Positions 1-64,000 of a DNA stretch of 64,000 bases are shown piece after piece (within the stretch, counting starts at the first letter, position 1; every line of letters starts with the position of its first letter). This stretch comes from Acidobacteriota bacterium (GTDB taxonomy: Bacteria; Acidobacteriota; Vicinamibacteria; Vicinamibacterales; UBA8438). Location of the stretch: assembly GCA_011523845.1 (NCBI GenBank), contig WTFV01000150.1, forward strand, positions 32,521 through 96,520. Reading direction: 5' to 3'. The position numbers and the translations under genes were made by a program. The notes under the pieces were generated by a model. The model was not told the origin of the DNA, made no database searches, and saw nothing but the letters and a program-made list of their open reading frames with translations.

Positions 1-1317
1 CTTCTCGCGCCACGCGAGCGTGCCGCCCGTGACGCTCCGCACGTTGCGGTAGCCGAGCGACTTCAGGAACAGCAGCCCCGACAGCGACGCGTTTCCCCGC
101 TGGCAGACGCTGAGAATCGGTGCGTCGCGGTCTTCGGGCAGACCCGCGTGGTTCTCCGGAAGCTCGGCCAGCGGCCGGTTCACCGCGCCCGGCACGTGCG
201 CCTCCTCGAACTGCTTCCGCGGCCGCACGTCGATCACGAACGGCTTTCCGTTCCGAAGCTGCGCGTGGGCGGACTCGACGTCGATGGTCAGGTCCGGGTT
301 GCCCCGCACGTTCTCCACCATCGTGTCGAGCAACGGGTTGCGCGCCGGCGCGGCGGGCTTCGCTTCCTGCGCCGCGAGTCCCGGCAGATGCTTCACCACC
401 GACGAGGCGTACTTGAAGGCGTTGTCGGGGAAGATCACCACCACGACGTTGCCCGGCTCGTCCGGCACCAGCTTGAACGCGCCGGCCAGGGCCATGGCCG
501 AGCTGGGACCGGCGACGAGGCTCTCTTCGCGGTTGAGCCGCAGGCAGAGCTCGAACGCCTCCTGGTTGCTCACCTCGACCAGCCCGTCGTACTCGTCCGG
601 GAAGAACAGCTTCGTCTGCTGAAGCTGCCGCAGGCTGCGCACGCCCGGGATGTCGTGCCCCTCGCTCGGATGCACGCCGAGCACCTGCACTTCGTCCCCC
701 TGCTCCTTGAGAAACCGCCCCGTGCCGGTGATGGTGCCGCACGTGCCGAGACCGGCCACGAAGTGGGTCACCTTCCCCCGGGTCTGCCGCCAGATCTCCG
801 GCCCGGTCGTCTTGTAGTGCGCCTCGGGGTTCGCCTCGTTGACGTACTGGTTCAGCATGTGGAAATCGGGACGTTCCCCGATCTCCATCGCCGTGGCGAT
901 CGCGCCCTCCGGCGCCCCGGGGGCCGGGCACAGCGTGTCGGCCAGCTCCATCACGTCCGCCCCGAAGAACCGCAGCATGGTGCGCTTCTCCAGCGGGATC
1001 TCGCTCGACAGCGGCGTCGTCAGCGAGTAGCCCCTGGCGTTGGCGATCATCGCGAGCGCCATGCCGGTGTTGCCGGACGTCGGCTCCACCAGCTTCTGCT
1101 TCTCCCGCACCGTCTGGCGCGCTTCGCCGTCCGCGACCAGGTTGGCCGCGACGCGGTCCTTGACCGCCCCGAACGGGTTGTACCACTCCAGCTTGCCGTA
1201 GACCTGCGTGTGGCGGAACGGCGTCACGCGGTTCAGGCGGACCAGCGGCGTCGGGTTGTCGGCATCGGAGAGCAGACCGAGAATCGAGTCGTGGACGCGC
1301 AGCCCGTGGTCATCCAT
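1..1317 (-). CDS. Cysteine synthase-family PLP enzyme (CysK/CysM-like) fused to a C-terminal rhodanese domain; 3' end runs off the window
   Basis: Not in the ORF track (no stop inside the window). Manual minus-strand translation from the ATG at 1317-1315 gives MDDHGLRVHDSILGLLSDADNPTPLVRLN..., with PLP-lysine motif NPFGAVKDR, SGNTGMALA and GTCGTITG. The tail (VIDVRPRKQFEEAHVPGAVN...SVCQRGNASL...TGGTLAWREK) looks rhodanese-like with a Cys loop. Confidence 0.85.
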   Translation of the reverse strand, partial: MDDHGLRVHDSILGLLSDADNPTPLVRLNRVTPFRHTQVYGKLEWYNPFGAVKDRVAANLVADGEARQTVREKQKLVEPTSGNTGMALAMIANARGYSLTTPLSSEIPLEKRTMLRFFGADVMELADTLCPAPGAPEGAIATAMEIGERPDFHMLNQYVNEANPEAHYKTTGPEIWRQTRGKVTHFVAGLGTCGTITGTGRFLKEQGDEVQVLGVHPSEGHDIPGVRSLRQLQQTKLFFPDEYDGLVEVSNQEAFELCLRLNREESLVAGPSSAMALAGAFKLVPDEPGNVVVVIFPDNAFKYASSVVKHLPGLAAQEAKPAAPARNPLLDTMVENVRGNPDLTIDVESAHAQLRNGKPFVIDVRPRKQFEEAHVPGAVNRPLAELPENHAGLPEDRDAPILSVCQRGNASLSGLLFLKSLGYRNVRSVTGGTLAWREK

Positions 1318-1497
1318 AACCCTTTAGATCCTACCCGATCGCGGGCTCGCTACGGCGCTGCCGACCATGCGCTGCGACGGGATCGGACCGCGAGGCGGCC
1401 GCCGGGAAAGCCACCGAGAATCCGCTGTCGAGACTCGATTGTCACCACGCCCTTGATGGCCTACAGTGGATACATGATCCGACGATGACGCCGCTGC

Positions 1498-1539
1498 GGA
1501 GTCGAAAGACCATGCTCTGGAGTCGAAAGACCATGCTCG
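1498..1539. repeat. 21-bp tandem duplication (2 units, 20/21 identical)
   Basis: ggagtcgaaagaccatgctct / ggagtcgaaagaccatgctcg. It duplicates a GGAG-N10-ATG initiation region at the 5' end of the DUF1640-like pseudogene. Confidence 0.9.
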
Positions 1540-1777
1540 ATACCCTGGCCATCGTCCGCCAGTTGACCGACGCCGGCATCGACCGGGACATGCCGACGCC
1601 ATCGCCACCGCCGTCGCCCCGGCCGCCGAGCACGGAGACCATGTGACCAGCGCCGAGTTCCGTGCCGGACTCGCCGAGCTCGAGACTCGTCTGATCAAAC
1701 GGGTTCTCGGCATCGTGCTCGCCGTCGCTGCCCTTCAAACCGCGATCCTGGTCGCCGCGTTGCGGCTGCTCGGCTGA
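1533..1777 (+). pseudogene. Frameshifted paralogue of the small coiled-coil/TM protein at 12000-12239 (DUF1640-like)
   Basis: MLDTLAIVRQLTDAGIDR aligns with MFDSLTVVRQTDAGIDR of the paralogue. After GAC CGG GA (about 1587-1588) one nt is missing. The next frame continues HADAIATAV..EHGDHVTSAEFRAGLAELETRLIKRVLGIVLAVAALQTAILVAALRLLG* to the stop at 1775-1777. The original frame stops at 1644-1646. Confidence 0.7.
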
Positions 1778-1943
1778 ACCGCTGGGGACCCGAAACCTGA
1801 TTGCGCGGGGGTGCCGGAGGAGACCATCCGGAAGATCCTGGTCGACAACCCGAAGCGGTTCCTGGCGTTCGTGTCGGCGAACGAGTCGGGAGCGAGTTCG
1901 AGACGTCCGATGCGGGAGGCCCGCCGCCTCCGGAGGTGAAGAG

Positions 1944-3755
1944 ATGCCGATTCGATACCTGACGCTCGCGATCGCGGTTCTCGGCGGCGCGGTCCTGTCC
2001 TTCTCGCCCCTGCTGAGCGCACAGCAGGACGAAACGATCACCCGCGAGGTGCGTCCGTTCGTACCGGTCACCGACGAGATGCTGCGGGACCCCGACCCCG
2101 GCGACTGGTTGATGACCCATCGGACCTACGACTTCCAGGCCTACAGCCCACTGGACGAGATCGATCGCGACAACGTGCACACGCTGCAGGTGGCCTGGAT
2201 GCGGGCGATGGACGAAGGTCCGCAGCAGACCCAGCCGCTCGTCTACGACGGCGTGATGTACCTGGCGAACAACGACGACCACATCCAGGCGCTCGACGCG
2301 ACGACCGGCGACCTGCTCTGGGACTACCGGCGACAGTTGCCGGCGGACCTGCGCCAGTACGTCACCCTCGGGAATCGGACCCGGAACCTGGCGATCTACG
2401 GCAACCACATCTACCACCTGACCGCCGACGCGCACCTGCTGGCCCTCGACGCGCGCACCGGCGAGGTGGCCTTCGACACCGAAATGGCCGACTACCGCGC
2501 GGGGATCACCCACTCGACGGGCGCCATGATCATCGACGGCAGGGTGCTCGCCGGGAGGGCCTGCTTCCCCACCGAGATCCCGGCGCGCTGCTTCATCTCG
2601 GCCCACGATTCGGACACCGGAGAGGAACTCTGGCGGGTCTACACGGCGGCCGGCGCGGACGACCCCGGCGGGCAGACCTGGGGCAACGTGCCGACGTCGC
2701 AACGGATGCACGTGTCGGCGTGGGGCGCTCCGGGCAGCTACGATCCGGATCTGGGCCTCATCTACTGGGGCATCGCCGTCCCGATGCCCTATACCCGCAT
2801 CATGCGCCGCGGCGCCTGGGACGTCGGCGACAGCACTCCCTGCGAGCTGTACTCCAACTCGACGGTGGCTCTCGCCGTCGGCGACGGCGCCATGGAGTGG
2901 TACTACCAGCACCTCCCCTGCGACGACTGGGACCAGGACTTCGTGCAGGAGCGGACCCTCATCGACACGGTGGTCGACCCCGACCCCGAGGCGGTGATGT
3001 GGATCAACCCGCGCCTCGCCGGCACCGCCGAGCAGCGCCGGGTCGCCGTAACGATGGGCGAGCCGGGCGGCCTGTTCGTCCTCGATCGCGAGACCGGCGA
3101 GTTCCTGTGGGGACACCCGCTCCCCTACGAGAGCACCGAGCGGTTCGTCATCAGCAACATCGACCCGGCGACCGGACAGGTCTTCATCAACATGGACCTG
3201 GTGGCGCGGGAGGTCGGCGACCAGTTCATCATCTGCGGGCACAACGTCAAGGGCTGGTGGTCGTGGTCGTACAGCCCGCGGACCGGCATGCTCTACGTCC
3301 CGATCAACCGGTCCTGCCTGAACCAGACCGCCAACGACCGCACGGTCTCGGGGACCAGCCCGCGGTTCACGCAGCCCGAGCCGGGCTTCGAGGAGGACGG
3401 CCACCTGACCGAGGTGCGGGCGGTGGACATCTCGACCGGCCGCGAGGCGTGGCGCTATACGCAGCGGGCGCCGAACGCCGGGTCGACGCTCGCCACCGCG
3501 GGCAACGTGGTCTTCCACGGGGACCTCAACCGCCGTTACCGCGCCTTCGACGCCGAGACCGGCGAGGTGTTGTGGGAAACAATCCTGGGCAGCCAGATCA
3601 CCGGCTTCCCGGTCACCTACGAGGCAGGCGGCCGGCAGTACCTGACCGTGCCGGTGGGCGGTGCGGCCATTTTTCGAATGAGCAACTACGCGCCGGAGCT
3701 GGAGGCGCCGATGGGCAGCAACATGCTCGTCACGTTCACGCTGCCGCCGTCCTGA
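1944..3755 (+). CDS. PQQ-dependent dehydrogenase (quinoprotein alcohol/methanol dehydrogenase family), secreted
   Basis: 603-aa ORF with signal-like N-terminus (LAIAVLGGAVLSFSPLLSAQQ). Family-typical stretch: DPGDWLMTHRTYDFQAYSPLDEI...VAWMRAM...QTQPLVYDGVMYL...IQALDATTGDLLWDY. Repeated beta-propeller W motifs. Confidence 0.85.
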   Translation: MPIRYLTLAIAVLGGAVLSFSPLLSAQQDETITREVRPFVPVTDEMLRDPDPGDWLMTHRTYDFQAYSPLDEIDRDNVHTLQVAWMRAMDEGPQQTQPLVYDGVMYLANNDDHIQALDATTGDLLWDYRRQLPADLRQYVTLGNRTRNLAIYGNHIYHLTADAHLLALDARTGEVAFDTEMADYRAGITHSTGAMIIDGRVLAGRACFPTEIPARCFISAHDSDTGEELWRVYTAAGADDPGGQTWGNVPTSQRMHVSAWGAPGSYDPDLGLIYWGIAVPMPYTRIMRRGAWDVGDSTPCELYSNSTVALAVGDGAMEWYYQHLPCDDWDQDFVQERTLIDTVVDPDPEAVMWINPRLAGTAEQRRVAVTMGEPGGLFVLDRETGEFLWGHPLPYESTERFVISNIDPATGQVFINMDLVAREVGDQFIICGHNVKGWWSWSYSPRTGMLYVPINRSCLNQTANDRTVSGTSPRFTQPEPGFEEDGHLTEVRAVDISTGREAWRYTQRAPNAGSTLATAGNVVFHGDLNRRYRAFDAETGEVLWETILGSQITGFPVTYEAGGRQYLTVPVGGAAIFRMSNYAPELEAPMGSNMLVTFTLPPS

Positions 3756-3758
3756 GTA

Positions 3759-3830
3759 TGGAGCGCGCCCGGCCGGGAAAAGGAGCGCCGCGCCCGGCCG
3801 GGAAATGGAGCGCCGCGCCGGGTTCGGAAA
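3759..3830. repeat. About 24-bp tandem repeat x3 containing the CCCGGCCGGG palindrome
   Basis: tggagcgcgcccggccgggaaa / aggagcgccgcgcccggccgggaaa / tggagcgccgcgccgggttcggaaa, in the convergent intergenic space after the PQQ dehydrogenase stop. Confidence 0.8.
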
Positions 3831-3941
3831 CGAGAGAACGGAATCGGATCCGATCCGGCTGCGTACCGGCGGAACGGGCGATCGGCATGGCCGGTCGACG
3901 CTATCGCGTCCGGCCGTGCCCGTTGCGTGCCGGCGGGATGC

Positions 3942-4193
3942 TCAATCGGCAGTGGCCGCGTGACACCCGAGCGCGACCAGCTCTTCGTAGCCCATGCTGT
4001 CGAGGTACTCGCGAACCCGCTGCACGGCCCCCGCCGGCGAGGAGGCCGCGAGGGACGCCGTCACCGGCGGGGTGTCGTCGTCGAGCACCAGGAAGGCTTG
4101 AGCCTCGAACGACTCGTCCGCGGCGGCCGTGGGCTGGGCGCAGCAAGCGATCTCGATCCGGTGCGGTCCGGACCGGTAGCGTAGCAGGTTCAT
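3942..4193 (-). CDS. Hypothetical small protein (83 aa)
   Basis: Internal ATG (MNLLRYRSGPHRIEIACCAQP...) of the 3942..4337 ORF, preceded by GGGAGGGAACGG (SD-like). The upstream part of the ORF is Arg-rich off-frame-like sequence. Confidence 0.5.
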   Translation of the reverse strand: MNLLRYRSGPHRIEIACCAQPTAAADESFEAQAFLVLDDDTPPVTASLAASSPAGAVQRVREYLDSMGYEELVALGCHAATAD

Positions 4194-4360
4194 CCGTTCC
4201 CTCCCGATGAACGGCCGCCGACGTCTCCGGCGGTGGCCGCGTGTCTCTTCGTCTTCCGTTATCGGGCGGAGCCCCCCGTGCCGACAGCCCCCGATCGCAG
4301 GTCCGAAGCGCGTTGTACGATGGGTGTCAATCGGCAACGAGGATTCGCGAGGTTTCCCCC

Positions 4361-5518
4361 ATGAGAGTGCCGCCGTTCGCGCTGGAGCGGTTCCAGTCCC
4401 TTCACGAGCACCAGGTCGAGATCAACCTGTCCGAGAGCGGCGTCGAGCCGCTCGACATCGGCGAGCTGCTGGACGCGAACGGCAGGGACACGCTGCTTTC
4501 CGAGCGGCTCGGCTACCCCCAGACCAACGGGACCCCGGCGCTGCGCGCCGCAATCGCCGCGACCCTGCCCGGCGCCGCCCGCGACGAGGTGCTCGTCACC
4601 AACGGCGGAGCGGAGGCGAACTTCGTCGCCTGCTGGCGCCTGATCGAGCCGGGCGACGAGGTGGTCGTGATGCAACCGAACTACGGGCAGGTGCGCGGCC
4701 TGGCCGAAGGGTTCGGCGCCATCGTCCGGCCCTGGCCCCTGCGCGAGGAGCGGTCCGGCGCCCGCCCGCGCTGGGCTCCCGACCTCGACGAACTGCGCGA
4801 GCTGGTAACGGATCGCACGAAGCTCGTCGCCGTCTGCAACCCCAACAACCCGACGGGCGCGCGGTTGACGGAGGCGGAGGTGGCGGCGGTCTGCGAGGTC
4901 GCGGGCCGACACGGGGCGTGGGTGCTGTCCGACGAGATCTATCGCGGCGTCGAGCGCGACGGCGTGGAGACGCCCACGGCATGGGGGCGGACCGAACGGG
5001 TGATCGTCACCGGGGGGTTGTCGAAGGCCTACGGGCTGCCGGGGCTGCGGATCGGTTGGGCGGTCACCGCGCGGCCGATGGCCGCCGACCTCTGGAGCCG
5101 GCGGGATTACACGACGATTGCGCCGGGCGCGTTGAGCGATCGGCTGGCCCGCCACGCGCTGGCCCCGGAACGTCGCGCGCTGCTGCTGGCGCGCGCCCGG
5201 CGGCAGATCGCCGGGAACTGCCGCCTGGTCAGCGATTGGGTCGAGGGACACGCGGCCGGCCTGACCTGGGTGCCGCCCGAAGCCGGGGCCATGGCGTTCG
5301 TCCGTTACGGCAACGCCGTCGGCTCGACCGTGCTCGCGGATCGGCTCCGCGAGACCGAGGGTGTGCTGATCGTCCCCGGCGACCACTTCGGCATGGACGG
5401 CTACCTGCGGATCGGGTTCGGCGGACGCGCCGAATCCCTGCGCGCGGGGCTCGCCCGTCTCGACCGGGTGCTGCCCGTCGCGCCGGAACCGGCGGTGCGG
5501 TCCCCGGCGGGAGCCTGA
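4361..5518 (+). CDS. Class I/II PLP-dependent aminotransferase
   Basis: From MRVPPFALERFQSLHEHQVEINLSESGVEPL. Contains VCNPNNPTGA and GGLSKAYGLPGLRIGW (PLP-Lys context). The upstream 40 codons of the track ORF look non-coding. Confidence 0.85.
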   Translation: MRVPPFALERFQSLHEHQVEINLSESGVEPLDIGELLDANGRDTLLSERLGYPQTNGTPALRAAIAATLPGAARDEVLVTNGGAEANFVACWRLIEPGDEVVVMQPNYGQVRGLAEGFGAIVRPWPLREERSGARPRWAPDLDELRELVTDRTKLVAVCNPNNPTGARLTEAEVAAVCEVAGRHGAWVLSDEIYRGVERDGVETPTAWGRTERVIVTGGLSKAYGLPGLRIGWAVTARPMAADLWSRRDYTTIAPGALSDRLARHALAPERRALLLARARRQIAGNCRLVSDWVEGHAAGLTWVPPEAGAMAFVRYGNAVGSTVLADRLRETEGVLIVPGDHFGMDGYLRIGFGGRAESLRAGLARLDRVLPVAPEPAVRSPAGA

Positions 5519-5646
5519 TCGCAGAAGGTAGAATCAGGCGCACTGACGCGCATCCGCCCGCCCGCCGAAGCGAGGCACCCCCCGCGGCATGGGGACGCGC
5601 GCGCCGCGAGCGCGCCCGCGCAGCCGCTCCGACCAGGAACCCGACG

Positions 5647-6858
5647 ATGACCGATACCCAGACGACCGCTGCGCCCCGCGCCCTCGACGGCCTGACCGTG
5701 CTGGACCTGACCCGCGTGCTCTCCGGTCCCTATTGCGCGATGATGCTCGCCGACATGGGCGCCCGCGTCATCAAGGTGGAACAGCCCGGCAAGGGCGACG
5801 ACACCCGCGGCTGGGGCCCGCCGTTCCAGGACGGCGAGAGCGCCTACTTCATGAGCATCAACCGCAACAAGGAGAGCATCACCGTCAACCTGAAGCACCC
5901 GGACGGGCGGCGGGTGCTGGATGCGCTGATCGAGCGCGCGGACGTCCTGGTCGAGAACTTCCGGCCCGGCACGCTGGAGCGGATGGGGCTCGGCTACGCG
6001 GACCTGGCGAAGCGGCGTCCCGACCTCGTCTACTGCTCGATCTCCGGATTCGGCCAGACCGGCCCGCGGCGGCGGGAGCCTGGCTACGACGCGGTGATGC
6101 AGGGCGAAGGCGGCCTGATGAGCATCACCGGCGCGCCCGACGGCCCCGGATACAGGCTGGGAGTGGCCATCGCGGACATCGCCTCCGGGATGTTCGCCGC
6201 CTACGGCGTCGCCGTCGCCCTCCTGGCCCGGCACCGTACCGGGCGGGGTCAGCTCGTCGACGTCGGCATGCTGGACTCGGTGGCGGCGTTGCTCACCTAC
6301 CAGGCGGGCATCTACTTCGCCACCGGCACGCCGCCCGGCCGGCTCGGCAACCTGCACCCGACCATCACGCCCTACGAAACGCTGGAGGCGGCCGACGGCG
6401 ACCTCGTGGTCGCGGTCGGCAACGACCAGCTCTGGCGGACGTTCTGCGGCGTGCTCGGACTGGAGGCGCTGGCCGACGACCCCCGTTTCCGGACGAACAA
6501 GGACCGGGTCGGCTCGCGCGAGGCGTTGCACGCCCTGCTCGTCGAGCGGCTGCGCACGCGGCACGCCGCGGAGTGGCTGGCCGATCTGCGGGCGGCCGGG
6601 GTGCCGTGCGGCGGCGTACGCGATTTCGAGCAGGTCCTGACCGATCCGCAGATCGTCGAGCGGGCGATGGTCATCGCGCTCCGGCATCCGGTGGCCGGGG
6701 CGATTCGACAGCTCGGGGTTCCGATCAAGCTGGGGGAGACGCCGGGCGCCGTGCGCACGCCGCCTCCGGTGCTCGGAGAGCACACCGGCGCCATTCTCGG
6801 CGAGCTCGGCTACCCCGAGGCGGAGATTGCGCGGCTGAGAACCGAGGGCGCGGTCTGA
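5647..6858 (+). CDS. Family III CoA-transferase (CaiB/BaiF-like)
   Basis: Real start MTDTQTTAAPRALDGLTVLDLTRVLSGPYCAMMLADMGARVIKVEQPGKGDDTRGWGPPF inside the 883-aa composite ORF. This is a typical family III N-terminus. Confidence 0.85.
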   Translation: MTDTQTTAAPRALDGLTVLDLTRVLSGPYCAMMLADMGARVIKVEQPGKGDDTRGWGPPFQDGESAYFMSINRNKESITVNLKHPDGRRVLDALIERADVLVENFRPGTLERMGLGYADLAKRRPDLVYCSISGFGQTGPRRREPGYDAVMQGEGGLMSITGAPDGPGYRLGVAIADIASGMFAAYGVAVALLARHRTGRGQLVDVGMLDSVAALLTYQAGIYFATGTPPGRLGNLHPTITPYETLEAADGDLVVAVGNDQLWRTFCGVLGLEALADDPRFRTNKDRVGSREALHALLVERLRTRHAAEWLADLRAAGVPCGGVRDFEQVLTDPQIVERAMVIALRHPVAGAIRQLGVPIKLGETPGAVRTPPPVLGEHTGAILGELGYPEAEIARLRTEGAV

Positions 6859-6859
6859 T

Positions 6860-7288
6860 CTACCGCTCCACCATGGGCGCCAGCGCCGACAGCACGAAAT
6901 CCAGCAGCACCTCCGGGGTCAGGTCGCCGAGGGCTGGATGCTCGGCGACGACGCGCTCGTCGCTCAACAGGCGCCGGCCCCGCGCGTAGGCTGTCCTGCC
7001 CATCAGCGCGGGTGGATCCCGGGTCGTGTCGAGCGCGATCTCGATGACGTCCTCGCTGGCGCCCCCCGGCGACAGGCGCACCGCTCCCGCGGGGGTCTCG
7101 ACCGCGAAGCGATAGCCCTCGGCCTTCAGCGCCGAGGCCACGGTTCTGAAGAGCGGCACGGCCACGACGCGGAGGACTCGGCTCCAGTCCTCCTCGGCCT
7201 CGGCCGCCGCGCGGCGTCTCGACCGCGCGCGCTCCCGCGCCACGTCGACGGTGCGACGCACCCGGCGGCGCACGTCACCGGTGTCCAT
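6860..7288 (-). CDS. Hypothetical protein (142 aa)
   Basis: C-terminal part of the 6860..7705 ORF from MDTGDVRRRVRR..; balanced composition after residue about 35. Lies directly downstream of 7297..7725. Confidence 0.5.
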   Translation of the reverse strand: MDTGDVRRRVRRTVDVARERARSRRRAAAEAEEDWSRVLRVVAVPLFRTVASALKAEGYRFAVETPAGAVRLSPGGASEDVIEIALDTTRDPPALMGRTAYARGRRLLSDERVVAEHPALGDLTPEVLLDFVLSALAPMVER

Positions 7289-7296
7289 GTCGTCCG

Positions 7297-7725
7297 TCAA
7301 GGCCGCGGCGCGGCGCCTGCCTCGTATATCCGCACCAGCTCGATCAGCTTGTAGCCGCGCGTCTGGTAGGGCGGGATCACGCGCTGGGTGTGCAGGTACT
7401 GGATCATCCCTTCGTCCGCATAGTCCGGCTCGCCCAGCTCCGGCTCTTCCGCCAGGGCGGTCTCGAGCGCCTCCAGCGTCATCATCTTCTCGGGAACGGT
7501 TCGACGGATCGGAATGACGCCCCACAGGCGGCCGCGCTCCTGCCGTTCGCGCGTGCGGAAACGCAGGTATATCTCGTTGCTGATGAAGTTGTAGTCGACC
7601 TCCGCACGGCTCGCCTCCGCGTCCTCGACCCGCACGAACAGGATCTCGTCCCGCTCGGCGAGCCATGCGAGCAACTGCTCCGTGAAGTCGCCTTCGCCCG
7701 ACCATCGCTCCCGATCGATGTCCAT
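7297..7725 (-). CDS. Hypothetical protein (142 aa)
   Basis: ORF with non-biased composition (MDIDRERWSGEGDFTEQLLAWLAERDEILFVRVEDAE...). Lies 17 nt downstream of the DtxR-family gene. Confidence 0.65.
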   Translation of the reverse strand: MDIDRERWSGEGDFTEQLLAWLAERDEILFVRVEDAEASRAEVDYNFISNEIYLRFRTRERQERGRLWGVIPIRRTVPEKMMTLEALETALAEEPELGEPDYADEGMIQYLHTQRVIPPYQTRGYKLIELVRIYEAGAAPRP

Positions 7726-7741
7726 CGTCTCGCCGTCGCGC

Positions 7742-8419
7742 TCAGCTTCCCGGCGCCACCAGCAGCTTCGCCGCGGCCCGCATCCCGATCATGACCGGCC
7801 GGTCGGGCGCGATGCACACCTCCACGTGGTCGGCCGCCTCGTCGCGCGCCGCGACCCGGATCGACTGTCCGGGAGTCAGGTCGTGGCGCTCGAGGAACCG
7901 CAGGAACGCCGCGTCCTGGTCGGTGACCCGGGTCAGGACGACCGGCGTGTCCAGCGGACAGGTCAGCAGGCTCTGGTAGCGGGGCCTGGCGATGGCCCCG
8001 TCCGGGTCCGGAATCGGATCCCCGTGCGGGTCGACCGCCGGCCGGCCGAGCATGGCGTCGATGCGGTCGATGAGGCGATCCGACGCGGCATGTTCCAGCC
8101 GCTCGGCCTCGTCGTGCACTTCCGCCCAGCTCATGTCCAGCACCTTCACCAGAAACAGCTCGATCAGCCGGTGGCGCCGGAGCACCAGCGCGGCCAGCTT
8201 CCGCCCCGCCGGCGTCAGCCGCACGCCCGCGTACGGCTCGTAGCGCACCAGCCCGGAATCGGCCAGCGCCTTGACCATGGTGGTAGCGGTACCGGGCACG
8301 ACGTGCAGGGCGCTCGCGAGCCGCCCCATCGGCACCAGGGCGCCGTCTTCCCGGCCGTGCGCCATCTCGGCCTGATAGATGGCCTTCAGGTAGTTCTCGA
8401 CCGTGCTGGACGGCGGCAT
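7742..8419 (-). CDS. DtxR/IdeR/MntR-family metal-dependent transcriptional regulator with C-terminal FeoA/SH3-like domain
   Basis: NYLKAIYQ..., wHTH (LASALHVVPGTATTMVKALADSGLV), dimerisation/metal region (RRHRLIELFL...WAEVHDEAERLEH), and DPHGDPIP. Confidence 0.9.
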   Translation of the reverse strand: MPPSSTVENYLKAIYQAEMAHGREDGALVPMGRLASALHVVPGTATTMVKALADSGLVRYEPYAGVRLTPAGRKLAALVLRRHRLIELFLVKVLDMSWAEVHDEAERLEHAASDRLIDRIDAMLGRPAVDPHGDPIPDPDGAIARPRYQSLLTCPLDTPVVLTRVTDQDAAFLRFLERHDLTPGQSIRVAARDEAADHVEVCIAPDRPVMIGMRAAAKLLVAPGS

Positions 8420-8653
8420 CGACGGCAGAAGCGTACCACGGCGGCGGCCGGGCGGACGGCGGGAACCTGCGTCCCCTGCACGACCGCGGCCGACAAGCCG
8501 CCGTTATCGCCAACGAGCCCCGCGCGCTGTTCTTCCGCGCCTCTTCCGCGCCGCAACCCGGCTGCGCAACGGCGGCCGACGAGCGCCCCAAAAACGCCTC
8601 GCAGGCTCGGCGTTTCGGCCCATCCCGTCCTCACCCTGACCTTGCGTCTCAGA

Positions 8654-8688
8654 ACTTCGCTTCGCTGCGTTCTGCGGCGCAGGCTCCT
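8654..8688. repeat. REP-like intergenic element, copy 1 (reverse orientation)
   Basis: The reverse complement AGGAGCCTGCGCCGCAGAACGCAGCGAAGCGAAGT matches 60596-60630 almost exactly. It shares the core AGGAGTCTGCGCCG with the 40.8-kb and 42.5-kb copies. Confidence 0.75.
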
Positions 8689-8710
8689 GGCCGCCGGAAT
8701 CGCCGCACGG

Positions 8711-9910
8711 CTACAACGAGTCGAGAAAAGCCGCCAGGGCGTCGCGGTCTGCCGGGGGGAGCCGCTCGAAGCCCTCCCGCGCCAGCGCCGCCTCGTTCGC
8801 GTGCCGCTGCACCGCCTCGATCGCGGTCGCCGCTTCGCCGTCGTGCAGCAGCGGCCGCCGGAACCGCAGGCCCCATAGCGGCGGCGTCCGCAGCTCACCC
8901 GGCTCGGCGCCGGCCTGTCGGATGCCGTCGCCGGTGCCGACGTCATGCAGCAGCAGATCCGAGAACAGCGGGACCGGCCGCCGGTCGAACAGCGGATTGC
9001 TGCTCGGTCCGGTCGCGAGCGCCGGCACGTGGCACGCCGCGCAGCCGATGACGTCGAACACCCGCCGGCCGGCCGCGACGCGCGGCGTGGTCGGCCCGCG
9101 CGGCGGCGGCGCCAGCAGCCGCATGAACGACTCGAAGTTGTCGATGCCGCGCCGCCCGGTGGACGGCTCGATCACGTCCTCGGGATCCGGCGTCTCGTCG
9201 CAGAGCGCGAGCTGCCGCTCGGACAAGCGAAACGTCAGCTCGCCCGGGAACAGATCGTTGGTGATCCCCATCTCGTTCCGATAGGCGTCGGCGCCGAAGT
9301 CGAGCAGCGTCGCGCGCTGCGACTTCCAGCCGAAGCGGCCCACGCGCGGCTCGCCCGTCACCAGGTCCGGGACGATGGGCGCCCGGCCGCTCACGCCGTC
9401 GCGGTCGAGATCGTAGGGATCGGCCAGCGCTTCCAGGGTCGCATCGGGAATGGCCTCGATCAGGCCGGCGCCGAACAGGGGGATGGGAACCCGTTTGGCG
9501 ATGACGTTCGCCTCGGGCGGAATGACGGACTGGCAGGCGTGCGTCGGAATGGAGAAGATCTGGAACAGCGAGCCGCGTCCCGGCTCGATGTCCCGGAACG
9601 TCCCGTCGGGCTCGCGGATGCCGGCGCGCGTGGTGGTCATCGGCGCGATCCCGCCTATGGCCGGCACGTTGTGGCAGCCGGCGCAGCTCGTGTTGTTGTA
9701 CGCCGGACCCAGTCCCTCCCCGGCGTCCTCGACCTCCAGGAAATCCTCGAGGCCGAGTCTGAACTCCTCGAGCTCGACAGGGGACAATCCGGGCAGCGGG
9801 TCGCCGGGCAGCGCCAGCCGGCGCTCCGGAAGTTGCGCCGTCGCCGGGGCCGCCGGCCCCACGGCCGTCAGTGCCGCCAGCGCCACCCCGACCGCCGAGC
9901 GCCGCGTCAC
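8711..9910 (-). CDS. Di-haem oxidoreductase / cytochrome c peroxidase-like protein (DUF1111 family), secreted
   Basis: Two CxxCH haem motifs (CAGCHNVP and CAACHVP) and LGPAYNNTSCAGCH typical of DUF1111. Chosen GTG start overlaps the upstream stop (GTGA at 9907-9910) after GGAGGA. Signal-like VTRRSAVGVALAALTAVGPAAPATAQ. Confidence 0.8.
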   Translation of the reverse strand: MTRRSAVGVALAALTAVGPAAPATAQLPERRLALPGDPLPGLSPVELEEFRLGLEDFLEVEDAGEGLGPAYNNTSCAGCHNVPAIGGIAPMTTTRAGIREPDGTFRDIEPGRGSLFQIFSIPTHACQSVIPPEANVIAKRVPIPLFGAGLIEAIPDATLEALADPYDLDRDGVSGRAPIVPDLVTGEPRVGRFGWKSQRATLLDFGADAYRNEMGITNDLFPGELTFRLSERQLALCDETPDPEDVIEPSTGRRGIDNFESFMRLLAPPPRGPTTPRVAAGRRVFDVIGCAACHVPALATGPSSNPLFDRRPVPLFSDLLLHDVGTGDGIRQAGAEPGELRTPPLWGLRFRRPLLHDGEAATAIEAVQRHANEAALAREGFERLPPADRDALAAFLDSL

Positions 9911-10395
9911 CGGTCCTCCGCGGGGTCCTCGACGACGATCGCCCCCCGCATGAAGTTGTGTCCGGCCCCGCACAGCCGCGAGCATTCGAACTCGTACCGT
10001 CCGACCTCGGCCGCCTCGAACACCACCACCGCCTCGCCCTGCCGCCGCTTCGGCACCAGGAGGTTCACGTTGCCGCCCACGATCCGGAACCCGTGCATGG
10101 TGTCGTCGCTGCGGATGCGCAGCTCCAGCGCGACGCCGCGGGGCACGCGGATCTCGGACGGCGTGAAGCTGAACCGCTCGGCGAGGATACGGACGACACG
10201 GCGCGCGCCGGGTTGCGGCCCGCCGTCCAGCTCGCACCCGCCGGGGCCGTTGGCCGGCTCTCCCGCCGCCGCAAGCTCGCCCGGGCCTTCGGCCTGCTCC
10301 GCCGCCGGCGCATGACCTCGCCCATCCGCCCCGGCGCCGGCGCCGAGCAGGAACACGAGCGCTGCGACGCGCAGCCCCGGCAAGGGCATCGGCAT
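9907..10395 (-). CDS. Cupredoxin-fold protein (CoxII/plastocyanin-like copper site), secreted
   Basis: MPMPLPGLRVAALVFLLGAGAGA signal. C-terminal HGF...ECSRLCGAGHNFM (H...C..C/H..M copper-ligand pattern). Confidence 0.7.
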   Translation of the reverse strand: MPMPLPGLRVAALVFLLGAGAGADGRGHAPAAEQAEGPGELAAAGEPANGPGGCELDGGPQPGARRVVRILAERFSFTPSEIRVPRGVALELRIRSDDTMHGFRIVGGNVNLLVPKRRQGEAVVVFEAAEVGRYEFECSRLCGAGHNFMRGAIVVEDPAEDR

Positions 10396-10416
10396 GGTCA
10401 CGCTGCGTGAACCGCC

Positions 10417-10597
10417 CCGCATCAGAACCACCACCCCAAGCCCACGTTGACGAAAGCGTCTGCCGGATGCCTGCATGCTCGCGCGAGGCCCCGCATCGGA
10501 ACCACCGCCCCAGTCCAACGTTGAAGGACGCGCCCGCGCCGTCGCCGGCAGCCAGGCCACCCGCATCAGAACCACCACCCCAGGCCCACGTTGACGG
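10417..10597. repeat. Three spaced copies (70-74 bp apart) of the 3' terminus of the porin-like gene
   Basis: ccgcatcagaaccaccaccccaagcccacgttgacg (10417), ccgcatcggaaccaccgccccagtccaacgttgaagg (10491), ccgcatcagaaccaccaccccaggcccacgttgacgg (10561). On the minus strand they read ..FVNVGLGWWF*, ..SFNVGLGRWFRC, ..SVNVGLGWWF* (the last is the real gene end). Confidence 0.85.
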
Positions 10598-11858
10598 AGT
10601 TCGGCGCCGCGACGACGGCGCTCCGGTTGCGAAGCACCGTGTAGTCCACCTTGACGGCGACGTCCGGATCCGGAAACCAGGTGGCGCCCACGATCCACGC
10701 CTCGCGGTCGAACGCGGGCAGCGCCTCGAAACCGGCCGGCATCCGATGTTGCGTGTCGAAGTTCTCGTAGCGCAGGAACACCGCCACCTCGCGCGGTGCC
10801 GGGCGGGGCACGACGAAGTACGAACCCTCCAGGTAGAAGCCCCGCATCTGCTCGGCCACGTTGGGACCGACCCCCGTCAGCCGCTGGACGGCCCGGTTCA
10901 GCGCCCCCATGCCGTCCAGGTACGCATGGGCGTAGAGGCCCCGGAGCGTCAGCTCGCCGGCGCGGTAGCGGCCGTCGGCCTCGACCAGGGTCACGCTCGA
11001 GTCCACGCGGGGGAACGCGAAGCCGGTGTCGCCGCTCCAGACGCTGGCGCCGAGCACGAGCCCCGGCGTCCCGACGTACTCCACCCGGCCCGTCCCGGCG
11101 ACGTGGCTGCCGTTGGCCTCGGCGCCCTTCTGCCGCCCGTCGCGCAACCCCTCCCCGGCACCGAACCGCGACGCGTCGAGCGTCTCCATCGCGTACGCCC
11201 GGTAGCGGAATCCCCCGCGCAGCTCGCCGTGCACCCCCGCCCCGGCACCGAACCAGGTGGTCGGGATGATGACGGTCTCCACGAACGGCCGCTCGACGCC
11301 GTGGAACACCGGCGGCTCGTGCCGCTCGTTGATCACCCCGACCGGTGCGAGCACCATTCCCGCCCGCAGGTTGAACGGACGACTGATGAGGAAATCGACG
11401 TAGGCCTGCTCCAGCTCCAGCTCGCCGTGCGTCTCCGGCGACACGACGGCGTGCTCCAGCTCCAGTTCCGACACGAAGCGGACCCGCTCCGAGAAGCTGT
11501 GGGTGAAGAGGAGCACGAAGCGGTGGAAATCGAGCACGGGATCGGCGTACTGCGCGTCGTTGACGTGGAAGTCCATGTACCCGGAGATCGGCCCGGTCCG
11601 GGACGTGGCGGCGCCGCCCGCCGGCGCGGGCTGCTGCGCGGAAGCGGCCGGAGCCCTGCCGCGGAAGCGGTAGTGCCCGACCGTGGTCGCCGGCGCCGGC
11701 TGCTGCGCGGAAGCGGCGGCCGGTGAGCGCGGCGCCCGCGCGGCGCTGCCGTCGCGCGCAGCAGCCGGCTGCTGCGCGGACGCCGTGGCCGCCCAGCCGG
11801 CCAGCAGCAGCGCCGACGCTGTTTTGCAGGACAGAAATCCTGGTTTCGTATTGTGCAT
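10566..11858 (-). CDS. Outer-membrane beta-barrel porin-like protein
   Basis: 430-aa ORF with signal peptide (ALLLAGWAATASA/QQ), alternating beta-strand pattern and a terminal ...NVGLGWWF (C-terminal aromatic). First gene of the porin-cupredoxin-DUF1111 operon. Confidence 0.7.
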   Translation of the reverse strand: MHNTKPGFLSCKTASALLLAGWAATASAQQPAAARDGSAARAPRSPAAASAQQPAPATTVGHYRFRGRAPAASAQQPAPAGGAATSRTGPISGYMDFHVNDAQYADPVLDFHRFVLLFTHSFSERVRFVSELELEHAVVSPETHGELELEQAYVDFLISRPFNLRAGMVLAPVGVINERHEPPVFHGVERPFVETVIIPTTWFGAGAGVHGELRGGFRYRAYAMETLDASRFGAGEGLRDGRQKGAEANGSHVAGTGRVEYVGTPGLVLGASVWSGDTGFAFPRVDSSVTLVEADGRYRAGELTLRGLYAHAYLDGMGALNRAVQRLTGVGPNVAEQMRGFYLEGSYFVVPRPAPREVAVFLRYENFDTQHRMPAGFEALPAFDREAWIVGATWFPDPDVAVKVDYTVLRNRSAVVAAPNSVNVGLGWWF

Positions 11859-11867
11859 GCTCTTTAT

Positions 11868-11881
11868 TTTGATTATTCAAA
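11868..11881. promoter_or_regulatory. AT-rich palindrome TTTGA-TTAT-TCAAA in the 5' leader of the porin operon (candidate metalloregulator operator)
   Basis: tttgattattcaaa lies 10 nt upstream of the porin start codon, in an otherwise GC-rich genome. No regulator binding is proven. Confidence 0.25.
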
Positions 11882-11999
11882 CTCCGGGCGCTGCTGTCAA
11901 GCACCCGCGGCCGCCCGCTGCTCCCGAGGATTGGAAGAGCCGCCTGGCTGCGCAACGGTGTTGCCTGGCGCGCGAGAATGCCTTGTACGGGATTCTCCA

Positions 12000-12239
12000 A
12001 TGTTCGATTCGCTCACGGTCGTCCGCCAGACCGACGCCGGCATCGACCGCGCCCACGCCGACGCCATCGCCGACGCTGCAAGGCAGGCTGCGGAGCACGG
12101 CGAGCACGTTGCGCCGGAGACACTACGCGCCGAGATCGCTGGTGTGCTCGCCGCCATCAGCGCCGCGGAGACGCGACTGACGTGGCGCATGCTTGCCGTG
12201 GGCGGGCTGGTAGTCGCCGCTCTGCGGTTGTTCGGTTGA
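12000..12239 (+). CDS. Small coiled-coil protein with C-terminal TM helix (DUF1640-like), intact paralogue
   Basis: MFDSLTVVRQTDAGIDRAHADAIADAARQAAEHGEHV...RLTWRMLAVGGLVVAALRLFG (79 aa). Paralogue of the frameshifted copy at 1533-1777. Confidence 0.7.
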   Translation: MFDSLTVVRQTDAGIDRAHADAIADAARQAAEHGEHVAPETLRAEIAGVLAAISAAETRLTWRMLAVGGLVVAALRLFG

Positions 12240-12248
12240 CCTGGGCGG

Positions 12249-13445
12249 TCACCCCTTCACGCAGACGACCTGCTTGAGCGTGTGGACGATGTCCACGAGG
12301 TCGGAGGAGTTGGCCATCACCGCGTCGATGTCCTTGTAGGCGCCCGGAATCTCGTCGACGACGCCGGCATCCTTGCGGCACTCGACGCCGGCCGTCTGGC
12401 GCTCCAGGTCGGCGGCCGTGTAGGCGGCCTTCGCCTGCGAACGGCTCATCCGCCGCCCCGCGCCGTGGGCGCACGACTGCAGCGACTCCTCCGCCCCGCG
12501 TCCGCGCACGATGTACGAGCGCGCTCCCATGCTGCCCGGGATGATGCCGGGATCACCGCGGCCGGCCCGGATGGCGCCCTTGCGGGTGACGTAGACGGTC
12601 TCGCCGAAGTGCTCCTCCTCGGCCACGTAGTTGTGGTGGCACTCCACCGCCGTCCCGTCCACCCGGAACGGCGGCAGCAGCCCCCGCAGCGTCGCGAGGA
12701 TGCGCGCCATCATCAGGCGCCGGTTCTCCAGGGCGTAGCGCTGCGCCCAGGTCAGCGCGTCGACGTAGTCGGCGAAGTGGTCCGACCCTTCCTCCAGGTA
12801 GGCGAGGTCCTTCGCCGGCAGGCGGGCGAGGTGCCGCTCCATGTCGCGCTTCGCAAGCTGCGTGAAGTAGCGGCCGAGCACGTTGCCGATGCCGCGGCTT
12901 CCGGAATGGAGCATGACCCAGACCCGCTCCGCCTCGTCCAGGCACACCTCGATGAAGTGGTTGCCGCCACCGAGCGTGCCGAGCTGCCGCGGCCACTTCC
13001 CGCGCACGTCCCGGATCATCTTCCCGATGCGCTCGTGGCGTTCCAGGATCCGCTCCAGGCCGGGCCGCAGCGCGTCCAGCACACCGGTGCCGGCGACCGG
13101 TTCCGCGTGCGCGGCGAATCCGACGGGGACCGCGTCCTCGATCGCCTTGCGGACCGGACGCAGCGAGTCGGGCAGTCTCGACGCGTCGAGCGTGAGCCGG
13201 GCGGCGCTCATCCCGCAGCCGATGTCGACGCCCACCGCTGCCGGAATCAGCGCGCGCCGGGTGGGAATGACCGATCCGACCGTCGCCCCGATGCCAACGT
13301 GCACGTCGGGCATGGCGGCCACGTGGCCCACCACGATCGGCAGCCGCGAGACCTCGGCGAGCTGCCGGATCGACCCCTGGTCCACGTCGTCCGTGAAGAT
13401 CTTGACCGGCACGCCGCCCCGGTCGAGCACCTGCCGAACGGGCAT
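12249..13445 (-). CDS. rtcB: RNA-splicing ligase RtcB
   Basis: MPVRQVLDRGGVPVKIFTDDVDQGSIRQL..., MPDVHVGIGATVGSV, GVDIGCGM, LHSGSRGIGN, CHHNY, IIPGSMG and SCAHGAGR are hallmark RtcB motifs. SD GGAGGGAG lies upstream. Confidence 0.95.
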   Translation of the reverse strand: MPVRQVLDRGGVPVKIFTDDVDQGSIRQLAEVSRLPIVVGHVAAMPDVHVGIGATVGSVIPTRRALIPAAVGVDIGCGMSAARLTLDASRLPDSLRPVRKAIEDAVPVGFAAHAEPVAGTGVLDALRPGLERILERHERIGKMIRDVRGKWPRQLGTLGGGNHFIEVCLDEAERVWVMLHSGSRGIGNVLGRYFTQLAKRDMERHLARLPAKDLAYLEEGSDHFADYVDALTWAQRYALENRRLMMARILATLRGLLPPFRVDGTAVECHHNYVAEEEHFGETVYVTRKGAIRAGRGDPGIIPGSMGARSYIVRGRGAEESLQSCAHGAGRRMSRSQAKAAYTAADLERQTAGVECRKDAGVVDEIPGAYKDIDAVMANSSDLVDIVHTLKQVVCVKG

Positions 13446-13645
13446 GGTCGACTGCTCCCTCCAACGAGCGAACCTTCCATTCTGGCATGGAACGGGTTTG
13501 GCCGCGGGCGAAAAACGGCCTCGCCGCCCGGCGTGCATGATGCCGAGATGGCCGATCCGGGGTGGGCGCCGCGCGGCGACGAAACGGCAACGGAAACCGC
13601 CGGGGACGAACCGGACGCGAGGCGGAGACGTGCCGAGCCGGCGGA

Positions 13646-13690
13646 CTACGCCTCCCGCTTTCCCGGTTGCCGCCCGGTGTCGACGATCAC
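13646..13690 (-). pseudogene. Relic of a vapC (PIN) toxin gene: only the first 5 codons are recognisable
   Basis: GTG overlapping the vapB stop (GTGA, as in the intact pair at 32509-32512) encodes M-I-V-D-T (compare MIIDTS of intact VapC). It then diverges and stops after 14 codons. Confidence 0.6.
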
Positions 13691-13944
13691 GTGGGCAGCC
13701 CCCGCTCGTCATAGAGAAGCTCGCCGTGATCCGCGGCCGACGGCCCGGGAGCCAGCCGTTCGGCGCAACGCTCTCCGATGGCAAGCAGCTTCTCGACACG
13801 GACATCGACATCCCGCCGGCGCTGCTCGCGTTCGAGACGTTCACGCAGCGCGAGGGTGATCGCTCCGGTCATGGTCTCGCCCATGAGTCTGGCGAGCTCG
13901 CGGGCCAGCCGGCAGGTCTCTTGGTTCTTGATGTTGAGGCTCAT
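13687..13944 (-). CDS. vapB: VapB-type antitoxin (PSK/Rv0623-like family), orphan
   Basis: MSLNIKNQETCRLARELARLMGETMTGAITLALRERLERE... 65/85 residues are identical by hand alignment to the VapB at 32509-32769, which is followed by an intact PIN toxin. Confidence 0.85.
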   Translation of the reverse strand: MSLNIKNQETCRLARELARLMGETMTGAITLALRERLEREQRRRDVDVRVEKLLAIGERCAERLAPGPSAADHGELLYDERGLPT

Positions 13945-14006
13945 CGTTCCACCACGGTAGATGAAGCAAGACCGATTCTACCCTGCCGGCCGCCCGGGCC
14001 ATCCCG

Positions 14007-14747
14007 TCATGTCTTCAACACCACGACGTCCTCGTCGAGGCCCTGCCGGCAGAGCTCCAACCGCGGATGGCGGCTGACGCCACCGACGGACAGCGTCGAG
14101 CCCAGCGGGTAGAAGGACGCCCCGTCGACGAGCCCGCGCAGCGGGTATTCCCGGCGACCGCTGCTCAGCAGACCGGCTTCCAGCAACCACGGGCCGACCG
14201 CATCACCGGACGCGACGACCTTCTCCGCAGGCGAGAAGACTCCCCGGCGCCTCGTCTCCACGAGAACGCCCCACTCGACGCACGATCGGACGACCCGCTG
14301 CACGGCGCGCGCCACCGTGGTCCGCTCGCCCCAGGACTCGGCCATGCGCCGTGCGATCTGCGACAGGGCGGCGCTTCCCTGGAGGGCCAGCAGCCGGCCG
14401 GTGGTCGCCGCCACGTCGCGGAAGAACGGATAGGTCGCCAGGCACATGCCCCAGTGCAGCGGGAGCCGATCGCGTCCGGTTCGGCCGGCCAGCAGGGTGA
14501 GTGCGTCGTCGCGAAGCGGCACCGCGACGTCAGGCACGGCCATCCAGACGTGCAGCAGCACGGTCATGGTCTTGCCCCGCGCGCTGTGGGGGCCGTCGCC
14601 GGCCACCTGCCCGTCGAGAAGCCGTGCGACCTGCGCCCGGGTCTCCGCCGCGGACAGCCCCTGGGCCGTCCACTCGGCCGTCGCGTCCAGCCAGTCCAGG
14701 CGGATCTTCCGGTCGAACCCGATGATGCGGCGCGTCGTCCCGGACAT
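14007..14747 (-). CDS. BREX-associated protein, BrxA-like by position (terminal gene of type 3 loci); function not verified
   Basis: 246-aa ORF from MSGTTRRIIGFDRKIRLDWLDATAEW... Its start overlaps the pglZ stop (TGATG, 1-nt overlap at 14747). Helical, no motif I can name with certainty. Confidence 0.6.
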   Translation of the reverse strand: MSGTTRRIIGFDRKIRLDWLDATAEWTAQGLSAAETRAQVARLLDGQVAGDGPHSARGKTMTVLLHVWMAVPDVAVPLRDDALTLLAGRTGRDRLPLHWGMCLATYPFFRDVAATTGRLLALQGSAALSQIARRMAESWGERTTVARAVQRVVRSCVEWGVLVETRRRGVFSPAEKVVASGDAVGPWLLEAGLLSSGRREYPLRGLVDGASFYPLGSTLSVGGVSRHPRLELCRQGLDEDVVVLKT

Positions 14748-16759
14748 CACGCCCGCTCGATCTCGACGAAGGGCACGACGACCTCCTCCAGGGTGATGCC
14801 CCCATGGGCCACCGGGCGTTCCGACTCGCGAACGAATGATTGGCGCCCGGGGGCCAGCAGCGCCAGGTAGCCCTCCGGCAGCCCGCTCGCCGGCCATTCG
14901 AGCGCATTCGGATAACGCTCCGCCACCCGCGAGCGCAGGGCGGGATCGGAGAAGATGCGCACGCGCTGGGCGCGCAGATCCGCCACCGAGCCCTCCTTCG
15001 GCGCGCCGCAACCGCGCGTTTCGACGTTCCCGTGGTCCGAGGTGAGGAAGACAGTGAATCCGCTGTCGAACAGCGTGTCGAGCAGCGCGGCCAGCATGCC
15101 GCCGCGGGTCCACTGGCGGATCTGGTTGTGCATCCCGCCGCTTCCGAGGGTCATGCCATGCATGATTCGATCCACGGCGTCGACCACCAGCCCGATCACG
15201 CGGACCCTGGGGTGCGACACGCGCTCCTCGACGGCGCCAAGGTCCGATCGTTCGCGCAGGTTCTTCGCGTAGACCACCGCGACCGGGTCCAGTCCCTCGT
15301 CTCCCCAGAACCGCCTCCACGCCGCCGGCTCGCGGTCGGTGGTGTCGATGCTGCCGGCGAAGTAGAATGGCGGACGCCCCGCGAAACACGCCTGCCGGGA
15401 GACCATGGTCAGCGTGGGAATCCAGGCGAAGAGGCTGTCCTCCCGGAACCGCAATTCGGGTTGCTGCTGCGCCAGCACCTCGCGGACCGCCAGCCACTGG
15501 TCGAGGGCGAGACCGTCCATCACGACCAGCGCGGCCTTGGCGCCCGTGGACTCGTGCAGGCGCCGCGCGAGCACCCGTGGAATCTGGTGAATCATCACCG
15601 GCGGCGAGGGCGGCAGATTGTGCAACGTCTCGAAGCGCTGCCGGACCCACGCCGTGAACGCCTCGTCGATCCGGCCGCGGACGCGGTCGTACCGGACCGG
15701 CGCGCCACCGTCTCCGTTGACGACGTCCGTGTCGGCCTGGAAAACCAGTGCGTTCACCTGCGCCCAGCGCGGTGCGAACGCGAGCCAGTCCTGGTGCGGC
15801 GCTGCGTCGTCCGGCATCGACGTCTCGACGGATGCCAGCAGCCGGTCGAGCCGGCGCGCCCGGTCGGCCCCCGGGTCGATCGCGATGCCCGCCCGCGCCC
15901 AGGACTCGGCGACATCCTGTCCGCGGGGATGCGCAATCGGCCGGAGCGCGCCTTCCAGGAACAGGTTGTCGATGTAGATCCGCACGTCGCTGTCGTCGAA
16001 CGGAATCCGGGCCGGACCGGAGAACGCCAGCCCGTAGTCCGCTACCGTCTCGCGCGCCGCGACCGTGGCGGACGCCGGCGCATCCAGAAAGACCGGCCAG
16101 CGCTCCTGCAGGAACGCGAAGAACGCCTCGCGGTCGGAGACCAACCGCGCCAGGGGCCACTGTGCGAACATCGGGTCCCGCCGCAGCACCAGAACGAGGT
16201 GGCCTTCCAGATCCGGCGGCAGGCGGAGTCTCCTGTAGTGGCGCCGCAGCAGGAAGCGGAGCAGGTCCGACGCCTGCCTGATCCTCTCCGGTGCGACCCC
16301 GAACACGTGCCGCAGAATGAACCCCCGGGTCTGCGACTCGCCGAGCGGTCGGCCGGGCGGTTCCCGAACCTGTGCCGCATGAAGGGCATCGAGATCGCCG
16401 CGGTCCAACGCGCTGACGACCGGACCGCTGAGGCGGGGGAACAGATCGCCGAGGCTGAACGAGAGCCGGCGCGCCGCCTGCAACACGTCGTAGGGAATCG
16501 CGTCCAGGTTCGATGCTTCGCCCCGGAGCACGACGACCAGGTCCGCAAGACCCCCGCGATCACGGCGCGATCGGTAGCGCGACTCGTAGAAGAAGCGGAA
16601 AGCGATGCGGTCCTCGAACGAGGTCACCTGGAAGCCGCGCGCCCGGAGTGTCTCCAGGATGCCCGCCTCCAAGAGCAGGCCGTCGGGATCCGCCGCGATC
16701 GTGAGGCGTGCGACTCCCGGCGTGAACTCCCGCAGGATGTCATCGCGCCAGCCGGCCAC
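14747..16759 (-). CDS. pglZ: BREX alkaline-phosphatase-superfamily protein PglZ
   Basis: 670 aa. N-terminus MAGWRDDILREF..RLTIAADPDGLL, PglZ core VVMDGLALDQW and FLTSDHGNVE. Confidence 0.85.
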   Translation of the reverse strand: MAGWRDDILREFTPGVARLTIAADPDGLLLEAGILETLRARGFQVTSFEDRIAFRFFYESRYRSRRDRGGLADLVVVLRGEASNLDAIPYDVLQAARRLSFSLGDLFPRLSGPVVSALDRGDLDALHAAQVREPPGRPLGESQTRGFILRHVFGVAPERIRQASDLLRFLLRRHYRRLRLPPDLEGHLVLVLRRDPMFAQWPLARLVSDREAFFAFLQERWPVFLDAPASATVAARETVADYGLAFSGPARIPFDDSDVRIYIDNLFLEGALRPIAHPRGQDVAESWARAGIAIDPGADRARRLDRLLASVETSMPDDAAPHQDWLAFAPRWAQVNALVFQADTDVVNGDGGAPVRYDRVRGRIDEAFTAWVRQRFETLHNLPPSPPVMIHQIPRVLARRLHESTGAKAALVVMDGLALDQWLAVREVLAQQQPELRFREDSLFAWIPTLTMVSRQACFAGRPPFYFAGSIDTTDREPAAWRRFWGDEGLDPVAVVYAKNLRERSDLGAVEERVSHPRVRVIGLVVDAVDRIMHGMTLGSGGMHNQIRQWTRGGMLAALLDTLFDSGFTVFLTSDHGNVETRGCGAPKEGSVADLRAQRVRIFSDPALRSRVAERYPNALEWPASGLPEGYLALLAPGRQSFVRESERPVAHGGITLEEVVVPFVEIERA

Positions 16760-16789
16760 CGCCGCTCCTTTCCGGGACAGCGCGGCGCA

Positions 16790-18562
16790 TCAGGCCGTGT
16801 ACTCGTAGTCGAACACGCACGACGCGCCAATCATCTCGCGAAACCACAACGTGGCGCGGGCGCCCTGCGAATCCGTCAGGTGAACTGGCTCGTTCAGAAC
16901 GAAACGCACCGGCTGGGTCTGGCCGTCGTTGATGGCCACGTTGTTCGCGTAGAGGTACGTGCGATCCAGCGCATCGAGCTTCGGATTGAGCCGCCCCTGA
17001 ATGCCCGGCAGATGCCGCGTTCGGTCGGCGATGACGAGCGATCCCCCGTTCGGGGCCGGCTGCAGGCGAACCTCCAGGGGCTCGCCGGGCTGATAGTCGC
17101 GCGCCACGTGCGCCATGAATCCCGTCGCGGCGCAGAACACGGTCATCGGCAGCTTGGCGTAGAGCACGAACTCGGCCCGCCCAAAGGCATCCGTCCGCGC
17201 CTCGCGATACGTCTTGTTGGGATAGAGCATCAGCACGTCGACACCCGGCAGCGGCTGGTCCGTGTCTCCGCGCCTGACCACGACGCGAACCGCGACGCCG
17301 TCGGACACCGGCAACCGCGCCGCCGGCAGGACGACCTTCAGTTCCCGCTCGCCGATCAACGTGAAGACCGGCCGTTCGCCGGCGAGGGCGAACGTCTCGT
17401 CCTGAATGACGCCGATGCCTTCGCCGCGCCGTTCGATGAAATACTGCCGCCCGCCCGCGCCCGGCACATCGCCCACCGGGCACTGGCCCAGCCGGGACGC
17501 CAGCAGCTCGTTGCGCGTGAACTGGCTGGTGCGCAGGTCGTCGGTCGTCATCGAATTGCAGAGCCCGCCCGGCGAATACAGCTCCAGCCGATCGTCGAAC
17601 ATGAACAGGCGTATCCGCGACCCCGACACCGCGTAGTCGCGATGCACCACCGCGTTGACAACCGCCTCGAAGACCGCGCGTTCGCTGAACTGCGGGACGT
17701 CGATACGCGCCGGGTCCTTGTACGCCGCCACACGCCGATTGCGGACCACGAAGCGCACCGCCTCGCGAATCTGCTCGTCGAGCGGACCGGTGACGTCCCG
17801 CGCGTCGAGTTGCCGGCCCGCGTCCATGCGGTCGCCGCTGTAACACACGGCCTGAATCCACGCGTTCGGCAACCATTCCCGCGCGTCGTCCACGGCCAGC
17901 AGCACCCCGCCGACCGTCGCCCGCAGCGCACCGTGCCGATCGTCCTTCAGGAACTTCAGCTTGGACAACGCGATCTCGGCCGGTTCGTCCATGCGCGAGC
18001 TGACATACTGGCGCCACAGCGCCGGGCGCAAGCTGCCGATCCCGGTGTTCCGCACGACCTGCGTGTCCGTCGCAGTCGCGTCGGACTGCCCCCGCGCCTG
18101 AGACAGCCGGCGGACCTCCGCGGAATCCATCTGCCGCTTCTTGTCACCCCGCCGGCGAAAGTATCCGCCGGGAGATCGGTGCACCGTTGCACTCTCCGGA
18201 ATCTCGACGACCAGCACACCACCCTTCCCGGACCCCGGCGCCTGCACCCGGAAGATGCTGAAGTCCAGCGGCGGCTTGATGCTGTCCGAACAGATCTCCG
18301 TCACCAGATTCGCCAGTGCGTCCAGTTGCGCCGGATCGAGCGACTGCGGTTGCCTGTCGTCCGATACGCCAAGGACGAGACGGCCGCCGCGGGCGTTGGC
18401 GAACGCCGCGAACTCGTCGGCAAGATCGTCGCGCCGGGGCCCTGACACACTGCTGCCGCGGAATCGAGCTTCCTTCAGCTCGAGATCCGTGTCTTCACCG
18501 AGGGCGATCTGTTTCCACAGGCGCTGTTCTTCGATTGGCATGGCCGCCGGACCACCCAGCAT
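16790..18562 (-). CDS. AlbA_2 (Schlafen-like) + HATPase_c_4 domain protein with extra C-terminal beta-rich domains
   Basis: DLELKEARF...EFAAFANARGGRLVLGV (AlbA_2), NAVVHRDYAVSGSRIRLFMFDDRLELYSPGGL (HATPase_c_4-type), then VRVVVRRGDTDQPLPGVDVLMLY...TDAFGRAEFVL (carboxypeptidase-regulatory-like). An alternative start lies at 18541 (MPIEEQ). Confidence 0.75.
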   Translation of the reverse strand: MLGGPAAMPIEEQRLWKQIALGEDTDLELKEARFRGSSVSGPRRDDLADEFAAFANARGGRLVLGVSDDRQPQSLDPAQLDALANLVTEICSDSIKPPLDFSIFRVQAPGSGKGGVLVVEIPESATVHRSPGGYFRRRGDKKRQMDSAEVRRLSQARGQSDATATDTQVVRNTGIGSLRPALWRQYVSSRMDEPAEIALSKLKFLKDDRHGALRATVGGVLLAVDDAREWLPNAWIQAVCYSGDRMDAGRQLDARDVTGPLDEQIREAVRFVVRNRRVAAYKDPARIDVPQFSERAVFEAVVNAVVHRDYAVSGSRIRLFMFDDRLELYSPGGLCNSMTTDDLRTSQFTRNELLASRLGQCPVGDVPGAGGRQYFIERRGEGIGVIQDETFALAGERPVFTLIGERELKVVLPAARLPVSDGVAVRVVVRRGDTDQPLPGVDVLMLYPNKTYREARTDAFGRAEFVLYAKLPMTVFCAATGFMAHVARDYQPGEPLEVRLQPAPNGGSLVIADRTRHLPGIQGRLNPKLDALDRTYLYANNVAINDGQTQPVRFVLNEPVHLTDSQGARATLWFREMIGASCVFDYEYTA

Positions 18563-18686
18563 TACCGCATCGCCTCACTGAGCCAGTCTCCGACGGCACG
18601 CTGCTCCCACTCCACGTACTCGCGGGGAGTTCGCCAGAATACCCTCCAAGCCTCATTGAGCAGCAGTCGACCAGATCCCTTCGTTT
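18562..18686 (-). pseudogene. Displaced 3' end (38 codons + stop) of the HExxH gene, cut off by the IS insertion
   Basis: GC-rich in-frame tail ..TKGSGRLLLNEAWRVFWRTPREYVEWEQRAVGDWLSEAMR* with no start codon. Its TAA overlaps the ATG of the AlbA_2 gene (TAATG). It joins in frame to 22092 when 18687-22091 (3405 nt) is removed. Confidence 0.8.
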
Positions 18687-18709
18687 GGGGATTATATACC
18701 GTCCTAGCC
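18679..18709. repeat. Left target-site duplication (cttcgttt, 18679-18686) + left terminal inverted repeat (18687-18709)
   Basis: IRL is ggggattatataccgtcctagcc. The reverse complement of IRR is ggggattatataccatcctagcc (22/23 match). Confidence 0.9.
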
Positions 18710-18819
18710 TAACGCTATCTCCCGAATATGCATTAGTTTATCCTGGCTGTCGTCGAGAACGGTCAACATCGGCACATGTTCGACGCAGCGCTGTCACCGG
18801 TTGTCGAGCCGTGCTCAAT

Positions 18820-19053
18820 TCAAGATAGAATGACAATTCCCCCCCCATGTATATTTCCAGTACGGTCACCGAGGCTGAATTGAACCTTAACACAGTGACC
18901 GTCCCAACCGTTACCTTCAACCTCAACATCATCAACGGCCAGCCCAATTGGTTTCTTAATGTGTTGCACACCTGCTTTCTCTCTTTTGGGTAGGTGGAAC
19001 CCTAGCACGAGCTTTGCCAGCATGTCAAGATTTCTAGCGTGCGCAGTCAGCAC
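18820..19053 (-). CDS. Hypothetical cargo ORF (77 aa), weak
   Basis: Track ORF in the AT-rich element, divergent from 19087..19668. No recognisable motif, and a competing ORF 18738..18971 overlaps it. Confidence 0.25.
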   Translation of the reverse strand: MLTAHARNLDMLAKLVLGFHLPKREKAGVQHIKKPIGLAVDDVEVEGNGWDGHCVKVQFSLGDRTGNIHGGGIVILS

Positions 19054-19086
19054 GCCGATTGAGAACCTGGACTCACGCTACTTGTA

Positions 19087-19668
19087 ATGGACAAATTCTC
19101 AAAACTAGAGTACACTCTTGAGATGAATTTCTCTGCTTTGCCAATTCGTTGGGGTGAACTTCTCTCGACTATCCTTCCTGGTGCTTGGGCATTGACGGCC
19201 ATTCTTCCGTATTTGCCGGAATTTACGGAGTGGCTATCTCAAGGCTCTCTAGCACAGGCGATGGTTATAATTGCAGCGGCAACACTCTTGGGCGGTTCTA
19301 TTAGTGGCTTCACTCGTTTTACTTGGGAATATGGTCTTTTTGCGTTTAGTGATTTCAAAGTGAAACCACTTTCTCTAGTGGTTACTGACTCAGAGAAGAT
19401 GAAATTGTATGAGTTTTTGTTGGACAATTCTTATAAATGGGTTGGGTGTCACGCCAATACTGGGTGGGCGACACTTTTGGTTTTGTTGAGTCGACTGCAA
19501 CGCTGCCCTTCCGAATTGGGAATCATAGAACTTGCATTATCTGTTGCGGTTGTGATATTATTTACAGCTTCGTATGTCCAATGGTGGATATACGTAGACC
19601 ATATGAATACTGCATTTGGCAGCAACGGAGGAGAGCATGTTCAGGAACGTACCACAGACGGGGTCTAG
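19087..19668 (+). CDS. Hypothetical integral membrane protein (about 4 TM), IS cargo
   Basis: 193-aa ORF with hydrophobic segments LLSTILPGAWALTAILPYL, AMVIIAAATLLGGSISGF, GWATLLVLLSRL and IIELALSVAVVILFTASYVQWWIY. Confidence 0.6.
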   Translation: MDKFSKLEYTLEMNFSALPIRWGELLSTILPGAWALTAILPYLPEFTEWLSQGSLAQAMVIIAAATLLGGSISGFTRFTWEYGLFAFSDFKVKPLSLVVTDSEKMKLYEFLLDNSYKWVGCHANTGWATLLVLLSRLQRCPSELGIIELALSVAVVILFTASYVQWWIYVDHMNTAFGSNGGEHVQERTTDGV

Positions 19669-19831
19669 GATTAAGGCCATCACATCTACGAGAGAATTCA
19701 AGCTAGGTGATGAGGGTACCTTGCGGGCACCGCTGGCAGACTACTACGTAGATCGCGCCGAGGATTTATTTGAGGCTGAATTCTTCGGTCGAATCATAGT
19801 AGTTCGTCGGGGTGACGTTGAGTTGACCTAA
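19637..19831 (+). CDS. Hypothetical small protein (64 aa), IS cargo
   Basis: ATG after GGAGGAG (aacggaggagagcATG): MFRNVPQTGSRIKAITSTREFKLGDEGTLRAPL... It overlaps the end of the membrane-protein gene. Confidence 0.5.
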   Translation: MFRNVPQTGSRIKAITSTREFKLGDEGTLRAPLADYYVDRAEDLFEAEFFGRIIVVRRGDVELT

Positions 19832-19877
19832 GATTCTGAACAGGGCTAGTGCGTGGCGATCCACTGGCTCTGTTGTC

Positions 19878-20813
19878 TTACTTCGCCGGTCGTGCCGTTG
19901 AAGAAAGGCCGTTCTCTCGAATAAGGTCCTTGTACCGCAATCTCTTGTCCTCAGCCAGAAACACCATCACCTGCATCTGCTCAATCGTATCCAGCGGCCG
20001 CTGGTTGTGCCGACCCTCGAATTCCTTGACATAGCGGTCCAAGTGCTTCGGGCTCATTTTGTGGTAGACCCCAATATAGCCACGCTTCATCATGCTCCAG
20101 AATGACTCCATGCCGTTCGTATGAGCTTGCTCCCTGACGTATTCTCCCGTCGAATGAGATACAGCCTCGCGATTCGGAACACCACTGTAAGTTGTCGCTG
20201 TATCTGTGTAGACCTTGGTCCCATCTTCCACATTCTCTTGAATGAAACCTTTGAGAGTCCGACCGTCGGTATTCTCAACTACCTTCGCTCTGACCCGACC
20301 CGTCCCTCGTTCCTTCATCCCAACGACAGCCGTCTTGTTGACTGGTCCTCGACCCTCCTCCTGTTTACGCTTCCACGCGTGCTTGTTCTTCGCCTTGCCA
20401 CCGAAATACCCTTCATCTACTTCAACAGCGTTCTCAAAATCACCTGCCTCTTCGTCCCGCCAGGTCTCCCGAATCCGATGCGCCAGATGCCACGCTGTCT
20501 TTTGGGTCACGCCCAGGTCCCGATGCAACTTCATCGAGGACGTCCCCTTGAGCCCAGTTGCCAGAAGGTAGAACGCCAGCGCCCAGGTCTGGAGACCCAG
20601 GTTGGAACCCTGCATGACCGTCCCAGTCTTGACGCTGAAGTGCTTCCGGCAATCTCGACACCGATAGGGCATCGGCTTTCGATTCTCGACCTTCCGAATA
20701 TTCAGCGAGCCGCACTGCGGGCACGCTATACCGTTAGGCCAGCGTGTTTCGATGAACCACTGCTCCGCGGCTTCCTCGGTGGCGAACATGCGCACGACTT
20801 CCATCAGGGTCAT
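19878..20813 (-). CDS. IS1595-family transposase (N-terminal Zn-ribbon + ISXO2-like DDE domain)
   Basis: MTLMEVVRMFATEEAAEQWFIETRWPNGIACPQCGS...YRCRDCRKHFSVKTGTVMQGSNLGLQTWALAFYL...VEVDEGYFGG...VYTDTATTYSG...HSTGEYV...HTNGMESFWSMMKRG. The longer track ORF (to 21074) runs through the tRNA and is rejected. Confidence 0.9.
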   Translation of the reverse strand: MTLMEVVRMFATEEAAEQWFIETRWPNGIACPQCGSLNIRKVENRKPMPYRCRDCRKHFSVKTGTVMQGSNLGLQTWALAFYLLATGLKGTSSMKLHRDLGVTQKTAWHLAHRIRETWRDEEAGDFENAVEVDEGYFGGKAKNKHAWKRKQEEGRGPVNKTAVVGMKERGTGRVRAKVVENTDGRTLKGFIQENVEDGTKVYTDTATTYSGVPNREAVSHSTGEYVREQAHTNGMESFWSMMKRGYIGVYHKMSPKHLDRYVKEFEGRHNQRPLDTIEQMQVMVFLAEDKRLRYKDLIRENGLSSTARPAK

Positions 20814-20977
20814 GCCCTTGCGCCAGTGCTTGCCGGGTGCGTTTCGTGCCACTGCGAGCCTCCTAGCCAGTCTAGGGGAAAGATATCGCAGTTGACAGTC
20901 CTCGACAAGCTGTTCTGGTACAGGTTTTGCTTGACTTGCAGCGGGCGGACCGGACAGACTTCGTGGCGGTGGAGGGG

Positions 20978-21061
20978 TGTGGGCGACGGGATTCGAACCC
21001 GCAAGACCTGCTGGCCAGCGGCTTTCTAGGCCGCCGCGTATTCCAGTTCCGCCACGCCCAC
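20978..21061 (-). tRNA. Class II (long variable arm) tRNA, anticodon loop CUAGAAA = apparent anticodon AGA; Leu/Ser-type body, A73, no encoded CCA
   Basis: Hand fold: GTGGGCG-TG-GCG-GAACTGGAATA-CGC-G-GCGGC-CTAGAAA-GCCGC-TGGCCAGCAGGTCTT-GCGGG-TTCGAAT-CCCGT-CGCCCAC-A. 7-bp acceptor stem, T8, A14, G18G19, canonical T-loop. Confidence 0.65.
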
Positions 21062-21460
21062 GCTGCTCCGCCATCTACTAGCTCTCATCCCTCTACCTCC
21101 TTGCCCAACATGGGCTTTGACCGTTCAATTCATTCTAGCAGAATCCTCGTGATGGTGATTGGTTTCAAGGCGAAGAAACGGCAAATGACAGGTTTCTGTC
21201 AGCGACGCCCTGTTAGCTTGACATTCATGCTTGATCTGTGGAACGCTACTCCTTGCCACGCGATTCGTGTACGACCCGACGCCGGGTCGCCCACCAAATA
21301 CAAGACTGCCCGTACGGGCAGGAATAGGTGGGGATCCCGCATGTACGTGCGCGAATCGTGTGGCAACTGGCCCGGTGACCAATTCCGGGCTGGCCCGTTG
21401 GCGTCCGTCGTCCAGGGTTTCGGTTGTCCGGAAACTCGGCGCTGGAAAGGACGTGCCACA

Positions 21461-21829
21461 ATGTTCCTTAACAGTCTACTTTATAGTGGGATTGCAGTTA
21501 TTATCGTGGTGGGTGCATATTTGTTACTTGATGGCAGAGACTTCTCTATGTCCAACTACTACTACCAAATGGGCAGAGACGATATATTGGCTGGACAGGA
21601 GTATCCTCCAGGTAGTATTTCGTGTGGAGAGTTGCCTGATGTTATTCAGCGCGTTGTAGATGAGCAGATGAGTAGTGGGGTCAATTTGGACCGTATTCGT
21701 GGCAGAATTGACGTTCAGTTTGATATGGTGAAGAATAGATGCGGAATGGGTCCAACTCGAATAGAGGGTAGTGGTTTGCCGCTAACACCCGAGGATAGAC
21801 GAAGGCGACTGCTGGAGGGTCTCCGTTAG
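21461..21829 (+). CDS. Hypothetical protein with N-terminal TM helix (122 aa), IS cargo
   Basis: MFLNSLLYSGIAVIIVVGAYLLLDGRDF...; the internal ATG of the 20927..21829 track ORF where AT-rich coding begins. Confidence 0.5.
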   Translation: MFLNSLLYSGIAVIIVVGAYLLLDGRDFSMSNYYYQMGRDDILAGQEYPPGSISCGELPDVIQRVVDEQMSSGVNLDRIRGRIDVQFDMVKNRCGMGPTRIEGSGLPLTPEDRRRRLLEGLR

Positions 21830-21880
21830 TGCTTGACTTGCGTGGTAGAATGTTGGCGGTCGAAATCAGGAGGTAGTGTG

Positions 21881-22054
21881 ATGCCGTCAAAGCTCAAGAT
21901 ACCACCCCGCATCCCGGACACTCCGGAGAACATCGCCCTAGCTTGTATGCAAGGTCCACCGAAAAAGAAATGGCGCCATCTGGAAGAGTCGGGGTTGGTG
22001 GCTGATGACCCTTCGCTCGAAGAGTACGAGGAGAAGGAGCCTTCTCGAGAGTAG
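21881..22054 (+). CDS. Hypothetical small protein (57 aa), IS cargo
   Basis: ATG after AGGAGG (aggaggtagtgtgATG): MPSKLKIPPRIPDTPENIALACMQGPPKKKWRHLEESG... Confidence 0.45.
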   Translation: MPSKLKIPPRIPDTPENIALACMQGPPKKKWRHLEESGLVADDPSLEEYEEKEPSRE

Positions 22055-22060
22055 TGGGTG

Positions 22061-22091
22061 GGCTAGGATGGTATATAATCCCCCTTCGTTT
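22061..22091. repeat. Right terminal inverted repeat (22061-22083) + right target-site duplication (cttcgttt, 22084-22091)
   Basis: ggctaggatggtatataatcccc followed by cttcgttt. The IRR supplies the last 6 codons and the TAG stop (GDYIPS*) of the truncated HExxH gene. Confidence 0.9.
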
Positions 22092-23100
22092 CCCGTCCGA
22101 CGATGTCGCAGTCCAGCGCGCGCGTACCCTCGAAAGCCAAGCCCTCAACTCGGCTGACGAGCTCTATTGGGAAGCAGCGTCGGTACTCTGGGGACGCCTC
22201 GCTGCCGCTCAACCCAAGGTACTCCTCCCACCGGCGCTCAATCGCGGCCCGCTCTTCATCAAAGCCGAGGCGTTCCAAGGCCAGAAGCATAGCCGTCATG
22301 CGCGCCGCGTCGGGTGGATGAACCGTGGGTGTCACGAGCGGAACCTCGAAGGGGTCTGCACCCACACTGGCCGCGAGGTGAAGGTGCGACCACGCAAACG
22401 CCGGACCGGCCATGTAGACGGCGTAGAGGTCACAGAAGAGTTCAATCGCCCACGAAAGCCAGCAGCCGATCCACGTCATCAAGTATTGTTTGAAGGTCTC
22501 CGGGCCTAGCCCAGCGTCCTCTTTGCGTAGCTCGCCCGCGAGGTACCCGTGGGCGTCGCTCACGGCTTCGACATGCCGCTTCTGAAAGCCCTCGAGACGC
22601 GCATCGTCTTCGAACTCCAGCAGTGAGTGCGCGAGCTCGTGGTAGAGATCCGGCAAGTGCAGCAGGAACCGCCCCTCTGCCAGCGGCACACAGACGAGCC
22701 GGAGGTCGGGGTACGTGTGGAAGTACCGCTGCGAGGCACAGGAGACCACAGGGGTTGGCAGTGGATAATGGATCTCTCCGGCCAGACGATCAGCGATCTG
22801 GTTCATCCAGCGATCTTCCGCGTTCCATCGGCACAGAGCGGTGACTGCAACCGACTCAAGGTGGTCTAGCTCACCCCGCACCCGACGAAAGAGGCGCAGG
22901 CGCTCCCGCTGATTGTCGGACTCCCTGAGTTCCGGACGATCGCGCAAGAGGCGAAGGCGCTTGCCGACTATCTTCAGGCGGTCGCGACATGCGACCTCGA
23001 GAGCAGCGACCTCCCGCCCGAGTCCGGCTGGAATCAAGTCGCACAACTGCCGGGTGCGCTCCAGCAACTGGGACACCGCCCCCTCGAAGTACTCGTTCAC
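22063..23100 (-). CDS. HExxH-motif protein (putative zincin-like), last gene of the Argonaute cassette; C-terminally truncated by the IS (345 aa now, 377 aa reconstructed)
   Basis: GTG start overlaps the upstream stop (GTGA 23097-23100). VNEYFEGAVSQLLERTRQL...; LHLPDLYHELAHSLL (H154-E-x-x-H158). Ends ..DIVGRETK + GDYIPS* encoded by the IS end. Confidence 0.75.
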   Translation of the reverse strand: MNEYFEGAVSQLLERTRQLCDLIPAGLGREVAALEVACRDRLKIVGKRLRLLRDRPELRESDNQRERLRLFRRVRGELDHLESVAVTALCRWNAEDRWMNQIADRLAGEIHYPLPTPVVSCASQRYFHTYPDLRLVCVPLAEGRFLLHLPDLYHELAHSLLEFEDDARLEGFQKRHVEAVSDAHGYLAGELRKEDAGLGPETFKQYLMTWIGCWLSWAIELFCDLYAVYMAGPAFAWSHLHLAASVGADPFEVPLVTPTVHPPDAARMTAMLLALERLGFDEERAAIERRWEEYLGLSGSEASPEYRRCFPIELVSRVEGLAFEGTRALDCDIVGRETKGDYIPS

Positions 23101-23462
23101 GTCCCAACGCCCCTCATCTTGGCGAGGGCTTCGGTTCGTCGCTCTTCCAGTCGTCGTGCGAGTTCTCGCAGCTTGTCCACGACTTCGGGGTCGACTGTGG
23201 TCGACAGCAGGGCGCGGCCTACGCATTCCCATTCCTTGCGGGCGCTCGGGTCCGCGCCACCGATGAGCATCCCCAGCCAAGCCGTGCGGAGGTCTGGTGG
23301 CGGAGCTACCGCAACACCGACCAGCAGTTCGCCGAGCTCCCGACGGGATGCATCTGTCCGTACGTCCGCCGTGGAACTCAGCCCGAGGATAACCTCGTCG
23401 ATGAGCTCGCCGTAGTCTCGCACTCGCTGGTACACGTTCGAGTGGACACCGATGTCGCTCAT
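23097..23462 (-). CDS. Hypothetical helical protein (121 aa) coupled to the Argonaute gene
   Basis: ATG overlaps the Argonaute stop (ATGA 23459-23462), preceded by GAGGAGGTGG. MSDIGVHSNVYQRVRDYGELIDEVILGL... Confidence 0.7.
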   Translation of the reverse strand: MSDIGVHSNVYQRVRDYGELIDEVILGLSSTADVRTDASRRELGELLVGVAVAPPPDLRTAWLGMLIGGADPSARKEWECVGRALLSTTVDPEVVDKLRELARRLEERRTEALAKMRGVGT

Positions 23463-25849
23463 GCCACCTCCTCGGCGGTCTCGCCGCCCACCACCGCCGC
23501 ATCTGCGAAATCGACCGCGTCTACGTCGTACTCTCCCGCCGCGGCCGCAAGGATGCGGTCGTTCAGCTTGATGGTGATCGGGTACCGGGTACAGCCCTCG
23601 GGCTGCGTCCAGGTCAGCGCAGTCAGGGAGTAGAGATCCTCCAGTGCCTCGGAAAAGGAAAGCGTGCCGTCGACCATGATGACGTGCAGCGGGTGGGCGG
23701 TGCCTTGACGGAGAAAAGGGTAGCCGGTCGAGCAGACGTACGCTTCCTGATCGCCGACGTAATATGTGGCGCCGACACTCGGGTTGTCCCCGAGCAACCC
23801 TCCACGGCCATTCGGCCGGACATCGTACAGGCGAAGCGGTACGGGTGACGACTTTGAAATTTCGATGACCGCGTAGCCGGTGTCGGGTGCGAGGCAGCCC
23901 TCTGAGCGAAGTTGGCGGATTGCACGACGGACACCGTCCAGCTCCGAGGGCCACGCCCGCCCGTCGCGGTGGACTACGACCTTGGAAAGCGGGGCGCCAC
24001 GAGCCCCCGCTTCCCTGCGCAATACCTCCACAAGATACGTCGACATCTGGGCCGCGAGCAGTCGCTCCTTCTGGCGAGACGTGTGGACGTCCGACCGGAT
24101 GTTGCTACCGTGCGCGCCGACGACCAGGAGACCGGCACTGTTGTTCTTTACGTCCACCCCGACCGTGACGTCCGCGTGAAGTGGAGTCGCAAGGACAAAC
24201 GGCCATCGCTGATTCGTCAGGAGCAGCTTCGCGATCACGACGTTACGCAAGTAGCCGGCCAGCTTTCTTCGAAGTGCCGGAACAGGCCCATAAACGACGT
24301 GACCGTCCTTGGCTCGCTCCTCGCGATAGGTGTGCCGTGGAACGTCGCTGTGGATGACGGTAGCTCGGACGTCGTGCTGTTGCCGAAGCTCCCGGACGAC
24401 CATCGCGGCAAGTTGGTCCTCGTCGCGGTTCTGTCGTCCGACGGTACGGTGCACCATGACTAGCGCATATCCGGGTCGTGAGCACTTGGCCGCCGTCGCA
24501 GCTCGCACTGCAAGAGCCTGGCGTACGAACGTCCGCTGGCCACGATCGGCATAGGGCACAATGATGGGCTTGTAGCCGCCGGGTTGAGGGAAGAACTCGT
24601 CGACAGCCTTGGAGAGATCCTCAATGAGCCGCGCGCCGATCGTATCGTAGATGCTCTCCGGAAGAATGAGATACTGCCGGTCGAGCGGCGCGGACTCATG
24701 AAAGCCCACTGTTTGGTCCCTGAGGAGCTCCAGCCTGCGGCTTCCGAAGTCGTTCGGCCTCGCTTGAACGGCTCCCCGCGTACCGCGAGCAGAAAGGACC
24801 GTATTCTTGCCGAATGCGAGATCGGGCAACTTGAAACCTTGGAGTGCGACCCGCAGTGGCTCGGTGGAGACGCGCACGCGTGCGTTTCCGAATTGAAGCG
24901 CGCGAAGGTACCGATCCACGAAGGCTCGGGTTTGGTTCCGGCGTTGATGGGGAGGCAGGATGGTTCTGCCGTGCTGGCCCGCAACCTCCTTGCTATTCGT
25001 GCGGAACACGGGATAGCACAGTGGCGCGGGCGCCGCAAGCTCAGCGCCCCGATTGTTCAGATAGAGAACGGCCGCAGAATCGGCAGGTAGGTTACCCAGA
25101 TCCGACGGAAACGGTCGGCGCGCCTGATCGAGAATGTACTCGAGCAACGACCAAGTTCTCCCCTTCGTGACGAAGCGGTATTCCTGTACGTTCCTGTCGG
25201 CCAGGGCGTGAAGATGAACCTCGTACCAGTCTTGGCCGAAGCGGTACACGCAGTTGCGACCCTTCCAGCGGGCGGCGAATTCGTTGCGTGCCAGCCGCGC
25301 CGGGAGCGGACGGGCGCTGACGTAGCAGTGGTGCACGTCGACACAGAGACCAATGCCCGCCTCGGGAGTTAAGACAGGCCGCACGCTGAAGCCCACGTAA
25401 CGATGGATGCCGCGGTCGTTCTGCGCCGGATTGCGCTCGAAGAACGGGCGTCCAGATTGCAGTTGCCAAAGCCGTGCATCGCGTCCGAGCGGGGCCTGGA
25501 CCAGGAAGCGAAGAAACCGCAGGGAGATCGCGTCATCCGGCCCTCGCTTCGAGTAGTCAAGGTCGACTCCTTCGTCACGAGGCCGAAGCTGAACGACGAC
25601 GCGCACAAGCTCGACTTCCGAGGGAAGCGTGGCGACATCTTCGGAAACGACGACGAAAGGGATATCGCCGCGTTCGATTACAAGTACAGCCTTCCTGAGC
25701 GAATAGCTGAGCCGCCGTTCGAGCGCTTGGCGATTTTGGAAGTACTCGGCTTGGTCTCGGCGCAGGCCGGCGACCTCGACGAGCCTGTACCGCGTCGACA
25801 ACTCGCCCAGGTTCGTGATGGAATAGATGTTCGTTTCAAGCTGCCTCAT
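23459..25849 (-). CDS. Long prokaryotic Argonaute (pAgo, 796 aa) with PAZ-like, MID and PIWI regions and an apparent DEDD catalytic tetrad
   Basis: From MRQLETNIYSITNLG. PIWI signatures: TVGVD566V, QKE595RLL, VVVHRD629GR, LTWTQPEG..YPITIKLND764RILA. MID/PIWI linker YLRNVVIAKLLLTNQRWPF. PAZ-like NCVYRFGQDWYEVHL...WSLLEYIL...CYPVF. Confidence 0.85.
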   Translation of the reverse strand: MRQLETNIYSITNLGELSTRYRLVEVAGLRRDQAEYFQNRQALERRLSYSLRKAVLVIERGDIPFVVVSEDVATLPSEVELVRVVVQLRPRDEGVDLDYSKRGPDDAISLRFLRFLVQAPLGRDARLWQLQSGRPFFERNPAQNDRGIHRYVGFSVRPVLTPEAGIGLCVDVHHCYVSARPLPARLARNEFAARWKGRNCVYRFGQDWYEVHLHALADRNVQEYRFVTKGRTWSLLEYILDQARRPFPSDLGNLPADSAAVLYLNNRGAELAAPAPLCYPVFRTNSKEVAGQHGRTILPPHQRRNQTRAFVDRYLRALQFGNARVRVSTEPLRVALQGFKLPDLAFGKNTVLSARGTRGAVQARPNDFGSRRLELLRDQTVGFHESAPLDRQYLILPESIYDTIGARLIEDLSKAVDEFFPQPGGYKPIIVPYADRGQRTFVRQALAVRAATAAKCSRPGYALVMVHRTVGRQNRDEDQLAAMVVRELRQQHDVRATVIHSDVPRHTYREERAKDGHVVYGPVPALRRKLAGYLRNVVIAKLLLTNQRWPFVLATPLHADVTVGVDVKNNSAGLLVVGAHGSNIRSDVHTSRQKERLLAAQMSTYLVEVLRREAGARGAPLSKVVVHRDGRAWPSELDGVRRAIRQLRSEGCLAPDTGYAVIEISKSSPVPLRLYDVRPNGRGGLLGDNPSVGATYYVGDQEAYVCSTGYPFLRQGTAHPLHVIMVDGTLSFSEALEDLYSLTALTWTQPEGCTRYPITIKLNDRILAAAAGEYDVDAVDFADAAVVGGETAEEVA

Positions 25850-26777
25850 CGGCCTTCTCCCAGCAGATCTTCTGGTACGCGCAACGCTGACAGACGTTGG
25901 GCCATGCCGTGACCGCGAAGTCTTCGGCGCGGAGGTCGCCGTTCTTGAGACCGTCCGTCGCAGCGAGCATCTCTGTCGCGCTCGCCGCCACGTAGTCCTC
26001 AAGCTCGTCGAAGTCCGCTGAATCCAAGGCATACTCGTGCTCGATTCCTGAAAGCAGTTGCGCCTCGACGAGCCGGTAGTCTGTCGGCGTAAACTCCGTC
26101 AGGACCGGCGGAAAGTCGCGGTGTGGGGTGCAGCGCGACAGCGACAGCGCGTACAGGGCCAATTGGAGCCGGTAGTCGCGAGTACCGAACGAATGGACTT
26201 TCCAGTCTACGATGAGCGGGGGCGCTTTCTCGTTGAATGCAATCACGTCGGGGACCGCGACAACCGACACGCCGGCGAATTTGAACTGCAGAGAACGCTG
26301 GGCGACCACGTACGAAGCGCGCTTCAGGGCGGCTCGCAGCCCGTCCATCTTGAACACGTTGTCAATCGCCGTTTGGATGTCCTGCCACGCCTGCGCAATC
26401 TCCTCCTGTCGTATGCCGTGGCCGTACTCGATCGCGCGGAAGGCTGCAACTGCGTCGTTCTTGGAAAGCTCCAGCGCAGGCTCGTGGATGCGATTGTTGA
26501 TCGCGAAGTCCAGCTCCCGCTCGAAGCAGACTTTGGCGGCAGTGCGGAGGTCCGCCTTCGTGATTCGCTGGCCCCGCCTCAAAGCCAGCACGAGTCTCTC
26601 GCTGAGGATTCTGTCGACGAGCCTGCCGCGCCACCCGCTCACGCTCTGGAGCTTCGAAAGGAGGTAGGCCGTCCGACGCTGCCGATCCTTGGCCACGGCG
26701 CTTGCAAGGCAATTCTTGAAGAACCAGCTCCGCTGGCACTGCCGAAAAGCACGCGCCGCCGAGAAGGACCACCTCAT
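25836..26777 (-). CDS. Cas4-like PD-(D/E)XK nuclease with four-Cys (Fe-S) signature
   Basis: 313 aa. C14 ... D177 (AVPDVIAF), D191-W-K193 (LIVDWKV), Q205xxxY209 (QLALYAL), C296-x2-C299-x5-C305. Its 3' end overlaps the pAgo start by 14 nt, and its ATG overlaps the XRE stop (ATGA). Confidence 0.8.
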   Translation of the reverse strand: MRWSFSAARAFRQCQRSWFFKNCLASAVAKDRQRRTAYLLSKLQSVSGWRGRLVDRILSERLVLALRRGQRITKADLRTAAKVCFERELDFAINNRIHEPALELSKNDAVAAFRAIEYGHGIRQEEIAQAWQDIQTAIDNVFKMDGLRAALKRASYVVAQRSLQFKFAGVSVVAVPDVIAFNEKAPPLIVDWKVHSFGTRDYRLQLALYALSLSRCTPHRDFPPVLTEFTPTDYRLVEAQLLSGIEHEYALDSADFDELEDYVAASATEMLAATDGLKNGDLRAEDFAVTAWPNVCQRCAYQKICWEKADEAA

Positions 26778-27127
26778 CTCCCCGACCTCCGCCCTTGGCG
26801 CGCGCGCAAGAACTCAAGGTACTCCGCAAGGGCCTCCTCCTCGTCAGGGGTCACGTCGCCGAAACGCGCTAGCCCCGTTGGAGCTAGCTCCCGTTCGGGA
26901 AAGCCCGGAACGGGGTAACCAGCGAGACGCATCGCCTTGGCGTACGAGACACGGTACAGCTCGCTAAGCTTGTGCAGGATGACAGGCGAAGGCTGACGGA
27001 TCCGACCGTGTTCGAGCTGGCTCAGGTAGGCGTTGGAGACATCCGTCTGTTCCTCCACCGCGCGTAGCGACATGGAGCGCCGCTCTCGTGCGTTTCTCAG
27101 GAAACCTGCCAAGGCTCCGTGACTCAT
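26774..27127 (-). CDS. XRE-family helix-turn-helix regulator, first gene of the Argonaute cassette
   Basis: LRNARERRSMSLRAVEEQTDVSNAYLSQLEHGRIRQPSPVILHKLSELY is a canonical HTH_3 pattern. 117 aa. Confidence 0.85.
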   Translation of the reverse strand: MSHGALAGFLRNARERRSMSLRAVEEQTDVSNAYLSQLEHGRIRQPSPVILHKLSELYRVSYAKAMRLAGYPVPGFPERELAPTGLARFGDVTPDEEEALAEYLEFLRARQGRRSGR

Positions 27128-27133
27128 GCGCTA

Positions 27134-27167
27134 ATCATGTCAAGCGCCGCAAAATATGTCAAGCGCC
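27134..27167 (-). promoter_or_regulatory. Putative promoter/operator of the Argonaute cassette: two 12-bp direct repeats GGCGCTTGACAT, 19 bp apart
   Basis: The minus strand reads GGCGCTTGACATattttgcGGCGCTTGACATGATtagcgcATG. The distal TTGACA lies 17 nt before CATGAT, which ends 6 nt before the ATG (possible leaderless transcript). The repeats could be XRE operators. Confidence 0.4.
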
Positions 27168-27446
27168 ACGCCGGTGCCGCTGGCGAATCACGACTCGCCG
27201 CAGATTCGAGTGGGGCCCAGACTTCCAGGCAACAGCCCTCGGTGCCGTGCACCCAGCCGGCACGTCCGCCCGACAGCCCGCTCAACCGGTTCGAGACAAT
27301 CGAGCCCGCCGCCGATTTCCACGCCAGCGGCGGCCTCAGCCGGGCTCAGGACGAACGGGTGCTCTCTCTTCCGCGACTCGTCGTCGAGTGCCAAGGCCGA
27401 ATCCGTCAAGCGTCAGCGCCAAGAAACGTCAGCTCCACACCCCTGT

Positions 27447-30227
27447 CTACGCACGCTGCACGGCTGCGCGCGTCATGGCCTGGTCGTACCACATCAGCAG
27501 CTTCGGATCCTCCTGGAGCACGTCCTCCGGGATCTTGCGAGCGACCTCGACGATCGTGGCGTAGTCCCGAGCCTGCCATGCCTTGCGGAAACCGGCGCGG
27601 ATCGCTTCCAGGCGGAACAGCTTCAGGCGTCGCTCCGTGGAATGCCGGTACTCGTCGAACTCCCGGAGCAGGCCGCGGGTTCGCCACTCGTCGAGGTCGC
27701 TCGCCTTGCGGGGATCCGGGACGTACCAGCGGTCCTTCGCCTTGGCGCGAAGGGCGAACGCGTCCTTCGGCAGGTTGCGGAGCTCCTTGAAGTTGCCGGA
27801 CAGGTAGGCGTGAATCTGGCTCGGCACCTCGCCTCGGCCATCGTACCGCAGGAAGTTCTGCTCCAGGAACGCCGACAGCTCGATCATCCGCTCGTGCTTC
27901 TGCCAGCCGCCGAGCTCGCGGATGAACTGCGGATGGATCTCCTGGAAGGTCTGCGGCTTCCTCCCAAGTTGTTGGCGCAACCACTGGATGGCGGTCTCCT
28001 CGTCCCTGACGAAGAGCTCGAGCTGCACCAGTTCGCGAGCCGCCAGCCGTCTGGAATCGTACTCCACGACCTGCTCGGGCAGGAAGAACATGCCGTCCCG
28101 CTCCGGAAAGCGTTGCGTGAGCCCTTCGTGGAATTCAGTGGCAGAGAGCGGAACGGTGACACCGCGTTGCACGTGGAAGGCGACCATGCGGTCGAACAGC
28201 AGGTAGCTCTGGCGCTCGGCGATGACCTCGGCCCGCCCTTCCCTGGCCACGAATACCGGAAGCTGGCGCATGTGGGTGCTGACGAAGTCCCAGGCGCCGT
28301 CCGCGGTCCCGGCCTGCGGTCGGAAACGGTCTTCCAGCCCGCCGTTCGGCTTGTAGGCGGAGATCACCAGATCCTGCTTGACCGCGGTGCTCGTGACCTG
28401 CCGGTAGGAACCCTGCTGCTTGTCGAGCGTGCGGACGTCGGCGACCACGAAGCCGGCCGCCAGCATGGCTTCCTGGATGGCGTTCCAGATCGCATTCCTA
28501 GAGTTGTGGAAGACGACGGTGATCCACCGGCCGGGTTTTAGGACGCGACGGTACGCTTCGAAGCAGTGCTGCATCAGGCGCTGGTAATCGACGACGTCCT
28601 TACCCTTCGGCCGGTCGACGATGGCCTCGGTCTCGCTACGCGTGCGGGTGCGGTGCCAGGATTCGACGAGGTGGTTGAGGTCGGCGTAGAAGATGTTCTC
28701 TCCGAAGGGCGGATCCGTGAACACGTAGTCGACGGAGTCGTCGGGCAGGGCGTTGGCGCCGCAATCGCTGGTCGAGATCATCGCGAGATCCGGGCGCGAA
28801 ACTGTCGGCTTGAAGGCCCTTGCGAGACGCTGCAACTTGCCATCGAGAATATACCATGGACACACTTCTGCAATTTGCGAGGCCACATAGTAGACTCCCG
28901 ACAGTTGACGATTCACCTGAGAAAAGTGGGAAGGGCCGTAGCGATTCAGTACCGACATACCCCAAATTGCCTGCTCCACGAAGAACAAGAGCATGCTTCT
29001 CAATCGGTTGTCTTCGCATTCATCTACACGCCGCCACATCGCCGCCAGCACATGCGCCGCCCGCGGCAGGAACAGGTGGTGCACATGCGTGAAGCCCTTC
29101 GGCGCCAGACGCGAGCCGTGGTACATCTCGTCGATGGGAAACGCGTCGGTTGGGACCTCGGACGGCAGCGGGAGACCGGCGATGCGGTCGAGAACGCCCA
29201 GATCGGCAGAGTCCGGTTCCTTCTCGTAGCGCGCATCGCCCACGCTGTAGTTGATCAGCACGGGCCGGAGACGAATACGTTTCCACGGCCGGCCCGACGC
29301 GGGATCGGCGAGCGTTTCGAACGACCGCACGAAGTTGTTCTTGGTCAGCTTCACGGCGCAGTGCGGACAGGGAAACGTGGATCTCGTGCGCCGGGTGGCC
29401 TTGTCGAGCGCCTCGTCGAAGAACACGACTTCGCCCGCGCAGTCCGGGCAGGAGAAGACCTCGCTCCACACCGTGTAGTTGATTCGCCCCGTGGTCCGCC
29501 CGTCGGCGTGGAGCGTGTCGTACATCCAGCCGATCTCCTCTTCGACCTCCGTCAGGAGTTCGGAGGCCGCCTCGCGGAACGCGGTGACGTCGAACGGCAG
29601 GTTGTAGTTGGCGGCGATGAAGGTGGCGGCCGGCGACAGATCGCCGAGAATCACGCGGCGGGCGCCCCATGCCGGCGGGTTCCGCTCTTCCCCCTTCCAG
29701 CGTTGTTCGAGGTCCTTCCGATAGGCGGGCGGCGCCGTGCCGCACCATTGCGCGGCGACGCCGGTCATGCCGGAGCCGCAGAATCCGTCCAGAACGATGT
29801 CACCCGGTCGCGTGTAGTGGAGGATGGACGGGACGATCGCCAGGTGCGGCACCTTGGTGTGGTACCCGTGCGCCCGATAGAGAGGGTCGGTCTTGCCGGC
29901 GCTGACGTCGACGGCGAACGGCTCGCGGTGATACGGCTCGTCGGGATCGTAGTGACGGCCGTGGCGCTCGACGAACTGCGCCAGGAACGGATTCGGACAA
30001 GCCGTGTAGTACGGCGGATCGGACAGCCGCAGGATGGCATCATCATCTGCCATCGGAAAATCGGGTCGTTGCCGCAACTCGGGTAGCTTCTCCTTCAGTC
30101 GCGCCAGGAAATACTGCCGGCGCGCCTCCTCCGACTCGAAGGTCAACCCGAGGCACTCCACGCGTGCCGATTCGCCCGTCGCGGCGGACTCCGACAGGAG
30201 ATCGGGCGTCGGATTACGGCTGGCCAC
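27447..30227 (-). CDS. pglXI: BREX type 3 DNA methyltransferase PglXI-like (N6/N4 methylase family)
   Basis: 926 aa. SD70PPYY, LDGFCGSGMTG (AdoMet motif I-like), Cys4 ribbon CPDC...CPHC, and a second catalytic-type tetrapeptide FTD505PPFG. Confidence 0.75.
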   Translation of the reverse strand: MASRNPTPDLLSESAATGESARVECLGLTFESEEARRQYFLARLKEKLPELRQRPDFPMADDDAILRLSDPPYYTACPNPFLAQFVERHGRHYDPDEPYHREPFAVDVSAGKTDPLYRAHGYHTKVPHLAIVPSILHYTRPGDIVLDGFCGSGMTGVAAQWCGTAPPAYRKDLEQRWKGEERNPPAWGARRVILGDLSPAATFIAANYNLPFDVTAFREAASELLTEVEEEIGWMYDTLHADGRTTGRINYTVWSEVFSCPDCAGEVVFFDEALDKATRRTRSTFPCPHCAVKLTKNNFVRSFETLADPASGRPWKRIRLRPVLINYSVGDARYEKEPDSADLGVLDRIAGLPLPSEVPTDAFPIDEMYHGSRLAPKGFTHVHHLFLPRAAHVLAAMWRRVDECEDNRLRSMLLFFVEQAIWGMSVLNRYGPSHFSQVNRQLSGVYYVASQIAEVCPWYILDGKLQRLARAFKPTVSRPDLAMISTSDCGANALPDDSVDYVFTDPPFGENIFYADLNHLVESWHRTRTRSETEAIVDRPKGKDVVDYQRLMQHCFEAYRRVLKPGRWITVVFHNSRNAIWNAIQEAMLAAGFVVADVRTLDKQQGSYRQVTSTAVKQDLVISAYKPNGGLEDRFRPQAGTADGAWDFVSTHMRQLPVFVAREGRAEVIAERQSYLLFDRMVAFHVQRGVTVPLSATEFHEGLTQRFPERDGMFFLPEQVVEYDSRRLAARELVQLELFVRDEETAIQWLRQQLGRKPQTFQEIHPQFIRELGGWQKHERMIELSAFLEQNFLRYDGRGEVPSQIHAYLSGNFKELRNLPKDAFALRAKAKDRWYVPDPRKASDLDEWRTRGLLREFDEYRHSTERRLKLFRLEAIRAGFRKAWQARDYATIVEVARKIPEDVLQEDPKLLMWYDQAMTRAAVQRA

Positions 30228-32091
30228 GTCGTTCGTCTTCCGGCCTGCCGAGCCGGGCGGCCTTGAGCGCGGCGCCGGCTTCAGTCAGAACGTAACGCTG
30301 AGCCGCCGCCGACGGCTTGCCCGGAATCGTCATGCGCAGGATGCCGCCTTCCAGCAACGGATCGACGTGCCGTGTCTTGAAGAGGCTGCGGTCGGTCTCG
30401 CCGATCGCCGCCATGACGTTGGCGAGGCGGCGGGGGACGTCACAGAGTTCGACAATCCGCCATTGGGTCGCCGAGAGCGTGGTCAGCAGCTTCGCCGAGT
30501 CACCGGATGGCTTAGACGATATCGGACCGTCTCCTGCCGTGGACGACTCCGCAGTCGTGGAGTTGTCACGATCAGCGGCCGCGGTGGAAGGCGCCGGAAC
30601 CGAATCGCCGCCGACGTTGGCTTGCGCAAGTCGCGTACGCAGGTGGCCGGCCATGACGTATCGGTCGCCGGCGCGTTCCAGCAGCACCTGCTTGACCAAC
30701 CGGTCTGCGACCGCAGCCGCTTCCGGGCCGGAAAGACCCGTCACCGCCTTGATGTGCGAAAGCGTCAAGTGCTGCTGGCGGCACGCGAACGCGACGGTTC
30801 GGGCCTCGTCGTCCGTGAGGCGGACACCGAGCTGTCCCTGGAACAAGAGCTGTTGTTCAGAGAGCAATGCCTCCCTGTTCAGCGCCAGCTCGAAGCTCCT
30901 GCGCCGCCGGTCGCTCAAAATCTGCGGCGGCACGTGTCCCAACTGCTGCCAGTTCCGGAACACGTCGCGCAGGCCCCACCCGGCATGCTCGCTTAGACCG
31001 ATGCGACGAAACGCGAGCACGATCCGGGGATTGCGCACCTCGCGTTCGCCGGGTTCGAGCAGGTCCGTGTCCGCGGCGAATGCGTCTCCCGGGTTCCAGA
31101 AGACCGTCTGGTCCGCATAGTGCCGGATGACCGCCTTGCGCGAATGGTCGGAGTAGTCCTGATGCATGATCAGGTTGATCATCGACTCGCGAAAGGCCCG
31201 GTAGTCCGGCGGCGTGTCGTCCCGGCGCAGCGTCGCGGGATCCAGGCGGAACGGGTGCTCCGCTACTTTCTCGTACCAGTCCTCGATGAGGGAGCGCCAC
31301 GTACGGATGAGGTTCTCGTCGAGAACGACACGGTCGAACCAGCGGTCGCCCGTGTCCGCGTCATCCCGAATCGCCGTGAACCGCTGGCAGTCCACCACGG
31401 GACGCGGCAGCAGTTGCCGAAAGGCCGGATTCGTCCCGAAGATCAGAACGGCCGCGCGCGTCGGCAGCCGCCGCCCACCCTGCTCGACCAGCAGACCCAT
31501 CTCGGCCAGGAAGTCCCCGTCGGACATCGCGGCGCACGAACGGTTCCCCGGCCTTGCCTCGTACACCGCCCGGTACCAGCGGATGGTGTCCGGGTCGAAT
31601 GCCGTGGCCGGATTCAGGTCGACGGCCTGACCGTCGGGACGTTCGGCTGCCGCGTCGATCAGGAACCCGTTGCGTTCCTGGTCCGAGCAGCGCACGTCGC
31701 TGCCGCCGCTGCGCACGAAGGCGCGGCGAATGTCGCCGTTCAGGAAAACGGGCTTCTGCGACCGATGCACTTCGGGCACGTAGAAGACGAGCAGGTCCGA
31801 TTCATCGTGCTTGTGCAGATCCTCCTCGACGTCGACCACGACGCTGATCTTGTCCGGCTGCCGCAACGTCGAGAGGAACTCGTTCTGCACCTTGTCGACG
31901 TCGAGCACGCCGACGATTTCCATCTCCCGGCCGCTCTTGCGCACGCCGAACACGAGATGTCCGCCCTCCGTGTTCGCGAACGCGGAGACCGTCTCGTATG
32001 CGTCGCGAGGCACCTTGCGTCGGGCTTCCTTGAACTCGACGTCATGCCACTCGTGCTTGCGAAGCAGCTCGATCAGTTCGTCCTGCGTCAT
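30214..32091 (-). CDS. AlbA_2 + HATPase_c_4 domain protein with C-terminal winged-helix region (paralogue class of 16790..18562)
   Basis: MTQDELIELLRKHEWHDVEFKEARRKVP...VSAFANTEGGHLVFGV; NLIMHQDYSDHSRKAVIRHY. The 3' end overlaps the pglXI start by 14 nt. The track ORF N-terminal extension (to 32205) is rejected. Confidence 0.75.
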   Translation of the reverse strand: MTQDELIELLRKHEWHDVEFKEARRKVPRDAYETVSAFANTEGGHLVFGVRKSGREMEIVGVLDVDKVQNEFLSTLRQPDKISVVVDVEEDLHKHDESDLLVFYVPEVHRSQKPVFLNGDIRRAFVRSGGSDVRCSDQERNGFLIDAAAERPDGQAVDLNPATAFDPDTIRWYRAVYEARPGNRSCAAMSDGDFLAEMGLLVEQGGRRLPTRAAVLIFGTNPAFRQLLPRPVVDCQRFTAIRDDADTGDRWFDRVVLDENLIRTWRSLIEDWYEKVAEHPFRLDPATLRRDDTPPDYRAFRESMINLIMHQDYSDHSRKAVIRHYADQTVFWNPGDAFAADTDLLEPGEREVRNPRIVLAFRRIGLSEHAGWGLRDVFRNWQQLGHVPPQILSDRRRRSFELALNREALLSEQQLLFQGQLGVRLTDDEARTVAFACRQQHLTLSHIKAVTGLSGPEAAAVADRLVKQVLLERAGDRYVMAGHLRTRLAQANVGGDSVPAPSTAAADRDNSTTAESSTAGDGPISSKPSGDSAKLLTTLSATQWRIVELCDVPRRLANVMAAIGETDRSLFKTRHVDPLLEGGILRMTIPGKPSAAAQRYVLTEAGAALKAARLGRPEDERRGQP

Positions 32092-32125
32092 GCCGTCGTT
32101 CCGAGACGATTCGCATCCTGCCGGA

Positions 32126-32512
32126 TCACGCCGCCTCGACGTCGGTGCGAGCGAAGTCGTCGCCCTTGAACAGCAGCGGTTCGCCGGTGGCCTTCGCCAA
32201 CGCATAGGCGAGACAGTCGCCGAAGTTCAACGCCGCCCGATGATTGCCCTTGCCGAATCGCCGCCAGGCGCGGCGGGCGACCTCGACGTGTTCCGGCGTG
32301 ACCGGCGCCAACTCGATCTCCGCCTTGTCCAGAAACATGTCGAGTTGACGTCCCGCCGCGGCTCCCGCCCTGCCCTCGACAACCATGGTTGCTTCGAGCA
32401 GGGCGACCGCCGACATGCGCCTGGGCCACGCCGCCGAGATTGCCTGTTCGTAGTGCGTCGCGTCCGATTCGCCGAACAGGATGGCCATGATCGCCGACGT
32501 GTCGATGATCAC
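32126..32512 (-). CDS. vapC: VapC PIN-domain toxin
   Basis: MIIDTSAIMAILFGE... (PIN Asp4) ...FGDCLAYALA. GTG start overlaps the vapB stop (GTGA). Confidence 0.9.
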   Translation of the reverse strand: MIIDTSAIMAILFGESDATHYEQAISAAWPRRMSAVALLEATMVVEGRAGAAAGRQLDMFLDKAEIELAPVTPEHVEVARRAWRRFGKGNHRAALNFGDCLAYALAKATGEPLLFKGDDFARTDVEAA

Positions 32513-32769
32513 TTCGGCAGTCCCCGTTCGTCATAGAGGAGGTCTCCGTGGTCGACGGCCGAAGGTCCGGGTCCCATCAGCTTGGCGCAGCGTTGTCCGA
32601 TGGCGTGGAGCTTCTCGGCCAGCTCGTCCGCGTTGCGCAGGCGCTTCTCCCGCTCCAGACGCTCGCGCAGCGCGACGGTGACTGCACCGGTCATCGTTTC
32701 GCCGGTCAGCCGAGCGAGCTCGCGGGCCAGCCGACAGGTCTCCTCGTTCTTGATGTTGAGGCTCATCAC
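32509..32769 (-). CDS. vapB: VapB antitoxin (PSK/Rv0623-like family)
   Basis: MMSLNIKNEETCRLARELARLTGETMTGAVTVALRERLERE... It sits immediately upstream of the PIN toxin, between brxC and the AlbA_2 gene. Confidence 0.9.
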   Translation of the reverse strand: MMSLNIKNEETCRLARELARLTGETMTGAVTVALRERLEREKRLRNADELAEKLHAIGQRCAKLMGPGPSAVDHGDLLYDERGLPK

Positions 32770-32808
32770 AAGGTCCTTTGGTGGAAGATCGTAGACTCGA
32801 CGCTCCGG

Positions 32809-35800
32809 CTACTCAAGCACGATCCGTACCTTCGCGGCGTCCAGCCCTTTCGCCTTCTCGTCGACGTAGTCGCCGAACCGCTTCTTCAACTCGCCGGGCG
32901 TTGCCGGCGCGCCGCCCGGGAAGAGCGCACCGCGCAGTTCTTCGGGGTTGACGACCACCTTCGAGAAACCGGACAGCACTTGCGCGACCGCGTCGACGAA
33001 GTCGTGGTGCAGCTCGTCGGGGAGCGTTCGGGACGCGATGAACGCCTGCACGGAAACCCGCTGCGCGGAGCCGAGCAACTCCAACTGTTCACGGGTGGTC
33101 GGGTCGGCGAGGTTGGCCAGCAGGATGTCGGTCCACGCCGCCAGTAATACGTCCAGTTCGCCGTCCAGGCCGTACAGCACGTTGCCCGCCGCTACGTCCA
33201 CGGGCTCGGCCGACGGCCGGAAGGCGCAGTGGGGACACTCGGCCGCGGCGTCCAGCTCCTGCGCGGTCAGCGCGGAGCAGCTCTTGAGGGCCGTCAGCCG
33301 GCTCAGTAGGTCGTCCAGTTGTTGCCTGGGCAGCAGGTCGATCGCGGCCAGGGCCTTGAGTTTCTGCAGCCGCCCGTCCGCGAGCAGCCGGCCCTTGCGC
33401 CGATCGTGGTCGACGCCGAGCCGCGCCCGCGTGTGCAGGGCGAGGTAGGCGTCGACGTACGCGCGCTTCAGGTCGCCGAGCTCCTGCTGCGCCTGTCGGC
33501 GAAAGCCGGCGGCCGACCGCTGCACCGGATCGAGAAACCGGGCGACGAGGTCGTCCCGGACCTGCTTCAGTCTCCCTACCCACGCGTGGTCCGCAGGAAG
33601 CGCCGCCTCCGCCGCGGGGAAATACGACGCGGCGTTCGTGAAGTCCCAGACCAGCGCGTGCAAGGCTTCGACCTCCTCGAGCGCGTCCAGCCCGGTTCGT
33701 TGCGCCTCCACTTCCCGGCCGCTGTACGGGAAGTTCTTCAGGGCGCCGGGCGAGGAGAAAGCCTGCAGCGGCTCGAGGAAAGCCCTGGCCGCGTCCAGCC
33801 TGCCGCGCAGGTCACCGGTTGCGTGCTCGTCGAGGAGGTTTCGGCCCCAGAACTGAAAACCCGCCTGCAGCGCCTGCCGGGCCATCACCAGCCTGCCCAC
33901 GCGGGCGTCCACCGCCTTCTGCAGCTCCCGGACCGGCTCGTCCTTGCCCTGCGCAACGAGTTGCGCCATGCCCGGCGTCAGCGCCAGCAGCTCGAAGAGG
34001 GCCGTCAGGGCCGGGACGTCCCAGTCCTTCGGGGACTCGATGTGCTTGAAGTTCACCAGGTCGGCGAGTGGCGCGGCGGCCAGCACCGACACGTCGGTCG
34101 CATCGAACTTCCTGCCGGGAATCGCGACGACCACGTGGCCGGAATAGACGAGGCTCGCCAGCACGACGACCATCCACTCGGGCTCCAGGCGATACGTGCT
34201 CGGCGCCATGTACTCGACGTCGTGAACTGAGTGAACGAGCTCGTCGCGGTTGAGGACCTGTCCCTGTCCCTTCCGCTCCAGCAGCTCGACTATGTGCTGC
34301 GCGTAGCGCGATCGGCTCGGATCGAGCTGGTCGCCGTCGAGCAGCTCCAGTGCGTCGAGCACCTTGCTCCCCTGCTGCGTCTTCCGGGGGCCGGCGATCC
34401 AGCGCAGCGCATCCTGCACCGCCTGCGGGCGACTGCGCGTGGTCCAGTAGACCGGAAACGCGGGGTACCCCGGCGCCTCGTCCTCGAAGTGCGCGGCCAG
34501 CGCCGCGGAGCCGACGGCGTTCACGACGTCCCGCACGTTGACCTGCGCATCCTCGGTCGCCGGCTTCCCCTTCACCCACCCGACGAGCGGCTTCGTCCGT
34601 CCCTGGTGCGTCACCTCGACGGCGGTGGTCATGTGCTCCTGGAGCCACTTCGTCAGGTCGCGCAGGAAAGCGTCCGCCTTCGCCTGGTAGACGTCCTTCG
34701 CGTGCCCCGACGCACGCGACGCCAGATCCAGCGCCGCCGCGCAGCCCTTCAACGCCTGGTGGAAGGCATCGTCCCGCCCCTTGAGCCGGAAGAACACCTC
34801 GTCCGCCTTCTTCTCGTCCCGGAAGCGCGGCGGCTCGTACGGCTGGATGAAGTAGAAATAGAAATCGCGCGGCGGCACGGCCGTCGACCGCTCGTTCGGC
34901 GCGCCGAAGAAGAGGTAGCCGAGCCGGGAGGCGCGGCGCTCGCGCCATTCGAGCTCGTGTTCCCAGATCCGGTAGCCGGTGACGTACGTCGCTTCCTTGC
35001 ACTCCAGGACACGGGTGAGCGCCTCGTAGTAGTAGCGGTCGAGCTGGGCGTCGTCGAGCGATTCGGCGCGCTTGTCGATGTGCGCGTCGTAGTCCTCCGC
35101 CTTATCGAGGTCGAGGTGGTACTGGCGGTTGTCCCGATTGAACGAGATGAACTGGCCGCTGACCGTTCGATGGATCTCCCGCAGCACGGTCTCGACCTGG
35201 GAGAGCAGGTCGTCGGCCGGCTCGCCGCCGAGGTCCTCGATGCCCGGCTGGTAGAGGCACAACGTGTCGCGGAGCTCTTCCGGCGTGGCGCCCAGCGGCG
35301 CGTGGATGTTGTTGTGCGTGAGCCGGTGCACCGACAGCGCGTCGACGATCCGCAGCGCCATCGGCATGTAGGCCGGCCGCGTGAACGCCTGCGCGATGCG
35401 GGACTCCAGGACCTGACTGCAGTCGATGACCGCCTTGATCTCCGGGACGGCGCGGAACGACGGATTCTCGCGCAGCGTGCGCCAGTACGAGTCGTAGGCG
35501 ATGAGGCCGGGACGGTCGGCGGGCGGCTCGTCGTGAACGATCCGGTTCATGGCGAGGGACAGCGTCTTGAGCACCTCGCGCTTCTCGATGACCGCGATCC
35601 GCTCGAAGGTGTCGATGAAGTCCGGATGCACCGGGAAGAGCCGGACGAACTCGTCCAGCCGCTCGTTCATGTTGCCGTAGAACCGGGTGAACGGCGCCAG
35701 GTACTCCCGGATCCGCGTCTGCTGCTCGCCCGTCTTCCTGAGCAGCCGCTCGGCCACGACGTGCTTGACGTCGGCCCGTGCGATGCGGATCTGCTCGAAG

Positions 35801-36516
35801 CGGTCCTTCACCCGCCGCAGGCTGTCGGCCACGTGGTGGAACCGCGGACTGTCGAAGATCGCCTCCTGCACGCCGGCGACGAAACGGAAGCGCAGATCCT
35901 TCGATACCTCGCCGACCTCGCGCAGGAAGTTCAGGTCGAGAACCAGTTCCTGGTCCCTGCGGCTCTTCAGGTAATCGAGCAGCTCGTCCACCACCAGCAG
36001 CAGCCCCTGGTCGGGGTGCCGCGCGTGGAACGCCGCCATCATGTCCTCGAAGGCGCGCTTGTGGTTCGGGATCGTGTGCCGGGGCGGGAACCGGTAGTCG
36101 ATGCCCCAGCCCGCCAGTGCCTCTTCGAGCTGCGAGCAGACGAACTCGCGGAAGTCCATCGTCGTCGCGCCGAGCTCGGTGCGGGCAACCCGGAACCGGC
36201 CGGCGATGCGCCGGGCGGCGCCGGCGACCCGCTGGTCGATCTCGGTGAGGAGATCCGCGCGCTCGGCCAGTGCGGAGATGACCGACATCAGGTGGGACTT
36301 GCCCGTCCCGTAGTTCCCGACGACCAGGAAGCCCTTGTTGTCGGCGGGCTCGTCGATCTGGATCTGCGGGATGACGACCTCTGCCAGCCGCTCCGCCATG
36401 TCCGCGCTCACGACGTAGGTGGACACGAGCTGCCGGGCCTCCGCCTCGCGATCGGCGTCCCGGAGCTGCACCACCGTTTCGATCGGCTCGAACCGGATCA
36501 GATCCCCGTATTTCAT
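32809..36516 (-). CDS. brxC: BREX P-loop ATPase BrxC/PglY-like (about 1235 aa)
   Basis: [22 protein letters not shown]... and Walker [15 protein letters not shown] near the N-terminus. Very large alpha-helical remainder. An alternative upstream ATG at 36564 would overlap brxF by 17 nt. Confidence 0.8.
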
Positions 36517-36547
36517 TTCCGTTCCAGTGGTGTGCCGACGACCAACC

Positions 36548-37033
36548 TCATCGAGCCACGACATCCGGACGGACGATCATCAGGCCGCCGCGTGAATCGC
36601 GAGAGTACCGCTTGTGCTCCGGGTGATCCGGCGCGGCGTAGGTCAGATAGCCGTTCTCCAGCGTCCCGTTCCACGCCGCGACGATGGTGCGGTTCCGCGC
36701 TACGCCCTGCAGCAAACGAAGCGGATCCTGCTCGAACGAAACATCGAACAGGATCTCGATGTTGTCGAGCAGCACCAGCGGATCATCCCTGCCCACGACC
36801 TCGTCGAAGAGGTCAGGCATCCGAAGTACCCGCTCGCGTTCGGTCAGGTCGATCAGCCGGCGCGACAGCTCCACGTTGAGATTGACAATCCGCGCTCCCG
36901 TACTTGCCGCAACCTCCCGCAGCGCTTCGGTCTTGCCGGTCCCACTGGGAGCAGCAACGAGAATCAGCCGGTGATACAGCGCCTTTGCGCCATCGAGCTG
37001 GGCAAGCACCTTCTCCGACAGGGACTCCGGCAT
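36548..37033 (-). CDS. brxF: Small P-loop protein, BrxF-like (BREX type 3 marker)
   Basis: 161 aa. Walker [13 protein letters not shown] and Walker B-like [12 protein letters not shown]. Sits directly upstream of brxC, as in type 3 loci. Confidence 0.65.
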
Positions 37034-37067
37034 GTTTCTCTGCCGACCGCGGACTGCAGGAACCCCG

Positions 37068-37355
37068 TTACGCAGCGCCGAACCGTCGGACCTCGATGTC
37101 GTCAGCGCGCGCCTGCACCTGCCAGAGATCGTACGCCATCTGCATGCCGAGCCATGTCTCGGGCGAAGATCCGAACGCCTTCGACAGCCGGATCGCCATC
37201 TCGACGGAGATGCCGGCCTTCTCGTTGACCAGCTCGGACAACGCCTGGCGAGTCACGCCCAGGCCGGCCGCCGCCTCCGTCACCGACAGGCCGAGCGGAA
37301 CGAGACACTGGCGCCTGACGATGCCGCCCGGATGCGGGGGATTCTGCATGGCCAC
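37068..37355 (-). CDS. higA: HigA-family antidote / XRE HTH protein, solitary
   Basis: HPGGIVRRQCLVPLGLSVTEAAAGLGVTRQALSELVNEKAGISVEMAIRLSKAFGSSPETWLGMQMAYDLW is a typical HigA pattern. GTG at 37355 or ATG at 37349. No higB fits in the 29 nt before queD. Confidence 0.8.
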   Translation of the reverse strand: MAMQNPPHPGGIVRRQCLVPLGLSVTEAAAGLGVTRQALSELVNEKAGISVEMAIRLSKAFGSSPETWLGMQMAYDLWQVQARADDIEVRRFGAA

Positions 37356-37384
37356 AGTATTCGCGAATCACGTCGTCCGCCTGA

Positions 37385-37798
37385 TCATTCACCGGCGCCC
37401 GGTTGATAGGTGGCGAACGACGTCGGGGTCTCCCATACGGTGACCCGCACCACCGGGAACCCGTGCTCGCGGGTCTTGTCGAAGATCAGGCGGGCGATGT
37501 GCTCGACGGTGGGGTTCTCGTCGCTGACGAAGACCGGCTCGCCGAGCGCGCGCAGCGGTCCGATCAGCGGGTCGTCGCGGTGGAGGATCATCTTGTGGTC
37601 GAGCTCGCGGTCGATCCAGCCCTTGATGCTGCGCTTGATGTCGCTGAAGTCGCAGACCATGTGGCGGTCGTCTAGCGACTCGGTCCGCACCTCGACCTCG
37701 GCCACCGCGTTGTGCCCGTGGGGATGCTTGCAGACGCCGTCGTAATTGAGCAGGCGGTGGCCGTAGCAGAAGTCGATGCGCTTGGTGACCGAGTACAT
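37385..37798 (-). CDS. queD: 6-carboxy-5,6,7,8-tetrahydropterin synthase QueD
   Basis: MYSVTKRIDFCYGHRLLNYDGVCKHPHGHN...DFSDIK...VWETPTS. Start taken at the internal ATG. Confidence 0.9.
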   Translation of the reverse strand: MYSVTKRIDFCYGHRLLNYDGVCKHPHGHNAVAEVEVRTESLDDRHMVCDFSDIKRSIKGWIDRELDHKMILHRDDPLIGPLRALGEPVFVSDENPTVEHIARLIFDKTREHGFPVVRVTVWETPTSFATYQPGAGE

Positions 37799-37859
37799 TG
37801 CGGCGTCGAATCCTAGCACACGCCCGCGTCGCCCCCCCGACTGGTAGGATTCCCGATCC

Positions 37860-38597
37860 ATGAAGGCGTCCCGTACCGCCGTGCTCTGCTCGGCCGGCCT
37901 CGATAGCGCGGTGCTGCTGGCGAGCGAGCTGCAGGCCGCGACCGAGGCGGCGGGCGGCGCCGCGCAGGGAACGACGCGCGCCGACGTGTACGTGCAGCCG
38001 GTCTACGTGCGCAGCGGCCTGGCCTGGGAGGCGGACGAGCAACGGTTGGCCGCGCGGCTGATCGCGGCGCCGCCGTTCGCCGGACGCGTCGCGCCGCCGG
38101 CGGCGCTCGACTGCCCCGTGACCGACACCTACCGGCCCGGCCACTGGGCAGTGGTCGGCGAACCGCCGGGCTACGCCACGGCGGACGAGGAGGTCTACCT
38201 GGTGGGCCGCAACGTGCTGCTGCTGGCGAAGATCGCCGCCTGGTGCGCCGTCCGCCGCATCCCCCGCATCGCCCTGGGACTCCTCGCGGGCAACCCGTTC
38301 CCCGACGCCACGCCCGAGTTCTTCACGGCGATGGAGCGGGCGCTGTCGCTCGGCCTGGACCACGAGCTGCGGATAGTGACGCCGTTCCGGCAACTCTCCA
38401 AGGCCGCGGTGATCGCCCGGGGGCTCGAGCTCGGCGTCCCGTTCGAGTTGACGCTGTCCTGCATGAACCCGACGGAGGGACTGCACTGTGGCCGGTGCAG
38501 CAAGTGCCGCGAGCGCCTCCAGGCCTTCGAGGCGGCGGGCGGCGCCGACCCGGCGCCCTATGCGTTCCGGCCGGCCGACGTGACGACCGGCGTCTGA
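37860..38597 (+). CDS. queC: 7-cyano-7-deazaguanine synthase QueC
   Basis: AVLCSAGLDSAVLLA (PP-loop) and C-terminal Zn motif SCMNP...HCGRCSKCRER. Confidence 0.9.
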   Translation: MKASRTAVLCSAGLDSAVLLASELQAATEAAGGAAQGTTRADVYVQPVYVRSGLAWEADEQRLAARLIAAPPFAGRVAPPAALDCPVTDTYRPGHWAVVGEPPGYATADEEVYLVGRNVLLLAKIAAWCAVRRIPRIALGLLAGNPFPDATPEFFTAMERALSLGLDHELRIVTPFRQLSKAAVIARGLELGVPFELTLSCMNPTEGLHCGRCSKCRERLQAFEAAGGADPAPYAFRPADVTTGV

Positions 38598-38648
38598 GCG
38601 CTGCGCCGGCCCCCGGCGCCTCGACAACCAGTCGCGGAGCTCGCCTCC

Positions 38649-39545
38649 TTACGACGTCCCGACGCGGATCGATCCGTCGTCCGTCCGGACTCGAAGCACG
38701 AACCCGCCGCCGCCGATCACGCGCCGCAGCCTCTCCGCGCCACGACCCGCGTCCCCGCCAAAGCGATCGTCGACGCGGATGCGACCATCGTCGGTCGCCA
38801 GATCGAGCAGGGCGCTGAAGTCGCGCGGCAGGTCGACGCTCACCCGGCCGTCCCCGGAACGCAGGTCCCAGTCTCCGTTCATCACGCTTCCCGGCCCGGC
38901 GGCCACGACGATCCGGCCGTCGTCCGTCGAAGCCTCGAGGCCGGTCAGGTCGCCCGACACGCCGATCGAGCCGTCGTCGGTATGCACGGCGACGTCCCCG
39001 TGGATCTGCTCGAGCCGCACCGAGCCGTCGTCCGTCCGCGCCCGCAACGAGCCGCGCAGCCCCTGCCCCTGGACGCGGCCGTCGTCCGTCGACACCTCGA
39101 TGGTCCCGGCCAGGTCGGCGAGCGTGACCCGGCCGTCGTTCGTCCGCGCGATGACGTTGCTCTCGTACGGCACCGACGCGACGAGCTTCGCATCCCGCCA
39201 GTTGCGGCCCATCGACAGGGTGATGCGAACCCCCTCCGGGTCGCGCCGGCGCGCCGCGACGCGCACCCGATCGCCGTTCTGTTCGGTCTCGACCTCGATC
39301 TCCTCCAACCGCTCCCGGTTCGCCGCCCGCTTCTCGACGACGACGCGCACCTCGGAGCGACCCCAGCCCCGGACCTCGATCCGGCCGTCGAAGGTCGACA
39401 GGTCCACGTCCGGCACGCCGCTGACCGGGAAGACGTGCTCCTCCTGCTCCTGCGCCTCGTAGCCCTCGACGCCGATGACGCAACCGCCGAGCGCCAACGC
39501 GCCGGCGGCGACGCCGGCCAGGACCGTCCACGACCTCGCCCGCAT
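38649..39545 (-). CDS. DUF4097-family beta-strand repeat lipoprotein
   Basis: MRARSWTVLAGVAAGALALGGC (lipobox), then repeated TDDG[RS][IV] units (ARTNDGRV, STDDGRV, RTDDGSV, HTDDGSI, STDDGRI, ATDDGRI, RTDDGSI). Confidence 0.8.
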   Translation of the reverse strand: MRARSWTVLAGVAAGALALGGCVIGVEGYEAQEQEEHVFPVSGVPDVDLSTFDGRIEVRGWGRSEVRVVVEKRAANRERLEEIEVETEQNGDRVRVAARRRDPEGVRITLSMGRNWRDAKLVASVPYESNVIARTNDGRVTLADLAGTIEVSTDDGRVQGQGLRGSLRARTDDGSVRLEQIHGDVAVHTDDGSIGVSGDLTGLEASTDDGRIVVAAGPGSVMNGDWDLRSGDGRVSVDLPRDFSALLDLATDDGRIRVDDRFGGDAGRGAERLRRVIGGGGFVLRVRTDDGSIRVGTS

Positions 39546-39612
39546 CTCTCCCCTCCAGGTTCGATGTGTACTGCTGGAATAGACGTGGACGCGGCCGGTG
39601 CGGTTCCGCCCG

Positions 39613-40755
39613 CTACGGTTCCGCCCGCTGCGAGCCCGCGCCGCCCGTGCGGGCCGACCGCGCCTGCCGCTCGAGCGCCTCGGCGAGCGCGTCGCGCCGG
39701 TGGAGCAGCCCCTTGCGCTCGCGCCGGCCCCGCTCGGAGCCGACCGCGTACTCGCAGAACAGCGGGAACGCGATGGTCGAGTCGGCATAGACGACGACGG
39801 TGTCGGGCAGCACGCCGGGATTCACCTTGCCCCAGCTCACCGCCTCGGCCGGGGTGGCGCCCGACAGGCCGCCCCAGACCACCTGGTCGGTGGTGATCTG
39901 GATGAAGTAGTCGTTGCCGCCCTTCGGGATCCCGTACACCTCCCAGAGCGTCGGCTGGCCCTGCAGGTAGAAGTTCTTCGGCGAGCCGCCGCCCAGGATC
40001 ACGCAGCCGTTCTTCTCGGCGGCCAGGATGATGGCGCACACCTCGTTGACGTCGCGGCTCGGATCGAGGACGAGCCCGCTCCTCTCGATGAGGCGGTGAT
40101 AGGCGACGTTCATGCCGATGGAGCTGTCGCCGGGCGACGACGTGTAGAGGGGCACGCCCGCCGCCGCCGCCTTGGCAACCACCGAGTAGTCCTCGCACTC
40201 CGCCCGCCGGTCGAGCAGGTCGCGGCCGAGGCGGTAGTGGAGATCCGCGCTCGAGACGGAACCGTCGAGCCCGGAGCGGACGAGGAAGTCGCGGATGTAG
40301 GCGTCGGTCTCGAGCAGCACGGTGGCGGGGAACAGCACGTCGTAGATGCGGATGACGCCGTCCTCGTACAGCTCCACGTCGTCGAGGAACGGCGACCCGC
40401 GGTGCAGGGTGAAGTTCAGCGCGTAGTGCAGGTCGTGGTAGAGGTTCGCCCCGGTGCTGATCACGAAGTCGACCAGACCGCGATCGAGGAGCTCGATGAC
40501 GCAGCCGCCGAGCCCGGCCGGGGTCAGGGCGCCCGCCATGGTCAGGCCGATGGTGGTGTCGTGCGCCGGATCCAGCATCCGGTCGGTGAAGACGTGGCAC
40601 GCCTCCGAGAGGCGCCCCGCGTTGAACGCCTGGAACCCTTCGTCGATCAGCGTGCGGACGCCGGCGTCGCCGCGCGGGCGGTAGTAGCGGATCGGCTTGC
40701 CGCGGAGGTGGCGGGCGGCAGGGGAAGCGGTGGTTCCGGGGGCGCGGTGCGGCAC
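39613..40755 (-). CDS. Deoxyhypusine synthase-like protein
   Basis: FNAGRLSEA..., TIGLTMAGALTPAGLGG, DFVISTGANLYHDLH. Start uncertain: GTG at 40755 is preferred because the TTG at 40812 lies inside a repeat element. Confidence 0.8.
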   Translation of the reverse strand: MPHRAPGTTASPAARHLRGKPIRYYRPRGDAGVRTLIDEGFQAFNAGRLSEACHVFTDRMLDPAHDTTIGLTMAGALTPAGLGGCVIELLDRGLVDFVISTGANLYHDLHYALNFTLHRGSPFLDDVELYEDGVIRIYDVLFPATVLLETDAYIRDFLVRSGLDGSVSSADLHYRLGRDLLDRRAECEDYSVVAKAAAAGVPLYTSSPGDSSIGMNVAYHRLIERSGLVLDPSRDVNEVCAIILAAEKNGCVILGGGSPKNFYLQGQPTLWEVYGIPKGGNDYFIQITTDQVVWGGLSGATPAEAVSWGKVNPGVLPDTVVVYADSTIAFPLFCEYAVGSERGRRERKGLLHRRDALAEALERQARSARTGGAGSQRAEP

Positions 40756-40796
40756 GGAACAGAATCCTAGCCCGGAAAGCGTCGCCGGCGGCTCCA

Positions 40797-40856
40797 CTTG
40801 CCGCCCAACCAACCCTCCAGGACTCCGCGCCGTTCTATACGGCGCAGACTCCTGAC
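40797..40856. repeat. About 60-bp REP-like element, forward copy (contains imperfect hairpin AGGACTCCGCGCCG...CGGCGCAGACTCCT)
   Basis: cttgccgcccaaccaaccctccaggactccgcgccgttctatacggcgcagactcctgac. The inverted partner lies at 42531-42586. Confidence 0.8.
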
Positions 40857-40858
40857 TG

Positions 40859-41089
40859 CTAGTCCACCCAGTCGGGACGCCGGCCGCCGAGCGCGACCAC
40901 GATCAGCGCCGCGCCGGTCGCACCGGCCACGAGACCGATGCCGTCCGACACCCAGTTCTCCCACGGGGCATCGACAATCGCGAGCCAGATGGCCCCGCCG
41001 GCGCAGGCGAGGCCGGCGACGAGAGCCGCGCGCCGATTGAAGGCGAGCCTCAGCAGCGCCCCGCGCAGACGGCGAATCAGGAGCCGCAC
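40859..41089 (-). CDS. Hypothetical small membrane protein (76 aa)
   Basis: Two hydrophobic helices (AALVAGLACAGGAIWLAIV; GIGLVAGATGAALIVVAL). Confidence 0.45.
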   Translation of the reverse strand: MRLLIRRLRGALLRLAFNRRAALVAGLACAGGAIWLAIVDAPWENWVSDGIGLVAGATGAALIVVALGGRRPDWVD

Positions 41090-41195
41090 GACGTGAAGTG
41101 CGCCGTCGAACGGCGGGGGGTGACTGGCATCGGGTTTCGGAGCTCGAACTGCCGGCGGCAGCCGGCGGCGCGCCGCCGTCCGGGGTGCTGCGACG

Positions 41196-41972
41196 TCACA
41201 TGCCGGTCGCGTGGTAACCGCCGTCCACCATCAGCACCTCGCCGGTGACGCCGCGCCCGCCGGGTCCCAGCAGGAAGCGGGCGGCGGCGGCCACCTCGTC
41301 GGCATCGACGGTGCGGCCCAGCGGCGCGCTCTCGCGGTAGTGCTGCAGGATGCGGCTGAACTCGGGGATCCCGGACGCGGCCAGCGTCTTGATTGGTCCG
41401 GCGGAAATGGCGTTGACGCGGATGTTGCGGGACCCGAGGTCGCTCGCCAGGTAGCGGACGGTCGCCTCGAGCGCCGCCTTGGCGACGCCCATGACGTTGT
41501 AGTGCGGAAACACCCGCCCACTGCCCAGGTAGGTCAGCGTCAACAGGCTGCCGCCCCCCCGGCGCTCCATGAGCGGCGCCGCCCCGCGGGCGAGCGCGAC
41601 GAGCGAGTAGGCGCTGATGTCCAGCGACTGCGCGAAGTCGGCGCGACTCGTCCGGAGAAAGGGCTCCGAGATCGCTTCGCGCGAGGCGAACGCCACCGCG
41701 TGCACCAGGAAGTCGAGTCCGCCATGGGTCTCGTCGACCTGCCGGTAGAGGTCCGCGATGGCGGCGTCGTCCGTCACGTCGCACGCCACCAACTGCGGCG
41801 GCGTAGACAGGGTATCGGCCAGCTTGCGGGCGTTGGACTCGAACCGCTCCGTGGCGTAGCTGAGCGTCAGCCGCGCACCGGCTTCGTCCGCGGCCCGGGC
41901 AATCGCCCAGGCCAGAGAACGTTTGTTGGCGACGCCGACGATCAAGCCGTTCGTCCCGGCGAGCTCACCCAT
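41196..41972 (-). CDS. fabI: Enoyl-[acyl-carrier-protein] reductase FabI
   Basis: LIVGVANKRSLAWAIA..., SDR fold, Y..MGVAKAALE catalytic YxxxxxxK pattern, NAISAGPIKTLA. Confidence 0.92.
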   Translation of the reverse strand: MGELAGTNGLIVGVANKRSLAWAIARAADEAGARLTLSYATERFESNARKLADTLSTPPQLVACDVTDDAAIADLYRQVDETHGGLDFLVHAVAFASREAISEPFLRTSRADFAQSLDISAYSLVALARGAAPLMERRGGGSLLTLTYLGSGRVFPHYNVMGVAKAALEATVRYLASDLGSRNIRVNAISAGPIKTLAASGIPEFSRILQHYRESAPLGRTVDADEVAAAARFLLGPGGRGVTGEVLMVDGGYHATGM

Positions 41973-41981
41973 GCAGAGCCA

Positions 41982-42401
41982 TCACCGGGACCGACCGCGA
42001 CCGCGCCGCGACGACCGCGACCTGGAGCCTGAGCGTCCGTCGGACTGGGCCTGGTTGCCGGAAGACCGACCGTTGCCGGACGCACCGCCGGCGTGGCGCC
42101 GGTCGTTGGACGGCCGGGGCTGGCCGCCGCGCTCGCGCCCCTGCTTCCTGCCGGCCTGCGGAGCGCCCTGGCCGTTGCCGCCGGTCTGCTGGTGCATCGT
42201 GAACAGCGGCGGCTCGCGGGGCGGCGGCGGCGCGCCGTCCGGGTGCTTCAGCGTGGCCCGGATCAACGGACGGCGGACCGATCCCTCGCGCTCGACCTCT
42301 CGGGCGTCGGCCGCCCCATCCGCGACTGCCTGCTTCAGCAACTCGTCTTTGCGCGAACCGTCGTCCACAGTGTCGCCCTCGCGGACCTGCCGCTGCTCCA
42401 T
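41982..42401 (-). CDS. Hypothetical protein with Arg/Gly/Ser-rich disordered C-terminus
   Basis: 139-aa ORF ending 10 nt before fabI. The N-terminal half has normal composition, and the C-terminus reads ...GRSGSRSRSSRRGRGRSR. It could still be a GC artefact. Confidence 0.4.
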   Translation of the reverse strand: MEQRQVREGDTVDDGSRKDELLKQAVADGAADAREVEREGSVRRPLIRATLKHPDGAPPPPREPPLFTMHQQTGGNGQGAPQAGRKQGRERGGQPRPSNDRRHAGGASGNGRSSGNQAQSDGRSGSRSRSSRRGRGRSR

Positions 42402-42530
42402 CTGTTTCCCCCGAGCAAGTCAGAACGCCGTCAGAAAGGCGGGACCGAAGTAAAGCCGGCGCGCAGGATGCCGAGTCTAGCAGAGCCGGCAAACACGGGC
42501 AAACAGCTCCTGTCCTGCTCCAGGCCCGGC

Positions 42531-42586
42531 CAGGAGTCTGCGCCGTAGAGCGGCGCGGACTCCTCGTGGGTTGGTTGGGCGCCAAG
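42531..42586. repeat. About 56-bp REP-like element, inverted copy
   Basis: The reverse complement cttggcgcccaaccaacccacgaggagtccgcgccgctctacggcgcagactcctg aligns along its length with 40797-40856. Confidence 0.8.
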
Positions 42587-42613
42587 CGGAGCCGTCAGGC
42601 GACGATCGGCGGG

Positions 42614-44004
<1,391 letters not shown>

Positions 44005-44008
<4 letters not shown>

Positions 44009-45237
44009 GTCGCCGAAGTACCCGTCGGCTCCGCGGCCCCGGCCCGGGTCGCCCGCCGCCGGCTGGCCGCGTTGGCGATCGGCAGGCCCCAGATCTCGAT
44101 GAAGCCCTCGGCCGCACCGTGGTCGAACTTGTCGCCCTCGTCGTAGGTGGCCAGCGCCGTGTCGTACAGCGACGCGGGCGACTTGCGTCCGACGACCCGG
44201 CAGTCGCCCTTCGACAGCTTCAGGCGCACCGTGCCGGTGACGTGTTGCTGCACGGTGGCGACGAACGCGTCGATGGCCTCGCGCGTCGGCGAGAACCAGA
44301 GCCCGTCGTAGACGAGATCCGCATAGGTGCGCGACAGGCCCCCCTTGAGCCGCTCGAGGTCGCGCGGGATGACCAGCGCCTCGAGCTCGCGGTGGGCGAC
44401 GTGCAGCACGGTCGCGGCGGGCGCCTCGTAGATCTCCCGCGACTTGATGCCGACCAGGCGGTTCTCGACCATGTCGATCCGTCCCACGCCGTGTGCGCCC
44501 GCGATCGTCTCCAGCGAGTTGATCAACTCGATCAGCGGCATCGCCACGCCGTTGACCTCGACCGGCACGCCGCGCTCGAACTCGACCTCGACGTAGGCCG
44601 GCGCGTCGGGAGCGCCGGCGGGCGACTTCGTCAGCGTGTAGATGTCCTCGGGAGGCTCCTGCCACGGGTCCTCCAGCACGCCGCACTCGATCGACTTGCC
44701 CCACAGGTTGGAGTCGGTGCTGTAGGGGCTGTCGACCGAGGCGGGTACGGGAATCCCGTGCTCGCGCGCGTAGGCGATCTCCTCGGGGCGGGTCATGCCC
44801 CAGACGCGGGCCGGCGCGACCACCTCGAGATCGGGATTCAGGGCGCGCGCCGACACGTCCATGCGCACCTGGTCGTTGCCCTTCCCGGTGCACCCGTGCG
44901 CGATCATGCCGGCGTCCTCCAGCTCCGCGATCTCCACCAGCTTCTTCGTGATCAGCGGGCGTCCGAGCGCGGTCGCCAGCGGGTACCTGCCCTCGTATAC
45001 GGCCCCGGCCTGGAGCGCCGGCAGGATGTACTCCTGCGCGAACTCCTCGCGCGCGTCGACCACGTGGGCGCGCACCGCGCCGACCGCCAGGGCGCGCTCG
45101 CGCACGTCGTCGAGCTCCTTTCCCTGGCCCAGGTCGATGGTGGCCGCCACGATTTCGGCGTCGTAGCGGTCCGCGAGCCACTTGACCGCCACCGAGGTGT
45201 CCAGCCCGCCCGAGTATGCCAACACGATCCGTTCCAT
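44005..45237 (-). CDS. argG: Argininosuccinate synthase
   Basis: MERIVLAYSGGLDTSV... and HGCTGKGNDQVR. Confidence 0.95.
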
Positions 45238-45267
45238 GCCCTGCTCTCCTCGCTCCGTTGTGGAAGT

Positions 45268-45744
45268 CTAGGCCCGGCGCGGATAACCGCGGTCGTCCAT
45301 CGCCCAGCCTTCGAACAGCCGTGTCACCTCGCGTCCGGCCCGCGCGTGCCGGGTGATCACCAGAATGGTGTCGTCGCCGGCCACGGTACCGACCACTTCC
45401 GACAGCTCGGCCCTGTCGATCGCCAGCGCGAGCGGCTGCGCCAGCCCCGGGTCGGTCCGCAGCACCAGCAACTGCTGCACGAGGTCGACGCGGCGGAGGT
45501 ACTCGACGATGGCCCGGCGCAGGGCCGCGTCGGCCAACCCGCGCGCGCCCTCGGTGGCGCCGGGCCGTTCGTACGCGCCGTCACTCGCGCGCTTGACGAG
45601 CTGCAGCTCCTTGATGTCCCGGGAGATCGTGGCCTGCGTGGCGTGGAAGCCGCGCTTGCGAAGCTGCCGTCCCAGCGCGTCCTGACTGGAGATGGCTTCG
45701 CGCGACACGAGATCGAGGATGGCCGACTGCCGGTAGCGCTTCAT
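45268..45744 (-). CDS. argR: Arginine repressor ArgR
   Basis: MKRYRQSAILDLVSREAISSQDALGRQLRKRGFHATQATISRDIKEL... and GTVAGDDTILV. Confidence 0.92.
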   Translation of the reverse strand: MKRYRQSAILDLVSREAISSQDALGRQLRKRGFHATQATISRDIKELQLVKRASDGAYERPGATEGARGLADAALRRAIVEYLRRVDLVQQLLVLRTDPGLAQPLALAIDRAELSEVVGTVAGDDTILVITRHARAGREVTRLFEGWAMDDRGYPRRA

Positions 45745-45755
45745 AAATATTCACA
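45738..45755. promoter_or_regulatory. ARG-box-like site overlapping the argR start (possible autoregulation)
   Basis: GCTTCATAAATATTCACA versus the E. coli-type consensus TNTGAATWWWWATTCANW (12 of 15 specified positions). It is an AT island in GC-rich DNA. Confidence 0.4.
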
Positions 45756-45850
45756 AAGCCGCATTAGTATACACGCCAGCGAATTGCCCGGCAACGCGGC
45801 TCTTCCCGGCGCGGACACAATTTCCCGCAAGGATGGAAGGACCGGTCCAG

Positions 45851-45879
45851 TTGACGCGCGCTGCTTCCGTGCGTATAAT
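45851..45879 (+). promoter_or_regulatory. Sigma-70-type promoter of the argC operon
   Basis: TTGACG (45851-45856), 17 nt, then TATAAT (45874-45879), 58 nt upstream of the argC ATG. Confidence 0.65.
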
Positions 45880-45889
45880 TACTCCCTTG

Positions 45890-45907
45890 CATGCATAGTT
45901 ATTCAGA
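45890..45907. promoter_or_regulatory. ARG-box-like operator just downstream of the -10 of the argC promoter
   Basis: CATGCATAGTTATTCAGA versus TNTGAATWWWWATTCANW (13 of 15 specified positions). Confidence 0.5.
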
Positions 45908-45936
45908 CCCGGCACGGCGCCGCTGACCAGAGTCCG

Positions 45937-46926
45937 ATGTCCACCATCCGAATCGGGATTGCCGGTGCGACCGGCTACGGCGGCCAGGAGTTGCTGCGCC
46001 TCGCCGCACGCCACTCCGCGGTCGACGTCACCGTCGCGATGAGCTCGGGGACCGCGGACGGCGCACGGGATCTGCCGGCGCTGACCGGGATCTGGGACGG
46101 ACGGATCGAACCGTTCTCGATCGACGTGCTGGCCGATCGAACCGACGTCGTCTTTCTGGGCCTGCCCGACACGGTCAGCGCCGAGCTCGCTCCGGCCCTG
46201 CTCGCGCGCGGCCGGCGCGTCTTCGATCTGTCGGGGGCCTTTCGACTCCGTGACGCCGATGCGCGCCGGCGGTGGTACCCGGCCACGCCCGCCCTCGATC
46301 GGCCCGCCGCCTACGGGCTGACGGAATGGAATCGCGACGTGCTGCCGGATGCCGGGCTCGTCGCCTGCCCCGGGTGCTATCCGACCGCGGCGCTTCTGGC
46401 CCTGAAGCCGCTCGTCGCGGCCGACCTGATCGCCGCCGACGCGGACGTGTACGTCGACGCGAAGTCGGGCGTGTCGGGGGCCGGCAAGAAGCCGAGCCCG
46501 CGCACGCACTTCTCCGAGGTGCACGGCAGCATCGCCGCCTACGGCATCTTCGCCCATCGTCACGGCGCCGAGATGGAGCAGGAGCTGTCGCGCCCGGTGA
46601 CGTTCGTCCCGCACCTGGTGCCGCTCGACCGCGGCATTCTGGAGACCATCTACGCCCGCCTGCGCCCCGGCGTGACGGCGGAGACCATCGGCGAGGCCTA
46701 CGCGAGGGCCTACGAGGAATCTCCGTTCGTGCGCCTGACCGGCGACCGCCCACCCGAGATCAAGCACGTGGCGCACACGAATTTCTGCGACGTCGGGTGG
46801 CGCGTGGACGGCGGGCGGCTGGTGCTGGTGTGCTGCCTGGACAATCTGGTCAAGGGCGCCGCCGGCCAGGCGCTGCAGAGCTTCAACGTCGCGTGCGGGC
46901 TGGACGAGCGCGAGGGACTCCGGTGA
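45937..46926 (+). CDS. argC: N-acetyl-gamma-glutamyl-phosphate reductase
   Basis: MSTIRIGIAGATGYGGQELLRL... and ACPGCYPTA active-site Cys. Confidence 0.95.
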   Translation: MSTIRIGIAGATGYGGQELLRLAARHSAVDVTVAMSSGTADGARDLPALTGIWDGRIEPFSIDVLADRTDVVFLGLPDTVSAELAPALLARGRRVFDLSGAFRLRDADARRRWYPATPALDRPAAYGLTEWNRDVLPDAGLVACPGCYPTAALLALKPLVAADLIAADADVYVDAKSGVSGAGKKPSPRTHFSEVHGSIAAYGIFAHRHGAEMEQELSRPVTFVPHLVPLDRGILETIYARLRPGVTAETIGEAYARAYEESPFVRLTGDRPPEIKHVAHTNFCDVGWRVDGGRLVLVCCLDNLVKGAAGQALQSFNVACGLDEREGLR

Positions 46927-47765
46927 CGGCGCGCCGCCGGCCGCCGACGATCGTCAAGCTCGGGGGCGAGCTGCTGGAGGAGGCGGCGCGCCTGCGCCGG
47001 ATCGCCGGCGCACTGGCCGACGCGGCGGAGCGCGAGCCGCTGGTGGTGGTGCACGGCGGCGGGCGCGAGGTGGACGCCGAGATGGCCCGCCTCGACATTC
47101 CGAAGCGGGCCGTCGACGGCCTGCGCATCACCGACGGCCCCACCCTGGACGTGGTGACGGGGGTACTGGCCGGGCGCGTCAACACGCGACTCGTCGCGGC
47201 GCTCGGCGCGGCCGGCGCCAGCGCGGTGGGCCTGACCGGCGCCGACGGCGGGGTCGCGCGGGTACGGCGGGAAAGGCGGTACAGGGCGGCGGACGGGCGG
47301 GAGGTCGATCTCGGATTCGTCGGCAGACCGGTCGGGACGGGGCCGCCGGCGTTGCTGATCGACCTGCTCGCGGCCGGCCACGTGCCGGTCGTCGCCAGCC
47401 TCGGCGCCGGCGCCGGGGGACAGGTCTTCAACGTCAACGCCGATACACTGGCAGGCTTCCTGGCAGCCCGGCTCGGCGCGCGGCGCCTGATCGTCGCCGG
47501 CGGGACGGCGGGCGTGCTGGATGCGGACGGCCGGACGATCCCCGTCGTGGACGACCGCGGGATCGACGCGCTGATCGGCGGCGGGCAGGCCAGCGCCGGC
47601 ATGGTGGCCAAGCTGCTCGCCTGCCGGGCCGCACTCGCGGGGGGCGCCGGCGAAGTCGCCATCGTCGATGGCCGGCAGGCGCGCCGCGGGATGTTCGACC
47701 GCGTGTCGGGAACCGTCGTCTCACGGCGGAACGAAACGGTGATTCAGGCCGAGGGAGGACGATGA
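46923..47765 (+). CDS. argB: Acetylglutamate kinase
   Basis: GTG overlapping the argC stop (GTGA). TIVKLGGELLEE...LVVVHGGG... Confidence 0.9.
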   Translation: MTARRRPPTIVKLGGELLEEAARLRRIAGALADAAEREPLVVVHGGGREVDAEMARLDIPKRAVDGLRITDGPTLDVVTGVLAGRVNTRLVAALGAAGASAVGLTGADGGVARVRRERRYRAADGREVDLGFVGRPVGTGPPALLIDLLAAGHVPVVASLGAGAGGQVFNVNADTLAGFLAARLGARRLIVAGGTAGVLDADGRTIPVVDDRGIDALIGGGQASAGMVAKLLACRAALAGGAGEVAIVDGRQARRGMFDRVSGTVVSRRNETVIQAEGGR

Positions 47766-48979
47766 CCACGAGGGCGGAGGCGATCAAGGCGCTCGAGGCC
47801 TCGCACGTGCTGCAGAACTACAAGCGGCATCCGGTGGTGTTCGTGCGCGGCAGCGGATCGCGGCTGGTCGATACCGACGGGCGCGAGTACGTCGACCTGC
47901 TGTCCGGGATCGGGGTCGCCTCGCTCGGGCACGCCCCCGGGGAGCTGGCGGCGGCGCTGACCGCCCAGGCGGGCGAGCTGCTGCACACGTCCAACCTCTT
48001 CTTCCACCCGCTGCAGGGCGAGGTGGCCGAGCGTCTCGCGCGACTGTCCGGGCTGCCGCGGGCATTCTTCTGCAACAGCGGGACCGAGGCGGTCGAGGCG
48101 TGCCTGAAGTTCGCCCGCCGCTACTGGCGGACGCGGGGCGCGAACGAGCGCCACGAGATCGTCGCCTTCGAGGGAGCCTTCCACGGCCGGACGTTCGGCT
48201 CGCTGTCCGTTACGGCGGGAGAGCCGTACCGCGCCCCGTTCGCCCCGCTGGTGCCGGGCGTGCGGTTCGTCTCCCCGACCGATCCGGGCCAAGTGCGCGA
48301 CGCGGTCGGCGAACGGACCGCCGCGGTCATCGTCGAGCCGATCCAGGGAGAGGGCGGTGTGCGGCCGGTGCCCGGGGCCACCGCGGCGGCGATCGCCGAG
48401 GCGTGCGCGGCAACGGGAACGCTGTTGATCACGGACGAGATCCAGTGCGGCCTCGGCCGTACGGGACGACCGTTCCACGGCGCCGCCCTCGGGCTGACCC
48501 CGGACCTGATCCCCGTCGGGAAGTCGCTCGGCGGCGGCTTCCCCGTCGCCGCCGCGCTCATGAGCGAGGCGATCGCGGCGGCCGTGGCGTTCGGCGACCA
48601 CGGCAGCACCTACGGCGGGAACCTGCTGGCCTGCCGCGCCGCGCTGGTCTTTCTCGAGGCGCTCGGCAACGGCCTCGTCGAGCGCGTGGCTGCCGCCGGC
48701 CGCCGCCTGCGGCAGGGCCTCGACGCGCTGGTTGCGGACAGCGGCGCCATCCACGAGGTGCGTGGAGACGGGCTCATGCAGGGTCTCGAGGTCGACCAGG
48801 AAGTGGCGGACCGGGCGGTCGACTGCGCCCTCGCGCGGGGGCTCGTGATCAACCGCACCGCGGGCACGGTGATCCGGCTGCTCCCGCCGCTGAACATCTC
48901 CGATGAAGACATCGACGAGGGGCTGCGCCGCCTGCGCCTTGCGCTCGACGATGCCGGCGCCGCGCTGCGCGCGGCCTGA
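47762..48979 (+). CDS. argD: Acetylornithine aminotransferase
   Basis: VLQNYKRHPVVFVRGSGSRLVDTDGREYVDLLSGIGV... and DEIQCGLGRTG. Confidence 0.93.
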   Translation: MTTRAEAIKALEASHVLQNYKRHPVVFVRGSGSRLVDTDGREYVDLLSGIGVASLGHAPGELAAALTAQAGELLHTSNLFFHPLQGEVAERLARLSGLPRAFFCNSGTEAVEACLKFARRYWRTRGANERHEIVAFEGAFHGRTFGSLSVTAGEPYRAPFAPLVPGVRFVSPTDPGQVRDAVGERTAAVIVEPIQGEGGVRPVPGATAAAIAEACAATGTLLITDEIQCGLGRTGRPFHGAALGLTPDLIPVGKSLGGGFPVAAALMSEAIAAAVAFGDHGSTYGGNLLACRAALVFLEALGNGLVERVAAAGRRLRQGLDALVADSGAIHEVRGDGLMQGLEVDQEVADRAVDCALARGLVINRTAGTVIRLLPPLNISDEDIDEGLRRLRLALDDAGAALRAA

Positions 48980-48997
48980 AGCGACGAGCCGCGAACC

Positions 48998-49531
48998 ATG
49001 GCCACGCTGACCCCCATCGCACCCGCCGCCCCGCATGCGGCGCCCGCCCGCGAGATCGCGATCCGCCCCGCGACGGCGGCCGACGCCGGGCGCGTCTATG
49101 AACTCATCACCGAGAACCTCGTCTCGGGCCACCTGCTCGCGCGCCCGCTCGGCGAGGTGGAGCTGCACGTCCCGCGCTTTCTCGTCGCGACGGACGGCGA
49201 GGACGTCGTCGGCTGCGGCGAGCTGGCGCGCCTGAGCCCCGCCGTGGCCGAGGTCCGGTCACTGGTCGTCGACGCCTCCCGGCGTGGCGGAGGCATCGGA
49301 CGGCGCCTGCTCGACGCGTTGATCACCGAGGCGGTGTCGCAACGGTTCCCGCGGCTGTGCGCCTTCACCCACCAGGCGCGCCCGTTCGTGCGCGCCGGTT
49401 TCTCCATCGTGCCGCACCCGTGGGTGCCGGCCAAGATCGCGGCCGACTGCCAGACCTGCGATCTCTTCCGCCGCTGCCGGCAGTACGCCGTCGTGCTGGA
49501 CCTGAAGCGGACGGCGGGAGCCCGGCGATGA
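48998..49531 (+). CDS. GNAT-family N-acetyltransferase (possible short N-acetylglutamate synthase)
   Basis: VVDASRRGGGIGRRLLDAL (acetyl-CoA motif A, R/Q-x-x-G-x-G/A). It sits inside the arg operon, and its stop overlaps the argJ start. Confidence 0.75.
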   Translation: MATLTPIAPAAPHAAPAREIAIRPATAADAGRVYELITENLVSGHLLARPLGEVELHVPRFLVATDGEDVVGCGELARLSPAVAEVRSLVVDASRRGGGIGRRLLDALITEAVSQRFPRLCAFTHQARPFVRAGFSIVPHPWVPAKIAADCQTCDLFRRCRQYAVVLDLKRTAGARR

Positions 49532-50742
49532 CCCTGCCGGCCATCGTCGCGGCACGCGGCGGGATCACGGCCCCGGCCGGGTATCGGGCGGCCGGGGTCG
49601 CCTGCGGGCTCAAGCCCGCAGGGCTCGACCTCGCCCTCGTCGTCTCGGACGGGCTGGCGAGCGCCGCCGGCCTCTTCACCACCAACCTCGCGGTGGCGGC
49701 GCCCGTCGTGGTCTCGCGCGAGCAGCTCGCGCACTCCGGCGGGCGCGCCCGGGTCATCGCCGTCAACAGCAAGTGCGCCAACGCCTGCACCGGCGCCGAG
49801 GGCATGGCGGCCGCGCGCGCGATGGCCGCCGCGACGGCGCAGGCCGTCGGCTGCGACCCGGCGCACGTGCTGATCGCATCGACCGGCGTCATCGGCATGC
49901 GTCTGGACACCGGCAAGGTCGAGGCCGGCATCGAAGAGGCGGCGCGAAGCCTGAGCCGCAGCGCGCACCTCGCCGCGGCCGAGGCGATCATGACCACCGA
50001 CACCGCGCCCAAGGAGGCGGCGGTCCACGTCACGACGCCGGCGGGACGCTTCACCATCGGCGGCATGGTGAAGGGCGCGGGGATGATCGAGCCGAACCTG
50101 GCGACGATGCTCGGATTCCTGACCACCGACGCCGCCGCCGATCCCGCAACCCTCGATCGCGCCCTGCGGGAAGTGGCGCGCGACACGTTCAACGCGATCA
50201 CCGTGGACGGCGAGCCGTCGACCAACGACACGGTCTTCATGCTGGCCAACGGCGCGAGCGGCGTCGGCATGGACGAAGCGACTTACACCGCGCTGGTGGC
50301 CGGTCTCCACGCGCTGTGCACGAGTCTGGCCCGCGAGATCGTTCGCGGGGGCGAAGGCGCCACGAAGCTGGTCACGGTGCGCGTCACCGGCGCCGAGTCG
50401 GAGGAGGACGCGCGGCGCACGGCGCGGCTCATCGCCAACTCCCCGCTGGTCAAGACGGCGCTCAACGGGGGGGACCCGAACTGGGGCCGGCTCGTGGCGG
50501 TCGCCGGGCGGGCCGGCGTCGCTTTCGATCCGGACCGCACCGTCGTGCGGATCGGCCAGGTCACGCTCTACGACGGTACGACCGTCTTCTCCGCACGGGA
50601 GAGCGAGGCCGCCGCCCACCTGCAGGGACACGAAGTCGAGGTCGCCGTCGACCTCGGCGTCGGGGGCGCCGGCGCGGCCACGATGTGGACCTGCGACTTC
50701 AGCGCCGAGTACGTGCACATCAACGCGGACTACCGCACGTGA
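49528..50742 (+). CDS. argJ: Bifunctional glutamate N-acetyltransferase / amino-acid acetyltransferase ArgJ
   Basis: MTLPAIVAARGGITAPAGYRAAGVACGLK... with autoprocessing site ATMLGFLTTDA. Confidence 0.93.
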   Translation: MTLPAIVAARGGITAPAGYRAAGVACGLKPAGLDLALVVSDGLASAAGLFTTNLAVAAPVVVSREQLAHSGGRARVIAVNSKCANACTGAEGMAAARAMAAATAQAVGCDPAHVLIASTGVIGMRLDTGKVEAGIEEAARSLSRSAHLAAAEAIMTTDTAPKEAAVHVTTPAGRFTIGGMVKGAGMIEPNLATMLGFLTTDAAADPATLDRALREVARDTFNAITVDGEPSTNDTVFMLANGASGVGMDEATYTALVAGLHALCTSLAREIVRGGEGATKLVTVRVTGAESEEDARRTARLIANSPLVKTALNGGDPNWGRLVAVAGRAGVAFDPDRTVVRIGQVTLYDGTTVFSARESEAAAHLQGHEVEVAVDLGVGGAGAATMWTCDFSAEYVHINADYRT

Positions 50743-50752
50743 AGTCGGGAAA

Positions 50753-51742
50753 GTGACTGCCCATCACCCCGCGCCGGCGACGCCGCGCACGCCGCGCGGC
50801 GCCAGCAGTCTCGAAGGCCGCTGCTTCCTGTCGGTCCTCGACTTCGAGCCGGCCGACCTGGAGCACGGCCTGGCGCTCTCCGCCGCCGTCAAGCGCGACC
50901 GGCCGCTCGGCAAGGAAGCGCCCACGTCGGCGGCGCTGCAGGGCACCTACATCGCGCTGCTGTTCGAGAAGCCGTCCCTGCGCACCCGCTCCACGTTCGA
51001 GATCGCGATCCGCGAGCTCGGCGGCAACTACATCGACCCGGCGGCGGACGTCGCGCTCGGAAAGCGGGAGTCGCTCGCCGACGTCGGCCGCAGCCTCGAG
51101 CGCTGGGTGGCCGGCGCCGTGGTCCGGACCTACGAACAGTCGCGACTGCGCGATCTCGCGCTCGCGACCACTTCGTTCCGCGTCATCAACGCGCTCAGCA
51201 ACGAGGAGCATCCCTGCCAGGCGCTGGCCGACTGCCTGACCCTGCAGGAGCGCTGGGGCGATCCGCGCGGCCGCAGCGTGGCGTTCGTCGGCGACGGCAA
51301 CAACGTGGCCACCTCGTTGGCCCAGGCGGCGGTGATGCTCGGCATCCACGTGCGCGTGGCGTCACCGGATGGTTTCGACCTCGCGCCGGAGGTCGATGCC
51401 GACGTCGCGCGCGTCGCCCGGCACGGCGCGGAGCTGACGCGGTTTCGCGACCCGGCGGCCGCGGTGCGCGGGGCCGACGCCGTCTACACCGACGTCTGGA
51501 CCTCGATGGGCCGCGAGGCCGAGGCCGCGGTGCGGCGCCGACTCTTCGCGCCGTACCAGGTCAACGACGCGCTCATGGCGCACGCCGCGCCGGACGCCTG
51601 CTTTCTGCACTGCCTGCCGGCTCATCGGGGAGAGGAAGTGACCGACTCGGTGATGGACAGCCCCGCGTCGGTCGTCTTCGACCAGGCCGAGAACCGCCTG
51701 CACACGCAGAAGGCGCTGCTGGTGATGCTGTTCGAGGACTGA
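50753..51742 (+). CDS. argF: Ornithine carbamoyltransferase
   Basis: [17 protein letters not shown] and [10 protein letters not shown] motifs. Confidence 0.95.
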
Positions 51743-51750
51743 CGCCGGGA

Positions 51751-52257
51751 TCAGGGCTCCGCGCCGTCCTCGAGCGCGGCCGCCGCGCGCTCCACCTTCT
51801 CGGCCAACCCCGCCTTGTAGGCGGCAAGCCGCTCGGCGACCCCGGCATCCGAGAGCGCCAGGATCTGGGCGGCGAGCACCGCGGCGTTGACCGCCCCTGC
51901 CGCACCGACCGACACCGTGGCCACCGGAACGCCCGGCGGCATCTGCACGGTGGCGAGCAAGGCATCCCATCCCTTCAGGGGAGAGGAGTCGACAGGGACC
52001 CCGATGACCGGCAGGGTCGAGTGGGCCGCAACCACCCCCGCGAGGTGCGCGGCGGCCCCGGCCCCGACGATGAACACCCGCACGCCGCGGCCCGGCGCTT
52101 CGTCGACGATGCGCTGCACGCGCGCGGGCGAGCGGTGCGCGGAGGCGACCGTCATGTGCGACGAGACGCCGAGCGTGTCGAGCACGTCGACCGCCTTGCG
52201 CATGACCGGCGCATCCGAATTCGATCCCATCAGTATCTGTACGTCTCGGTCCGCCAT
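51751..52257 (-). CDS. purE: N5-carboxyaminoimidazole ribonucleotide mutase
   Basis: ILMGSNSD..., [17 protein letters not shown]. Confidence 0.95.
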
Positions 52258-52297
52258 CCGACGTCTGCCCTCCTGAGAGTCCGGCTGTGGATCCCTG

Positions 52298-53602
52298 TCA
52301 CGCCCGGCCGCGACCCGCTGCCGCGATCAGCGCCTTCCGTCCGATGTCCGTTCGCACGTGACTGCCCGGGAAACGAATGCGCCCCACGGCATCGTAGGCC
52401 CGTGCAACGGCCTGCTCGAAGCTCTCTCCGCGCGCCACGACCGTGAGCACGCGGCCGCCGCTGGTGACGACGACACCGTCCTTCATCGCCGTGCCCGCGT
52501 GGGCCACGTGCACCCCCGGCACCGAGGAGGCCTCCGCGAGCCCGCTGATCGGCAATCCGGTCTCGTACGCGCCGGGGTATCCGCCCGACGCCATCACGAC
52601 CCCGACGCGCGGATCGGCGGTCACGCGCCACTCCGCATCGCCGAGGTCGCCGCGCGCCGCCCCGAGCAGCACGGGGACCAGACCGCTCTCGACCATCGGG
52701 AGAATGACCTGCGCCTCCGGATCGCCGAGACGCACGTTGAACTCGATCACCTGCGGGCCGTCCCGCGTCAGCATGAGGCCGACGTAGAGCACGCCGCGGT
52801 ACTCGCGCCCTTCGGCGCGCATGCCGTCGAGCGCCGGGGTGACGATTTCCCGCATGACCCGCGACTCGACGTCCGGCCCGAAGAGCGGACTCGGCCCGAA
52901 CGCCCCCATGCCGCCGGTGTTCGGCCCCGCGTCCCCATCGAAGATCCGCTTGTGATCCTGCGCCGCGGGCAGCGTCACAGAGCGCCGGCCGTCGGCAATG
53001 ACGAAGCAGGAGACCTCCGATCCGGTCAGGCATTCCTCGATGACGACCGTCGCGCCGGCGTCCCCGAAACGCCGCGCCACCATCGCTTCGCGCACGGCAC
53101 GTTCCGCCGCATCCCGATCCGGCGCGACCGTGACCCCCTTGCCGGCCGCAAGCCCGTCCGCCTTGACGACGACGGGGAACCCGAACCGTTCCCCGGCGAC
53201 CGCCTCGAGCGCCTGCCCCTCGTCCGTGCACACCTCGAACCGGGCCGTCGGAATGCCGTGGCGCGCCATGAACGTCTTGGCGAAGGCCTTGCTCGATTCG
53301 AGCGCCGCCGCCGATCGCGACGGGCCGAACAGCAGTCGGCCCGCGTCGGCGAAAGCGTCGGCCACCCCCCGCGCGAGCGGCAGCTCGGGGCCGACGACGG
53401 TCAGCTCGGCGCCCTCGCGCACGGCCAGCGCCAGCAGCGCCGCCGGGTCGGCGACGTCCACCGGGACCACGCGCGTCGCGGCTTCCGCGGCGATACCCGC
53501 GTTGCCGGGCGCGCAGACGATCCGATCCACCGCGGCGTCGGCCCCGAACGCCCGGACGAGCGCGTGCTCGCGGGCGCCGCCGCCGATGACCAGCACCTTC
53601 AC
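52298..53602 (-). CDS. purD: Phosphoribosylamine-glycine ligase
   Basis: MKVLVIGGGAREHAL... (GTG start), ATP-grasp motifs, GGRVLTVVA. Confidence 0.95.
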   Translation of the reverse strand: MKVLVIGGGAREHALVRAFGADAAVDRIVCAPGNAGIAAEAATRVVPVDVADPAALLALAVREGAELTVVGPELPLARGVADAFADAGRLLFGPSRSAAALESSKAFAKTFMARHGIPTARFEVCTDEGQALEAVAGERFGFPVVVKADGLAAGKGVTVAPDRDAAERAVREAMVARRFGDAGATVVIEECLTGSEVSCFVIADGRRSVTLPAAQDHKRIFDGDAGPNTGGMGAFGPSPLFGPDVESRVMREIVTPALDGMRAEGREYRGVLYVGLMLTRDGPQVIEFNVRLGDPEAQVILPMVESGLVPVLLGAARGDLGDAEWRVTADPRVGVVMASGGYPGAYETGLPISGLAEASSVPGVHVAHAGTAMKDGVVVTSGGRVLTVVARGESFEQAVARAYDAVGRIRFPGSHVRTDIGRKALIAAAGRGRA

Positions 53603-53797
53603 GATCGGAACTCCGCGGGCATGATTCGGGCCAACGAGCCTTCGGCCGGCCGGCGCCGCCCCGGCCCGTTTGACGGAAGGGAAGCGTTCAACCTATCCTG
53701 AGCGTTTGCGGACCGGCGCGTTGAGCCTAGCACAGGAGTCGGTTCGGTCATACGGATCCGCACGGATCGCACATCGACGGAGGGGGTGAGATCGCAC

Positions 53798-53995
53798 GTG
53801 GCAGAGGTTCGAGTGCAGGAAAACGAATCGATCGAGAGCGCCCTCCGCCGCTTCAAGCGGAAGGTCCAGCAGGAAGACATCATCAAGGACATCAAGAAGC
53901 ACTCCTTCTACCTGAAGCCGGGCGACAAGCGGCGCGCGAAGCAGGCGCTCGCGCGGAAACGCTCGCGGAAGAAGATGCGGCGGGACGCGGACTGA
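53798..53995 (+). CDS. rpsU: 30S ribosomal protein S21
   Basis: GTG after GGAGGGGG: (M)AEVRVQENESIESALRRFKRKVQQEDIIKDIKKHSFYLKPGDKRR. Confidence 0.9.
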   Translation: MAEVRVQENESIESALRRFKRKVQQEDIIKDIKKHSFYLKPGDKRRAKQALARKRSRKKMRRDAD

Positions 53996-54154
53996 CGGCG
54001 CCGCAGCCGTCCGACGCCGGGTCGTTGACAGTGGCCAGGGCGCGTGGTAGCGTTGCGGGTCTTTTCGCGGGGTAGAGGCCTTCCCGGCGGCATCCGCCTC
54101 TGCGAGGCGAGTCGTCCCGGACGTCGGAGGCTTGGAGGCGGAGGAACAGCAGCG

Positions 54155-54493
54155 ATGCAGATAGAAGAGCGTCAGGCCGGTAGCGTCATGATTCTGGATT
54201 TGGCGGGCAGGCTGACGATCGGGGAAGGCGACGAGCTTCTGAAGGACAAGATCAACAGCGTTCTGCACCAGGGTCACAGGAACCTGCTGCTGAACCTGGC
54301 GGATGTGCCGTACGTCGACAGTGCCGGTCTCGGTCAGATGGTCAGCACGCTGCACAGCGTCAACCGCCAGGGGGGCAAGCTGAAGCTGCTCAACCTGACC
54401 AAGCGCATCGAGGATCTGCTCTCCATCACCAAGCTGCTGACCGTTTTCGACGCCTTCGACAACGAGCAGGAGGCGCTCGACAGCTTTTCCTGA
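54155..54493 (+). CDS. STAS-domain anti-sigma-factor antagonist
   Basis: MQIEERQAGSVMILDLAGRLTIGEGDELL...NLADVPYVDSAGLGQMV (phosphorylatable Ser context)...KLLTVFDAF. Confidence 0.85.
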   Translation: MQIEERQAGSVMILDLAGRLTIGEGDELLKDKINSVLHQGHRNLLLNLADVPYVDSAGLGQMVSTLHSVNRQGGKLKLLNLTKRIEDLLSITKLLTVFDAFDNEQEALDSFS

Positions 54494-54722
54494 TCGGCGA
54501 GTGCCTGCCGAGACCCGCAAGCTTCACCCTTGCCACGCCGTGGCGGCCCGTTTCTGCGCCACGGCGTTCGATTCACCCGGTAGATTCGTACGTTCTTCGC
54601 TTCTGTCGGAACGTCATGCGACGCGGGGCGCCTCGGCCGGCGCGCCTCCGGAGCCGCTTCCGCCAGGGGTACTCGCGCACGACGATTGATGGAGAGACGG
54701 GCGGACGAGTCGCGCCGCCGGC

Positions 54723-55613
54723 GTGATTGAGGGACAGATGGCCGAGTTCAACATCCGATCCGACGCGGTGGATGTCGAGCAGATCATGGAACAGCTCCGC
54801 GCGCGCCTGCAGGAGAAGCGGGGCGTGGACTATACCGAGGACCAGATCCGTGAGCTCGCGAACGTGAAGCTGGACCGTTTTCTGGACCCGAAGAACGTCC
54901 GTTCGGACCTCCTGGAGCACTTCCGGCGGCAGAACGAGCGGTCGTATGCAGCCGCCGACGAATCCATGGGCGTTCCCGCGTTCGAGCCCGAGGACGTGTA
55001 CCGATCGTCGCGCGGGGGCATCGGCCGCGTCCTGCACGCGCTGCGACGCCTGCTCCGGCCGATTCTGAAGCTGTTCATCAATCCGGGCCCGCTGCTGGAA
55101 TCCGTCCGGAACCTCTCCACGCATGCGAGATTGAACGAAGCGAGGAACCGGAGGCGCGCTGAGCTCGACGTGCTCATGTACGAGGTCCTGAACAACCTCG
55201 TCGTCGAAATGACCCGGCTGGCGATCGACATGAAGAACCACAGGATGCGCGTCGAATCGGTCGCCGCGCGCCTCGACTTCGACGAACGCCGGGGCCGGGC
55301 GCTCGAGCAGATCGTGCAGTTCCGGACGAACGCCGCGCCGAGCGAGAGCGGGCCGGCCGGCGACGTAGCGCCCCCGCACGACAGCAACGGAGAGAGCGGC
55401 GGCACGGACAAACGCCGGCGGCGACGACGGCGAGGCCGGCGACGTACGGGAAGCAATGCCGCTCCGGCCGCCGAGGCGTCGGCGGAAGCGGCAGGCGCGC
55501 GGGAAGAAGCCGGCGCCTCCACGCCGCAGAACGCCGGGAACGAGCCGGCTGAGAGCGCGGGACCCGGTTCCGAAGCGGGAGCCGAACCGTCCGGCGACAC
55601 TTCCGAACCGTGA
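54723..55613 (+). CDS. Hypothetical protein with C-terminal poly-Arg tract and acidic/Ala-rich tail, coupled to the glycosyltransferase cluster
   Basis: 296-aa ORF. Structured N-terminal 200 aa, then DKRRRRRRRGRRR. The stop overlaps the GTG of the next gene (GTGA). An alternative start is MAEFNI at 54738. Confidence 0.6.
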   Translation: MIEGQMAEFNIRSDAVDVEQIMEQLRARLQEKRGVDYTEDQIRELANVKLDRFLDPKNVRSDLLEHFRRQNERSYAAADESMGVPAFEPEDVYRSSRGGIGRVLHALRRLLRPILKLFINPGPLLESVRNLSTHARLNEARNRRRAELDVLMYEVLNNLVVEMTRLAIDMKNHRMRVESVAARLDFDERRGRALEQIVQFRTNAAPSESGPAGDVAPPHDSNGESGGTDKRRRRRRRGRRRTGSNAAPAAEASAEAAGAREEAGASTPQNAGNEPAESAGPGSEAGAEPSGDTSEP

Positions 55614-56965
55614 AGCTGGCGGTCGTCGTGCAGCGCTACGGCGCCGAGATCAACGGCGGGGCCGAGTTGCACGCGCGCTACGTCGCGGAGCGGCTGTCCC
55701 GGCACGTCGAGGTCGAGGTGCTGACGACCTGCGCCCGGGACTACATCACCTGGCGCAACGAGCTCGAGCCCGGCATCGACGCCGTCAACGGCGTTCCGGT
55801 CCGCCGGTTTCCCGTGCGCCGGGAACGCGATCCCGACGACTTCGGCCGCTGGTCCCGGCGCGTCTTCGCCAACCGGCATTCCATCCTGGACGAGCTGAAG
55901 TGGATGGATTCCGAGGGCCCGAGGAGCCCGGCGCTGGTGACCCATCTGCGCCGGGCCGCGGCGACCTACGACTTCATCCTGTACTTCAGCTACCGGTACT
56001 ACCACGCCTATCACGGGGTCCGTGCGACCCGCTCGCAGGCGGTGCTCGTCCCGACCGCCGAACGCGATCCGGCGCTCGGACTCGCGATCTCCGCGCGGAC
56101 GTTCCGGGGCGCACGCGCCCTGATGTACAACTCGCACGAAGAGCGGGCCCTCATCCACGCGGTCGCGCGCAATCAGCACGTCCCGGGCGTGGTCGTGGGC
56201 GTCGGTTCCGAGATCCGCGGCGGTGCGAGCCAGGCACGGTTCCGGGCGCGGACCGGCATCGACGACCCCTTCGTCCTCTACGTGGGCAGAATCGACGAGA
56301 ACAAGGGCTGCGTCGAGCTGTTCGACTACTTCACGCGCTACGCGGCCGAGGTCTCGCGGCGGATGCGGCTGGTGCTCGTGGGGACGCCGGTCATCGAGAT
56401 TCCGGCGCACCCGCGGATTCGCCATCTCGGATTCGTGACCGAGGAGGAGAAGTACGACGCCATCGCGGCCGCCGACACGCTCGTGATGCCGTCGTACTAC
56501 GAGAGCCTGTCGATGGTGACGCTCGAAGCGTGGGCCATGCGGATTCCGGTTCTCGTCAACGGCCGGTGCGACGTCCTGCGGGGACAGGTCATCCGCGCCA
56601 ACGCGGGCCTGTACTACGAGTCGTACGAGGAGTTCGCCGAGGCGCTCAGGCTCATCGAGACGGAACGCGGACTGCGCCGCGCCCTGGGAGCGAACGGGCG
56701 CCGGTACTTCAACCGGCACTACGCCTGGAGCGTCGTGGAAGGCAAGTACCTGGCGATGCTCGAGCACCTCGAGCGGGCGAACCGGGACGGCCCCCGCCCG
56801 CGGGTCGAACCCGAGCCGGGCTGGCTGGCGCGGCGCCGGCGCGTGCAGCCGCCGGCGCGGGACATCGTCGACCGTCTCCCCGTCGGGCCCGCGGCGAAGA
56901 CCTGGGAGACCGGCGAATTCGACACCACCGGGAGCGCCGTCTCCGGCGCGGCGGATACGCGATGA
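55610..56965 (+). CDS. Glycosyltransferase (GT-B, GT4-like), type A
   Basis: MKLAVVVQRYGAEINGGAELHARYVAERLSRHVEVEVLTTCARDYITW... and YYESLSMVTLEAW (E-x7-E-like). Confidence 0.85.
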   Translation: MKLAVVVQRYGAEINGGAELHARYVAERLSRHVEVEVLTTCARDYITWRNELEPGIDAVNGVPVRRFPVRRERDPDDFGRWSRRVFANRHSILDELKWMDSEGPRSPALVTHLRRAAATYDFILYFSYRYYHAYHGVRATRSQAVLVPTAERDPALGLAISARTFRGARALMYNSHEERALIHAVARNQHVPGVVVGVGSEIRGGASQARFRARTGIDDPFVLYVGRIDENKGCVELFDYFTRYAAEVSRRMRLVLVGTPVIEIPAHPRIRHLGFVTEEEKYDAIAAADTLVMPSYYESLSMVTLEAWAMRIPVLVNGRCDVLRGQVIRANAGLYYESYEEFAEALRLIETERGLRRALGANGRRYFNRHYAWSVVEGKYLAMLEHLERANRDGPRPRVEPEPGWLARRRRVQPPARDIVDRLPVGPAAKTWETGEFDTTGSAVSGAADTR

Positions 56966-58212
56966 GCGCGCGGGACATCGCCGTTCATCAGGTCCTGGCG
57001 ACGCTGGGCTACGGCGACGCCATCGGCAACGAAGCGCTCGGGATCCGGCGGGTTCTCCTCGACGCGGGTTACGAATCGCGCATCTACGTCGAGACCGTGG
57101 ACCCACGGCTGGAAGACGAAACGGAAGACTACCGGGACCTGATCGACGACAGCCGTCCGGACAACATCCTGATCCATCATTTCTCGCTCGGATCGCGTGC
57201 ATCGCGCGTCGCCTTCGCGTTGCCGGACCGGATGATCCTGGTCTACCACAACATCACGCCGGTCCGTTTCCTGCTGGACGTTCGCTCGCCGGTCGTCGCA
57301 CAGTGCTACACCGGCCGGCGGGAGCTCGGCGCCTACGCACCACGCTGCGACCTGGCGCTGGGCGATTCGGCCTTCAACCGGTCCGAGCTCGACGCGCTCG
57401 GGTTCCCCCGCACCGGCGTCCTGCCGGTCGTGCCGGACTTCGCGCACCTGGACGTCACGCCGCACCCGTGGCTCGCCCGGCAGTTCGACGACGAGGCGAC
57501 GAACATCCTGTTCGTCGGCCGCCTCATCCCGAACAAGCGCATCGAGGATCTCATCCGGTTCTTCCACGCCTACCGCCGCCGCTACAACCGTGCGTCGCGC
57601 CTGCTGCTCGTCGGCGCGCACGATCTGTTCGACGACTACCGCGCCGCGCTCGCCGATCTCGTCCGGCGCCTCGGCATCCCGGACGTGCACCTGATCGGCC
57701 ACGTCTCGAACGAGGAGCTGACGGCGCTGTACGACGTCGCCGACCTGTTCCTCTCCGCAAGCGAGCACGAGGGATTCTGCGTCCCGCTGGTCGAGGCCTT
57801 CCACAAGCGGATTCCGGTGATCGCCTTCGCGGCGGCGGCGGTGCCCGCCACGATGGACGGCGGGGGCGTGCTCTACGAGCGGAAGGATCCCCGTCACGTG
57901 GCCTCCCTGATCAACGCCGTGCTGACCGATGCCGCGCTCGAGGAAGAGATCCTCGCCGCCCAGGACGCGGCGCTCGCCCGCCTGCGGGCACGGGACTTCG
58001 CCGGTACGCTGCTCGCGTTCGTCGACCGGGTTCGCACCGCGCACCGGCTGCCGCCGTGCCGGGTCGCCTCGGACTTCTGGCGGCAGCTCGAACGCCTCGA
58101 GCGCCTCGAGGCGCTCCGGAGCTTCAGACCGTCGGCGTTCGGGGCGCTGTCCGAGCCGGCGGAAGACCTCCCCGAGCCGCTGCACGGGGCGCCGCCGGAG
58201 GCGACGGCATGA
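56962..58212 (+). CDS. Glycosyltransferase (GT-B, GT4-like), type B
   Basis: ATGA overlap with the upstream gene. ILFVGRLIPNKRIEDLI... and SEHEGFCVPLVEAF. Confidence 0.85.
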   Translation: MSARDIAVHQVLATLGYGDAIGNEALGIRRVLLDAGYESRIYVETVDPRLEDETEDYRDLIDDSRPDNILIHHFSLGSRASRVAFALPDRMILVYHNITPVRFLLDVRSPVVAQCYTGRRELGAYAPRCDLALGDSAFNRSELDALGFPRTGVLPVVPDFAHLDVTPHPWLARQFDDEATNILFVGRLIPNKRIEDLIRFFHAYRRRYNRASRLLLVGAHDLFDDYRAALADLVRRLGIPDVHLIGHVSNEELTALYDVADLFLSASEHEGFCVPLVEAFHKRIPVIAFAAAAVPATMDGGGVLYERKDPRHVASLINAVLTDAALEEEILAAQDAALARLRARDFAGTLLAFVDRVRTAHRLPPCRVASDFWRQLERLERLEALRSFRPSAFGALSEPAEDLPEPLHGAPPEATA

Positions 58213-58225
58213 CGGAGACGTCGTC

Positions 58226-59293
58226 TTGACGATCAATCAGTGGCTGCCGGCGGCGCATCAGGGCGACGCGGTGGGAGACAGCGCCCGGCGCGTCCGCGAC
58301 CTGCTGCGCGACAAGGGCCACGAGGCGGACATCTTCGCCCTGTCGATAGACGCGGGGCTGGCGGACGAGATCCGGCCGTTCCGGGATCCGGCCGCGCGCG
58401 CGGGCGACGTCACGATCCTGCACTTCGCCGTCCCTTCTCCGATGACCGAGGCGCTGGCCTCCCTGCACGGGCGGCGCGTGCTGCAGTACCACAACGTCAC
58501 CCCGGCGCACTTCTTCGCTTCGTACGACAGCGGCGTCTTCCGCATCGCGGCCCTGGGCCGGCGGGAGTTGACGACGCTGGTCGGGCGCGTCGACCTGGCC
58601 CTCGGCGATTCCGAGTACAACCGCCGGGAGCTCGAGGCGCTGGGCTTCCCCGACACCGGGGTGATGCCGATTCTGGTGAACACCGAGCGGCTCGCGAAAT
58701 GCGCGCGCCAGCCGGTCCTCGAACGCACGCTCGACGACGGCCCGGCCAACATCCTGTTCGTCGGCCGCGTCGTCCCCAACAAGAGGCTCGAAGACCATAT
58801 CCGGCTGGCGGAGCACTACAAGCGCTACGTGGACACCGACTATCGGTTCATCTTCGTCGGCCGGACGAACGCCGTGCCCCGCTACTACGCGACGCTGCAG
58901 GCCCTCATCGCCCGCTACGAGATGCCGCGCGAGCGGTTTCTGTTCACCGGATCGGTCCCCGACGCCGAGCTGGCCGCGTACTACCGGATGGCGAGCGCCT
59001 ACGTCTCGCTCAGCGAGCACGAGGGCTTTTGCGTTCCGCTCGTCGAAGCGATGGCCGCCGACCTGCCGGTGCTCGCGTACGGCGCGGCGGCGGTGCCGGA
59101 AACGCTGGGAGGGGCGGGGATCTGCTTCACGCCGAAGGACCTGGAGTACGCGGCGGAGACGCTCGGACTCCTGGTGTACGATGACGAGTTGAGATCGTCG
59201 GTCATCGCCGGCCAGAGGCGGCGGCTGGCCGACTTCAGCACGGCGCGCGCCGCGCGGGCGCTCGACGCCCTGATCGAGTCACTGACCGCGTGA
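58226..59293 (+). CDS. Glycosyltransferase (GT-B, GT4-like), type B paralogue
   Basis: Parallels the preceding gene (ILFVGRVVPNKRLEDHI, SEHEGFCVPLVEAM). Only a TTG start (58226) fits after GGAG, so the start is uncertain. Confidence 0.8.
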   Translation: MTINQWLPAAHQGDAVGDSARRVRDLLRDKGHEADIFALSIDAGLADEIRPFRDPAARAGDVTILHFAVPSPMTEALASLHGRRVLQYHNVTPAHFFASYDSGVFRIAALGRRELTTLVGRVDLALGDSEYNRRELEALGFPDTGVMPILVNTERLAKCARQPVLERTLDDGPANILFVGRVVPNKRLEDHIRLAEHYKRYVDTDYRFIFVGRTNAVPRYYATLQALIARYEMPRERFLFTGSVPDAELAAYYRMASAYVSLSEHEGFCVPLVEAMAADLPVLAYGAAAVPETLGGAGICFTPKDLEYAAETLGLLVYDDELRSSVIAGQRRRLADFSTARAARALDALIESLTA

Positions 59294-60597
59294 AGATAGC
59301 CCTCATCGTCCAACGCTACGGCACCGAGATCATCGGGGGTTCCGAGTACCACTGCCGGCTCGTGGCGGAACGGCTCGCCACGCGCCACGACGTCGAGGTC
59401 CTGACGACGTGCGCTCAGGACTACATCACCTGGGCGAACGAGTACGCGGAGGGCTCCGACCGCGTCCGCGGCGTGACGGTGCGCCGATTCGCCAGCGAGC
59501 GGACGCGAGACATCGGCAGCTTCAACGAATACTCCGACTGGATCTTCGGGAACGCCCACACCGCCGACGACGAGCTGGAATGGCTGAAGCGGCAGGGGCC
59601 GTGGTGTCCCGCGCTGATCGAGCACCTCGAGCGGCGCCACACCACCTACGATGCCCTGATCTTCTTCACCTATCTCTACGCACCGACCGTGCTCGGCCTG
59701 CGGGTCGATCCCCGACGGAGCATCCTGGTGCCGACTGCGCACGACGAGCCGGCGATTCGGCTGGCGATCTACCGCGAGGTCTTCAGCGCACCGGCCGGCC
59801 TGGCATACAACACCGGCGTGGAGCGGGCGTTCCTGAAGGCGCGATTCCGAGTGACCGCCGCGGCGGAAGAAACGATCGGCTGCGGCGTCGATCTTCCCGC
59901 GCGGTTCACGACCACCGGCGAGCCGCATCCCGACGAGTTCCCCGAGCCCGAAGACGATTCCCTGCGCGCGAACGCCGCCGCGTTTCGCCGCCGGCATCGG
60001 CTCTACGAACCGTTCCTGCTGTACGGCGGGCGCATCGATCCGGGCAAGGGGTGCGAGGAGCTCATCGAGCACTTCAGCGCCTACGCCGCCGAGCGGGGCG
60101 ACGCCGTTCTGGCATTGATGGGAGTCAAGCTGATGCGGATTCCGGACGAGCCGTTCATCCGGTTCGCCGGACTGCTGCCGGAAGCCGAGCGTCTGGAAGC
60201 GCTGCAGGCGGCGACCGCGGTCGTCGTGCCGTCGCCCTACGAGAGCCTCTCGTTGCTGGCGCTCGAGGCGTTCGCAGTCGGGACCCCGGTGCTCGCCAAC
60301 GCGCGCAGCGAAGTCGTGCGGGAGCACTGTCAACGCAGCAACGCCGGGCTCTACTACGCCGACCGCGACGAGTTCGTCGAGTGCCTCAAGCTGCTGATCG
60401 GCAACGCGGATCTGCGCCGGGCGCTGGGCCGCAACGGTCAGGCCTACGTCAGGGCGAACTACGAGTGGGACGTCATTCTGCGCAAGTACGATCAGCTCAT
60501 CGGGGGGGTGAACGCGGCGCGCCCCGGGCGCGGACGCGCTTCCAGAAAAGCGCGAGGCGCCGGCCGCGACCGGGCACGAGGGGCACGGAAGCGCTAG
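59290..60597 (+). CDS. Glycosyltransferase (GT-B, GT4-like), type A paralogue
   Basis: GTGA overlap. MKIALIVQRYGTEIIGGSEYHCRLVAERLATRHDVEVLTTCAQDYITW parallels 55610..56965. Confidence 0.85.
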   Translation: MKIALIVQRYGTEIIGGSEYHCRLVAERLATRHDVEVLTTCAQDYITWANEYAEGSDRVRGVTVRRFASERTRDIGSFNEYSDWIFGNAHTADDELEWLKRQGPWCPALIEHLERRHTTYDALIFFTYLYAPTVLGLRVDPRRSILVPTAHDEPAIRLAIYREVFSAPAGLAYNTGVERAFLKARFRVTAAAEETIGCGVDLPARFTTTGEPHPDEFPEPEDDSLRANAAAFRRRHRLYEPFLLYGGRIDPGKGCEELIEHFSAYAAERGDAVLALMGVKLMRIPDEPFIRFAGLLPEAERLEALQAATAVVVPSPYESLSLLALEAFAVGTPVLANARSEVVREHCQRSNAGLYYADRDEFVECLKLLIGNADLRRALGRNGQAYVRANYEWDVILRKYDQLIGGVNAARPGRGRASRKARGAGRDRARGARKR

Positions 60598-60630
60598 GAG
60601 TCTGCGCCGCAGAACGCAGCGAAGCGAAGT
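60596..60630. repeat. REP-like intergenic element, copy 4
   Basis: AGGAGTCTGCGCCGCAGAACGCAGCGAAGCGAAGT lies between convergent genes. It matches the reverse complement of 8654-8688. Confidence 0.75.
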
Positions 60631-60657
60631 GCCGGCGCAGGGTCATGGCAGCCCCCG

Positions 60658-62172
60658 TCAGTCGACGCGGCTCAACCCCTTGTCGAACTCCGCGACCAGA
60701 CCCGAGACGAACGGCGCCGACGCCCCCGGATCGGTGCGCGCCGCGGCGCCGGCCCGGCGCCGCGTGGAGGCGCCCGCGCCGGCGCGAGAACCCCGCGGCC
60801 GGATCCCGTGCCGCTTGATCATCTCGTTGAGGGTCGTCGGCTTCACGTGCAGCAACTCGGCGGCGCGCTTCTGCACGCCGCCGGCCACCTCGAGCGCGCG
60901 GACAATCAGCCGCACCTCCATGTTGTCGATGATCTTCCGGAAGGGAATCCCGTCGGCCGGCATGTCGAAATGGGGCAACTGGAACGACGGGGACGCCCGG
61001 ACGACGTCGGGGATCAATTCGGGCCCGATCCGCCGCTTGACCGTCAGCACGGCCGCCCGCTCGATCACGTTCTCGAGCTCCCGCACGTTGCCGGGCCAGT
61101 GGTAGGCGTCGAGGAGTTGCATCGCCTCCGGCGTCAACTCCAGATCGGGCTTGTTGTTCTCCTTGCCGTACTTCGTGAGGAAGCTCCGCGCCAGCAGCGG
61201 CACGTCCTCCCGGCGGTCGCGCAGGGGGGGCAGATCGATCGCGATCACGTGCAGTCGATAGTACAGGTCCTCGCGGAACGACCCCTCTTCGACCATCTGC
61301 GCCAGATCCACGTTGGTGGCCGCGATGATCCGGACGTCCACCTTGATGGTGTCCACCCCCCCCAGACGTCTGAACTCCCGCTCCTGGATCACGCGCAACA
61401 GCTTAGCCTGGGTCTCGAGGGGAACCGTCCCGATCTCGTCGAAGAAGATGCTCCCGTGATCGGCCATCTCGAAGAGTCCCTTCTTGGACGTGACCGCGCC
61501 GGTGAAGGCGCCCTTCAAGTGGCCGAAGAGGTTCGATTCCAGCAGATCCGGAGGCAGGCTGCCCGAGTTGACGGTGACGAACGGCCGGCCGGCTCGCGGC
61601 GAGTTGGCGTGCACGGCGCGCGCCACGAGCTCCTTCCCGGTCCCGCTCTCGCCGGAGACGAGAATCGTCGCGCGGCTCGGCGCCGCCCGCGCGATGATCT
61701 CGAACACGCTCCGAATGCGCGGACTGCGGCCGATGATGTCGCCGAAGCGGCTCGCCTGCGCGCGAAGGTTCTGGCGCAGGACGCGGTTCTCGCTCGCCAG
61801 CCGCTGCTGGGCTACCGCATTGCGCACGACGAGCAGGACGTCGTCGTTCTTGAACGGCTTCTCGATGAAGTCGAAAGCGCCGCGCTTGAACGCCTCGCGC
61901 GTGTTCCTCGAAGTGCCGAAGGCCGTGACCATGATCACGGGCGGGGCATCGTCCTGCCGTCTGATCTCGTCGAGCGCTGCGAGCCCGTCCATGCCCGGCA
62001 TCATCACGTCGAGCAGCACGGCGTCGAAGGCGTCCGCTCGTGCGAGCTCGATGCCTTTCAGGCCCGAGGCCGCGAGCCGTACGCGACACCCCTGGCGCTC
62101 CAGCAGGGACTGGAGGATCTCCCGCATGATCGCTTCGTCATCGACGACCAGGAGCGACGCCCCTTCCAGCAT
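60658..62172 (-). CDS. Sigma-54-dependent response regulator (NtrC family: REC + AAA+ + Fis-type HTH)
   Basis: LLVVDDE...DVMMPGMDG, GESGTGKELVARAVH, GAFTGA, ESNLFGH; C-terminal AAELLHVKPTTLNEMIKRHG. Confidence 0.93.
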   Translation of the reverse strand: MLEGASLLVVDDEAIMREILQSLLERQGCRVRLAASGLKGIELARADAFDAVLLDVMMPGMDGLAALDEIRRQDDAPPVIMVTAFGTSRNTREAFKRGAFDFIEKPFKNDDVLLVVRNAVAQQRLASENRVLRQNLRAQASRFGDIIGRSPRIRSVFEIIARAAPSRATILVSGESGTGKELVARAVHANSPRAGRPFVTVNSGSLPPDLLESNLFGHLKGAFTGAVTSKKGLFEMADHGSIFFDEIGTVPLETQAKLLRVIQEREFRRLGGVDTIKVDVRIIAATNVDLAQMVEEGSFREDLYYRLHVIAIDLPPLRDRREDVPLLARSFLTKYGKENNKPDLELTPEAMQLLDAYHWPGNVRELENVIERAAVLTVKRRIGPELIPDVVRASPSFQLPHFDMPADGIPFRKIIDNMEVRLIVRALEVAGGVQKRAAELLHVKPTTLNEMIKRHGIRPRGSRAGAGASTRRRAGAAARTDPGASAPFVSGLVAEFDKGLSRVD

Positions 62173-62188
62173 TTGTCTCGCCTCGCGA

Positions 62189-64000
62189 TCAGCGGGCCGC
62201 CTCGGTGGCCGGCTCCCGGTCAGGGACCGCCAGCGGGAAGGTCAGCGTGAACCGGGTCCCGTGGCCCGGCCGGCTTGCGCACTCTATCGTCCCCTGATGC
62301 TCCTGCACGACTCCGTAGGTGACCGACAGTCCGAGCCCGGTCCCCTGGCCGACGGTCTTGGTCGTGAAGAACGGATCGTAGATCCGCGACAGATGCTCGG
62401 GCGAGATGCCCGCCCCCGTATCGGCCACCTCGATGACGGCGCTCGCCCCCTCGACCCGACTGCGCACGGTGAGCCAGCCCCCGCTCGGCATGGCGTCGCG
62501 CGCATTGAGGAACAGGTTGAGGAACACCTGCTGCATCTTGAACTCGATGCCGTGGACCACCGCGGCAGGCGTGGCCAGCTCGCGGCGCACCTTGATGTTG
62601 CTCCCCTCGAGCTGATGCTCCAGCAGCACCAGCACGTCGGCAATCACGGTGTTGACGTCGACCGGACCGGCCGTGTCCGTCCGCCCCGGCCGTGCGAGAT
62701 TCAACAGGCCGTTGACTATCCGGGCCGCCCGGAACGTCTGCCGCTCGATCTTCTCCAGCAGCCGCGTCCTGGGATCTTCCGCGTCCGCATCCTCCAGCAG
62801 CATCTGCGTGAAGCTGGAAATGCCGGTCAGGGGCGTGTTCACCTCGTGTGCGACCCCGGCGGCCAGCAACCCGATGGAGGCCATCTTCTCGGAAAGCTGC
62901 AACTGCTCCTCGAGCCGCACCCGGGCCGTGCTGTCGACGACGATCAGCATCGTGCCGCTGACCCGGCCCGACGGCGTCAGCAGGGGCGCGGTCGCGGCCT
63001 TCACCCGCAGCCGGCGCGCCTCTTCGTGCCGCGAGAGCATGGGCACGCGATAGAGCTCCGCCCCGGCCGGTCGTTCCGCGCGCGCGGCGCTCAGACGCTC
63101 GACGAACTCCGTGTCGAAGATCTCGTCGAGCGATCGGCCGATCGCCTCCGCCCGCGGGACGCCGTGCAGGCGTTCGAAGCCGGCGTTCCAGCGAATGATG
63201 CGATCGTCGAGATCCAGAACGGCGAGACCGTCGCTCAGCGACTCGATGATGTTCTCGGCGAACTGCCGCATGCGATCGAGCTCGCCCGCCTTCTGCTCGA
63301 GCTGCCCGTAGAGGCGTCCGTTCTCGAGCGCGGTCGCGACCTGGGCCGCCACGGCCGCCAGCAGCGCCATGTCCTCGCTGCTCAGGGGCTCGCCGCTCTC
63401 CTTGCGGCCGAGCGCCATGACCGCGATCGTCCCCTGGTCGGAGATGCAGGGCACGAAGTAGTACAGGCCACGGTCCCGCCAGAACGCCACGTCGCCGGGA
63501 GCGTACTTCCGCCCCCCGATCGGATCGTCGAACAGCACGGTCTGCCGGCCGAGCATCCGGACGCCGATGCTCGATGCGCCGGACAGCGCCGGCGGCGCCC
63601 CCGCGAACCCGACCCAGCGAATCGGGTGGAAATCGTTGTCCCCGCGCTCCGCTTCGTCGCCCCTCGGGTCACGGCGGATGAGCAGTACCAGCCGATCGAT
63701 CCCGAGCGTCTCCGCCACCCGGTTGACGAGCCGTTCGCTCAGCCGATCGAGATCCAGGTCGGTGCTCAGGTCCCGCGCGAACCGCGTGAGGGCGCGCCGG
63801 TAGTCGAACCGCTCGCGGTAGTAGGCCCGGTCCAGCATGGTCTGAACGGTGTTCTTGACCGGCCCCGCCAGAAGCACCACGACCGCCGTCGCGAGCAACG
63901 CGATGATCGAGTTGTGCCGACCCGAACCGTCGAGGAACACCTCGGTGGCGAGGCGCTCAAGACCGAAATAGATGACGACCATCGCCGCCGCCACCGCCGC
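62189..64000 (-). CDS. Sensor histidine kinase (GAF + PAS + HisKA + HATPase_c); 5' end probably beyond the window
   Basis: H-box AAGVAHEVNTPLTGI, N-box FLNLFLNARDAM, G1 VADTGAGI, G2 GTGLGLSV. The frame stays open to position 64000. Confidence 0.9.
   Translation of the reverse strand, partial: AAVAAAMVVIYFGLERLATEVFLDGSGRHNSIIALLATAVVVLLAGPVKNTVQTMLDRAYYRERFDYRRALTRFARDLSTDLDLDRLSERLVNRVAETLGIDRLVLLIRRDPRGDEAERGDNDFHPIRWVGFAGAPPALSGASSIGVRMLGRQTVLFDDPIGGRKYAPGDVAFWRDRGLYYFVPCISDQGTIAVMALGRKESGEPLSSEDMALLAAVAAQVATALENGRLYGQLEQKAGELDRMRQFAENIIESLSDGLAVLDLDDRIIRWNAGFERLHGVPRAEAIGRSLDEIFDTEFVERLSAARAERPAGAELYRVPMLSRHEEARRLRVKAATAPLLTPSGRVSGTMLIVVDSTARVRLEEQLQLSEKMASIGLLAAGVAHEVNTPLTGISSFTQMLLEDADAEDPRTRLLEKIERQTFRAARIVNGLLNLARPGRTDTAGPVDVNTVIADVLVLLEHQLEGSNIKVRRELATPAAVVHGIEFKMQQVFLNLFLNARDAMPSGGWLTVRSRVEGASAVIEVADTGAGISPEHLSRIYDPFFTTKTVGQGTGLGLSVTYGVVQEHQGTIECASRPGHGTRFTLTFPLAVPDREPATEAAR

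Follow-up and report, generated by a model that had tools for sequence, protein, structure and literature searches.

A type 3 BREX phage-defence locus without the BrxHII helicase, carrying nested Argonaute, Schlafen and vapBC modules

Positions 14007-37033 of the window (the whole 64-kb stretch of DNA analysed here) carry, on the minus strand, a genuine phage-defence locus of BREX type 3, without the usual helicase and with several self-contained defence modules inside it. The absence of the helicase and the nesting of modules are both common among related genomes and already described, making this an ordinary though elaborate example. Taken as a whole, the locus is probably best explained as a type 3 operon that underwent ancestral loss of BrxHII, insertions at hotspots and later damage by an insertion sequence (IS), with its defence layers working in parallel.

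Profile searches place the core genes in the order brxF-brxC-pglXI-pglZ-brxA, in a chromosomal operon that queD and rtcB border in a Vicinamibacterales-like genome, with housekeeping genes throughout the flanks. The order reportedly given for type 3 BREX by Goldfarb and colleagues in 2015 is brxF-brxC-pglXI-brxHII-pglZ-brxA. The first core gene brxF (36548..37033, minus strand, as are all genes below unless noted) encodes a P-loop protein of 161 aa (PADLOC BrxF, E 8.5e-61; NCBIfam BREX_3_BrxF, 174.9 bits, cut-off 50 bits), and is followed by brxC/pglY (32809..36564), encoding an ATPase of the DUF6079 type with a Walker motif (PADLOC BrxC PDLC02482 and Pfam DUF6079, both E=0, full length). Homology of BrxC with its relatives begins at residue 17, and its true start is likely the Met at 36516. 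The N6-adenine DNA methyltransferase PglXI (27447..30227, 926 aa; PADLOC PglXI, E=0; Pfam N6_N4_Mtase) has intact FCGSG and DPPF motifs. Type 3 PglZ (14747..16759, 670 aa; PADLOC PglZ, E 5.3e-266; NCBIfam BREX_PglZ_3, 760.9 bits, cut-off 250 bits) is followed by BrxA, the last core protein (14007..14747, 246 aa; PADLOC BrxA, E 1.8e-59). All five core ORFs are intact, and the Walker A, DPPF/FCGSG and SDHG motifs are all found.

Direct reading of the sequence gives two overlaps of 14 nt (30214-30227 and 25836-25849), one of 1 nt between pglZ and brxA at 14747, gaps of 30-39 nt between BrxC and VapB, VapC and Schlafen, and Schlafen and PglZ, and 4-nt ATGA or GTGA overlaps at four more junctions. 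Apart from the 4-nt overlaps, these tight junctions had been described in a first-pass annotation of the window, together with a type 3 backbone and nested modules. Every gene that it listed is found at its coordinates on the minus strand, the subtype-specific profile matches uphold the backbone and all five core assignments, and the extra genes are identified as vapBC, two Schlafens, an Argonaute operon and an IS.

The slot between brxC and pglXI holds vapBC and the first Schlafen gene. The vapB-type antitoxin (32509..32769, 86 aa; Pfam PSK_trans_fac, E 1.5e-27) overlaps by 4 nt with the PIN-domain toxin VapC (32126..32512, 128 aa; Pfam PIN, E 4.6e-17); a 148-aa ORF in another frame was rejected as VapC, the PIN match lying on the 128-aa ORF. 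An orphan second vapB-type gene (13687..13944; Pfam PSK_trans_fac, E 1.1e-25) lies downstream of brxA, a position occupied by vapB(C) and a Schlafen gene in the related loci L001, L004 and L031. The first Schlafen protein (30214..32094, 626 aa) has the architecture Schlafen(AlbA_2)-histidine-kinase-like-wHTH (Pfam SLFN_AlbA_2, HATPase_c_4, Fic-like_C), and 11 or more related loci, belonging to several phyla, have a homologue in the same slot. The second, Schlafen-590 (16790..18562, 590 aa), is Schlafen(AlbA_2)-histidine-kinase-like with an Ig-like C-terminal domain (Pfam SLFN_AlbA_2, HATPase_c_4, weak CarboxypepD_reg), and has orthologues 79-91% identical in the same slot of L012, L017, L025, L028, L047 and L048.

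The Argonaute cassette consists of five genes, encoding an HTH protein, a nuclease, pAgo, a 121-aa protein and an HExxH protein, and stays together in cassettes whose pAgo identity falls as low as 48%, both inside BREX (four related loci: the window and L046-L048) and outside it (L050-L054). Directly upstream, inside a 319-nt intergenic gap in which GCGCTTGACAT occurs twice, is a promoter-like site recognised by consensus match only (27134..27162; TTGACA-17-CATGAT with a TG extension, 10/12 matches). The first gene encodes an XRE-family HTH regulator (26774..27127, 117 aa; Pfam HTH_31, HTH_3) and is kept at this position in L046-L054. It is followed by a Cas4-like PD-(D/E)XK nuclease (25836..26777, 313 aa; PADLOC Aga_Cas4-like_Nuc, E 1.6e-112; Pfam PDDEXK_1) and a full-length Argonaute of the PliAgo group (23459..25849, 796 aa; PADLOC pAgo_II, E 4e-271; PDB 7R8F-K, E 4e-143). 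Alignment with PDB 7R8F-K, which, going by the tetrad numbering in PMC9360449, we take to be PliAgo, shows the DEDD catalytic tetrad intact and the equivalents of K565 and K759 conserved. The conserved 121-aa partner gene (23097..23462) comes after pAgo in all nine homologous cassettes, and a profile search gave no family match above threshold for its product. The HExxH-motif partner gene (22063..23100) now encodes 345 aa; reconstruction minus the IS gives a former length of 377 aa, with the severed 3' end at 18562..18686 (junction TAATG). Its homologues have 376-390 aa, an invariant HELxH and a conserved C-terminus, and the stop codon of the severed end shares 1 nt with the start codon of Schlafen-590, an overlap also seen in L048.

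This last gene of the operon was cut short by a 3,397-bp IS1595-family element (18687..22083; Pfam DDE_Tnp_IS1595, Zn_ribbon_IS1595), bounded by 23-nt terminal inverted repeats (96% complementary) and perfect 8-bp target-site duplications (CTTCGTTT, at 18679-18686 and 22084-22091). The element has a low GC content (~52-55% in the GC profile), and carries its transposase gene (19878-20816), a tRNA-Ser(AGA) gene (20976-21061) and a 193-aa ORF on the plus strand (19087-19668). A terminator-like site lies within it, and the element may keep Schlafen-590, pglZ and brxA from being transcribed. The perfect duplications make the insertion look very recent, and it therefore says nothing on the long-term state of the locus.

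The first-pass annotation had also reported BrxHII missing, leaving room for a helicase gene close by. Tblastn searches of the whole 64 kb with four BrxHII proteins from related loci found no BrxHII-like sequence (best E 0.1), and the locus flanks hold no helicase gene. Among 34 related loci that cover the stretch from pglXI to pglZ, a full BrxHII is present in 15, in each case directly upstream of pglZ, while remnants are present in three (L008, L030, L043) and none in 16; this helicase-less share of ~50% is biased because the sample was seeded from the window's own PglXI. A 2026 survey found BrxHII in 77% of type-3 systems and absent from 23% (PMC12839542). Helicase-less loci are spread over about six separate clades of the BrxC+PglXI+PglZ tree (the trees being neighbour-joining only, with evident recombination), and helicase loss is common in type 3 BREX. 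The closest syntenic relative, L017, has the nearest backbone and is syntenic at both flanks (91-95% aa identity), being collinear except for a 1-kb segment with a 298-aa gene in place of window 18548-27478. BrxHII, the Argonaute operon and the IS are all missing from it, so helicase loss needs no such cassette. In L035, the pglXI-pglZ interval is an empty 384 bp, still without a helicase.

The pglXI-PglZ interval is an insertion hotspot, which in relatives holds SIR2-HerA, Gabija, Septu (PtuA), Ppl, IetAS (IetS), HEC-03 and PDC candidates. These systems often coexist with an intact BrxHII, so that nested modules do not replace the helicase. Schlafen, PIN and PD-(D/E)XK genes embedded in BREX loci have been surveyed, with Schlafen-HK-wHTH genes in BREX and related loci of at least 1017 taxa (PMC12839542), and BREX loci quite generally have defence genes embedded in them (bioRxiv 10.1101/2024.01.29.577857).

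The remaining BREX core genes are under purifying selection. In helicase-less pairs, dN/dS is 0.14-0.46 for every core gene, near the values for helicase-bearing pairs and for the flanking rtcB; three helicase-less comparisons with dS of 0.3-0.7 put it far below 1. PglZ has somewhat higher values in helicase-less pairs (0.23-0.46 versus 0.12-0.27 in helicase-bearing pairs). The helicase-less core is thus presumed active from its sequence; enzymatic activities and current expression throughout the locus we infer likewise.

In the explanation that we prefer, the SNF2 helicase BrxHII would have been deleted in an ancestor common to the related helicase-less loci, with the five remaining core genes still maintained by selection. 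Two hotspots, brxC|pglXI and, chiefly, pglXI|pglZ, gather defence genes, here vapBC with Schlafen-HisK-wHTH, a self-contained PliAgo-type Argonaute operon of five genes with its own promoter-like site, and the second Schlafen-HisK protein. A foreign, low-GC IS1595-family element later entered the last Argonaute-operon gene, removing the conserved C-terminus and cutting Schlafen-590, pglZ and brxA off from all upstream genes. PglXI would mark host DNA through N6-adenine methylation, while BrxC, PglZ, BrxA and BrxF would act on unmarked incoming DNA; the Schlafens and VapC may be RNA-cleaving back-up effectors, and the Argonaute with its nuclease a separate guide-dependent layer. The layers would be parallel, none replacing the helicase.

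A core without BrxHII might instead no longer restrict phage and at most methylate, the locus being a decaying landing pad for cassettes and the IS a further step of decay. The type 1 motor protein BrxL, the proposed counterpart of BrxHII, is required for defence in E. coli and Acinetobacter, and in some type 1 systems is needed for defence and not for methylation (PMC12839542), so that by analogy a helicase-less type 3 system could methylate without restricting. The BrxHII remnants in three loci would be deletions in progress, L046 is clearly decayed (of its BrxC only a tail is left, beside transposases, its PglXI is split and its Schlafen has an internal deletion), and the slightly raised dN/dS of PglZ and the separation of pglZ and brxA from upstream genes by the IS point the same way. 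However, Salmonella BREX defends without BrxL, which about one in four type 1 systems lacks, and the intact core ORFs, the low dN/dS and the apparent recency of the IS argue against decay, making this reading rather unlikely. No experimentally characterised type 3 BREX system, with or without BrxHII, was found in the literature surveyed.

The first-pass annotation offered two explanations for the missing helicase, substitution by other modules or loss upon cassette acquisition. That a Schlafen-HisK protein or the Argonaute operon took over the role of BrxHII within the BREX machine is very unlikely: Schlafen genes are somewhat commoner in helicase-less loci (13/16 versus 8/15), but the association is non-significant and uncorrected for shared ancestry (Fisher p = 0.14), and Schlafen and BrxHII occur together in L004, L023, L034 and L038, while L029, L032 and L035 have neither. 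Those of the sampled Vicinamibacterales loci that have the 590-aa Schlafen type between pglXI and pglZ all lack BrxHII, the four BREX-embedded Argonaute operons lie in this slot of helicase-less loci, the operon was joined to Schlafen-590 before the IS arrived, and every nested gene is transcribed in the same direction as the core. Yet the Schlafens lack a helicase domain (Pfam's 'RecG C-terminal' denotes a GHKL-type ATPase-like fold), bacterial Schlafens are tRNA nucleases that defend by themselves (PMC13056530), and the operon is unchanged outside BREX, its four embedded copies coming from related genomes. We give almost no credence to a single event that brought the Argonaute cassette or IS and deleted the helicase. 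The cassette does fill the interval where BrxHII normally sits, and the backbone trees are star-like, so that for this very lineage they settle the succession of events only in part; against this, L017 and L002 of the same clade are helicase-less without the cassette, Argonaute-bearing L046 and L047 group with Argonaute-free L028 and L005, which like L047 are helicase-less, IS entry was a clean cut-and-duplicate inside another gene without deletion, and relatives that keep BrxHII carry cassettes between pglXI and an undamaged helicase. The backbone, the absence of BrxHII and the nested modules thus stand, and both explanations for the absence are weak.

Compared with the type 3 BREX systems surveyed in PMC12839542, the locus has five of the six core genes in canonical order and orientation with subtype-specific matches, but lacks BrxHII, and its nested genes lengthen it from ~13 kb to 23 kb. 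Other BREX-embedded defence systems (BrxU/GmrSD and PARIS in type 1; 'guilt-by-embedding', bioRxiv 10.1101/2024.01.29.577857; auxiliary or back-up effectors, PMC12839542) are likewise nested, co-directional, self-contained modules. The embedded effectors listed in PMC12839542 include Schlafen-HK-wHTH, PIN and PD-(D/E)XK, all found here, whereas that survey makes no mention of Argonaute. The two Schlafens have the domain orders of pSlfn-HisKinase and pSlfn-HisKinase-HTH, the two commonest architectures among prokaryotic Schlafens (34% and 19%), which mostly lie close to other defence genes (PMC13056530); the tested examples are from Enterobacterales, and tRNA cleavage by the window's proteins is predicted only. 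With the DNA-guided, RNA-cleaving PliAgo-group pAgos (PMC9360449; PDB 7R8F-K), the window's Argonaute shares ~45% full-length identity (estimated from alignment), the DEDD tetrad, the group-specific lysines, the HTH regulator and the upstream Cas4-like PD-(D/E)XK nuclease; for guide and target preference the likeness is one of sequence only, and here two further conserved genes follow pAgo. The pairing of an Argonaute with a PD-(D/E)XK nuclease is shared with BPAN, a long-B Argonaute system acting by abortive infection, but in BPAN the Argonaute has no catalytic activity and precedes the nuclease (PMC10620215), whereas the window's Argonaute has an intact tetrad and follows its nuclease, and membership of long-B/BPAN was rejected.

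Profile searches with PADLOC, Pfam and NCBIfam identify all five core genes of the BREX backbone on the minus strand and bear out the gene order proposed in the first-pass annotation. The type 3-specific P-loop protein BrxF (36548-37033; NCBIfam BREX_3_BrxF, 174.9 bits with a cut-off of 50; PADLOC E 8.5e-61) is followed by the DUF6079-type BrxC/PglY ATPase (32809-36564; PADLOC PDLC02482 and Pfam DUF6079, E=0, full length; Walker A GNYGTGKSH), and the methyltransferase (27447-30227; Pfam; PADLOC PDLC02541, E=0, residues 10-921 of 926) is of the PglXI and not the PglX type. The phosphatase PglZ is that of type 3 (14747-16759; PADLOC; NCBIfam BREX_PglZ_3, 760.9 bits with a cut-off of 250), and BrxA (14007-14747; PADLOC E 1.8e-59) closes the 3' end, its gene overlapping pglZ by 1 nt. 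The NCBIfam matches to BREX_3_BrxF and BREX_PglZ_3 settle the subtype: this is a genuine type 3 BREX backbone in which one defining feature, the helicase BrxHII, is missing (reference type 3 gene list as in PMC12839542).

Two intervals of this backbone carry additional genes, all co-directional with it. Between brxC and pglXI lie a VapBC pair, in which a PSK_trans_fac antitoxin gene (vapB, 32509-32769) overlaps a PIN-domain toxin gene (vapC, 32126-32512) by 4 nt, and a 626-aa Schlafen protein (30214-32094). The pglXI|pglZ interval holds an Argonaute operon encoding an XRE-type HTH regulator (26774-27127; profile search), a Cas4-like PD-(D/E)XK nuclease (25836-26777; PADLOC, Pfam), a 796-aa Argonaute (pAgo, 23459-25849; PADLOC), a 121-aa protein (23097-23462) and a HExxH-motif protein (22063-23100), followed by an insertion sequence with an IS1595-family transposase gene (19878-20816) and by the gene for a 590-aa Schlafen protein (Schlafen-590, 16790-18562). 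The junction overlaps reported in the first-pass annotation are all present in the sequence, together with four further overlaps of 4 nt. A 204-aa plus-strand ORF (36614-37228) is antisense to brxF and was taken as spurious.

The island is bounded by rtcB (12249-13844) and queD (37385-37861); the G+C content is about 71% for the window and 52-66% across roughly 17-37 kb, and no integrase is found in the window. The SNF2 helicase BrxHII, expected between pglXI and pglZ and already noted as missing, has no PADLOC match among the locus proteins. tblastn of the whole 64-kb window, including the low-GC stretch at 18.6-23.4 kb, with four BrxHII proteins from related loci (PADLOC-verified, PDLC02500, E=0) gives no match (best E 0.1), and so no sign of a hidden or degraded copy there. 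The possibility that a helicase of the system lies in adjacent sequence was likewise followed up with Pfam scans of all sizeable window ORFs outside the island, which return only housekeeping genes (arginine and purine biosynthesis, queC, deoxyhypusine synthase, glycosyltransferases, a two-component system and a CoA-transferase) and no alternative helicase.

A scan with the window PglXI protein, taking one genome per species, yields 45 related loci, the nearest of which (81-86% PglXI identity) belong to Vicinamibacterales (Acidobacteriota) metagenome-assembled genomes. Of these loci, 34 cover pglXI through pglZ. In this sample, biased because it was seeded with the window's own PglXI, full BrxHII is present in 15, always directly upstream of pglZ; 3 retain only a remnant (a shortened gene in L008, a 126-aa fragment in L030 and a 34-aa fragment in L043), and 16 lack it wholly. 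The pattern agrees qualitatively with a published survey, which finds BrxHII in 77% of type 3 systems (702 taxa) and its absence from 23% (PMC12839542). In a neighbour-joining tree of BrxC, PglXI and PglZ, which is rough and shows evident recombination, helicase-less loci fall into about six separate clades; the window clusters with the helicase-less L017 and L002, and the nearby L003 and L004 retain BrxHII.

Two explanations for the missing helicase had been put forward, namely that BrxHII was lost when the Argonaute cassette was acquired, or that the nested modules substitute for it, and neither is supported by the related loci. The locus L017, of the same clade, shares its gene order with the window to either side of BREX (deoxyhypusine synthase, DUF4097, queC, queD, [BREX], rtcB, porin; 91-95% amino acid identity) and collinear with it except at window 18548-27478, which comprises the Argonaute operon and the IS and corresponds in L017 to a 1-kb segment with a 298-aa unknown gene. 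L017 is thus helicase-less without the operon or the IS, which leaves loss through the cassette without support. In the PglZ and BrxA tree, likewise rough, the Argonaute-bearing L046 and L047 also cluster with Argonaute-free, helicase-less loci (L028 and L005). As to substitution, loci that bear BrxHII carry their cassettes between pglXI and an intact helicase gene, and this coexistence speaks against replacement of one by the other. Schlafen-type genes occur in 13/16 helicase-less versus 8/15 helicase-bearing loci, a weak trend only (Fisher p = 0.14, uncorrected for ancestry). One could still join these elements into a single account, in which a type 3 BREX without the helicase is a functional variant and not a remnant, maintains in Vicinamibacterales a stable partnership with a PliAgo-type five-gene operon at a fixed slot, translationally coupled to Schlafen-590, pglZ and brxA, and draws on the embedded RNA- or DNA-cleaving effectors for the step that BrxHII normally supports; we consider this combined account very improbable.

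The nested modules are instead independent defence units at insertion hotspots of the operon, an arrangement widely known from BREX, where embedded defence genes are a general pattern (bioRxiv 10.1101/2024.01.29.577857). The pglXI|pglZ interval ranges from 384 bp (empty, in L035) to 9 kb, and its contents as identified by PADLOC include SIR2-HerA (L003, L016), a truncated HerA (L011), Gabija (L015), Septu PtuA (L025), Ppl (L007), IetS (L027), an OLD-type ATPase candidate (L029) and PDC-S19, PDC-S28 and PDC-M11A candidates; L004 and L031 have ORFs matching SIR2-HerA in size at the corresponding position. The brxC|pglXI interval is variable too, at 13-3971 bp, and at least 11 loci from several phyla carry a homologue of the 626-aa Schlafen there.

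In three loci (L001 17388-18767, L004 21966-22594 and L031 23281-24056), a vapB(C) and Schlafen module lies downstream of brxA and not in the brxC|pglXI position. Over the N-terminal 235 residues of the window 626-aa Schlafen, the L001 Schlafen copy reaches 95% identity and is thus closer to it than the syntenic L017 copy (77%), suggesting that recombination shuffles vapB(C)/Schlafen modules among relatives. A second, apparently orphan vapB-type gene (13687-13944, minus) between brxA and rtcB in the window, beside which no vapC-sized ORF was noted, has about 75% DNA identity to the L017 counterpart of the BREX-internal vapB. Elsewhere in the sample, a segment of about 1.27 kb interrupts the pglXI frame near residues 410-478 (L025 11212-12499, L031 11362-12626, L032 11386-12667), and may represent an insertion or intron-like element within the methyltransferase gene.

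The remaining core is under purifying selection. In comparisons of the window with three helicase-less loci (L017, L002 and L001), dN/dS is 0.14-0.46 for BrxF, BrxC, PglXI, PglZ and BrxA (dS 0.3-0.7), compared with 0.18 for the flanking rtcB, and helicase-bearing pairs give similar values; three values were dropped as likely alignment artefacts (BrxC for L003-L004; PglXI for L007-L009 and L007-L038). Relaxed selection in helicase-less loci was considered, and the sole sign of it is a small rise for PglZ (0.23-0.46 versus 0.12-0.27). All core ORFs are intact and retain their motifs (Walker A in BrxF and BrxC, FCGSG and DPPF in PglXI, SDHG in PglZ). Low dN/dS together with intact ORFs and motifs argues against long-standing pseudogenisation of the core, dN/dS being a measure that does not separate a system that defends from one that only methylates.

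The IS (18687-22083; 3,397 bp, about 52-55% G+C) has 23-nt terminal inverted repeats, a perfect 8-bp duplication (CTTCGTTT) at both flanks, and a transposase matching Pfam DDE_Tnp_IS1595 (E 2.3e-38); 8-bp target duplications are typical of the IS1595 family. Its insertion was clean and probably recent. In-silico removal restores a 377-aa ORF whose stop codon overlaps the Schlafen-590 ATG by one base, exactly as in L048. The IS damages one gene of the Argonaute operon, since the last 37 residues of the HExxH protein, conserved positions among them, are replaced by five residues encoded by the IS end, and it may reduce transcription of Schlafen-590, pglZ and brxA. A blastn search for its origin in a plasmid collection gives one 70-bp match only. 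An Rfam scan of the window finds only a tRNA, located inside the IS just upstream of the transposase gene: a tRNA-Ser with anticodon AGA (A at position 34, long variable arm; 20976-21061, minus). In bacteria, A34 is rare outside tRNA-Arg, and tRNA genes are unusual as cargo of an IS; the proximity of this one to Schlafen-type genes, whose relatives cleave tRNAs, may be coincidental. The IS also carries a 193-aa hydrophobic-rich ORF (19087-19668, plus) that matches no family, as well as about 1 kb (21100-22060) without a convincing ORF.

Nine homologous Argonaute cassettes from other genomes (L046-L054; pAgo identity 91% to 48%) share the order HTH, nuclease, pAgo, 121 aa and about 377 aa. Three occupy the BREX-3 slot between pglXI and pglZ, followed by Schlafen-590 and pglZ (L046, L047, L048), a fourth (L049) adjoins a DUF499-centred BREX-related system, and five are in unrelated contexts (L050-L054). 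That the five-gene order is kept across BREX and unrelated contexts marks the cassette, as judged from synteny, as an autonomous and mobile unit. Every homologue of the window Argonaute is followed by the two uncharacterised genes, the 121-aa one and the approximately 377-aa one with an invariant HELxH; neither product has a family match in Pfam, NCBIfam, PADLOC or PDB sequences, and a profile search of PDB sequences with the 377-aa HExxH protein is empty. The combination of a HExxH protein and an XRE-type HTH regulator is reminiscent of ImmA/ImmR-like protease-repressor switches, and one may speculate by analogy that this pair works as such a switch. A promoter-like site (consensus match only) lies just upstream of the HTH gene. 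Two tandem copies of the 11-mer GCGCTTGACAT span this site (27134-27165, minus) and may be an operator.

Three of the cassette-bearing loci have features of their own. L046 (1-8300), at the same chromosomal site as the window (rtcB downstream), has a decayed BREX with the Argonaute operon intact. BrxC is reduced to its C-terminal 161 residues, beside two transposase genes, PglXI is broken into two ORFs, and Schlafen-590 has an internal deletion, with a PemK toxin gene after it. The order in L048, an 8,226-bp metagenome scaffold, is PglZ C-terminus, brxA, Argonaute operon, Schlafen-590 and PglZ N-terminus, which could represent a tandem of two loci or an assembly artefact. In L049 (1-13934), the operon (65% pAgo identity, HTH not called) immediately follows a system made up of a DUF499 ATPase, a methyltransferase and a PLD-SNF2 helicase, a kind related to type 3 BREX (PMC12839542).

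The nearest solved structure to the window pAgo is PDB 7R8F-K (E 4e-143), which we take to be PliAgo. The protein is full length, and alignment with 7R8F/7R8K shows conservation of the DEDD tetrad and two group-specific lysines (GVDVKNN, RQKE, HRDGR, IKLND), with residue roles, including that of the Lys next to the first Asp, assigned according to PMC9360449. Argonautes of the PliAgo group use DNA guides to cut RNA, and their genes are accompanied by one for an HTH regulator and, upstream, one for a Cas4-like nuclease (PMC9360449). The window operon is like them in its DEDD tetrad, Lys beside the first Asp, immediately upstream PD-(D/E)XK nuclease and HTH regulator, and by these features is assigned to the PliAgo group and predicted to be of the active type. 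The PADLOC label 'class II' raised the alternative of a long-B Argonaute with its nuclease (BPAN). BPAN Argonautes are inactive and are encoded upstream of the nuclease (PMC10620215), whereas the window Argonaute has an intact tetrad and lies downstream of its nuclease; these differences, with the PliAgo-like PDB match, rule out a long-B/BPAN cassette.

In several respects the locus illustrates what has been published before: among BREX core genes, that for the motor or helicase is the most dispensable, BREX operons are landing pads for other defence systems, and Schlafen-type nucleases are their regular passengers. The literature search found no experimentally characterised type 3 BREX, so defence by a helicase-less type 3 system would be useful to know of; if such defence is shown, BrxHII would be accessory, not core, to the mechanism. 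The search also found no report of an active-type (PliAgo-group) Argonaute operon as a type 3 BREX passenger, or of the two uncharacterised genes that always trail this Argonaute and its homologues. The mildly new element is thus the identity of the passenger, an active-type Argonaute operon recurring in the slot of related genomes (four related loci: the window and L046-L048). The Schlafen passengers are of a known kind. Both have Pfam SLFN_AlbA_2 and HATPase_c_4 domains, with a Fic-like_C winged-helix (wHTH) in the 626-aa protein, and are like the prokaryotic Schlafen-HisKinase(-HTH) proteins, in which an N-terminal Schlafen/AlbA_2 domain precedes a GHKL/HisK-like domain (and wHTH). Phage-triggered tRNA cleavage has been demonstrated for other bacterial Schlafens (PMC13056530), and at least 1017 taxa are reported to have the Schlafen RNase-minimal histidine kinase-wHTH type in close linkage with the core loci of BREX and BREX-related systems, alongside PIN and PD-(D/E)XK effectors (PMC12839542).

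Follow-up and report, generated by a model that had tools for sequence, protein, structure and literature searches.

An IS1595-family insertion sequence splits the last gene of a PliAgo/RslAgo-type Argonaute operon located within an acidobacterial BREX-3 locus

Argonautes of the PliAgo/RslAgo group are DNA-guided enzymes that target and cleave RNA, and the text describing their operon names only a nuclease and a regulator as partners (Lisitskaya et al. 2022, PMC9360449). A related arrangement is found in APACE, which combines a long-A pAgo with an Argonaute-associated Cas4 family enzyme, ACE1 or ACE2, and of which APACE2 is uncharacterised (Bobadilla Ugarte et al. 2025, PMC12094033). Besides these Argonaute systems, the CapH/CapP pair is of relevance here, in which an HTH repressor is cleaved by a metallopeptidase (bioRxiv 10.1101/2022.04.27.489752; PMC13228613). 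In the 64,000-nucleotide stretch of acidobacterial DNA that we analysed (the window), we find a five-gene Argonaute operon that resembles each of them in some respects and that, unlike the described PliAgo/RslAgo operon, lies inside a BREX-3 locus and has its last gene split by an insertion sequence.

The operon is encoded on the minus strand and starts with an XRE-type HTH regulator of 117 aa (26774..27127; Pfam HTH_31 and HTH_3). It is followed by an Argonaute-associated Cas4-like PD-(D/E)XK nuclease of 313 aa (25836..26777; Pfam PDDEXK_1; PADLOC Aga_Cas4-like_Nuc 1.6e-112), a long Argonaute of the PliAgo/RslAgo group (23459..25849; PADLOC pAgo_II 5e-271), a conserved helical protein of 121 aa (23097..23462) and, as terminal gene, a protein with an HExxH motif. 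In a phmmer search the Argonaute matches PDB 7R8F-7R8K with an E-value of ~4e-143 over residues 3-785, and its DEDD motifs GvDvK, rqkE, hrDgraw and klnD align with D563, E592, D626 and D762, the tetrad positions being taken from PMC9360449. The locus therefore agrees with the PliAgo/RslAgo operon in having a related pAgo with an aligned DEDD tetrad, preceded by a Cas4-like nuclease and an HTH regulator. The agreement extends to all five genes and their order in the case of the biochemically studied RslAgo (WP_013921749), which is encoded on the conjugative plasmid pRUNSL03 and whose last two operon genes are annotated as 'hypothetical protein'. In RefSeq, the 121-aa and HExxH genes carry this label, and no family of Pfam, NCBIfam or PADLOC includes them. 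With APACE, the locus has in common that a long pAgo with a catalytic tetrad is co-encoded with a Cas4-family nuclease, whose 313 aa equal the average ACE2 length in PMC12094033, a likeness in length; in contrast, HTH, 121-aa and HExxH partners go unmentioned in that paper.

The 121-aa protein is tightly linked to both neighbours: ATGA joins it to the pAgo stop, and GTGA to the HExxH start. Nearly all of its 31 homologues measure 120-122 aa, and an ORF of 90-200 aa (mostly 118-127) is located directly upstream of the HExxH gene in 76 of 80 species-level loci. Its AF2 model (pLDDT 84) is a generic helical bundle for which Foldseek returned no fold match. Across the same 80 loci, pAgo is found in 71 and the combination of HTH, nuclease and pAgo in 61, and the operon occurs in ~70 species over many phyla, where BREX genes are absent from the neighbourhood. 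A tandem pair of 19-bp boxes, GCGCTTGACATnnTTnGCG, occupies 27129..27166 (minus strand) and ends 1 nt before the HTH ATG, a layout that recurs in ~70 loci from many phyla. We read these boxes as the putative promoter/operator of the cassette, with a presumably leaderless HTH start. Taken together, the five-gene operon is a self-contained, self-regulated and horizontally mobile unit.

The terminal gene is present in two parts. Its 5' part comprises 339 codons from GTG 23100 and includes a HELAH motif (22084..23100, minus strand); from there the interrupted frame runs six codons and a stop into the insertion sequence, down to 22063. The orphaned 3' end of 38 codons plus TAA lies at 18562..18686 (minus strand) and includes one copy of the target duplication (18679-18686). 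A reading made from sequence alone had proposed that deletion of 18687-22091 (3,405 nt) joins GTC GGA CGG GAA ACG AAG to GGA TCT GGT CGA CTG in frame, and we obtained the same fusion: the insertion-encoded tail GDYIPS* is replaced by GSGRLLLNEAWRVFWRTPREYVEWEQRAVGDWLSEAMR*, and a 377-aa HExxH protein is restored, running from GTG 23100 to TAA 18562-18564. The multiple 3 x 1135, to which the same reading had drawn attention, is irrelevant, as precise excision restores the frame at any length. Since the DNA has a G+C content of ~68%, continuity of the ORF alone is weak evidence. Comparison of the rebuilt tail with orthologue C-termini, which had been suggested as a check, gave a clear answer: the tail is identical in 35 of 38 residues to that of the closest intact orthologue (P0001; 377 aa, 91% identity and 100% coverage over the whole protein), and its three differences correspond to the rate in the rest of the protein, so the tail is undecayed. 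At the DNA level, the L002 orthologue is colinear over the insertion point and contains the target octamer just once.

For a large protein family that has no name yet, the restored gene thereby sets the true length and the conserved C-terminus. A homologue search returned 444 matches with E <= 0.001; among 120 listed, the intact ones have ~372-398 aa at 97-100% coverage. At least 1,472 cluster representatives (50% identity) match the HExxH profile, the full-length ones up to positions ~365-376 of 378, and among the orthologues inspected none was seen to stop before the rebuilt tail. Of the 29 columns that do not vary over 111 family members, three (W350, W354 and E364) fall into the tail, as do P357 and W363, which are conserved in >=90% of these members and invariant in a 24-sequence alignment. 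In the AF2 model (pLDDT 95) the lost segment corresponds to helices 341-355 and 357-376. As the last two predicted helices with three invariant residues are lost, the truncation most likely inactivates the protein. For its function, the invariant H154-E155-x-x-H158 motif, the equally invariant E220 and a strand-strand-strand-helix layout, in which the HExxH helix of the model follows three short strands, suggest that it is probably a zinc-dependent hydrolase. Homology to a known peptidase family was not detected: Pfam, NCBIfam and PADLOC gave no family match in single-sequence and per-member searches (E up to 10), a PDB profile search yielded just coiled-coil noise, the best Foldseek hits of the model had insignificant E-values of 0.5 (PDB) and 0.045 (BFVD), and the 150 listed matches of an exhaustive profile search are all family members without a bridge to a known family.

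The DNA that splits this gene at codon 339/340 of 377 is an IS1595-family insertion sequence of 3,397 bp with passenger DNA (18687-22083, minus strand). It ends in 23-bp inverted repeats (18687-18709 and 22061-22083) that match in 22 of 23 nt; the arms have no further copies in the window, where none is expected by chance. The element is flanked by a perfect 8-bp direct repeat, CTTCGTTT, at 18679-18686 and 22084-22091 (given for the plus strand; the repeat itself is unstranded). From these borders it follows that the 3,405-nt deletion corresponds to the element plus one copy of the duplication. The transposase, 324 aa from GTG 20852 (19878..20852, minus strand), is of the DDE type (Pfam DDE_Tnp_IS1595 3.6e-38; NCBIfam transpos_IS1595 181.6 bits, cutoff 75) and has a zinc ribbon at its N-terminus (Zn_ribbon_IS1595 3.1e-9), and tblastn matches annotated IS1595 transposases. 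The longest ORF of 398 aa is an over-extension that runs across a tRNA gene, and the gene call in the contig L087 supports 324 aa. Zinc-ribbon transposase, terminal inverted repeats and 8-bp duplication together place the element in the IS1595 family, and its ends, GGGGATTAT, fit the ISfinder consensus of the ISNwi1 subgroup (ggnnatTAT), of which it is a candidate member. What sets it apart is a length of 3.4 kb with a transposase gene of just 975 bp, and it carries an opposite-strand ORF and a passenger tRNA-Ser(AGA) gene (20976..21061, minus strand; ARAGORN; Rfam RF00005 52.6 bits, E 1.9e-8; supported by sequence and fold). This is the sole tRNA of the window, and a search of viral contigs did not find it. 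Direct repeats of 8 bp are known for an IS1595-family member (PMC12561309), and long members with passenger genes are included in the family (Siguier et al. 2009, as cited in PMC12561309).

The surrounding genes correspond to a BREX system of type 3, for which the order brxF-brxC-pglXI-brxHII-pglZ-brxA is reportedly typical. BREX loci can nest other defence genes, such as PARIS or BrxU, a restriction enzyme of type IV, and the Argonaute operon resembles these cases as an independent defence module between core BREX genes. All on the minus strand and in this order, the window encodes BrxF (36548-37033; PADLOC 8.5e-61), BrxC/PglY (32809-36564; PADLOC, E = 0), PglXI (27447-30227; PADLOC, E = 0), a type-3 PglZ (14747-16759; NCBIfam BREX_PglZ_3 760.9 bits; PADLOC PglZ 5e-266) and BrxA (14007-14747; PADLOC 1.8e-59), the latter with a 1-nt stop/start overlap with PglZ. 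The upstream half from BrxF to PglXI (27447..37033; Pfam, PADLOC) also contains an AlbA_2/Fic_C protein (30214-32205; Pfam), the second AlbA_2 gene of the locus. The first one, an AlbA_2/HATPase_c_4 protein (16790..18562, minus strand; Pfam), is located between the Argonaute operon and pglZ and has >120 homologues at 71-92% identity. Unlike the type 3 arrangement, the locus has no BrxHII, as the assignment of every large ORF between 14,007 and 37,033 revealed no helicase, and its interior is filled by two AlbA_2/HATPase_c_4 genes and the pAgo cassette. In a relative (L093), an SNF2 helicase is found upstream of PglZ in the canonical order SNF2 helicase-PglZ-BrxA, and in another (L095) the interval between PglXI and PglZ holds TIR, AAA_21 and DUF4325 cargo. 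As the locus shows, acidobacterial BREX-3 offers a slot for interchangeable defence cargo between pglXI and pglZ. The Argonaute operon inside BREX-3 was seen just in this narrow acidobacterial lineage; a literature search found no report of an Argonaute cassette nested in BREX, which is a weak negative.

In the restored state, HTH, nuclease, pAgo, 121-aa, HExxH, AlbA_2, PglZ and BrxA form a row of eight co-directional genes with overlaps or gaps of <=30 nt. This much of the uninterrupted, translationally coupled string postulated by the sequence-only reading stands, whereas the coupling overlap itself depends on a doubtful start codon. The restored TAA indeed shares one base with the ATG that opens the 590-aa longest ORF of AlbA_2 (TAATG), but the seven additional N-terminal codons are absent from all 39 close orthologues inspected. 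Of these, 35 start at the equivalent of window codon 8 (ATG 18541, giving 583 aa) and four start 1-2 residues upstream, and therefore the overlap probably results from calling the longest ORF, and the true distance between HExxH and AlbA_2 would amount to ~20 nt. Shine-Dalgarno-like sequences are weak at both candidate starts. For annotation, this is a warning: the 345-aa HExxH product is an artefact that the insertion creates, and the 590-aa AlbA_2 call is probably one that comes from choosing the longest ORF. A gap of 20 nt is too small for an intergenic AlbA_2 promoter, which makes co-transcription of the cassette with AlbA_2-pglZ-brxA before the insertion plausible. Since a 3.4-kb insert with a tRNA gene and an opposite-strand ORF now separates them, the element probably also interrupts read-through transcription into these genes. 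A sigma-70 promoter and terminator scan of the element and both junctions gave nothing above shuffle expectation and is neutral on polarity and on an outward promoter.

Based on these data, we consider it very likely that an IS1595-family element transposed into the last gene of a self-contained Argonaute operon and thereby duplicated 8 bp of its target, the operon being located in the variable pglXI-pglZ interval with its 3' end abutting the start of a resident AlbA_2 gene. The close spacing, a 20-nt gap or a 1-nt overlap with the upstream ATG, would then go back to one ancestral joining inherited by a few related genomes and would not reflect a general functional coupling of this Argonaute system with BREX; precise excision regenerates the ancestral HExxH gene. 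The sequence-only reading had instead concluded that the cassette is functionally integrated with BREX, which in its strongest form means one translationally coupled operon with cooperating products, for example pAgo/AlbA_2 as replacement of the missing BrxHII. The compact gene row, the lack of BrxHII where the relative L093 has a helicase, and the junction sequence GGTGGTCCGGCGGCC-ATGCCAATCGA, which is common to the window and L002-L004 and persists in decayed form in L001 and as a remnant in L097, would fit such a view, as would the preservation of both stop and start in these loci (TAATG in the window, TAGTG in L002-L004). The adjacency of cassette, AlbA_2 and PglZ recurs in four related loci, and the PADLOC pAgo model PDLC02394, which we infer to represent a Schlafen-fused pAgo, gives weak matches to the AlbA_2 proteins in its Schlafen part; fusions of this kind are described in bioRxiv 10.64898/2026.05.29.728809. 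Nevertheless, PglZ, AlbA_2, BrxC, BrxF and BrxA are found within 10 kb of the HExxH gene in none of the 80 species-level loci, and the one PglXI-like match has 31% identity and lies on the opposite strand. The cassette has its own putative promoter/operator conserved across phyla, its close relatives L005 and L096 lie outside BREX, and downstream coupling of the HExxH gene is absent in other loci, except for one housekeeping ilvD. In L097, a gap of 385 nt separates HExxH from AlbA_2 and opposite-strand genes precede PglZ. AlbA_2 as a dedicated pAgo partner was dropped as well, because orthologues of 81-92% identity are found where pAgo is absent: one belongs to a canonical BREX-3, one stands alone and one lies among the PglXI-PglZ cargo. 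Together with the AlbA_2 start seven codons downstream of the overlap, these observations render functional integration improbable, and the excision result is weak evidence for a cooperation of Argonaute and BREX, while some lineage-specific co-regulation of the cassette with AlbA_2/PglZ may exist.

Two further explanations concern the insertion itself. A mis-assembly or chimera could account for a 3.4-kb block with a sharp drop in G+C (~54% against ~70% in the host DNA) in which several short contigs break. However, breaks inside the block are what a repeated element produces, the duplication is perfect with the inverted repeats exactly at the borders, and the identical 3,397-bp element is present at the same site in L087 and L088, which come from different sample accessions; an artefact is thus extremely improbable. 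As L087 matches the window without a difference along all of its 17.8 kb and may be the contig from which the window derives, independence relies on L088 and on four contigs (L089-L092) with the AlbA_2-proximal end of the element. All six listed contigs that encode the identical AlbA_2 have the insertion (sample accessions ERZ27234776, SRR10694908, ERZ23488010, 3300033057, 3300033111 and ERZ23488088). This uniformity over several samples, in combination with pAgo, nuclease, AlbA_2, PglZ and BrxA that are all still full-length against their profiles, would also agree with a selected loss, in which the element is kept as a crude on/off switch for defence that silences the pAgo regulator or else pglZ-brxA, as a module that is costly or autoimmune. 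Intact flanks and an undecayed tail equally fit a recent hitch-hiking insertion of neutral or mildly deleterious effect, and we regard selection as an unlikely cause. With regard to the empty site, an exact 42-mer junction search of genome contigs gave no match, and a 23-mer search of metagenome contigs, also null, is uninformative, since its control missed an IS end that exists in the JGI-derived contigs L090 and L091. The insertion of an IS into a defence gene as such is a routine kind of event.

More interesting than this event are its by-products, namely the 121-aa and HExxH proteins, the operator and the tRNA-Ser(AGA) inside the element. The HExxH family represents the constant fifth gene of the operon for PliAgo/RslAgo Argonautes, which target RNA and are already in use as tools, and as a working hypothesis, HExxH protein, 121-aa protein and HTH repressor may together serve this operon as its regulatory or sensor component. 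This arrangement is reminiscent of CapH/CapP, as the operon opens with an XRE-type HTH matching capH (PADLOC E 3.9e-7; residues 10-109 on profile positions 11-100 of 103, with generic XRE-type models scoring alike) and closes with an HExxH protein, and as HTH, 121-aa and HExxH genes remain together even in loci without pAgo and nuclease. In contrast to CapH/CapP, the HTH and HExxH genes are not adjacent and the 121-aa protein is always present as a third component; an M78-type partner is not recognisable, since a comparison with Peptidase_M78/CapP gave one of 24 members at E 0.13 and no fold match. By analogy, the three proteins could tentatively be seen as an undescribed regulatory or sensor module, a non-M78 functional counterpart of CapH/CapP that would relieve repression at the double operator and switch on Argonaute and nuclease; in this lineage the same promoter might also have driven AlbA_2-pglZ-brxA and co-induced both defences until the insertion. 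As a whole we deem this scenario possible, yet rather unlikely. A further idea, in which the minimal HTH/121-aa/HExxH trios control one common effector next to them, was dropped, as their neighbours are heterogeneous. Leads on the regulation, the accessory proteins and the in vivo role of PliAgo/RslAgo Argonautes are given by the trio itself, by the double operator with its putative leaderless start and by the natural variants without Argonaute.

On the minus strand, the reading frame of the HExxH gene, the last of the five cassette genes, runs through ...GTC GGA CGG GAA ACG AAG into the foreign codons GGG GAT TAT ATA CCA TCC TAG, and the HExxH sequence picks up again past the insert at ...AAACGAAGG GATCTGGTCGACTG... 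The foreign block is bordered by two 23-nt inverted repeats (18687-18709 and 22061-22083, 22 of 23 positions matching), of which the 64-kb window holds no further copy (none is expected by chance), and is flanked by the 8-bp direct repeat CTTCGTTT (plus strand) at 18679-18686 and 22084-22091. The block has about 54% G+C, compared with about 70% in the flanks. Removal of 18687-22091, which comprises the 3,397-bp element and one repeat copy, gives an empty site in which GGACGGGAAACGAAG joins GGATCTGG and a 377-codon ORF that extends from GTG 23100 to TAA 18562-18564 and includes the motif LYHELAHSLL. The in-frame fusion and the restored ORF, both proposed by the sequence-only reading, are thus borne out by the inverted repeats, the direct repeat and the match to orthologues. 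No meaning attaches to the deletion length of 3 x 1135 nt, as precise excision returns the original frame at any length. The interrupted product retains 339 native residues followed by GDYIPS; two helices and three invariant residues are missing from it. The 479-aa interrupted ORF (22063-23502, minus strand) is a longest-ORF artefact, its real start being GTG 23100; the false N-terminus is arginine-rich and overlaps the pAgo and 121-aa genes.

Comparison of C-termini gave no orthologue that ended differently, and the reconstructed tail was matched throughout, with 35 of 38 residues identical in P0001, the closest intact HExxH orthologue. The restored protein has 444 homologues, the best with 91% identity across 100% of the 377 aa, and intact (non-fragment) homologues among the matches listed measure about 372-398 aa at 97-100% coverage. 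An exhaustive profile search returned 1,472 cluster representatives (326 at E <= 1e-30), of which those of full length align out to profile positions ~365-376 of 378. The rebuilt tail aligns with no gaps in sets of 24 and of 111 sequences and includes the conserved block LLNEAWxxFWxxPxxYVxWE; all 111 members have W350, W354 and E364, and P357 and W363, conserved at 90% or more in that set, do not vary among the 24 sequences. The DNA of the homologous locus L002 is colinear through the insertion point, with the target octamer in single copy. In the AlphaFold model (pLDDT 95, pTM 0.92) the lost residues form the last two helices (341-355 and 357-376). The excised reconstruction is the ancestral gene, and the support from orthologues is good.

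The insert itself is a real, fixed IS1595-family element. Its transposase combines an IS1595 DDE domain with a zinc ribbon, and 8-bp direct repeats are generated by a member of this family (PMC12561309). All six listed contigs that encode an identical AlbA_2 protein, from six sample accessions, have the IS end at the same place; the element is present, identical over 3,397 bp, in two long contigs, and the other four, which are short, break within it. One of the long contigs, k141_1646056 of ERZ27234776 (99 kb), is identical to the window over 17.8 kb (8790-26562). Exact junction searches of genome and metagenome contigs found no empty-site allele; the metagenome part of this negative is uninformative, because a control search suggests that the collection probably lacks the relevant samples. 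The 38-codon tail and every neighbouring gene are undecayed, which fits a recent insertion.

The 398-aa 'transposase' ORF (19878-21074, minus strand) is again a longest-ORF artefact, which runs over a tRNA gene, and the real product of 324 aa starts at GTG 20852 on the same strand. This tRNA gene, a tRNA-Ser with anticodon AGA (20976-21061, minus strand; ARAGORN, Rfam 52.6 bits), sits some 125 nt ahead of the start of the transposase gene and is the only one in the 64-kb window. Serine tRNAs with A34 are unusual in bacteria, and the discriminator base of the IS-borne copy looks like A, where bacterial tRNA-Ser typically has G. UCU makes up 0-10% of the serine codons in sampled host and island genes versus 15% and 44% in two IS-borne ORFs, all from small counts. 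About 2.2 kb of the element (18710-19877 and 21062-22060) belongs to neither the transposase gene nor the tRNA gene. One ORF in it, of 193 aa, is on the opposite strand (19087-19668), has a translation that looks hydrophobic and had no match in Pfam or PADLOC; three further ORFs of the IS region (20927-21829, 21231-21659 and 21894-22148) had no match in Pfam.

Regarding the consequences of the insertion, truncation has presumably abolished HExxH function. The IS is also presumably polar on AlbA_2-pglZ-brxA, since read-through must cross 3.4 kb including the tRNA gene and an opposite-strand ORF; a scan for consensus promoters and terminators over the IS and the junctions gave nothing decisive on polarity.

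The restored stop codon had also been read as coupled by TAATG to the AlbA_2 gene (16790-18562, minus strand, 590 aa as the longest ORF). TAATG is present in the window, but its ATG is probably not the genuine AlbA_2 start: 35 of the 39 close orthologues inspected start at the methionine that matches window codon 8, four start 1-2 residues further upstream, and none of the 39 has the 7-codon N-terminal extension. Orthologues typically begin with MPIDxxRLW, and the window has MPIEEQRLW at ATG 18541. The extension is open only in the window and in L002-L004, and L002 reads TAGTG in place of TAATG. The conserved ATG 18541 is therefore probably the real start, giving a protein of 583 aa and a gap of 20 nt. 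Neither start leaves room for an intergenic promoter, and in consequence AlbA_2 was transcribed, before the insertion, from within or upstream of HExxH; the same may apply to PglZ-BrxA. The uninterrupted string of pAgo cassette, AlbA_2, PglZ and BrxA is accordingly real, with PglZ and BrxA following at +30 and -1 nt, and translational coupling of HExxH to AlbA_2 is only putative.

The cassette is a complete operon in its own right. On the minus strand it contains an XRE-type HTH gene (26774-27127), a Cas4-like PD-(D/E)XK nuclease (25836-26777), pAgo (23459-25849) and, between the pAgo stop and the HExxH start, a 121-codon ORF (23097-23462) joined by ATGA and GTGA overlaps. The 121-aa protein is conserved and nearly constant in length among homologues. 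Given its match to the PliAgo crystal structures (E ~4e-143) and its retained DEDD residues, the pAgo falls into group 1 of the pAgos that Lisitskaya et al. 2022 (PMC9360449) class as DNA-guided and RNA-cleaving. These five genes also make up the locus of the characterised RslAgo (WP_013921749) on the conjugative plasmid pRUNSL03, where the fourth and fifth are annotated as 'hypothetical protein'. Among 80 species-level HExxH loci from many phyla, pAgo lies upstream of HExxH in 71, HTH, nuclease and pAgo are all present in 61, and a 90-200-aa ORF (mostly 118-127 aa) immediately precedes HExxH in 76. In a Dehalococcoidia subgroup (L049, L056, L057, L058, L063), tblastn found no Cas4-like nuclease between HTH and pAgo. 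In six loci that lack nuclease and pAgo (L008, L044, L046, L068, L080, L083), the HTH, 121-aa and HExxH genes are consecutive; their ORFs are intact and the operator is the same. The genes around these trios differ from locus to locus (DEAD/MZB helicases, an Eco57I-type methylase, ilvD). The trios lie at about 9000-11200 of their loci, that of L068 at 2546-4512, and L083 apparently retains a short N-terminal nuclease fragment.

For the HExxH protein itself, profile, PDB and Foldseek searches found no relatives by sequence or fold. H154-E155-x-x-H158 and E220 are invariant, and in the AlphaFold model three short strands precede the motif helix, so that the protein is predicted to be zincin-like. 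A match to the CapH profile spans almost all of the cassette HTH. By analogy with CapH/CapP, our working hypothesis, to which we give a fairly low probability, is that HTH, 121-aa and HExxH proteins together serve the operon as its regulatory or sensor component.

From the reconstructed string it had been argued that the pAgo cassette is functionally integrated with BREX, an inference that overreaches. None of the 80 species-level HExxH loci has PglZ, AlbA_2, BrxC, BrxF or BrxA within 10 kb, and one has a distant PglXI-like match on the opposite strand. Close relatives of the cassette in L005 (70% identity) and L096 (121-aa protein 86% identical, adjoining an AlpA-like gene and transposases) lie outside BREX. 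Outside this lineage, a long ORF overlaps the HExxH stop only in L044, where it is the housekeeping dihydroxy-acid dehydratase gene ilvD. The cassette also has a putative operator of its own: two tandem 19-bp boxes, GCGCTTGACATATTTTGCG and GCGCTTGACATGATTAGCG (pattern GCGCTTGACATnnTTnGCG), at 27129-27166 (minus strand), which stop 1 nt short of the HTH ATG. This layout recurs in the roughly 60 nt ahead of the HTH gene in ~70 loci across phyla (among L007-L086). The first box is partly palindromic with a -35-like TTGACA; the second, about 19 nt on, carries a -10-like TATAnT element and in most loci stops 0-3 nt short of the ATG, with a longer leader in a minority. We read the boxes as a putative promoter embedded among operator sites that gives a leaderless HTH message; this would imply autoregulation of the cassette. 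The five-gene operon is autonomous.

AlbA_2 in turn occurs without pAgo. Its more than 120 homologues (71-92% identity) include that of L093 (92%), at the same chromosomal site with the RtcB-porin-DHOR flank, placed after a canonical SNF2 helicase-PglZ-BrxA block and without pAgo; in L094 the gene is solitary, and in L095 it lies between PglXI and PglZ among DUF3644, DUF4325, AAA_21 and TIR genes. From these contexts, AlbA_2 belongs to the island irrespective of pAgo, and the interval from PglXI to PglZ takes up varying cargo. Adjacency of the cassette to AlbA_2 and PglZ is limited to the window, L001, L002-L004 and L097, loci which share the junction sequence GGTGGTCCGGCGGCC-ATGCCAATCGA (altered in L001 and L097). 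In L001 the junction ATG is mutated to ACG and AlbA_2 is decayed to 270 aa. L097 has a short AlbA_2 5'-end remnant (ATGCCAATCGAAG...) after the HExxH stop (5367-5751) and a complete AlbA_2 385 nt downstream with its own GAGGTGA ribosome-binding site, which hints that recombination of the cassette has a boundary at the AlbA_2 5' end. The junction is best explained by a single ancestral joining that was inherited and has since eroded. In L002 (17-4535) a complete PglZ-BrxA pair lies ahead of the cassette, and AlbA_2 and a second PglZ come after it. The BREX-3 locus of L001 looks decayed; its PglXI is split into ORFs of 439 and 481 aa, and a PemK toxin gene precedes PglZ. These features of L001, the reduced AlbA_2 among them, lie at 2757-5534 and 11251-12373.

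The event is of a known kind, with a defence gene split by an IS and a defence cassette lodged inside BREX; the unnamed fourth and fifth genes of PliAgo/RslAgo operons, the double operator and the tRNA-bearing IS merit more attention than the coupling.

The BREX-3 locus of the window comprises BrxF, BrxC, PglXI, BREX-3 PglZ, BrxA and two AlbA_2/HATPase_c_4 genes, with no BrxHII in this type-3 locus. Both AlbA_2/HATPase_c_4 proteins (30214-32205 and 16790-18562, minus strand) weakly match PADLOC PDLC02394, a 1,121-aa pAgo model (E 1.9e-14 and 6e-11) that we take to represent a Schlafen-fused pAgo, and also 'PNTD' parts of SIR2-type Argonaute partners; we attribute these matches to shared Schlafen/ATPase-like domains. 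In the related BREX-3 locus of L095 (4844-13685), the TIR genes of the PglXI-PglZ interval number two and are ThsB-like, and an 8xMP protein is encoded there as well. Among named relatives, those nearest to the genes of the window's locus are Acidobacteria/Bryobacteraceae MAGs.

Follow-up and report, generated by a model that had tools for sequence, protein, structure and literature searches.

The 64-kb stretch of DNA analyzed here (the window) contains a pAgo cassette inside a BREX locus, and one gene of this defence cluster is interrupted by 3.4 kb of DNA of deviating base composition, which raises the question of what this DNA is, whether it arrived as one piece and why it holds a tRNA gene next to a transposase gene. 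Its features are collected in Table 1. The element spans 3,397 bp between two 23-bp terminal inverted repeats (IRL and IRR) that are identical at 22 of 23 positions, and it is flanked by two perfect copies of an 8-bp target sequence, boundaries and duplication both being those of the original prediction. Searching the window for the inverted-repeat pattern with up to three mismatches returned only these two sites, at a shuffle expectation of zero (n = 100), and the first 13 nt of IRL, GGGRATTAYATAC, are found again at the ends of related elements. G+C content steps sharply at both ends, from 68.2% and 63.5% in the flanks (69.3% for the window minus the element) to 52.3% inside. The 35–50% estimated earlier holds locally, the lowest 300-nt windows being at 42% over the 193- and 122-aa ORFs, but not for the element overall or for its transposase and tRNA region (52–61%). 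Uninterrupted alleles of the site are present in three contigs from sponge metagenomes (L038–L040), which align ungapped at 95% identity along 260 nt spanning the predicted junction, have a single target copy (AAATGAAG on the gene strand, the window counterpart being AAACGAAG) and have flanks 91% identical to those of the window. In silico excision of the element yields an intact 377-aa host ORF, ungapped and 90% identical to P0121 (also 377 aa), and an independent short-read contig, L041, differs from window positions 21611–23536 by a single mismatch over 1,926 nt, the IRR junction included. The ungapped empty sites, the restored gene and the junction in a second assembly therefore identify this as true transposition: the element moved as a single unit into a host gene, duplicating 8 bp of target. 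That the G+C shift and the repeats stem from an assembly chimera, as was feared at the outset, or from a minimal IS plus adjoining DNA mimicking one unit has a vanishingly small probability and is already refuted: the sharp compositional steps would suit it, as would the shortest relative, L016, of just 1.5 kb and with its end ~60 bp from the transposase start, but the perfect duplication flanks the whole unit, the excised sequence fits the empty sites, and six other insertion sites have the same long layout, each with its own 8-bp duplication. The proposal of a comparatively recent arrival is also borne out, by a duplication without mismatch, by ends that are nearly so and by the empty-site alleles in relatives with 91% identical flanks.

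Table 1. Positions of the element, its parts and the interrupted host gene in the window.
Feature	Position	Strand	Remarks
Interrupted 377-aa pAgo-associated host gene, displaced 3′ end	18562..18686	-	last 37 codons and stop
Left target-site duplication copy	18679..18686	.	cttcgttt, 8 bp; perfect match to right copy
IRL	18687..18709	+	GGGGATTATATACCGTCCTAGCC; terminal inverted repeat downstream of transposase
193-aa passenger ORF	19087..19668	+	predicted multi-pass membrane protein; 43% G+C; convergent with transposase
71-aa ORF	19616..19831	+	coding doubtful; overlaps end of 193-aa ORF
IS1595-family transposase, 324 aa	19878..20852	-	GTG start 7 nt after AGGAGG
Conserved spacer, tRNA-like gene to transposase	20853..20975	-	promoter-like TTGTCG-N17-TATCTT and block AGTCAAGCAAAACCTGTACCAGAA
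tRNA-like gene, class II (long variable arm)	20976..21061	-	ARAGORN Ser-AGA; Rfam tRNA model 52.6 bits, threshold 29
Extended -10-like TGCTAGAAT upstream of tRNA-like gene	21132..21140	-	candidate promoter
TTGACA, -35-like box upstream of leader	21218..21223	+	conserved in window, L027 and L028; TTGACT in L026
Structured leader RNA	21250..21460	+	up to ATG of 122-aa ORF; sRNA-Xcc1-like core 21280-21385
Terminator-like hairpin	21306..21321	-	CTGCCCGTACGGGCAG then TCTTGTATTT; putative terminator; other strand is leader fold apex
122-aa passenger ORF	21461..21829	+	hydrophobic N-terminus; 44% G+C
Small conserved 57-aa ORF	21881..22054	+	core IPDTPENIAxACMQGPPKKxW; outward-reading; ends 6 nt before inverted repeat
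IRR	22061..22083	-	GGGGATTATATACCATCCTAGCC (minus-strand reading); terminal inverted repeat upstream of transposase
Right target-site duplication copy	22084..22091	.	cttcgttt, 8 bp
Interrupted 377-aa host gene, 5′ part	22084..23100	-	340 codons

Family matches of the neighboring genes agree with the predicted defence location, the minus-strand order being DUF6079, AlbA_2, methylase, PD-(D/E)XK, pAgo, a 121-aa gene, the 377-aa gene with the insertion, AlbA_2/HATPase_c_4 and PglZ. The break lies near the 3′ end and not in the middle of the 377-aa gene, depriving it of its final 37 codons. The claim that this was the last gene of the pAgo cassette does not hold, for it is followed in L038, whose locus is intact, by the AlbA_2/HATPase_c_4 gene with overlapping stop and start; in the window the stop of the displaced 3′ end overlaps the ATG of that gene (TAATG). 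Bearing on the polar effects and BREX inactivation that were proposed, which would act on the downstream defence genes, the transposase has the same orientation as the defence operon, with no terminator-like site on its strand between its stop and the left end of the element; the terminator-like hairpin found on this strand lies upstream of the transposase.

Placement in the IS1595 family, as predicted, follows from matches of the transposase to Zn_ribbon_IS1595 (1.5e-9), DDE_Tnp_IS1595 (2.4e-38) and NCBIfam transpos_IS1595 (1e-53). Its four zinc-ribbon cysteines and the VEVDE, VYTD and HTNGMESFW..KRG motifs are invariant across nine relatives, and its catalytic motifs are intact. The family is characterized by one DDE transposase whose N-terminus holds a zinc ribbon, by target duplications of 8 bp and by ends starting with GG (PMC8101967). 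All of these recur in this element, and 15 of 17 delimited relatives have a perfect 8-bp duplication. The element has no close named relative, the best in the annotated plasmid collection being 47% identical and labelled only 'IS1595 family transposase'. Assignment to the ISNwi1 group hangs on the end consensus of this group in ISfinder, which we take to be ggnnatTAT and which the element ends, GGGGATTAT, fit; the length of 3.4 kb presumably falls within the range of passenger-carrying derivatives of this group. No second identical copy was found, the closest database protein to the transposase being 92% identical, and current activity is therefore judged from the intact motifs and ends, by which the element, itself complete, is probably still active.

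To place the element in its lineage we compared it with relatives at 70–92% transposase identity (L026, L027, L028, L029/L030, L031, L032 and L036) and with L043–L045 at 66–70%. The lineage occurs almost exclusively in metagenomes and MAGs, several clearly sponge-derived, with hosts of high G+C. The layout of the element, with tRNA-like gene, leader RNA and small ORF, is found in each of the eight relatives whose transposases are at least 70% identical. From the transposase-upstream end the order is inverted repeat, outward-reading IPDTPENIA ORF, variable signal-peptide-like ORF, structured leader, divergent tRNA-like gene, promoter-like spacer, transposase, second variable cargo slot and inverted repeat. 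These three conserved non-transposase modules set the lineage apart from the IS1595 family, for which we found no literature description of any of them, nor any publication connecting IS1595 with tRNA genes. The passengers had been put at four or more ORFs and a tRNA, and ORFs of 193, 71, 122 and 57 aa plus one tRNA were indeed found. Searches of Pfam, NCBIfam, PADLOC and PHROG gave no family match for the 193- or the 122-aa ORF. The former has 31 representative homologues, at no more than 39% identity and most covering most of the query, and is absent from the other elements fetched; the ORF in the slot of the latter varies by element, always with a signal-peptide-like start. The 71-aa ORF has neither a family match nor a counterpart among related elements. 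The small ORF (45–57 aa in the lineage), with 13 invariant columns among 26 homologues and no relative in Pfam or PDB, is kept in all relatives compared and in the more distant L003, L006, L007, L019 and L037, and may encode an accessory or regulatory factor.

The leader is always divergent from the tRNA-like gene and precedes the variable signal-peptide ORFs. It is 88–89% identical to its counterparts in L027 and L028, above the 80–81% of the transposase gene, folds at -136.6 kcal/mol (z = -3.7), and shows compensatory changes within and between lineages, with G-U pairs on the leader strand only. No good -10 was found for the TTGACA box ahead of it, which makes its assignment as a -35 weak. 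Full-length sense-strand matches from three leader lineages to the RF02221 model, at 19.3, 24.3 and 29.4 bits and all below the 53-bit threshold, suggest a distant relationship to sRNA-Xcc1, an RNA on integrons, transposons and plasmids that lies upstream of the symE toxin gene in Xanthomonas cassettes (bioRxiv 10.1101/2025.06.18.660453; PMC12189769). The two share the outer helix, inner stem, internal loop AAUACAA / GAAUA and 3′ tail ACCAAU, and the leader likewise sits on a mobile element upstream of a small gene, whereas it differs in a 28-nt insertion, in a further long helix that competes or forms a knot with the outer one, in signal-peptide ORFs instead of symE downstream, and in hosts outside the Xanthomonadaceae. 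The leader would act as a cis-regulator of the cargo operon.

The tRNA-like gene lies 110–190 bp upstream of the transposase and co-oriented with it in all relatives compared, and within the inverted repeats wherever a contig holds both element ends. The window copy reads CUAGAAA in its anticodon loop (anticodon AGA), has A as its discriminator and lacks the CCA that most copies in the lineage encode. Across the copies pairing holds in 96.4% of cloverleaf cells, with changes on both sides in 17 of 20 pairs (62 such cells), a level that 0 of 500 shuffles reach and that slid controls approach to at most 51%; U8, A14, G18G19 and the T-loop are retained. Between the window and L026, with transposases 92% identical, four of seven acceptor pairs differ and all are compensated. 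The anticodons are AGA, GGA, CGC, UGC, GUG, AUG, UAG and GCG plus one 6-nt loop. Comparison of the copies thus shows selection for the cloverleaf but no conservation of the anticodon. Part of the covariation could reflect swaps with different genuine tRNAs instead of upkeep in place: L029 and L032, with transposases 89% identical, differ in acceptor stems, D-arms, variable arms and anticodons. Hexamers of the spacer between tRNA-like gene and transposase are conserved and its N-spacer varies in alignments of the window with L026, L027 and L028, from which we infer that TTGTCG-N17-TATCTT is a promoter; the -10-like site ahead of the tRNA-like gene has as counterparts TGCTAGACT in L026 and TTGACA-N17/18-TACGTT in L027 and L028.

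What the element gains from this gene would be a tRNA shape and not a single decoding specificity, its most likely role, in our ranking, being that of an RNase P/Z processing or insulating module that heads the transposase transcript. Transcription units joining tRNA and mRNA are exemplified by thrU-tyrU-glyT-thrT-tufB of E. coli, and here too the tRNA immediately precedes a protein gene on its own strand, with no evident terminator between, so that co-transcription followed by RNase P/Z processing is possible. The promoter-like site separating the two genes is a difference from such operons and counts against this role. The main alternative, which we consider unlikely but worth weighing, is that of an ordinary decoding tRNA carried as cargo, supplying codons that the A+T-richer element uses often and the G+C-rich host rarely, as tRNA genes of phages and integrative elements do. 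Like these, it resides on a mobile carrier of lower G+C (48–58% for tRNA-bearing elements, host flanks mostly 59–74%), and the codon that AGA reads, UCU, accounts for 26% of Ser codons across the element ORFs and for 44% in the 193-aa ORF, against 6% for six genes of the host. All universal tertiary nucleotides are present in a canonical fold, several anticodons (AGA, AUG, UAG, UGC) read A/U-ending codons, the CUAGAAA loop is common to the window and L029 although their stems differ, and codons matching the anticodon stand at standard conserved Ser, Ala, His or Leu positions of each transposase. Unlike those of phages and integrative elements, the carrier is an insertion sequence with a single such gene at a fixed position beside the transposase, nearly all bodies belong to class II, and the anticodon varies between close relatives and is often mismatched to the body: 'His' and 'Ala' anticodons occur on bodies of class II that lack G-1:C73 and, for the most part, G3:U70, and in the window a Ser anticodon is joined to a body with A73 and with a D-arm which, against the E. 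coli tRNAs, we take to be Leu-like. Moreover, CGC, GCG, GGA and GUG read G/C-ending codons, and several copies have loop or stem defects not expected of a functional tRNA (a 6-nt anticodon loop in L026, C33 in L028, a G1-A72 mismatch in L031, a degenerate D-arm in L036 and an 8-nt T-loop in L047). Position 34 of AGA and AUG is A, which outside tRNA-Arg is unusual in bacteria.

The visibly damaged copies L026, L036 and L047 would also fit a passenger acquired once from a host and now drifting without function for the element, as would L037 (67% transposase identity), which keeps part of the leader and lacks the tRNA. This reading is improbable given the constant position and strand in all relatives at 70% or above, the paired and doubly changed stems and the compensated acceptor pairs of L026, and given L011, where at 55% transposase identity the tRNA–leader pair persists, still divergent, with the transposase located elsewhere. 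Decidedly improbable, too, is an action on host translation or tRNA-targeting systems by tRNA mimics or by class II tRNAs with shifted anticodons, which would either be charged by an anticodon-blind synthetase (Ser, Leu, Ala) for missense decoding or divert anticodon nucleases or tRNA-modifying toxins as decoys. Non-cognate anticodons on class II bodies in several independent lineages, G3:U70 in L031 and L043–L045, an anticodon loop that outpaces the body (between L027 and L028, three of eight differences fall in 7 of 89 nt) and elements located within or next to defence loci (the window, L026 with SIR2/DUF87 and L028 with an AlbA_2 gene) speak for such a role. The recoding test was negative, however: the transposases have the affected codons where Ser, Ala and His are invariant, and missense decoding would therefore damage the element's own transposase; C33 and the 6-nt loop suggest lost decoding, not a new decoding function.

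A tRNA-like gene kept for its shape is the reading we favour, and we hold it very likely that the locus as a whole is a complete, probably active passenger-carrying IS1595 element of conserved layout, lodged in a pAgo cassette within BREX. Judged across its relatives, the tRNA is a conserved module of the IS lineage and no incidental passenger, a point overlooked in the original prediction. The insertion event itself is ordinary, but this lineage carries a set of conserved non-transposase modules.

The inverted repeats of the element match at 22 of 23 positions and are bordered on both sides by cttcgttt, in agreement with the ends, boundaries and 8-bp duplication claimed in the original prediction. 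The end pattern, with up to three mismatches allowed, occurs at two sites in the whole window, both being the ends of the element, and was absent from shuffled sequence, no match being expected by chance for repeats of 23 bp. The terminal 13 nt of the inverted repeats are common to relatives, and perfect 8-bp direct repeats are present at 15 of the 17 elements for which both ends could be placed. Deleting the element in silico, along with one of the two cttcgttt copies, fuses two minus-strand ORFs into a single one encoding a 377-aa protein with its GTG start at 23100. This restored protein aligns without gaps, across the junction and at 90% identity, with a database protein that is also exactly 377 aa in length. 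Empty-site alleles, proposed earlier as a check, were found in three contigs (L038–L040, from two sponge-metagenome assemblies and one Logan assembly), which hold the uninterrupted locus with a single copy of the target cttcgttt. The junction-centered 260 nt align with these contigs without gaps at 95% identity, and the flanks of the empty-site loci are 91% identical across 6.7 kb. A short-read contig from another sample (L041) corresponds to window positions 21611–23536 at 1,925 of 1,926 positions, right junction included. An assembly chimera, considered at the outset as a possible artifact, is therefore refuted by the gapless empty sites in L038–L040 and the right junction reproduced in L041. 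The 3,397-bp element as a whole is 52.3% G+C, against 68.2% and 63.5% in the flanks, with values as low as 42–47% limited to the 193-aa and 122-aa ORFs within it.

Features of the insertion element and the surrounding defense locus, in window coordinates
Feature	Position	Strand	Remarks
DUF6079 (BrxC-like)	32809-36564	minus	
AlbA_2 protein	30214-32205	minus	
DNA methylase	27447-30227	minus	
PD-(D/E)XK nuclease	25836-26777	minus	
Class II pAgo	23459-26032	minus	
121-aa gene	about 23100-23460	minus	
377-aa gene	23100-22084 + 18686-18562	minus	split by the IS
Target duplication, right copy	22084-22091		cttcgttt
Right inverted repeat	22061-22083		partner of the left repeat
Small ORF	21881-22054	plus	57 aa, invariant core IPDTPENIAxACMQGPPKKxW
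Leader RNA	~21250-21460, core 21280-21385	plus	between tRNA-like gene and first cargo ORF
tRNA-like gene	20976-21061	minus	
Transposase	20852-19878	minus	324 aa, GTG start 7 nt after AGGAGG
Left inverted repeat	18687-18709		GGGGATTATATACCGTCCTAGCC
Target duplication, left copy	18679-18686		cttcgttt
AlbA_2/HATPase_c_4	16790-18562	minus	
PglZ	14747-16759	minus	
RtcB	12249-13844	minus	

The assignment to the IS1595 family, as an insertion carrying passengers, was likewise correct. The transposase combines an N-terminal zinc ribbon (Pfam PF12760, Zn_ribbon_IS1595, 1.5e-9) with a DDE domain (PF12762, DDE_Tnp_IS1595, 2.4e-38, profile positions 5–153 of 153) and matches NCBIfam NF033547 (transpos_IS1595) at 1e-53. 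A zinc-ribbon domain is characteristic of all IS1595 groups but IS1016. The ends GGGGATTAT agree with ggnnatTAT, the end consensus ascribed to the ISNwi1 group, to which the element may belong. The four zinc-ribbon cysteines (CPxCGS...RCxxC) and the motifs VEVDE, VYTD and HTNGMESFW..KRG are invariant in the transposases of nine relatives. DDE domain, zinc ribbon, 8-bp duplication and inverted repeats are all present in the element, the first three being described as features of the family (PMC8101967). The best transposase match among 5.8 billion proteins is 92% identical and that in an annotated plasmid collection 47% identical, the latter labeled only "IS1595 family transposase", and on these identities the element is a new IS by the usual naming rules.

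All genes of the host locus lie on the minus strand, and the transposase is co-oriented with the host operon. Through the insertion the 377-aa gene loses its 37 final codons, gains five codons from the IS (DYIPS) in their place, and is parted from the AlbA_2 gene, whose ATG overlaps the stop codon that was lost (TAATG). The AlbA_2 gene of the intact L038 locus is part of one tightly packed cassette with it, which means that the interrupted gene, contrary to what had been supposed, does not end the pAgo cassette. Polar effects on the genes downstream and inactivation of BREX, as put forward in the original prediction, are candidate consequences of the insertion. From the transposase stop to the left end, no terminator-like site was found on the minus strand. 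A hairpin resembling a terminator is present further upstream (21321–21306, minus): at the apex of the leader fold, the sequence read on the transposase strand takes the form of an intrinsic-terminator-like hairpin with TCTTGTATTT after it, and this could block outside read-through into the tRNA-like gene and transposase. The uninterrupted loci closest to the window come from sponge metagenomes, and a Bryobacteraceae MAG encodes a 73% homologue of the interrupted gene. The pAgo cassette (PD-(D/E)XK nuclease, pAgo, 121-aa, 377-aa and AlbA_2 genes) has the BREX methylase and PglZ on its two sides in the window and lies downstream of PglZ, behind an HTH gene, in L038, a difference in position by which the cassette seems mobile relative to BREX. 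RtcB RNA ligases act in tRNA repair and splicing; the one encoded here immediately follows PglZ on the border of the BREX/pAgo island and has an N-terminal extension of ~160 aa. The insertion on its own is routine, an IS truncating a defense-island gene, and as a clean natural knock-in it could serve to ask if co-transcription is needed for the 377-aa pAgo partner and for the AlbA_2 and PglZ genes downstream.

A scan of species-representative genomes returned 25 relatives at 46–69% identity, three of which have a tRNA, in no case in the canonical position. These elements are 1.5 to 5 kb long, many with GGGRATTAYATAC ends, and reside in MAGs of Caldilineaceae, Dehalococcoidia, Latescibacterota, Arenicellales, Paracoccaceae, Spirochaetia, Acidimicrobiaceae and Thaumarchaeota. 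Only three loci came from a scan of JGI metagenomes, none with a tRNA, and two IMG/VR scans added no copies. Closer relatives, with transposases at least 70% identical to that of the element, were obtained by exact-protein look-ups (L026, L027, L028, L029/L030, L031, L032 and L036); all have the layout seen in the window, at 48–58% G+C in host flanks of mostly 59–74%. Two of these also lie in defense-type genes: in L028 (2876–7328) the IS splits an AlbA_2/HATPase_c_4 gene, and in L026 (1–3089) it adjoins SIR2_2 and DUF87 genes and is itself hit by an IS66-family element. IS1595 relatives with GGGGATTATATAC ends and 8-bp duplications are found both in bacterial MAGs of many phyla (L001–L013) and in archaeal MAGs (L014–L018, Nitrosopumilus/Thaumarchaeota), several of these MAGs being clearly sponge-derived, which points to cross-domain spread within one habitat. 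A minimal relative of 1.9 kb, in L019, contains a fragment bearing a DNA-methylase-like DPPF motif (5930–6140), which has the transposase on one side and a longer version of the small ORF on the other.

The tRNA-like gene has a fixed position and strand in every relative with a transposase at least 70% identical and in three loci at 66–70% (L043–L045), and it occurs in other arrangements in L011, L005, L020 and L047/L048. Its Rfam tRNA score is 52.6 bits in the window (threshold 29), 55.8 in L029 and 38.4 in L011. In a comparison of 11 distinct sequences, pairing holds at 96.4% of stem cells, with 17 of 20 pairs changed on both sides; none of 500 shuffles matched the observed covariation values, and slid partners pair at 51% at most. 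U8, A14, G18G19 and the T-loop are kept, CCA is encoded in most copies, and nearly all have the long variable arm of class II, the window gene showing both the tertiary nucleotides and the above-threshold score of a canonical tRNA cloverleaf. The anticodon is neither conserved nor consistent with the body and differs even between close relatives, being AGA in the window and L029, GGA in L027, CGC in L028 and L005, UGC in L011, GUG in L031 and L043–L045, AUG in L032 and L036, UAG in L047/L048 and GCG in L020, with a 6-nt anticodon loop in L026. With identity elements assigned by the established E. coli rules, class II bodies lacking G-1:C73 and mostly also G3:U70 carry the "His" and "Ala" anticodons. 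By the same rules the D-arm and A73 of the window gene look Leu-like, yet its anticodon is that of Ser. The gene is also a mosaic: L029 and L032, with transposases 89% identical, have the anticodon stem and T-arm in common and differ in acceptor stem, D-arm, variable arm, discriminator base and anticodon. The fold is under selection, and on our reading it is the tRNA shape of the gene that selection maintains. The literature searched yielded no report linking IS1595 to tRNA or tRNA-like genes.

The 12-nt exact direct repeat TGCTTGACTTGC of the window (20928–20939 and 21830–21841, plus) has one copy between transposase and tRNA-like gene and the other just upstream of the extended −10-like TGGTAGAAT of the small ORF, and may be a shared operator or −35 element. 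L029 has a 20-nt direct repeat, AGAATCCGCTTGACTACCAC, on either side of the tRNA-like gene (about 4714–4733 and 4901–4920), and L045 has a 25-nt promoter-like unit in three tandem copies between transposase and tRNA-like gene (about 1577–1650). The repeats in L029 and L045 suggest cassette-like exchange or duplication at the spot of the tRNA-like gene.

As to what the tRNA-like gene may do, we rank highest a putative role as a module by which the transposase transcript is processed or insulated. The main rival is codon supply, for which the UCU share of Ser codons, 26% in the element versus 6% in host genes, argues weakly. A tRNA mimic or missense agent is a minor alternative, and missense is opposed by the position of own-anticodon codons, which the transposases place at standard conserved residues; on the same finding, with the standard code kept, recoding of the transposase by the element's tRNA is rejected.

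The leader RNA is 88–89% identical to its counterparts in L027 and L028, versus 80–81% for the transposase gene, and its conservation stops exactly at the ATG, beyond which the ORFs differ among elements. Its fold is more stable than those of shuffled controls (z = −3.7). MAFFT misregistered two leader strands, the 5′ one of the long helix and the 3′ one of the inner stem (A5, A9), and helix tables were therefore taken from per-sequence folds. Compensatory changes are seen in these tables, as well as in a second leader group (L029, L032, L036 and L031) and between the groups; the outer helix has them between lineages at 6 of 14 pairs, the inner stem and apical hairpin covary, and one-sided changes yield G-U pairs on the plus strand only. 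A profile search adds leaders in L037, L011 and L043–L045. Leader and tRNA-like gene are divergent wherever adjacent, and L037 has a leader without the tRNA-like gene. T-box-like sensing of the element's own tRNA was rejected: T-box gave no Rfam match at E ≤1, nor with the leader alone at E ≤10, and leaders that are ~90% identical accompany the anticodons AGA, GGA and CGC in the window, L027 and L028. An Rfam scan of the leader returned no family at threshold. The best-scoring family in three lineages is sRNA-Xcc1 (RF02221), in full-length, sense-strand matches of 19.3 bits in the window, 24.3 in L011 and 29.4 in L036, all below the gathering threshold of 53. The leader resembles sRNA-Xcc1 in its outer helix, inner stem, AAUACAA/GAAUA internal loop and ACCAAU tail, and differs from it in having one more helix, a long one, in competition with the outer helix of the Rfam type; such competing helices would suit a regulatory switch. 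sRNA-Xcc1 is borne on integrons, transposons and plasmids, and precedes the symE toxin gene in cassettes of Xanthomonas (PMC12189769; bioRxiv 10.1101/2025.06.18.660453), whereas the ORFs downstream of the leader have signal-peptide-like starts throughout. By this likeness the leader carries a mobile-element-associated motif well beyond Xanthomonadaceae.

The cargo ORFs behind the leader vary from element to element, all with a signal-peptide-like start. The protein encoded by the small ORF has only 26 homologues among 5.8 billion proteins, with 13 invariant columns, some having in addition an AT-hook-like N-terminal RGRPV. In all elements bearing it, including distant and oppositely arranged ones, the small ORF reads outward to the nearest inverted repeat. 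Its profile found no meaningful relative in PDB and Pfam, the 193-, 122-, 71- and 57-aa ORFs have no matches in Pfam, NCBIfam, PADLOC and PHROGs, and a tblastn search of plasmids with the 122-aa ORF gave no hit.

Taken together, we hold it possible, though rather unlikely as a whole, that an IS1595 lineage spreading among high-G+C symbionts, several of which are in sponge metagenomes, recruited a class II tRNA scaffold, with anticodon and acceptor swapped or fast-evolving, either as an RNA-processing or insulating device for its transposase or as a tRNA or mimic acting on host translation or tRNA-directed defense, and paired it with a new, larger relative of sRNA-Xcc1 controlling a secreted or membrane cargo operon. 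If true, this would be the first insertion-sequence family with a tRNA-derived RNA in its core. Insertion sequences by definition carry little besides a transposase, and to our knowledge the RNA partners described so far sit in other IS families, namely the bridge RNAs of IS110 and the omega RNAs of IS200/IS605. The conserved architecture of tRNA-like gene, leader and small ORF, as read from these loci, appears to be without description in the literature searched, and is more interesting than the insertion itself. A tRNA-shaped gene at a fixed spot beside a DDE transposase across many hosts, its anticodon free to change, accompanied by a tiny invariant protein and a leader that is structured and conserved, suggests that the IS1595 family has an unrecognized layer of RNA-based control or manipulation of the host.
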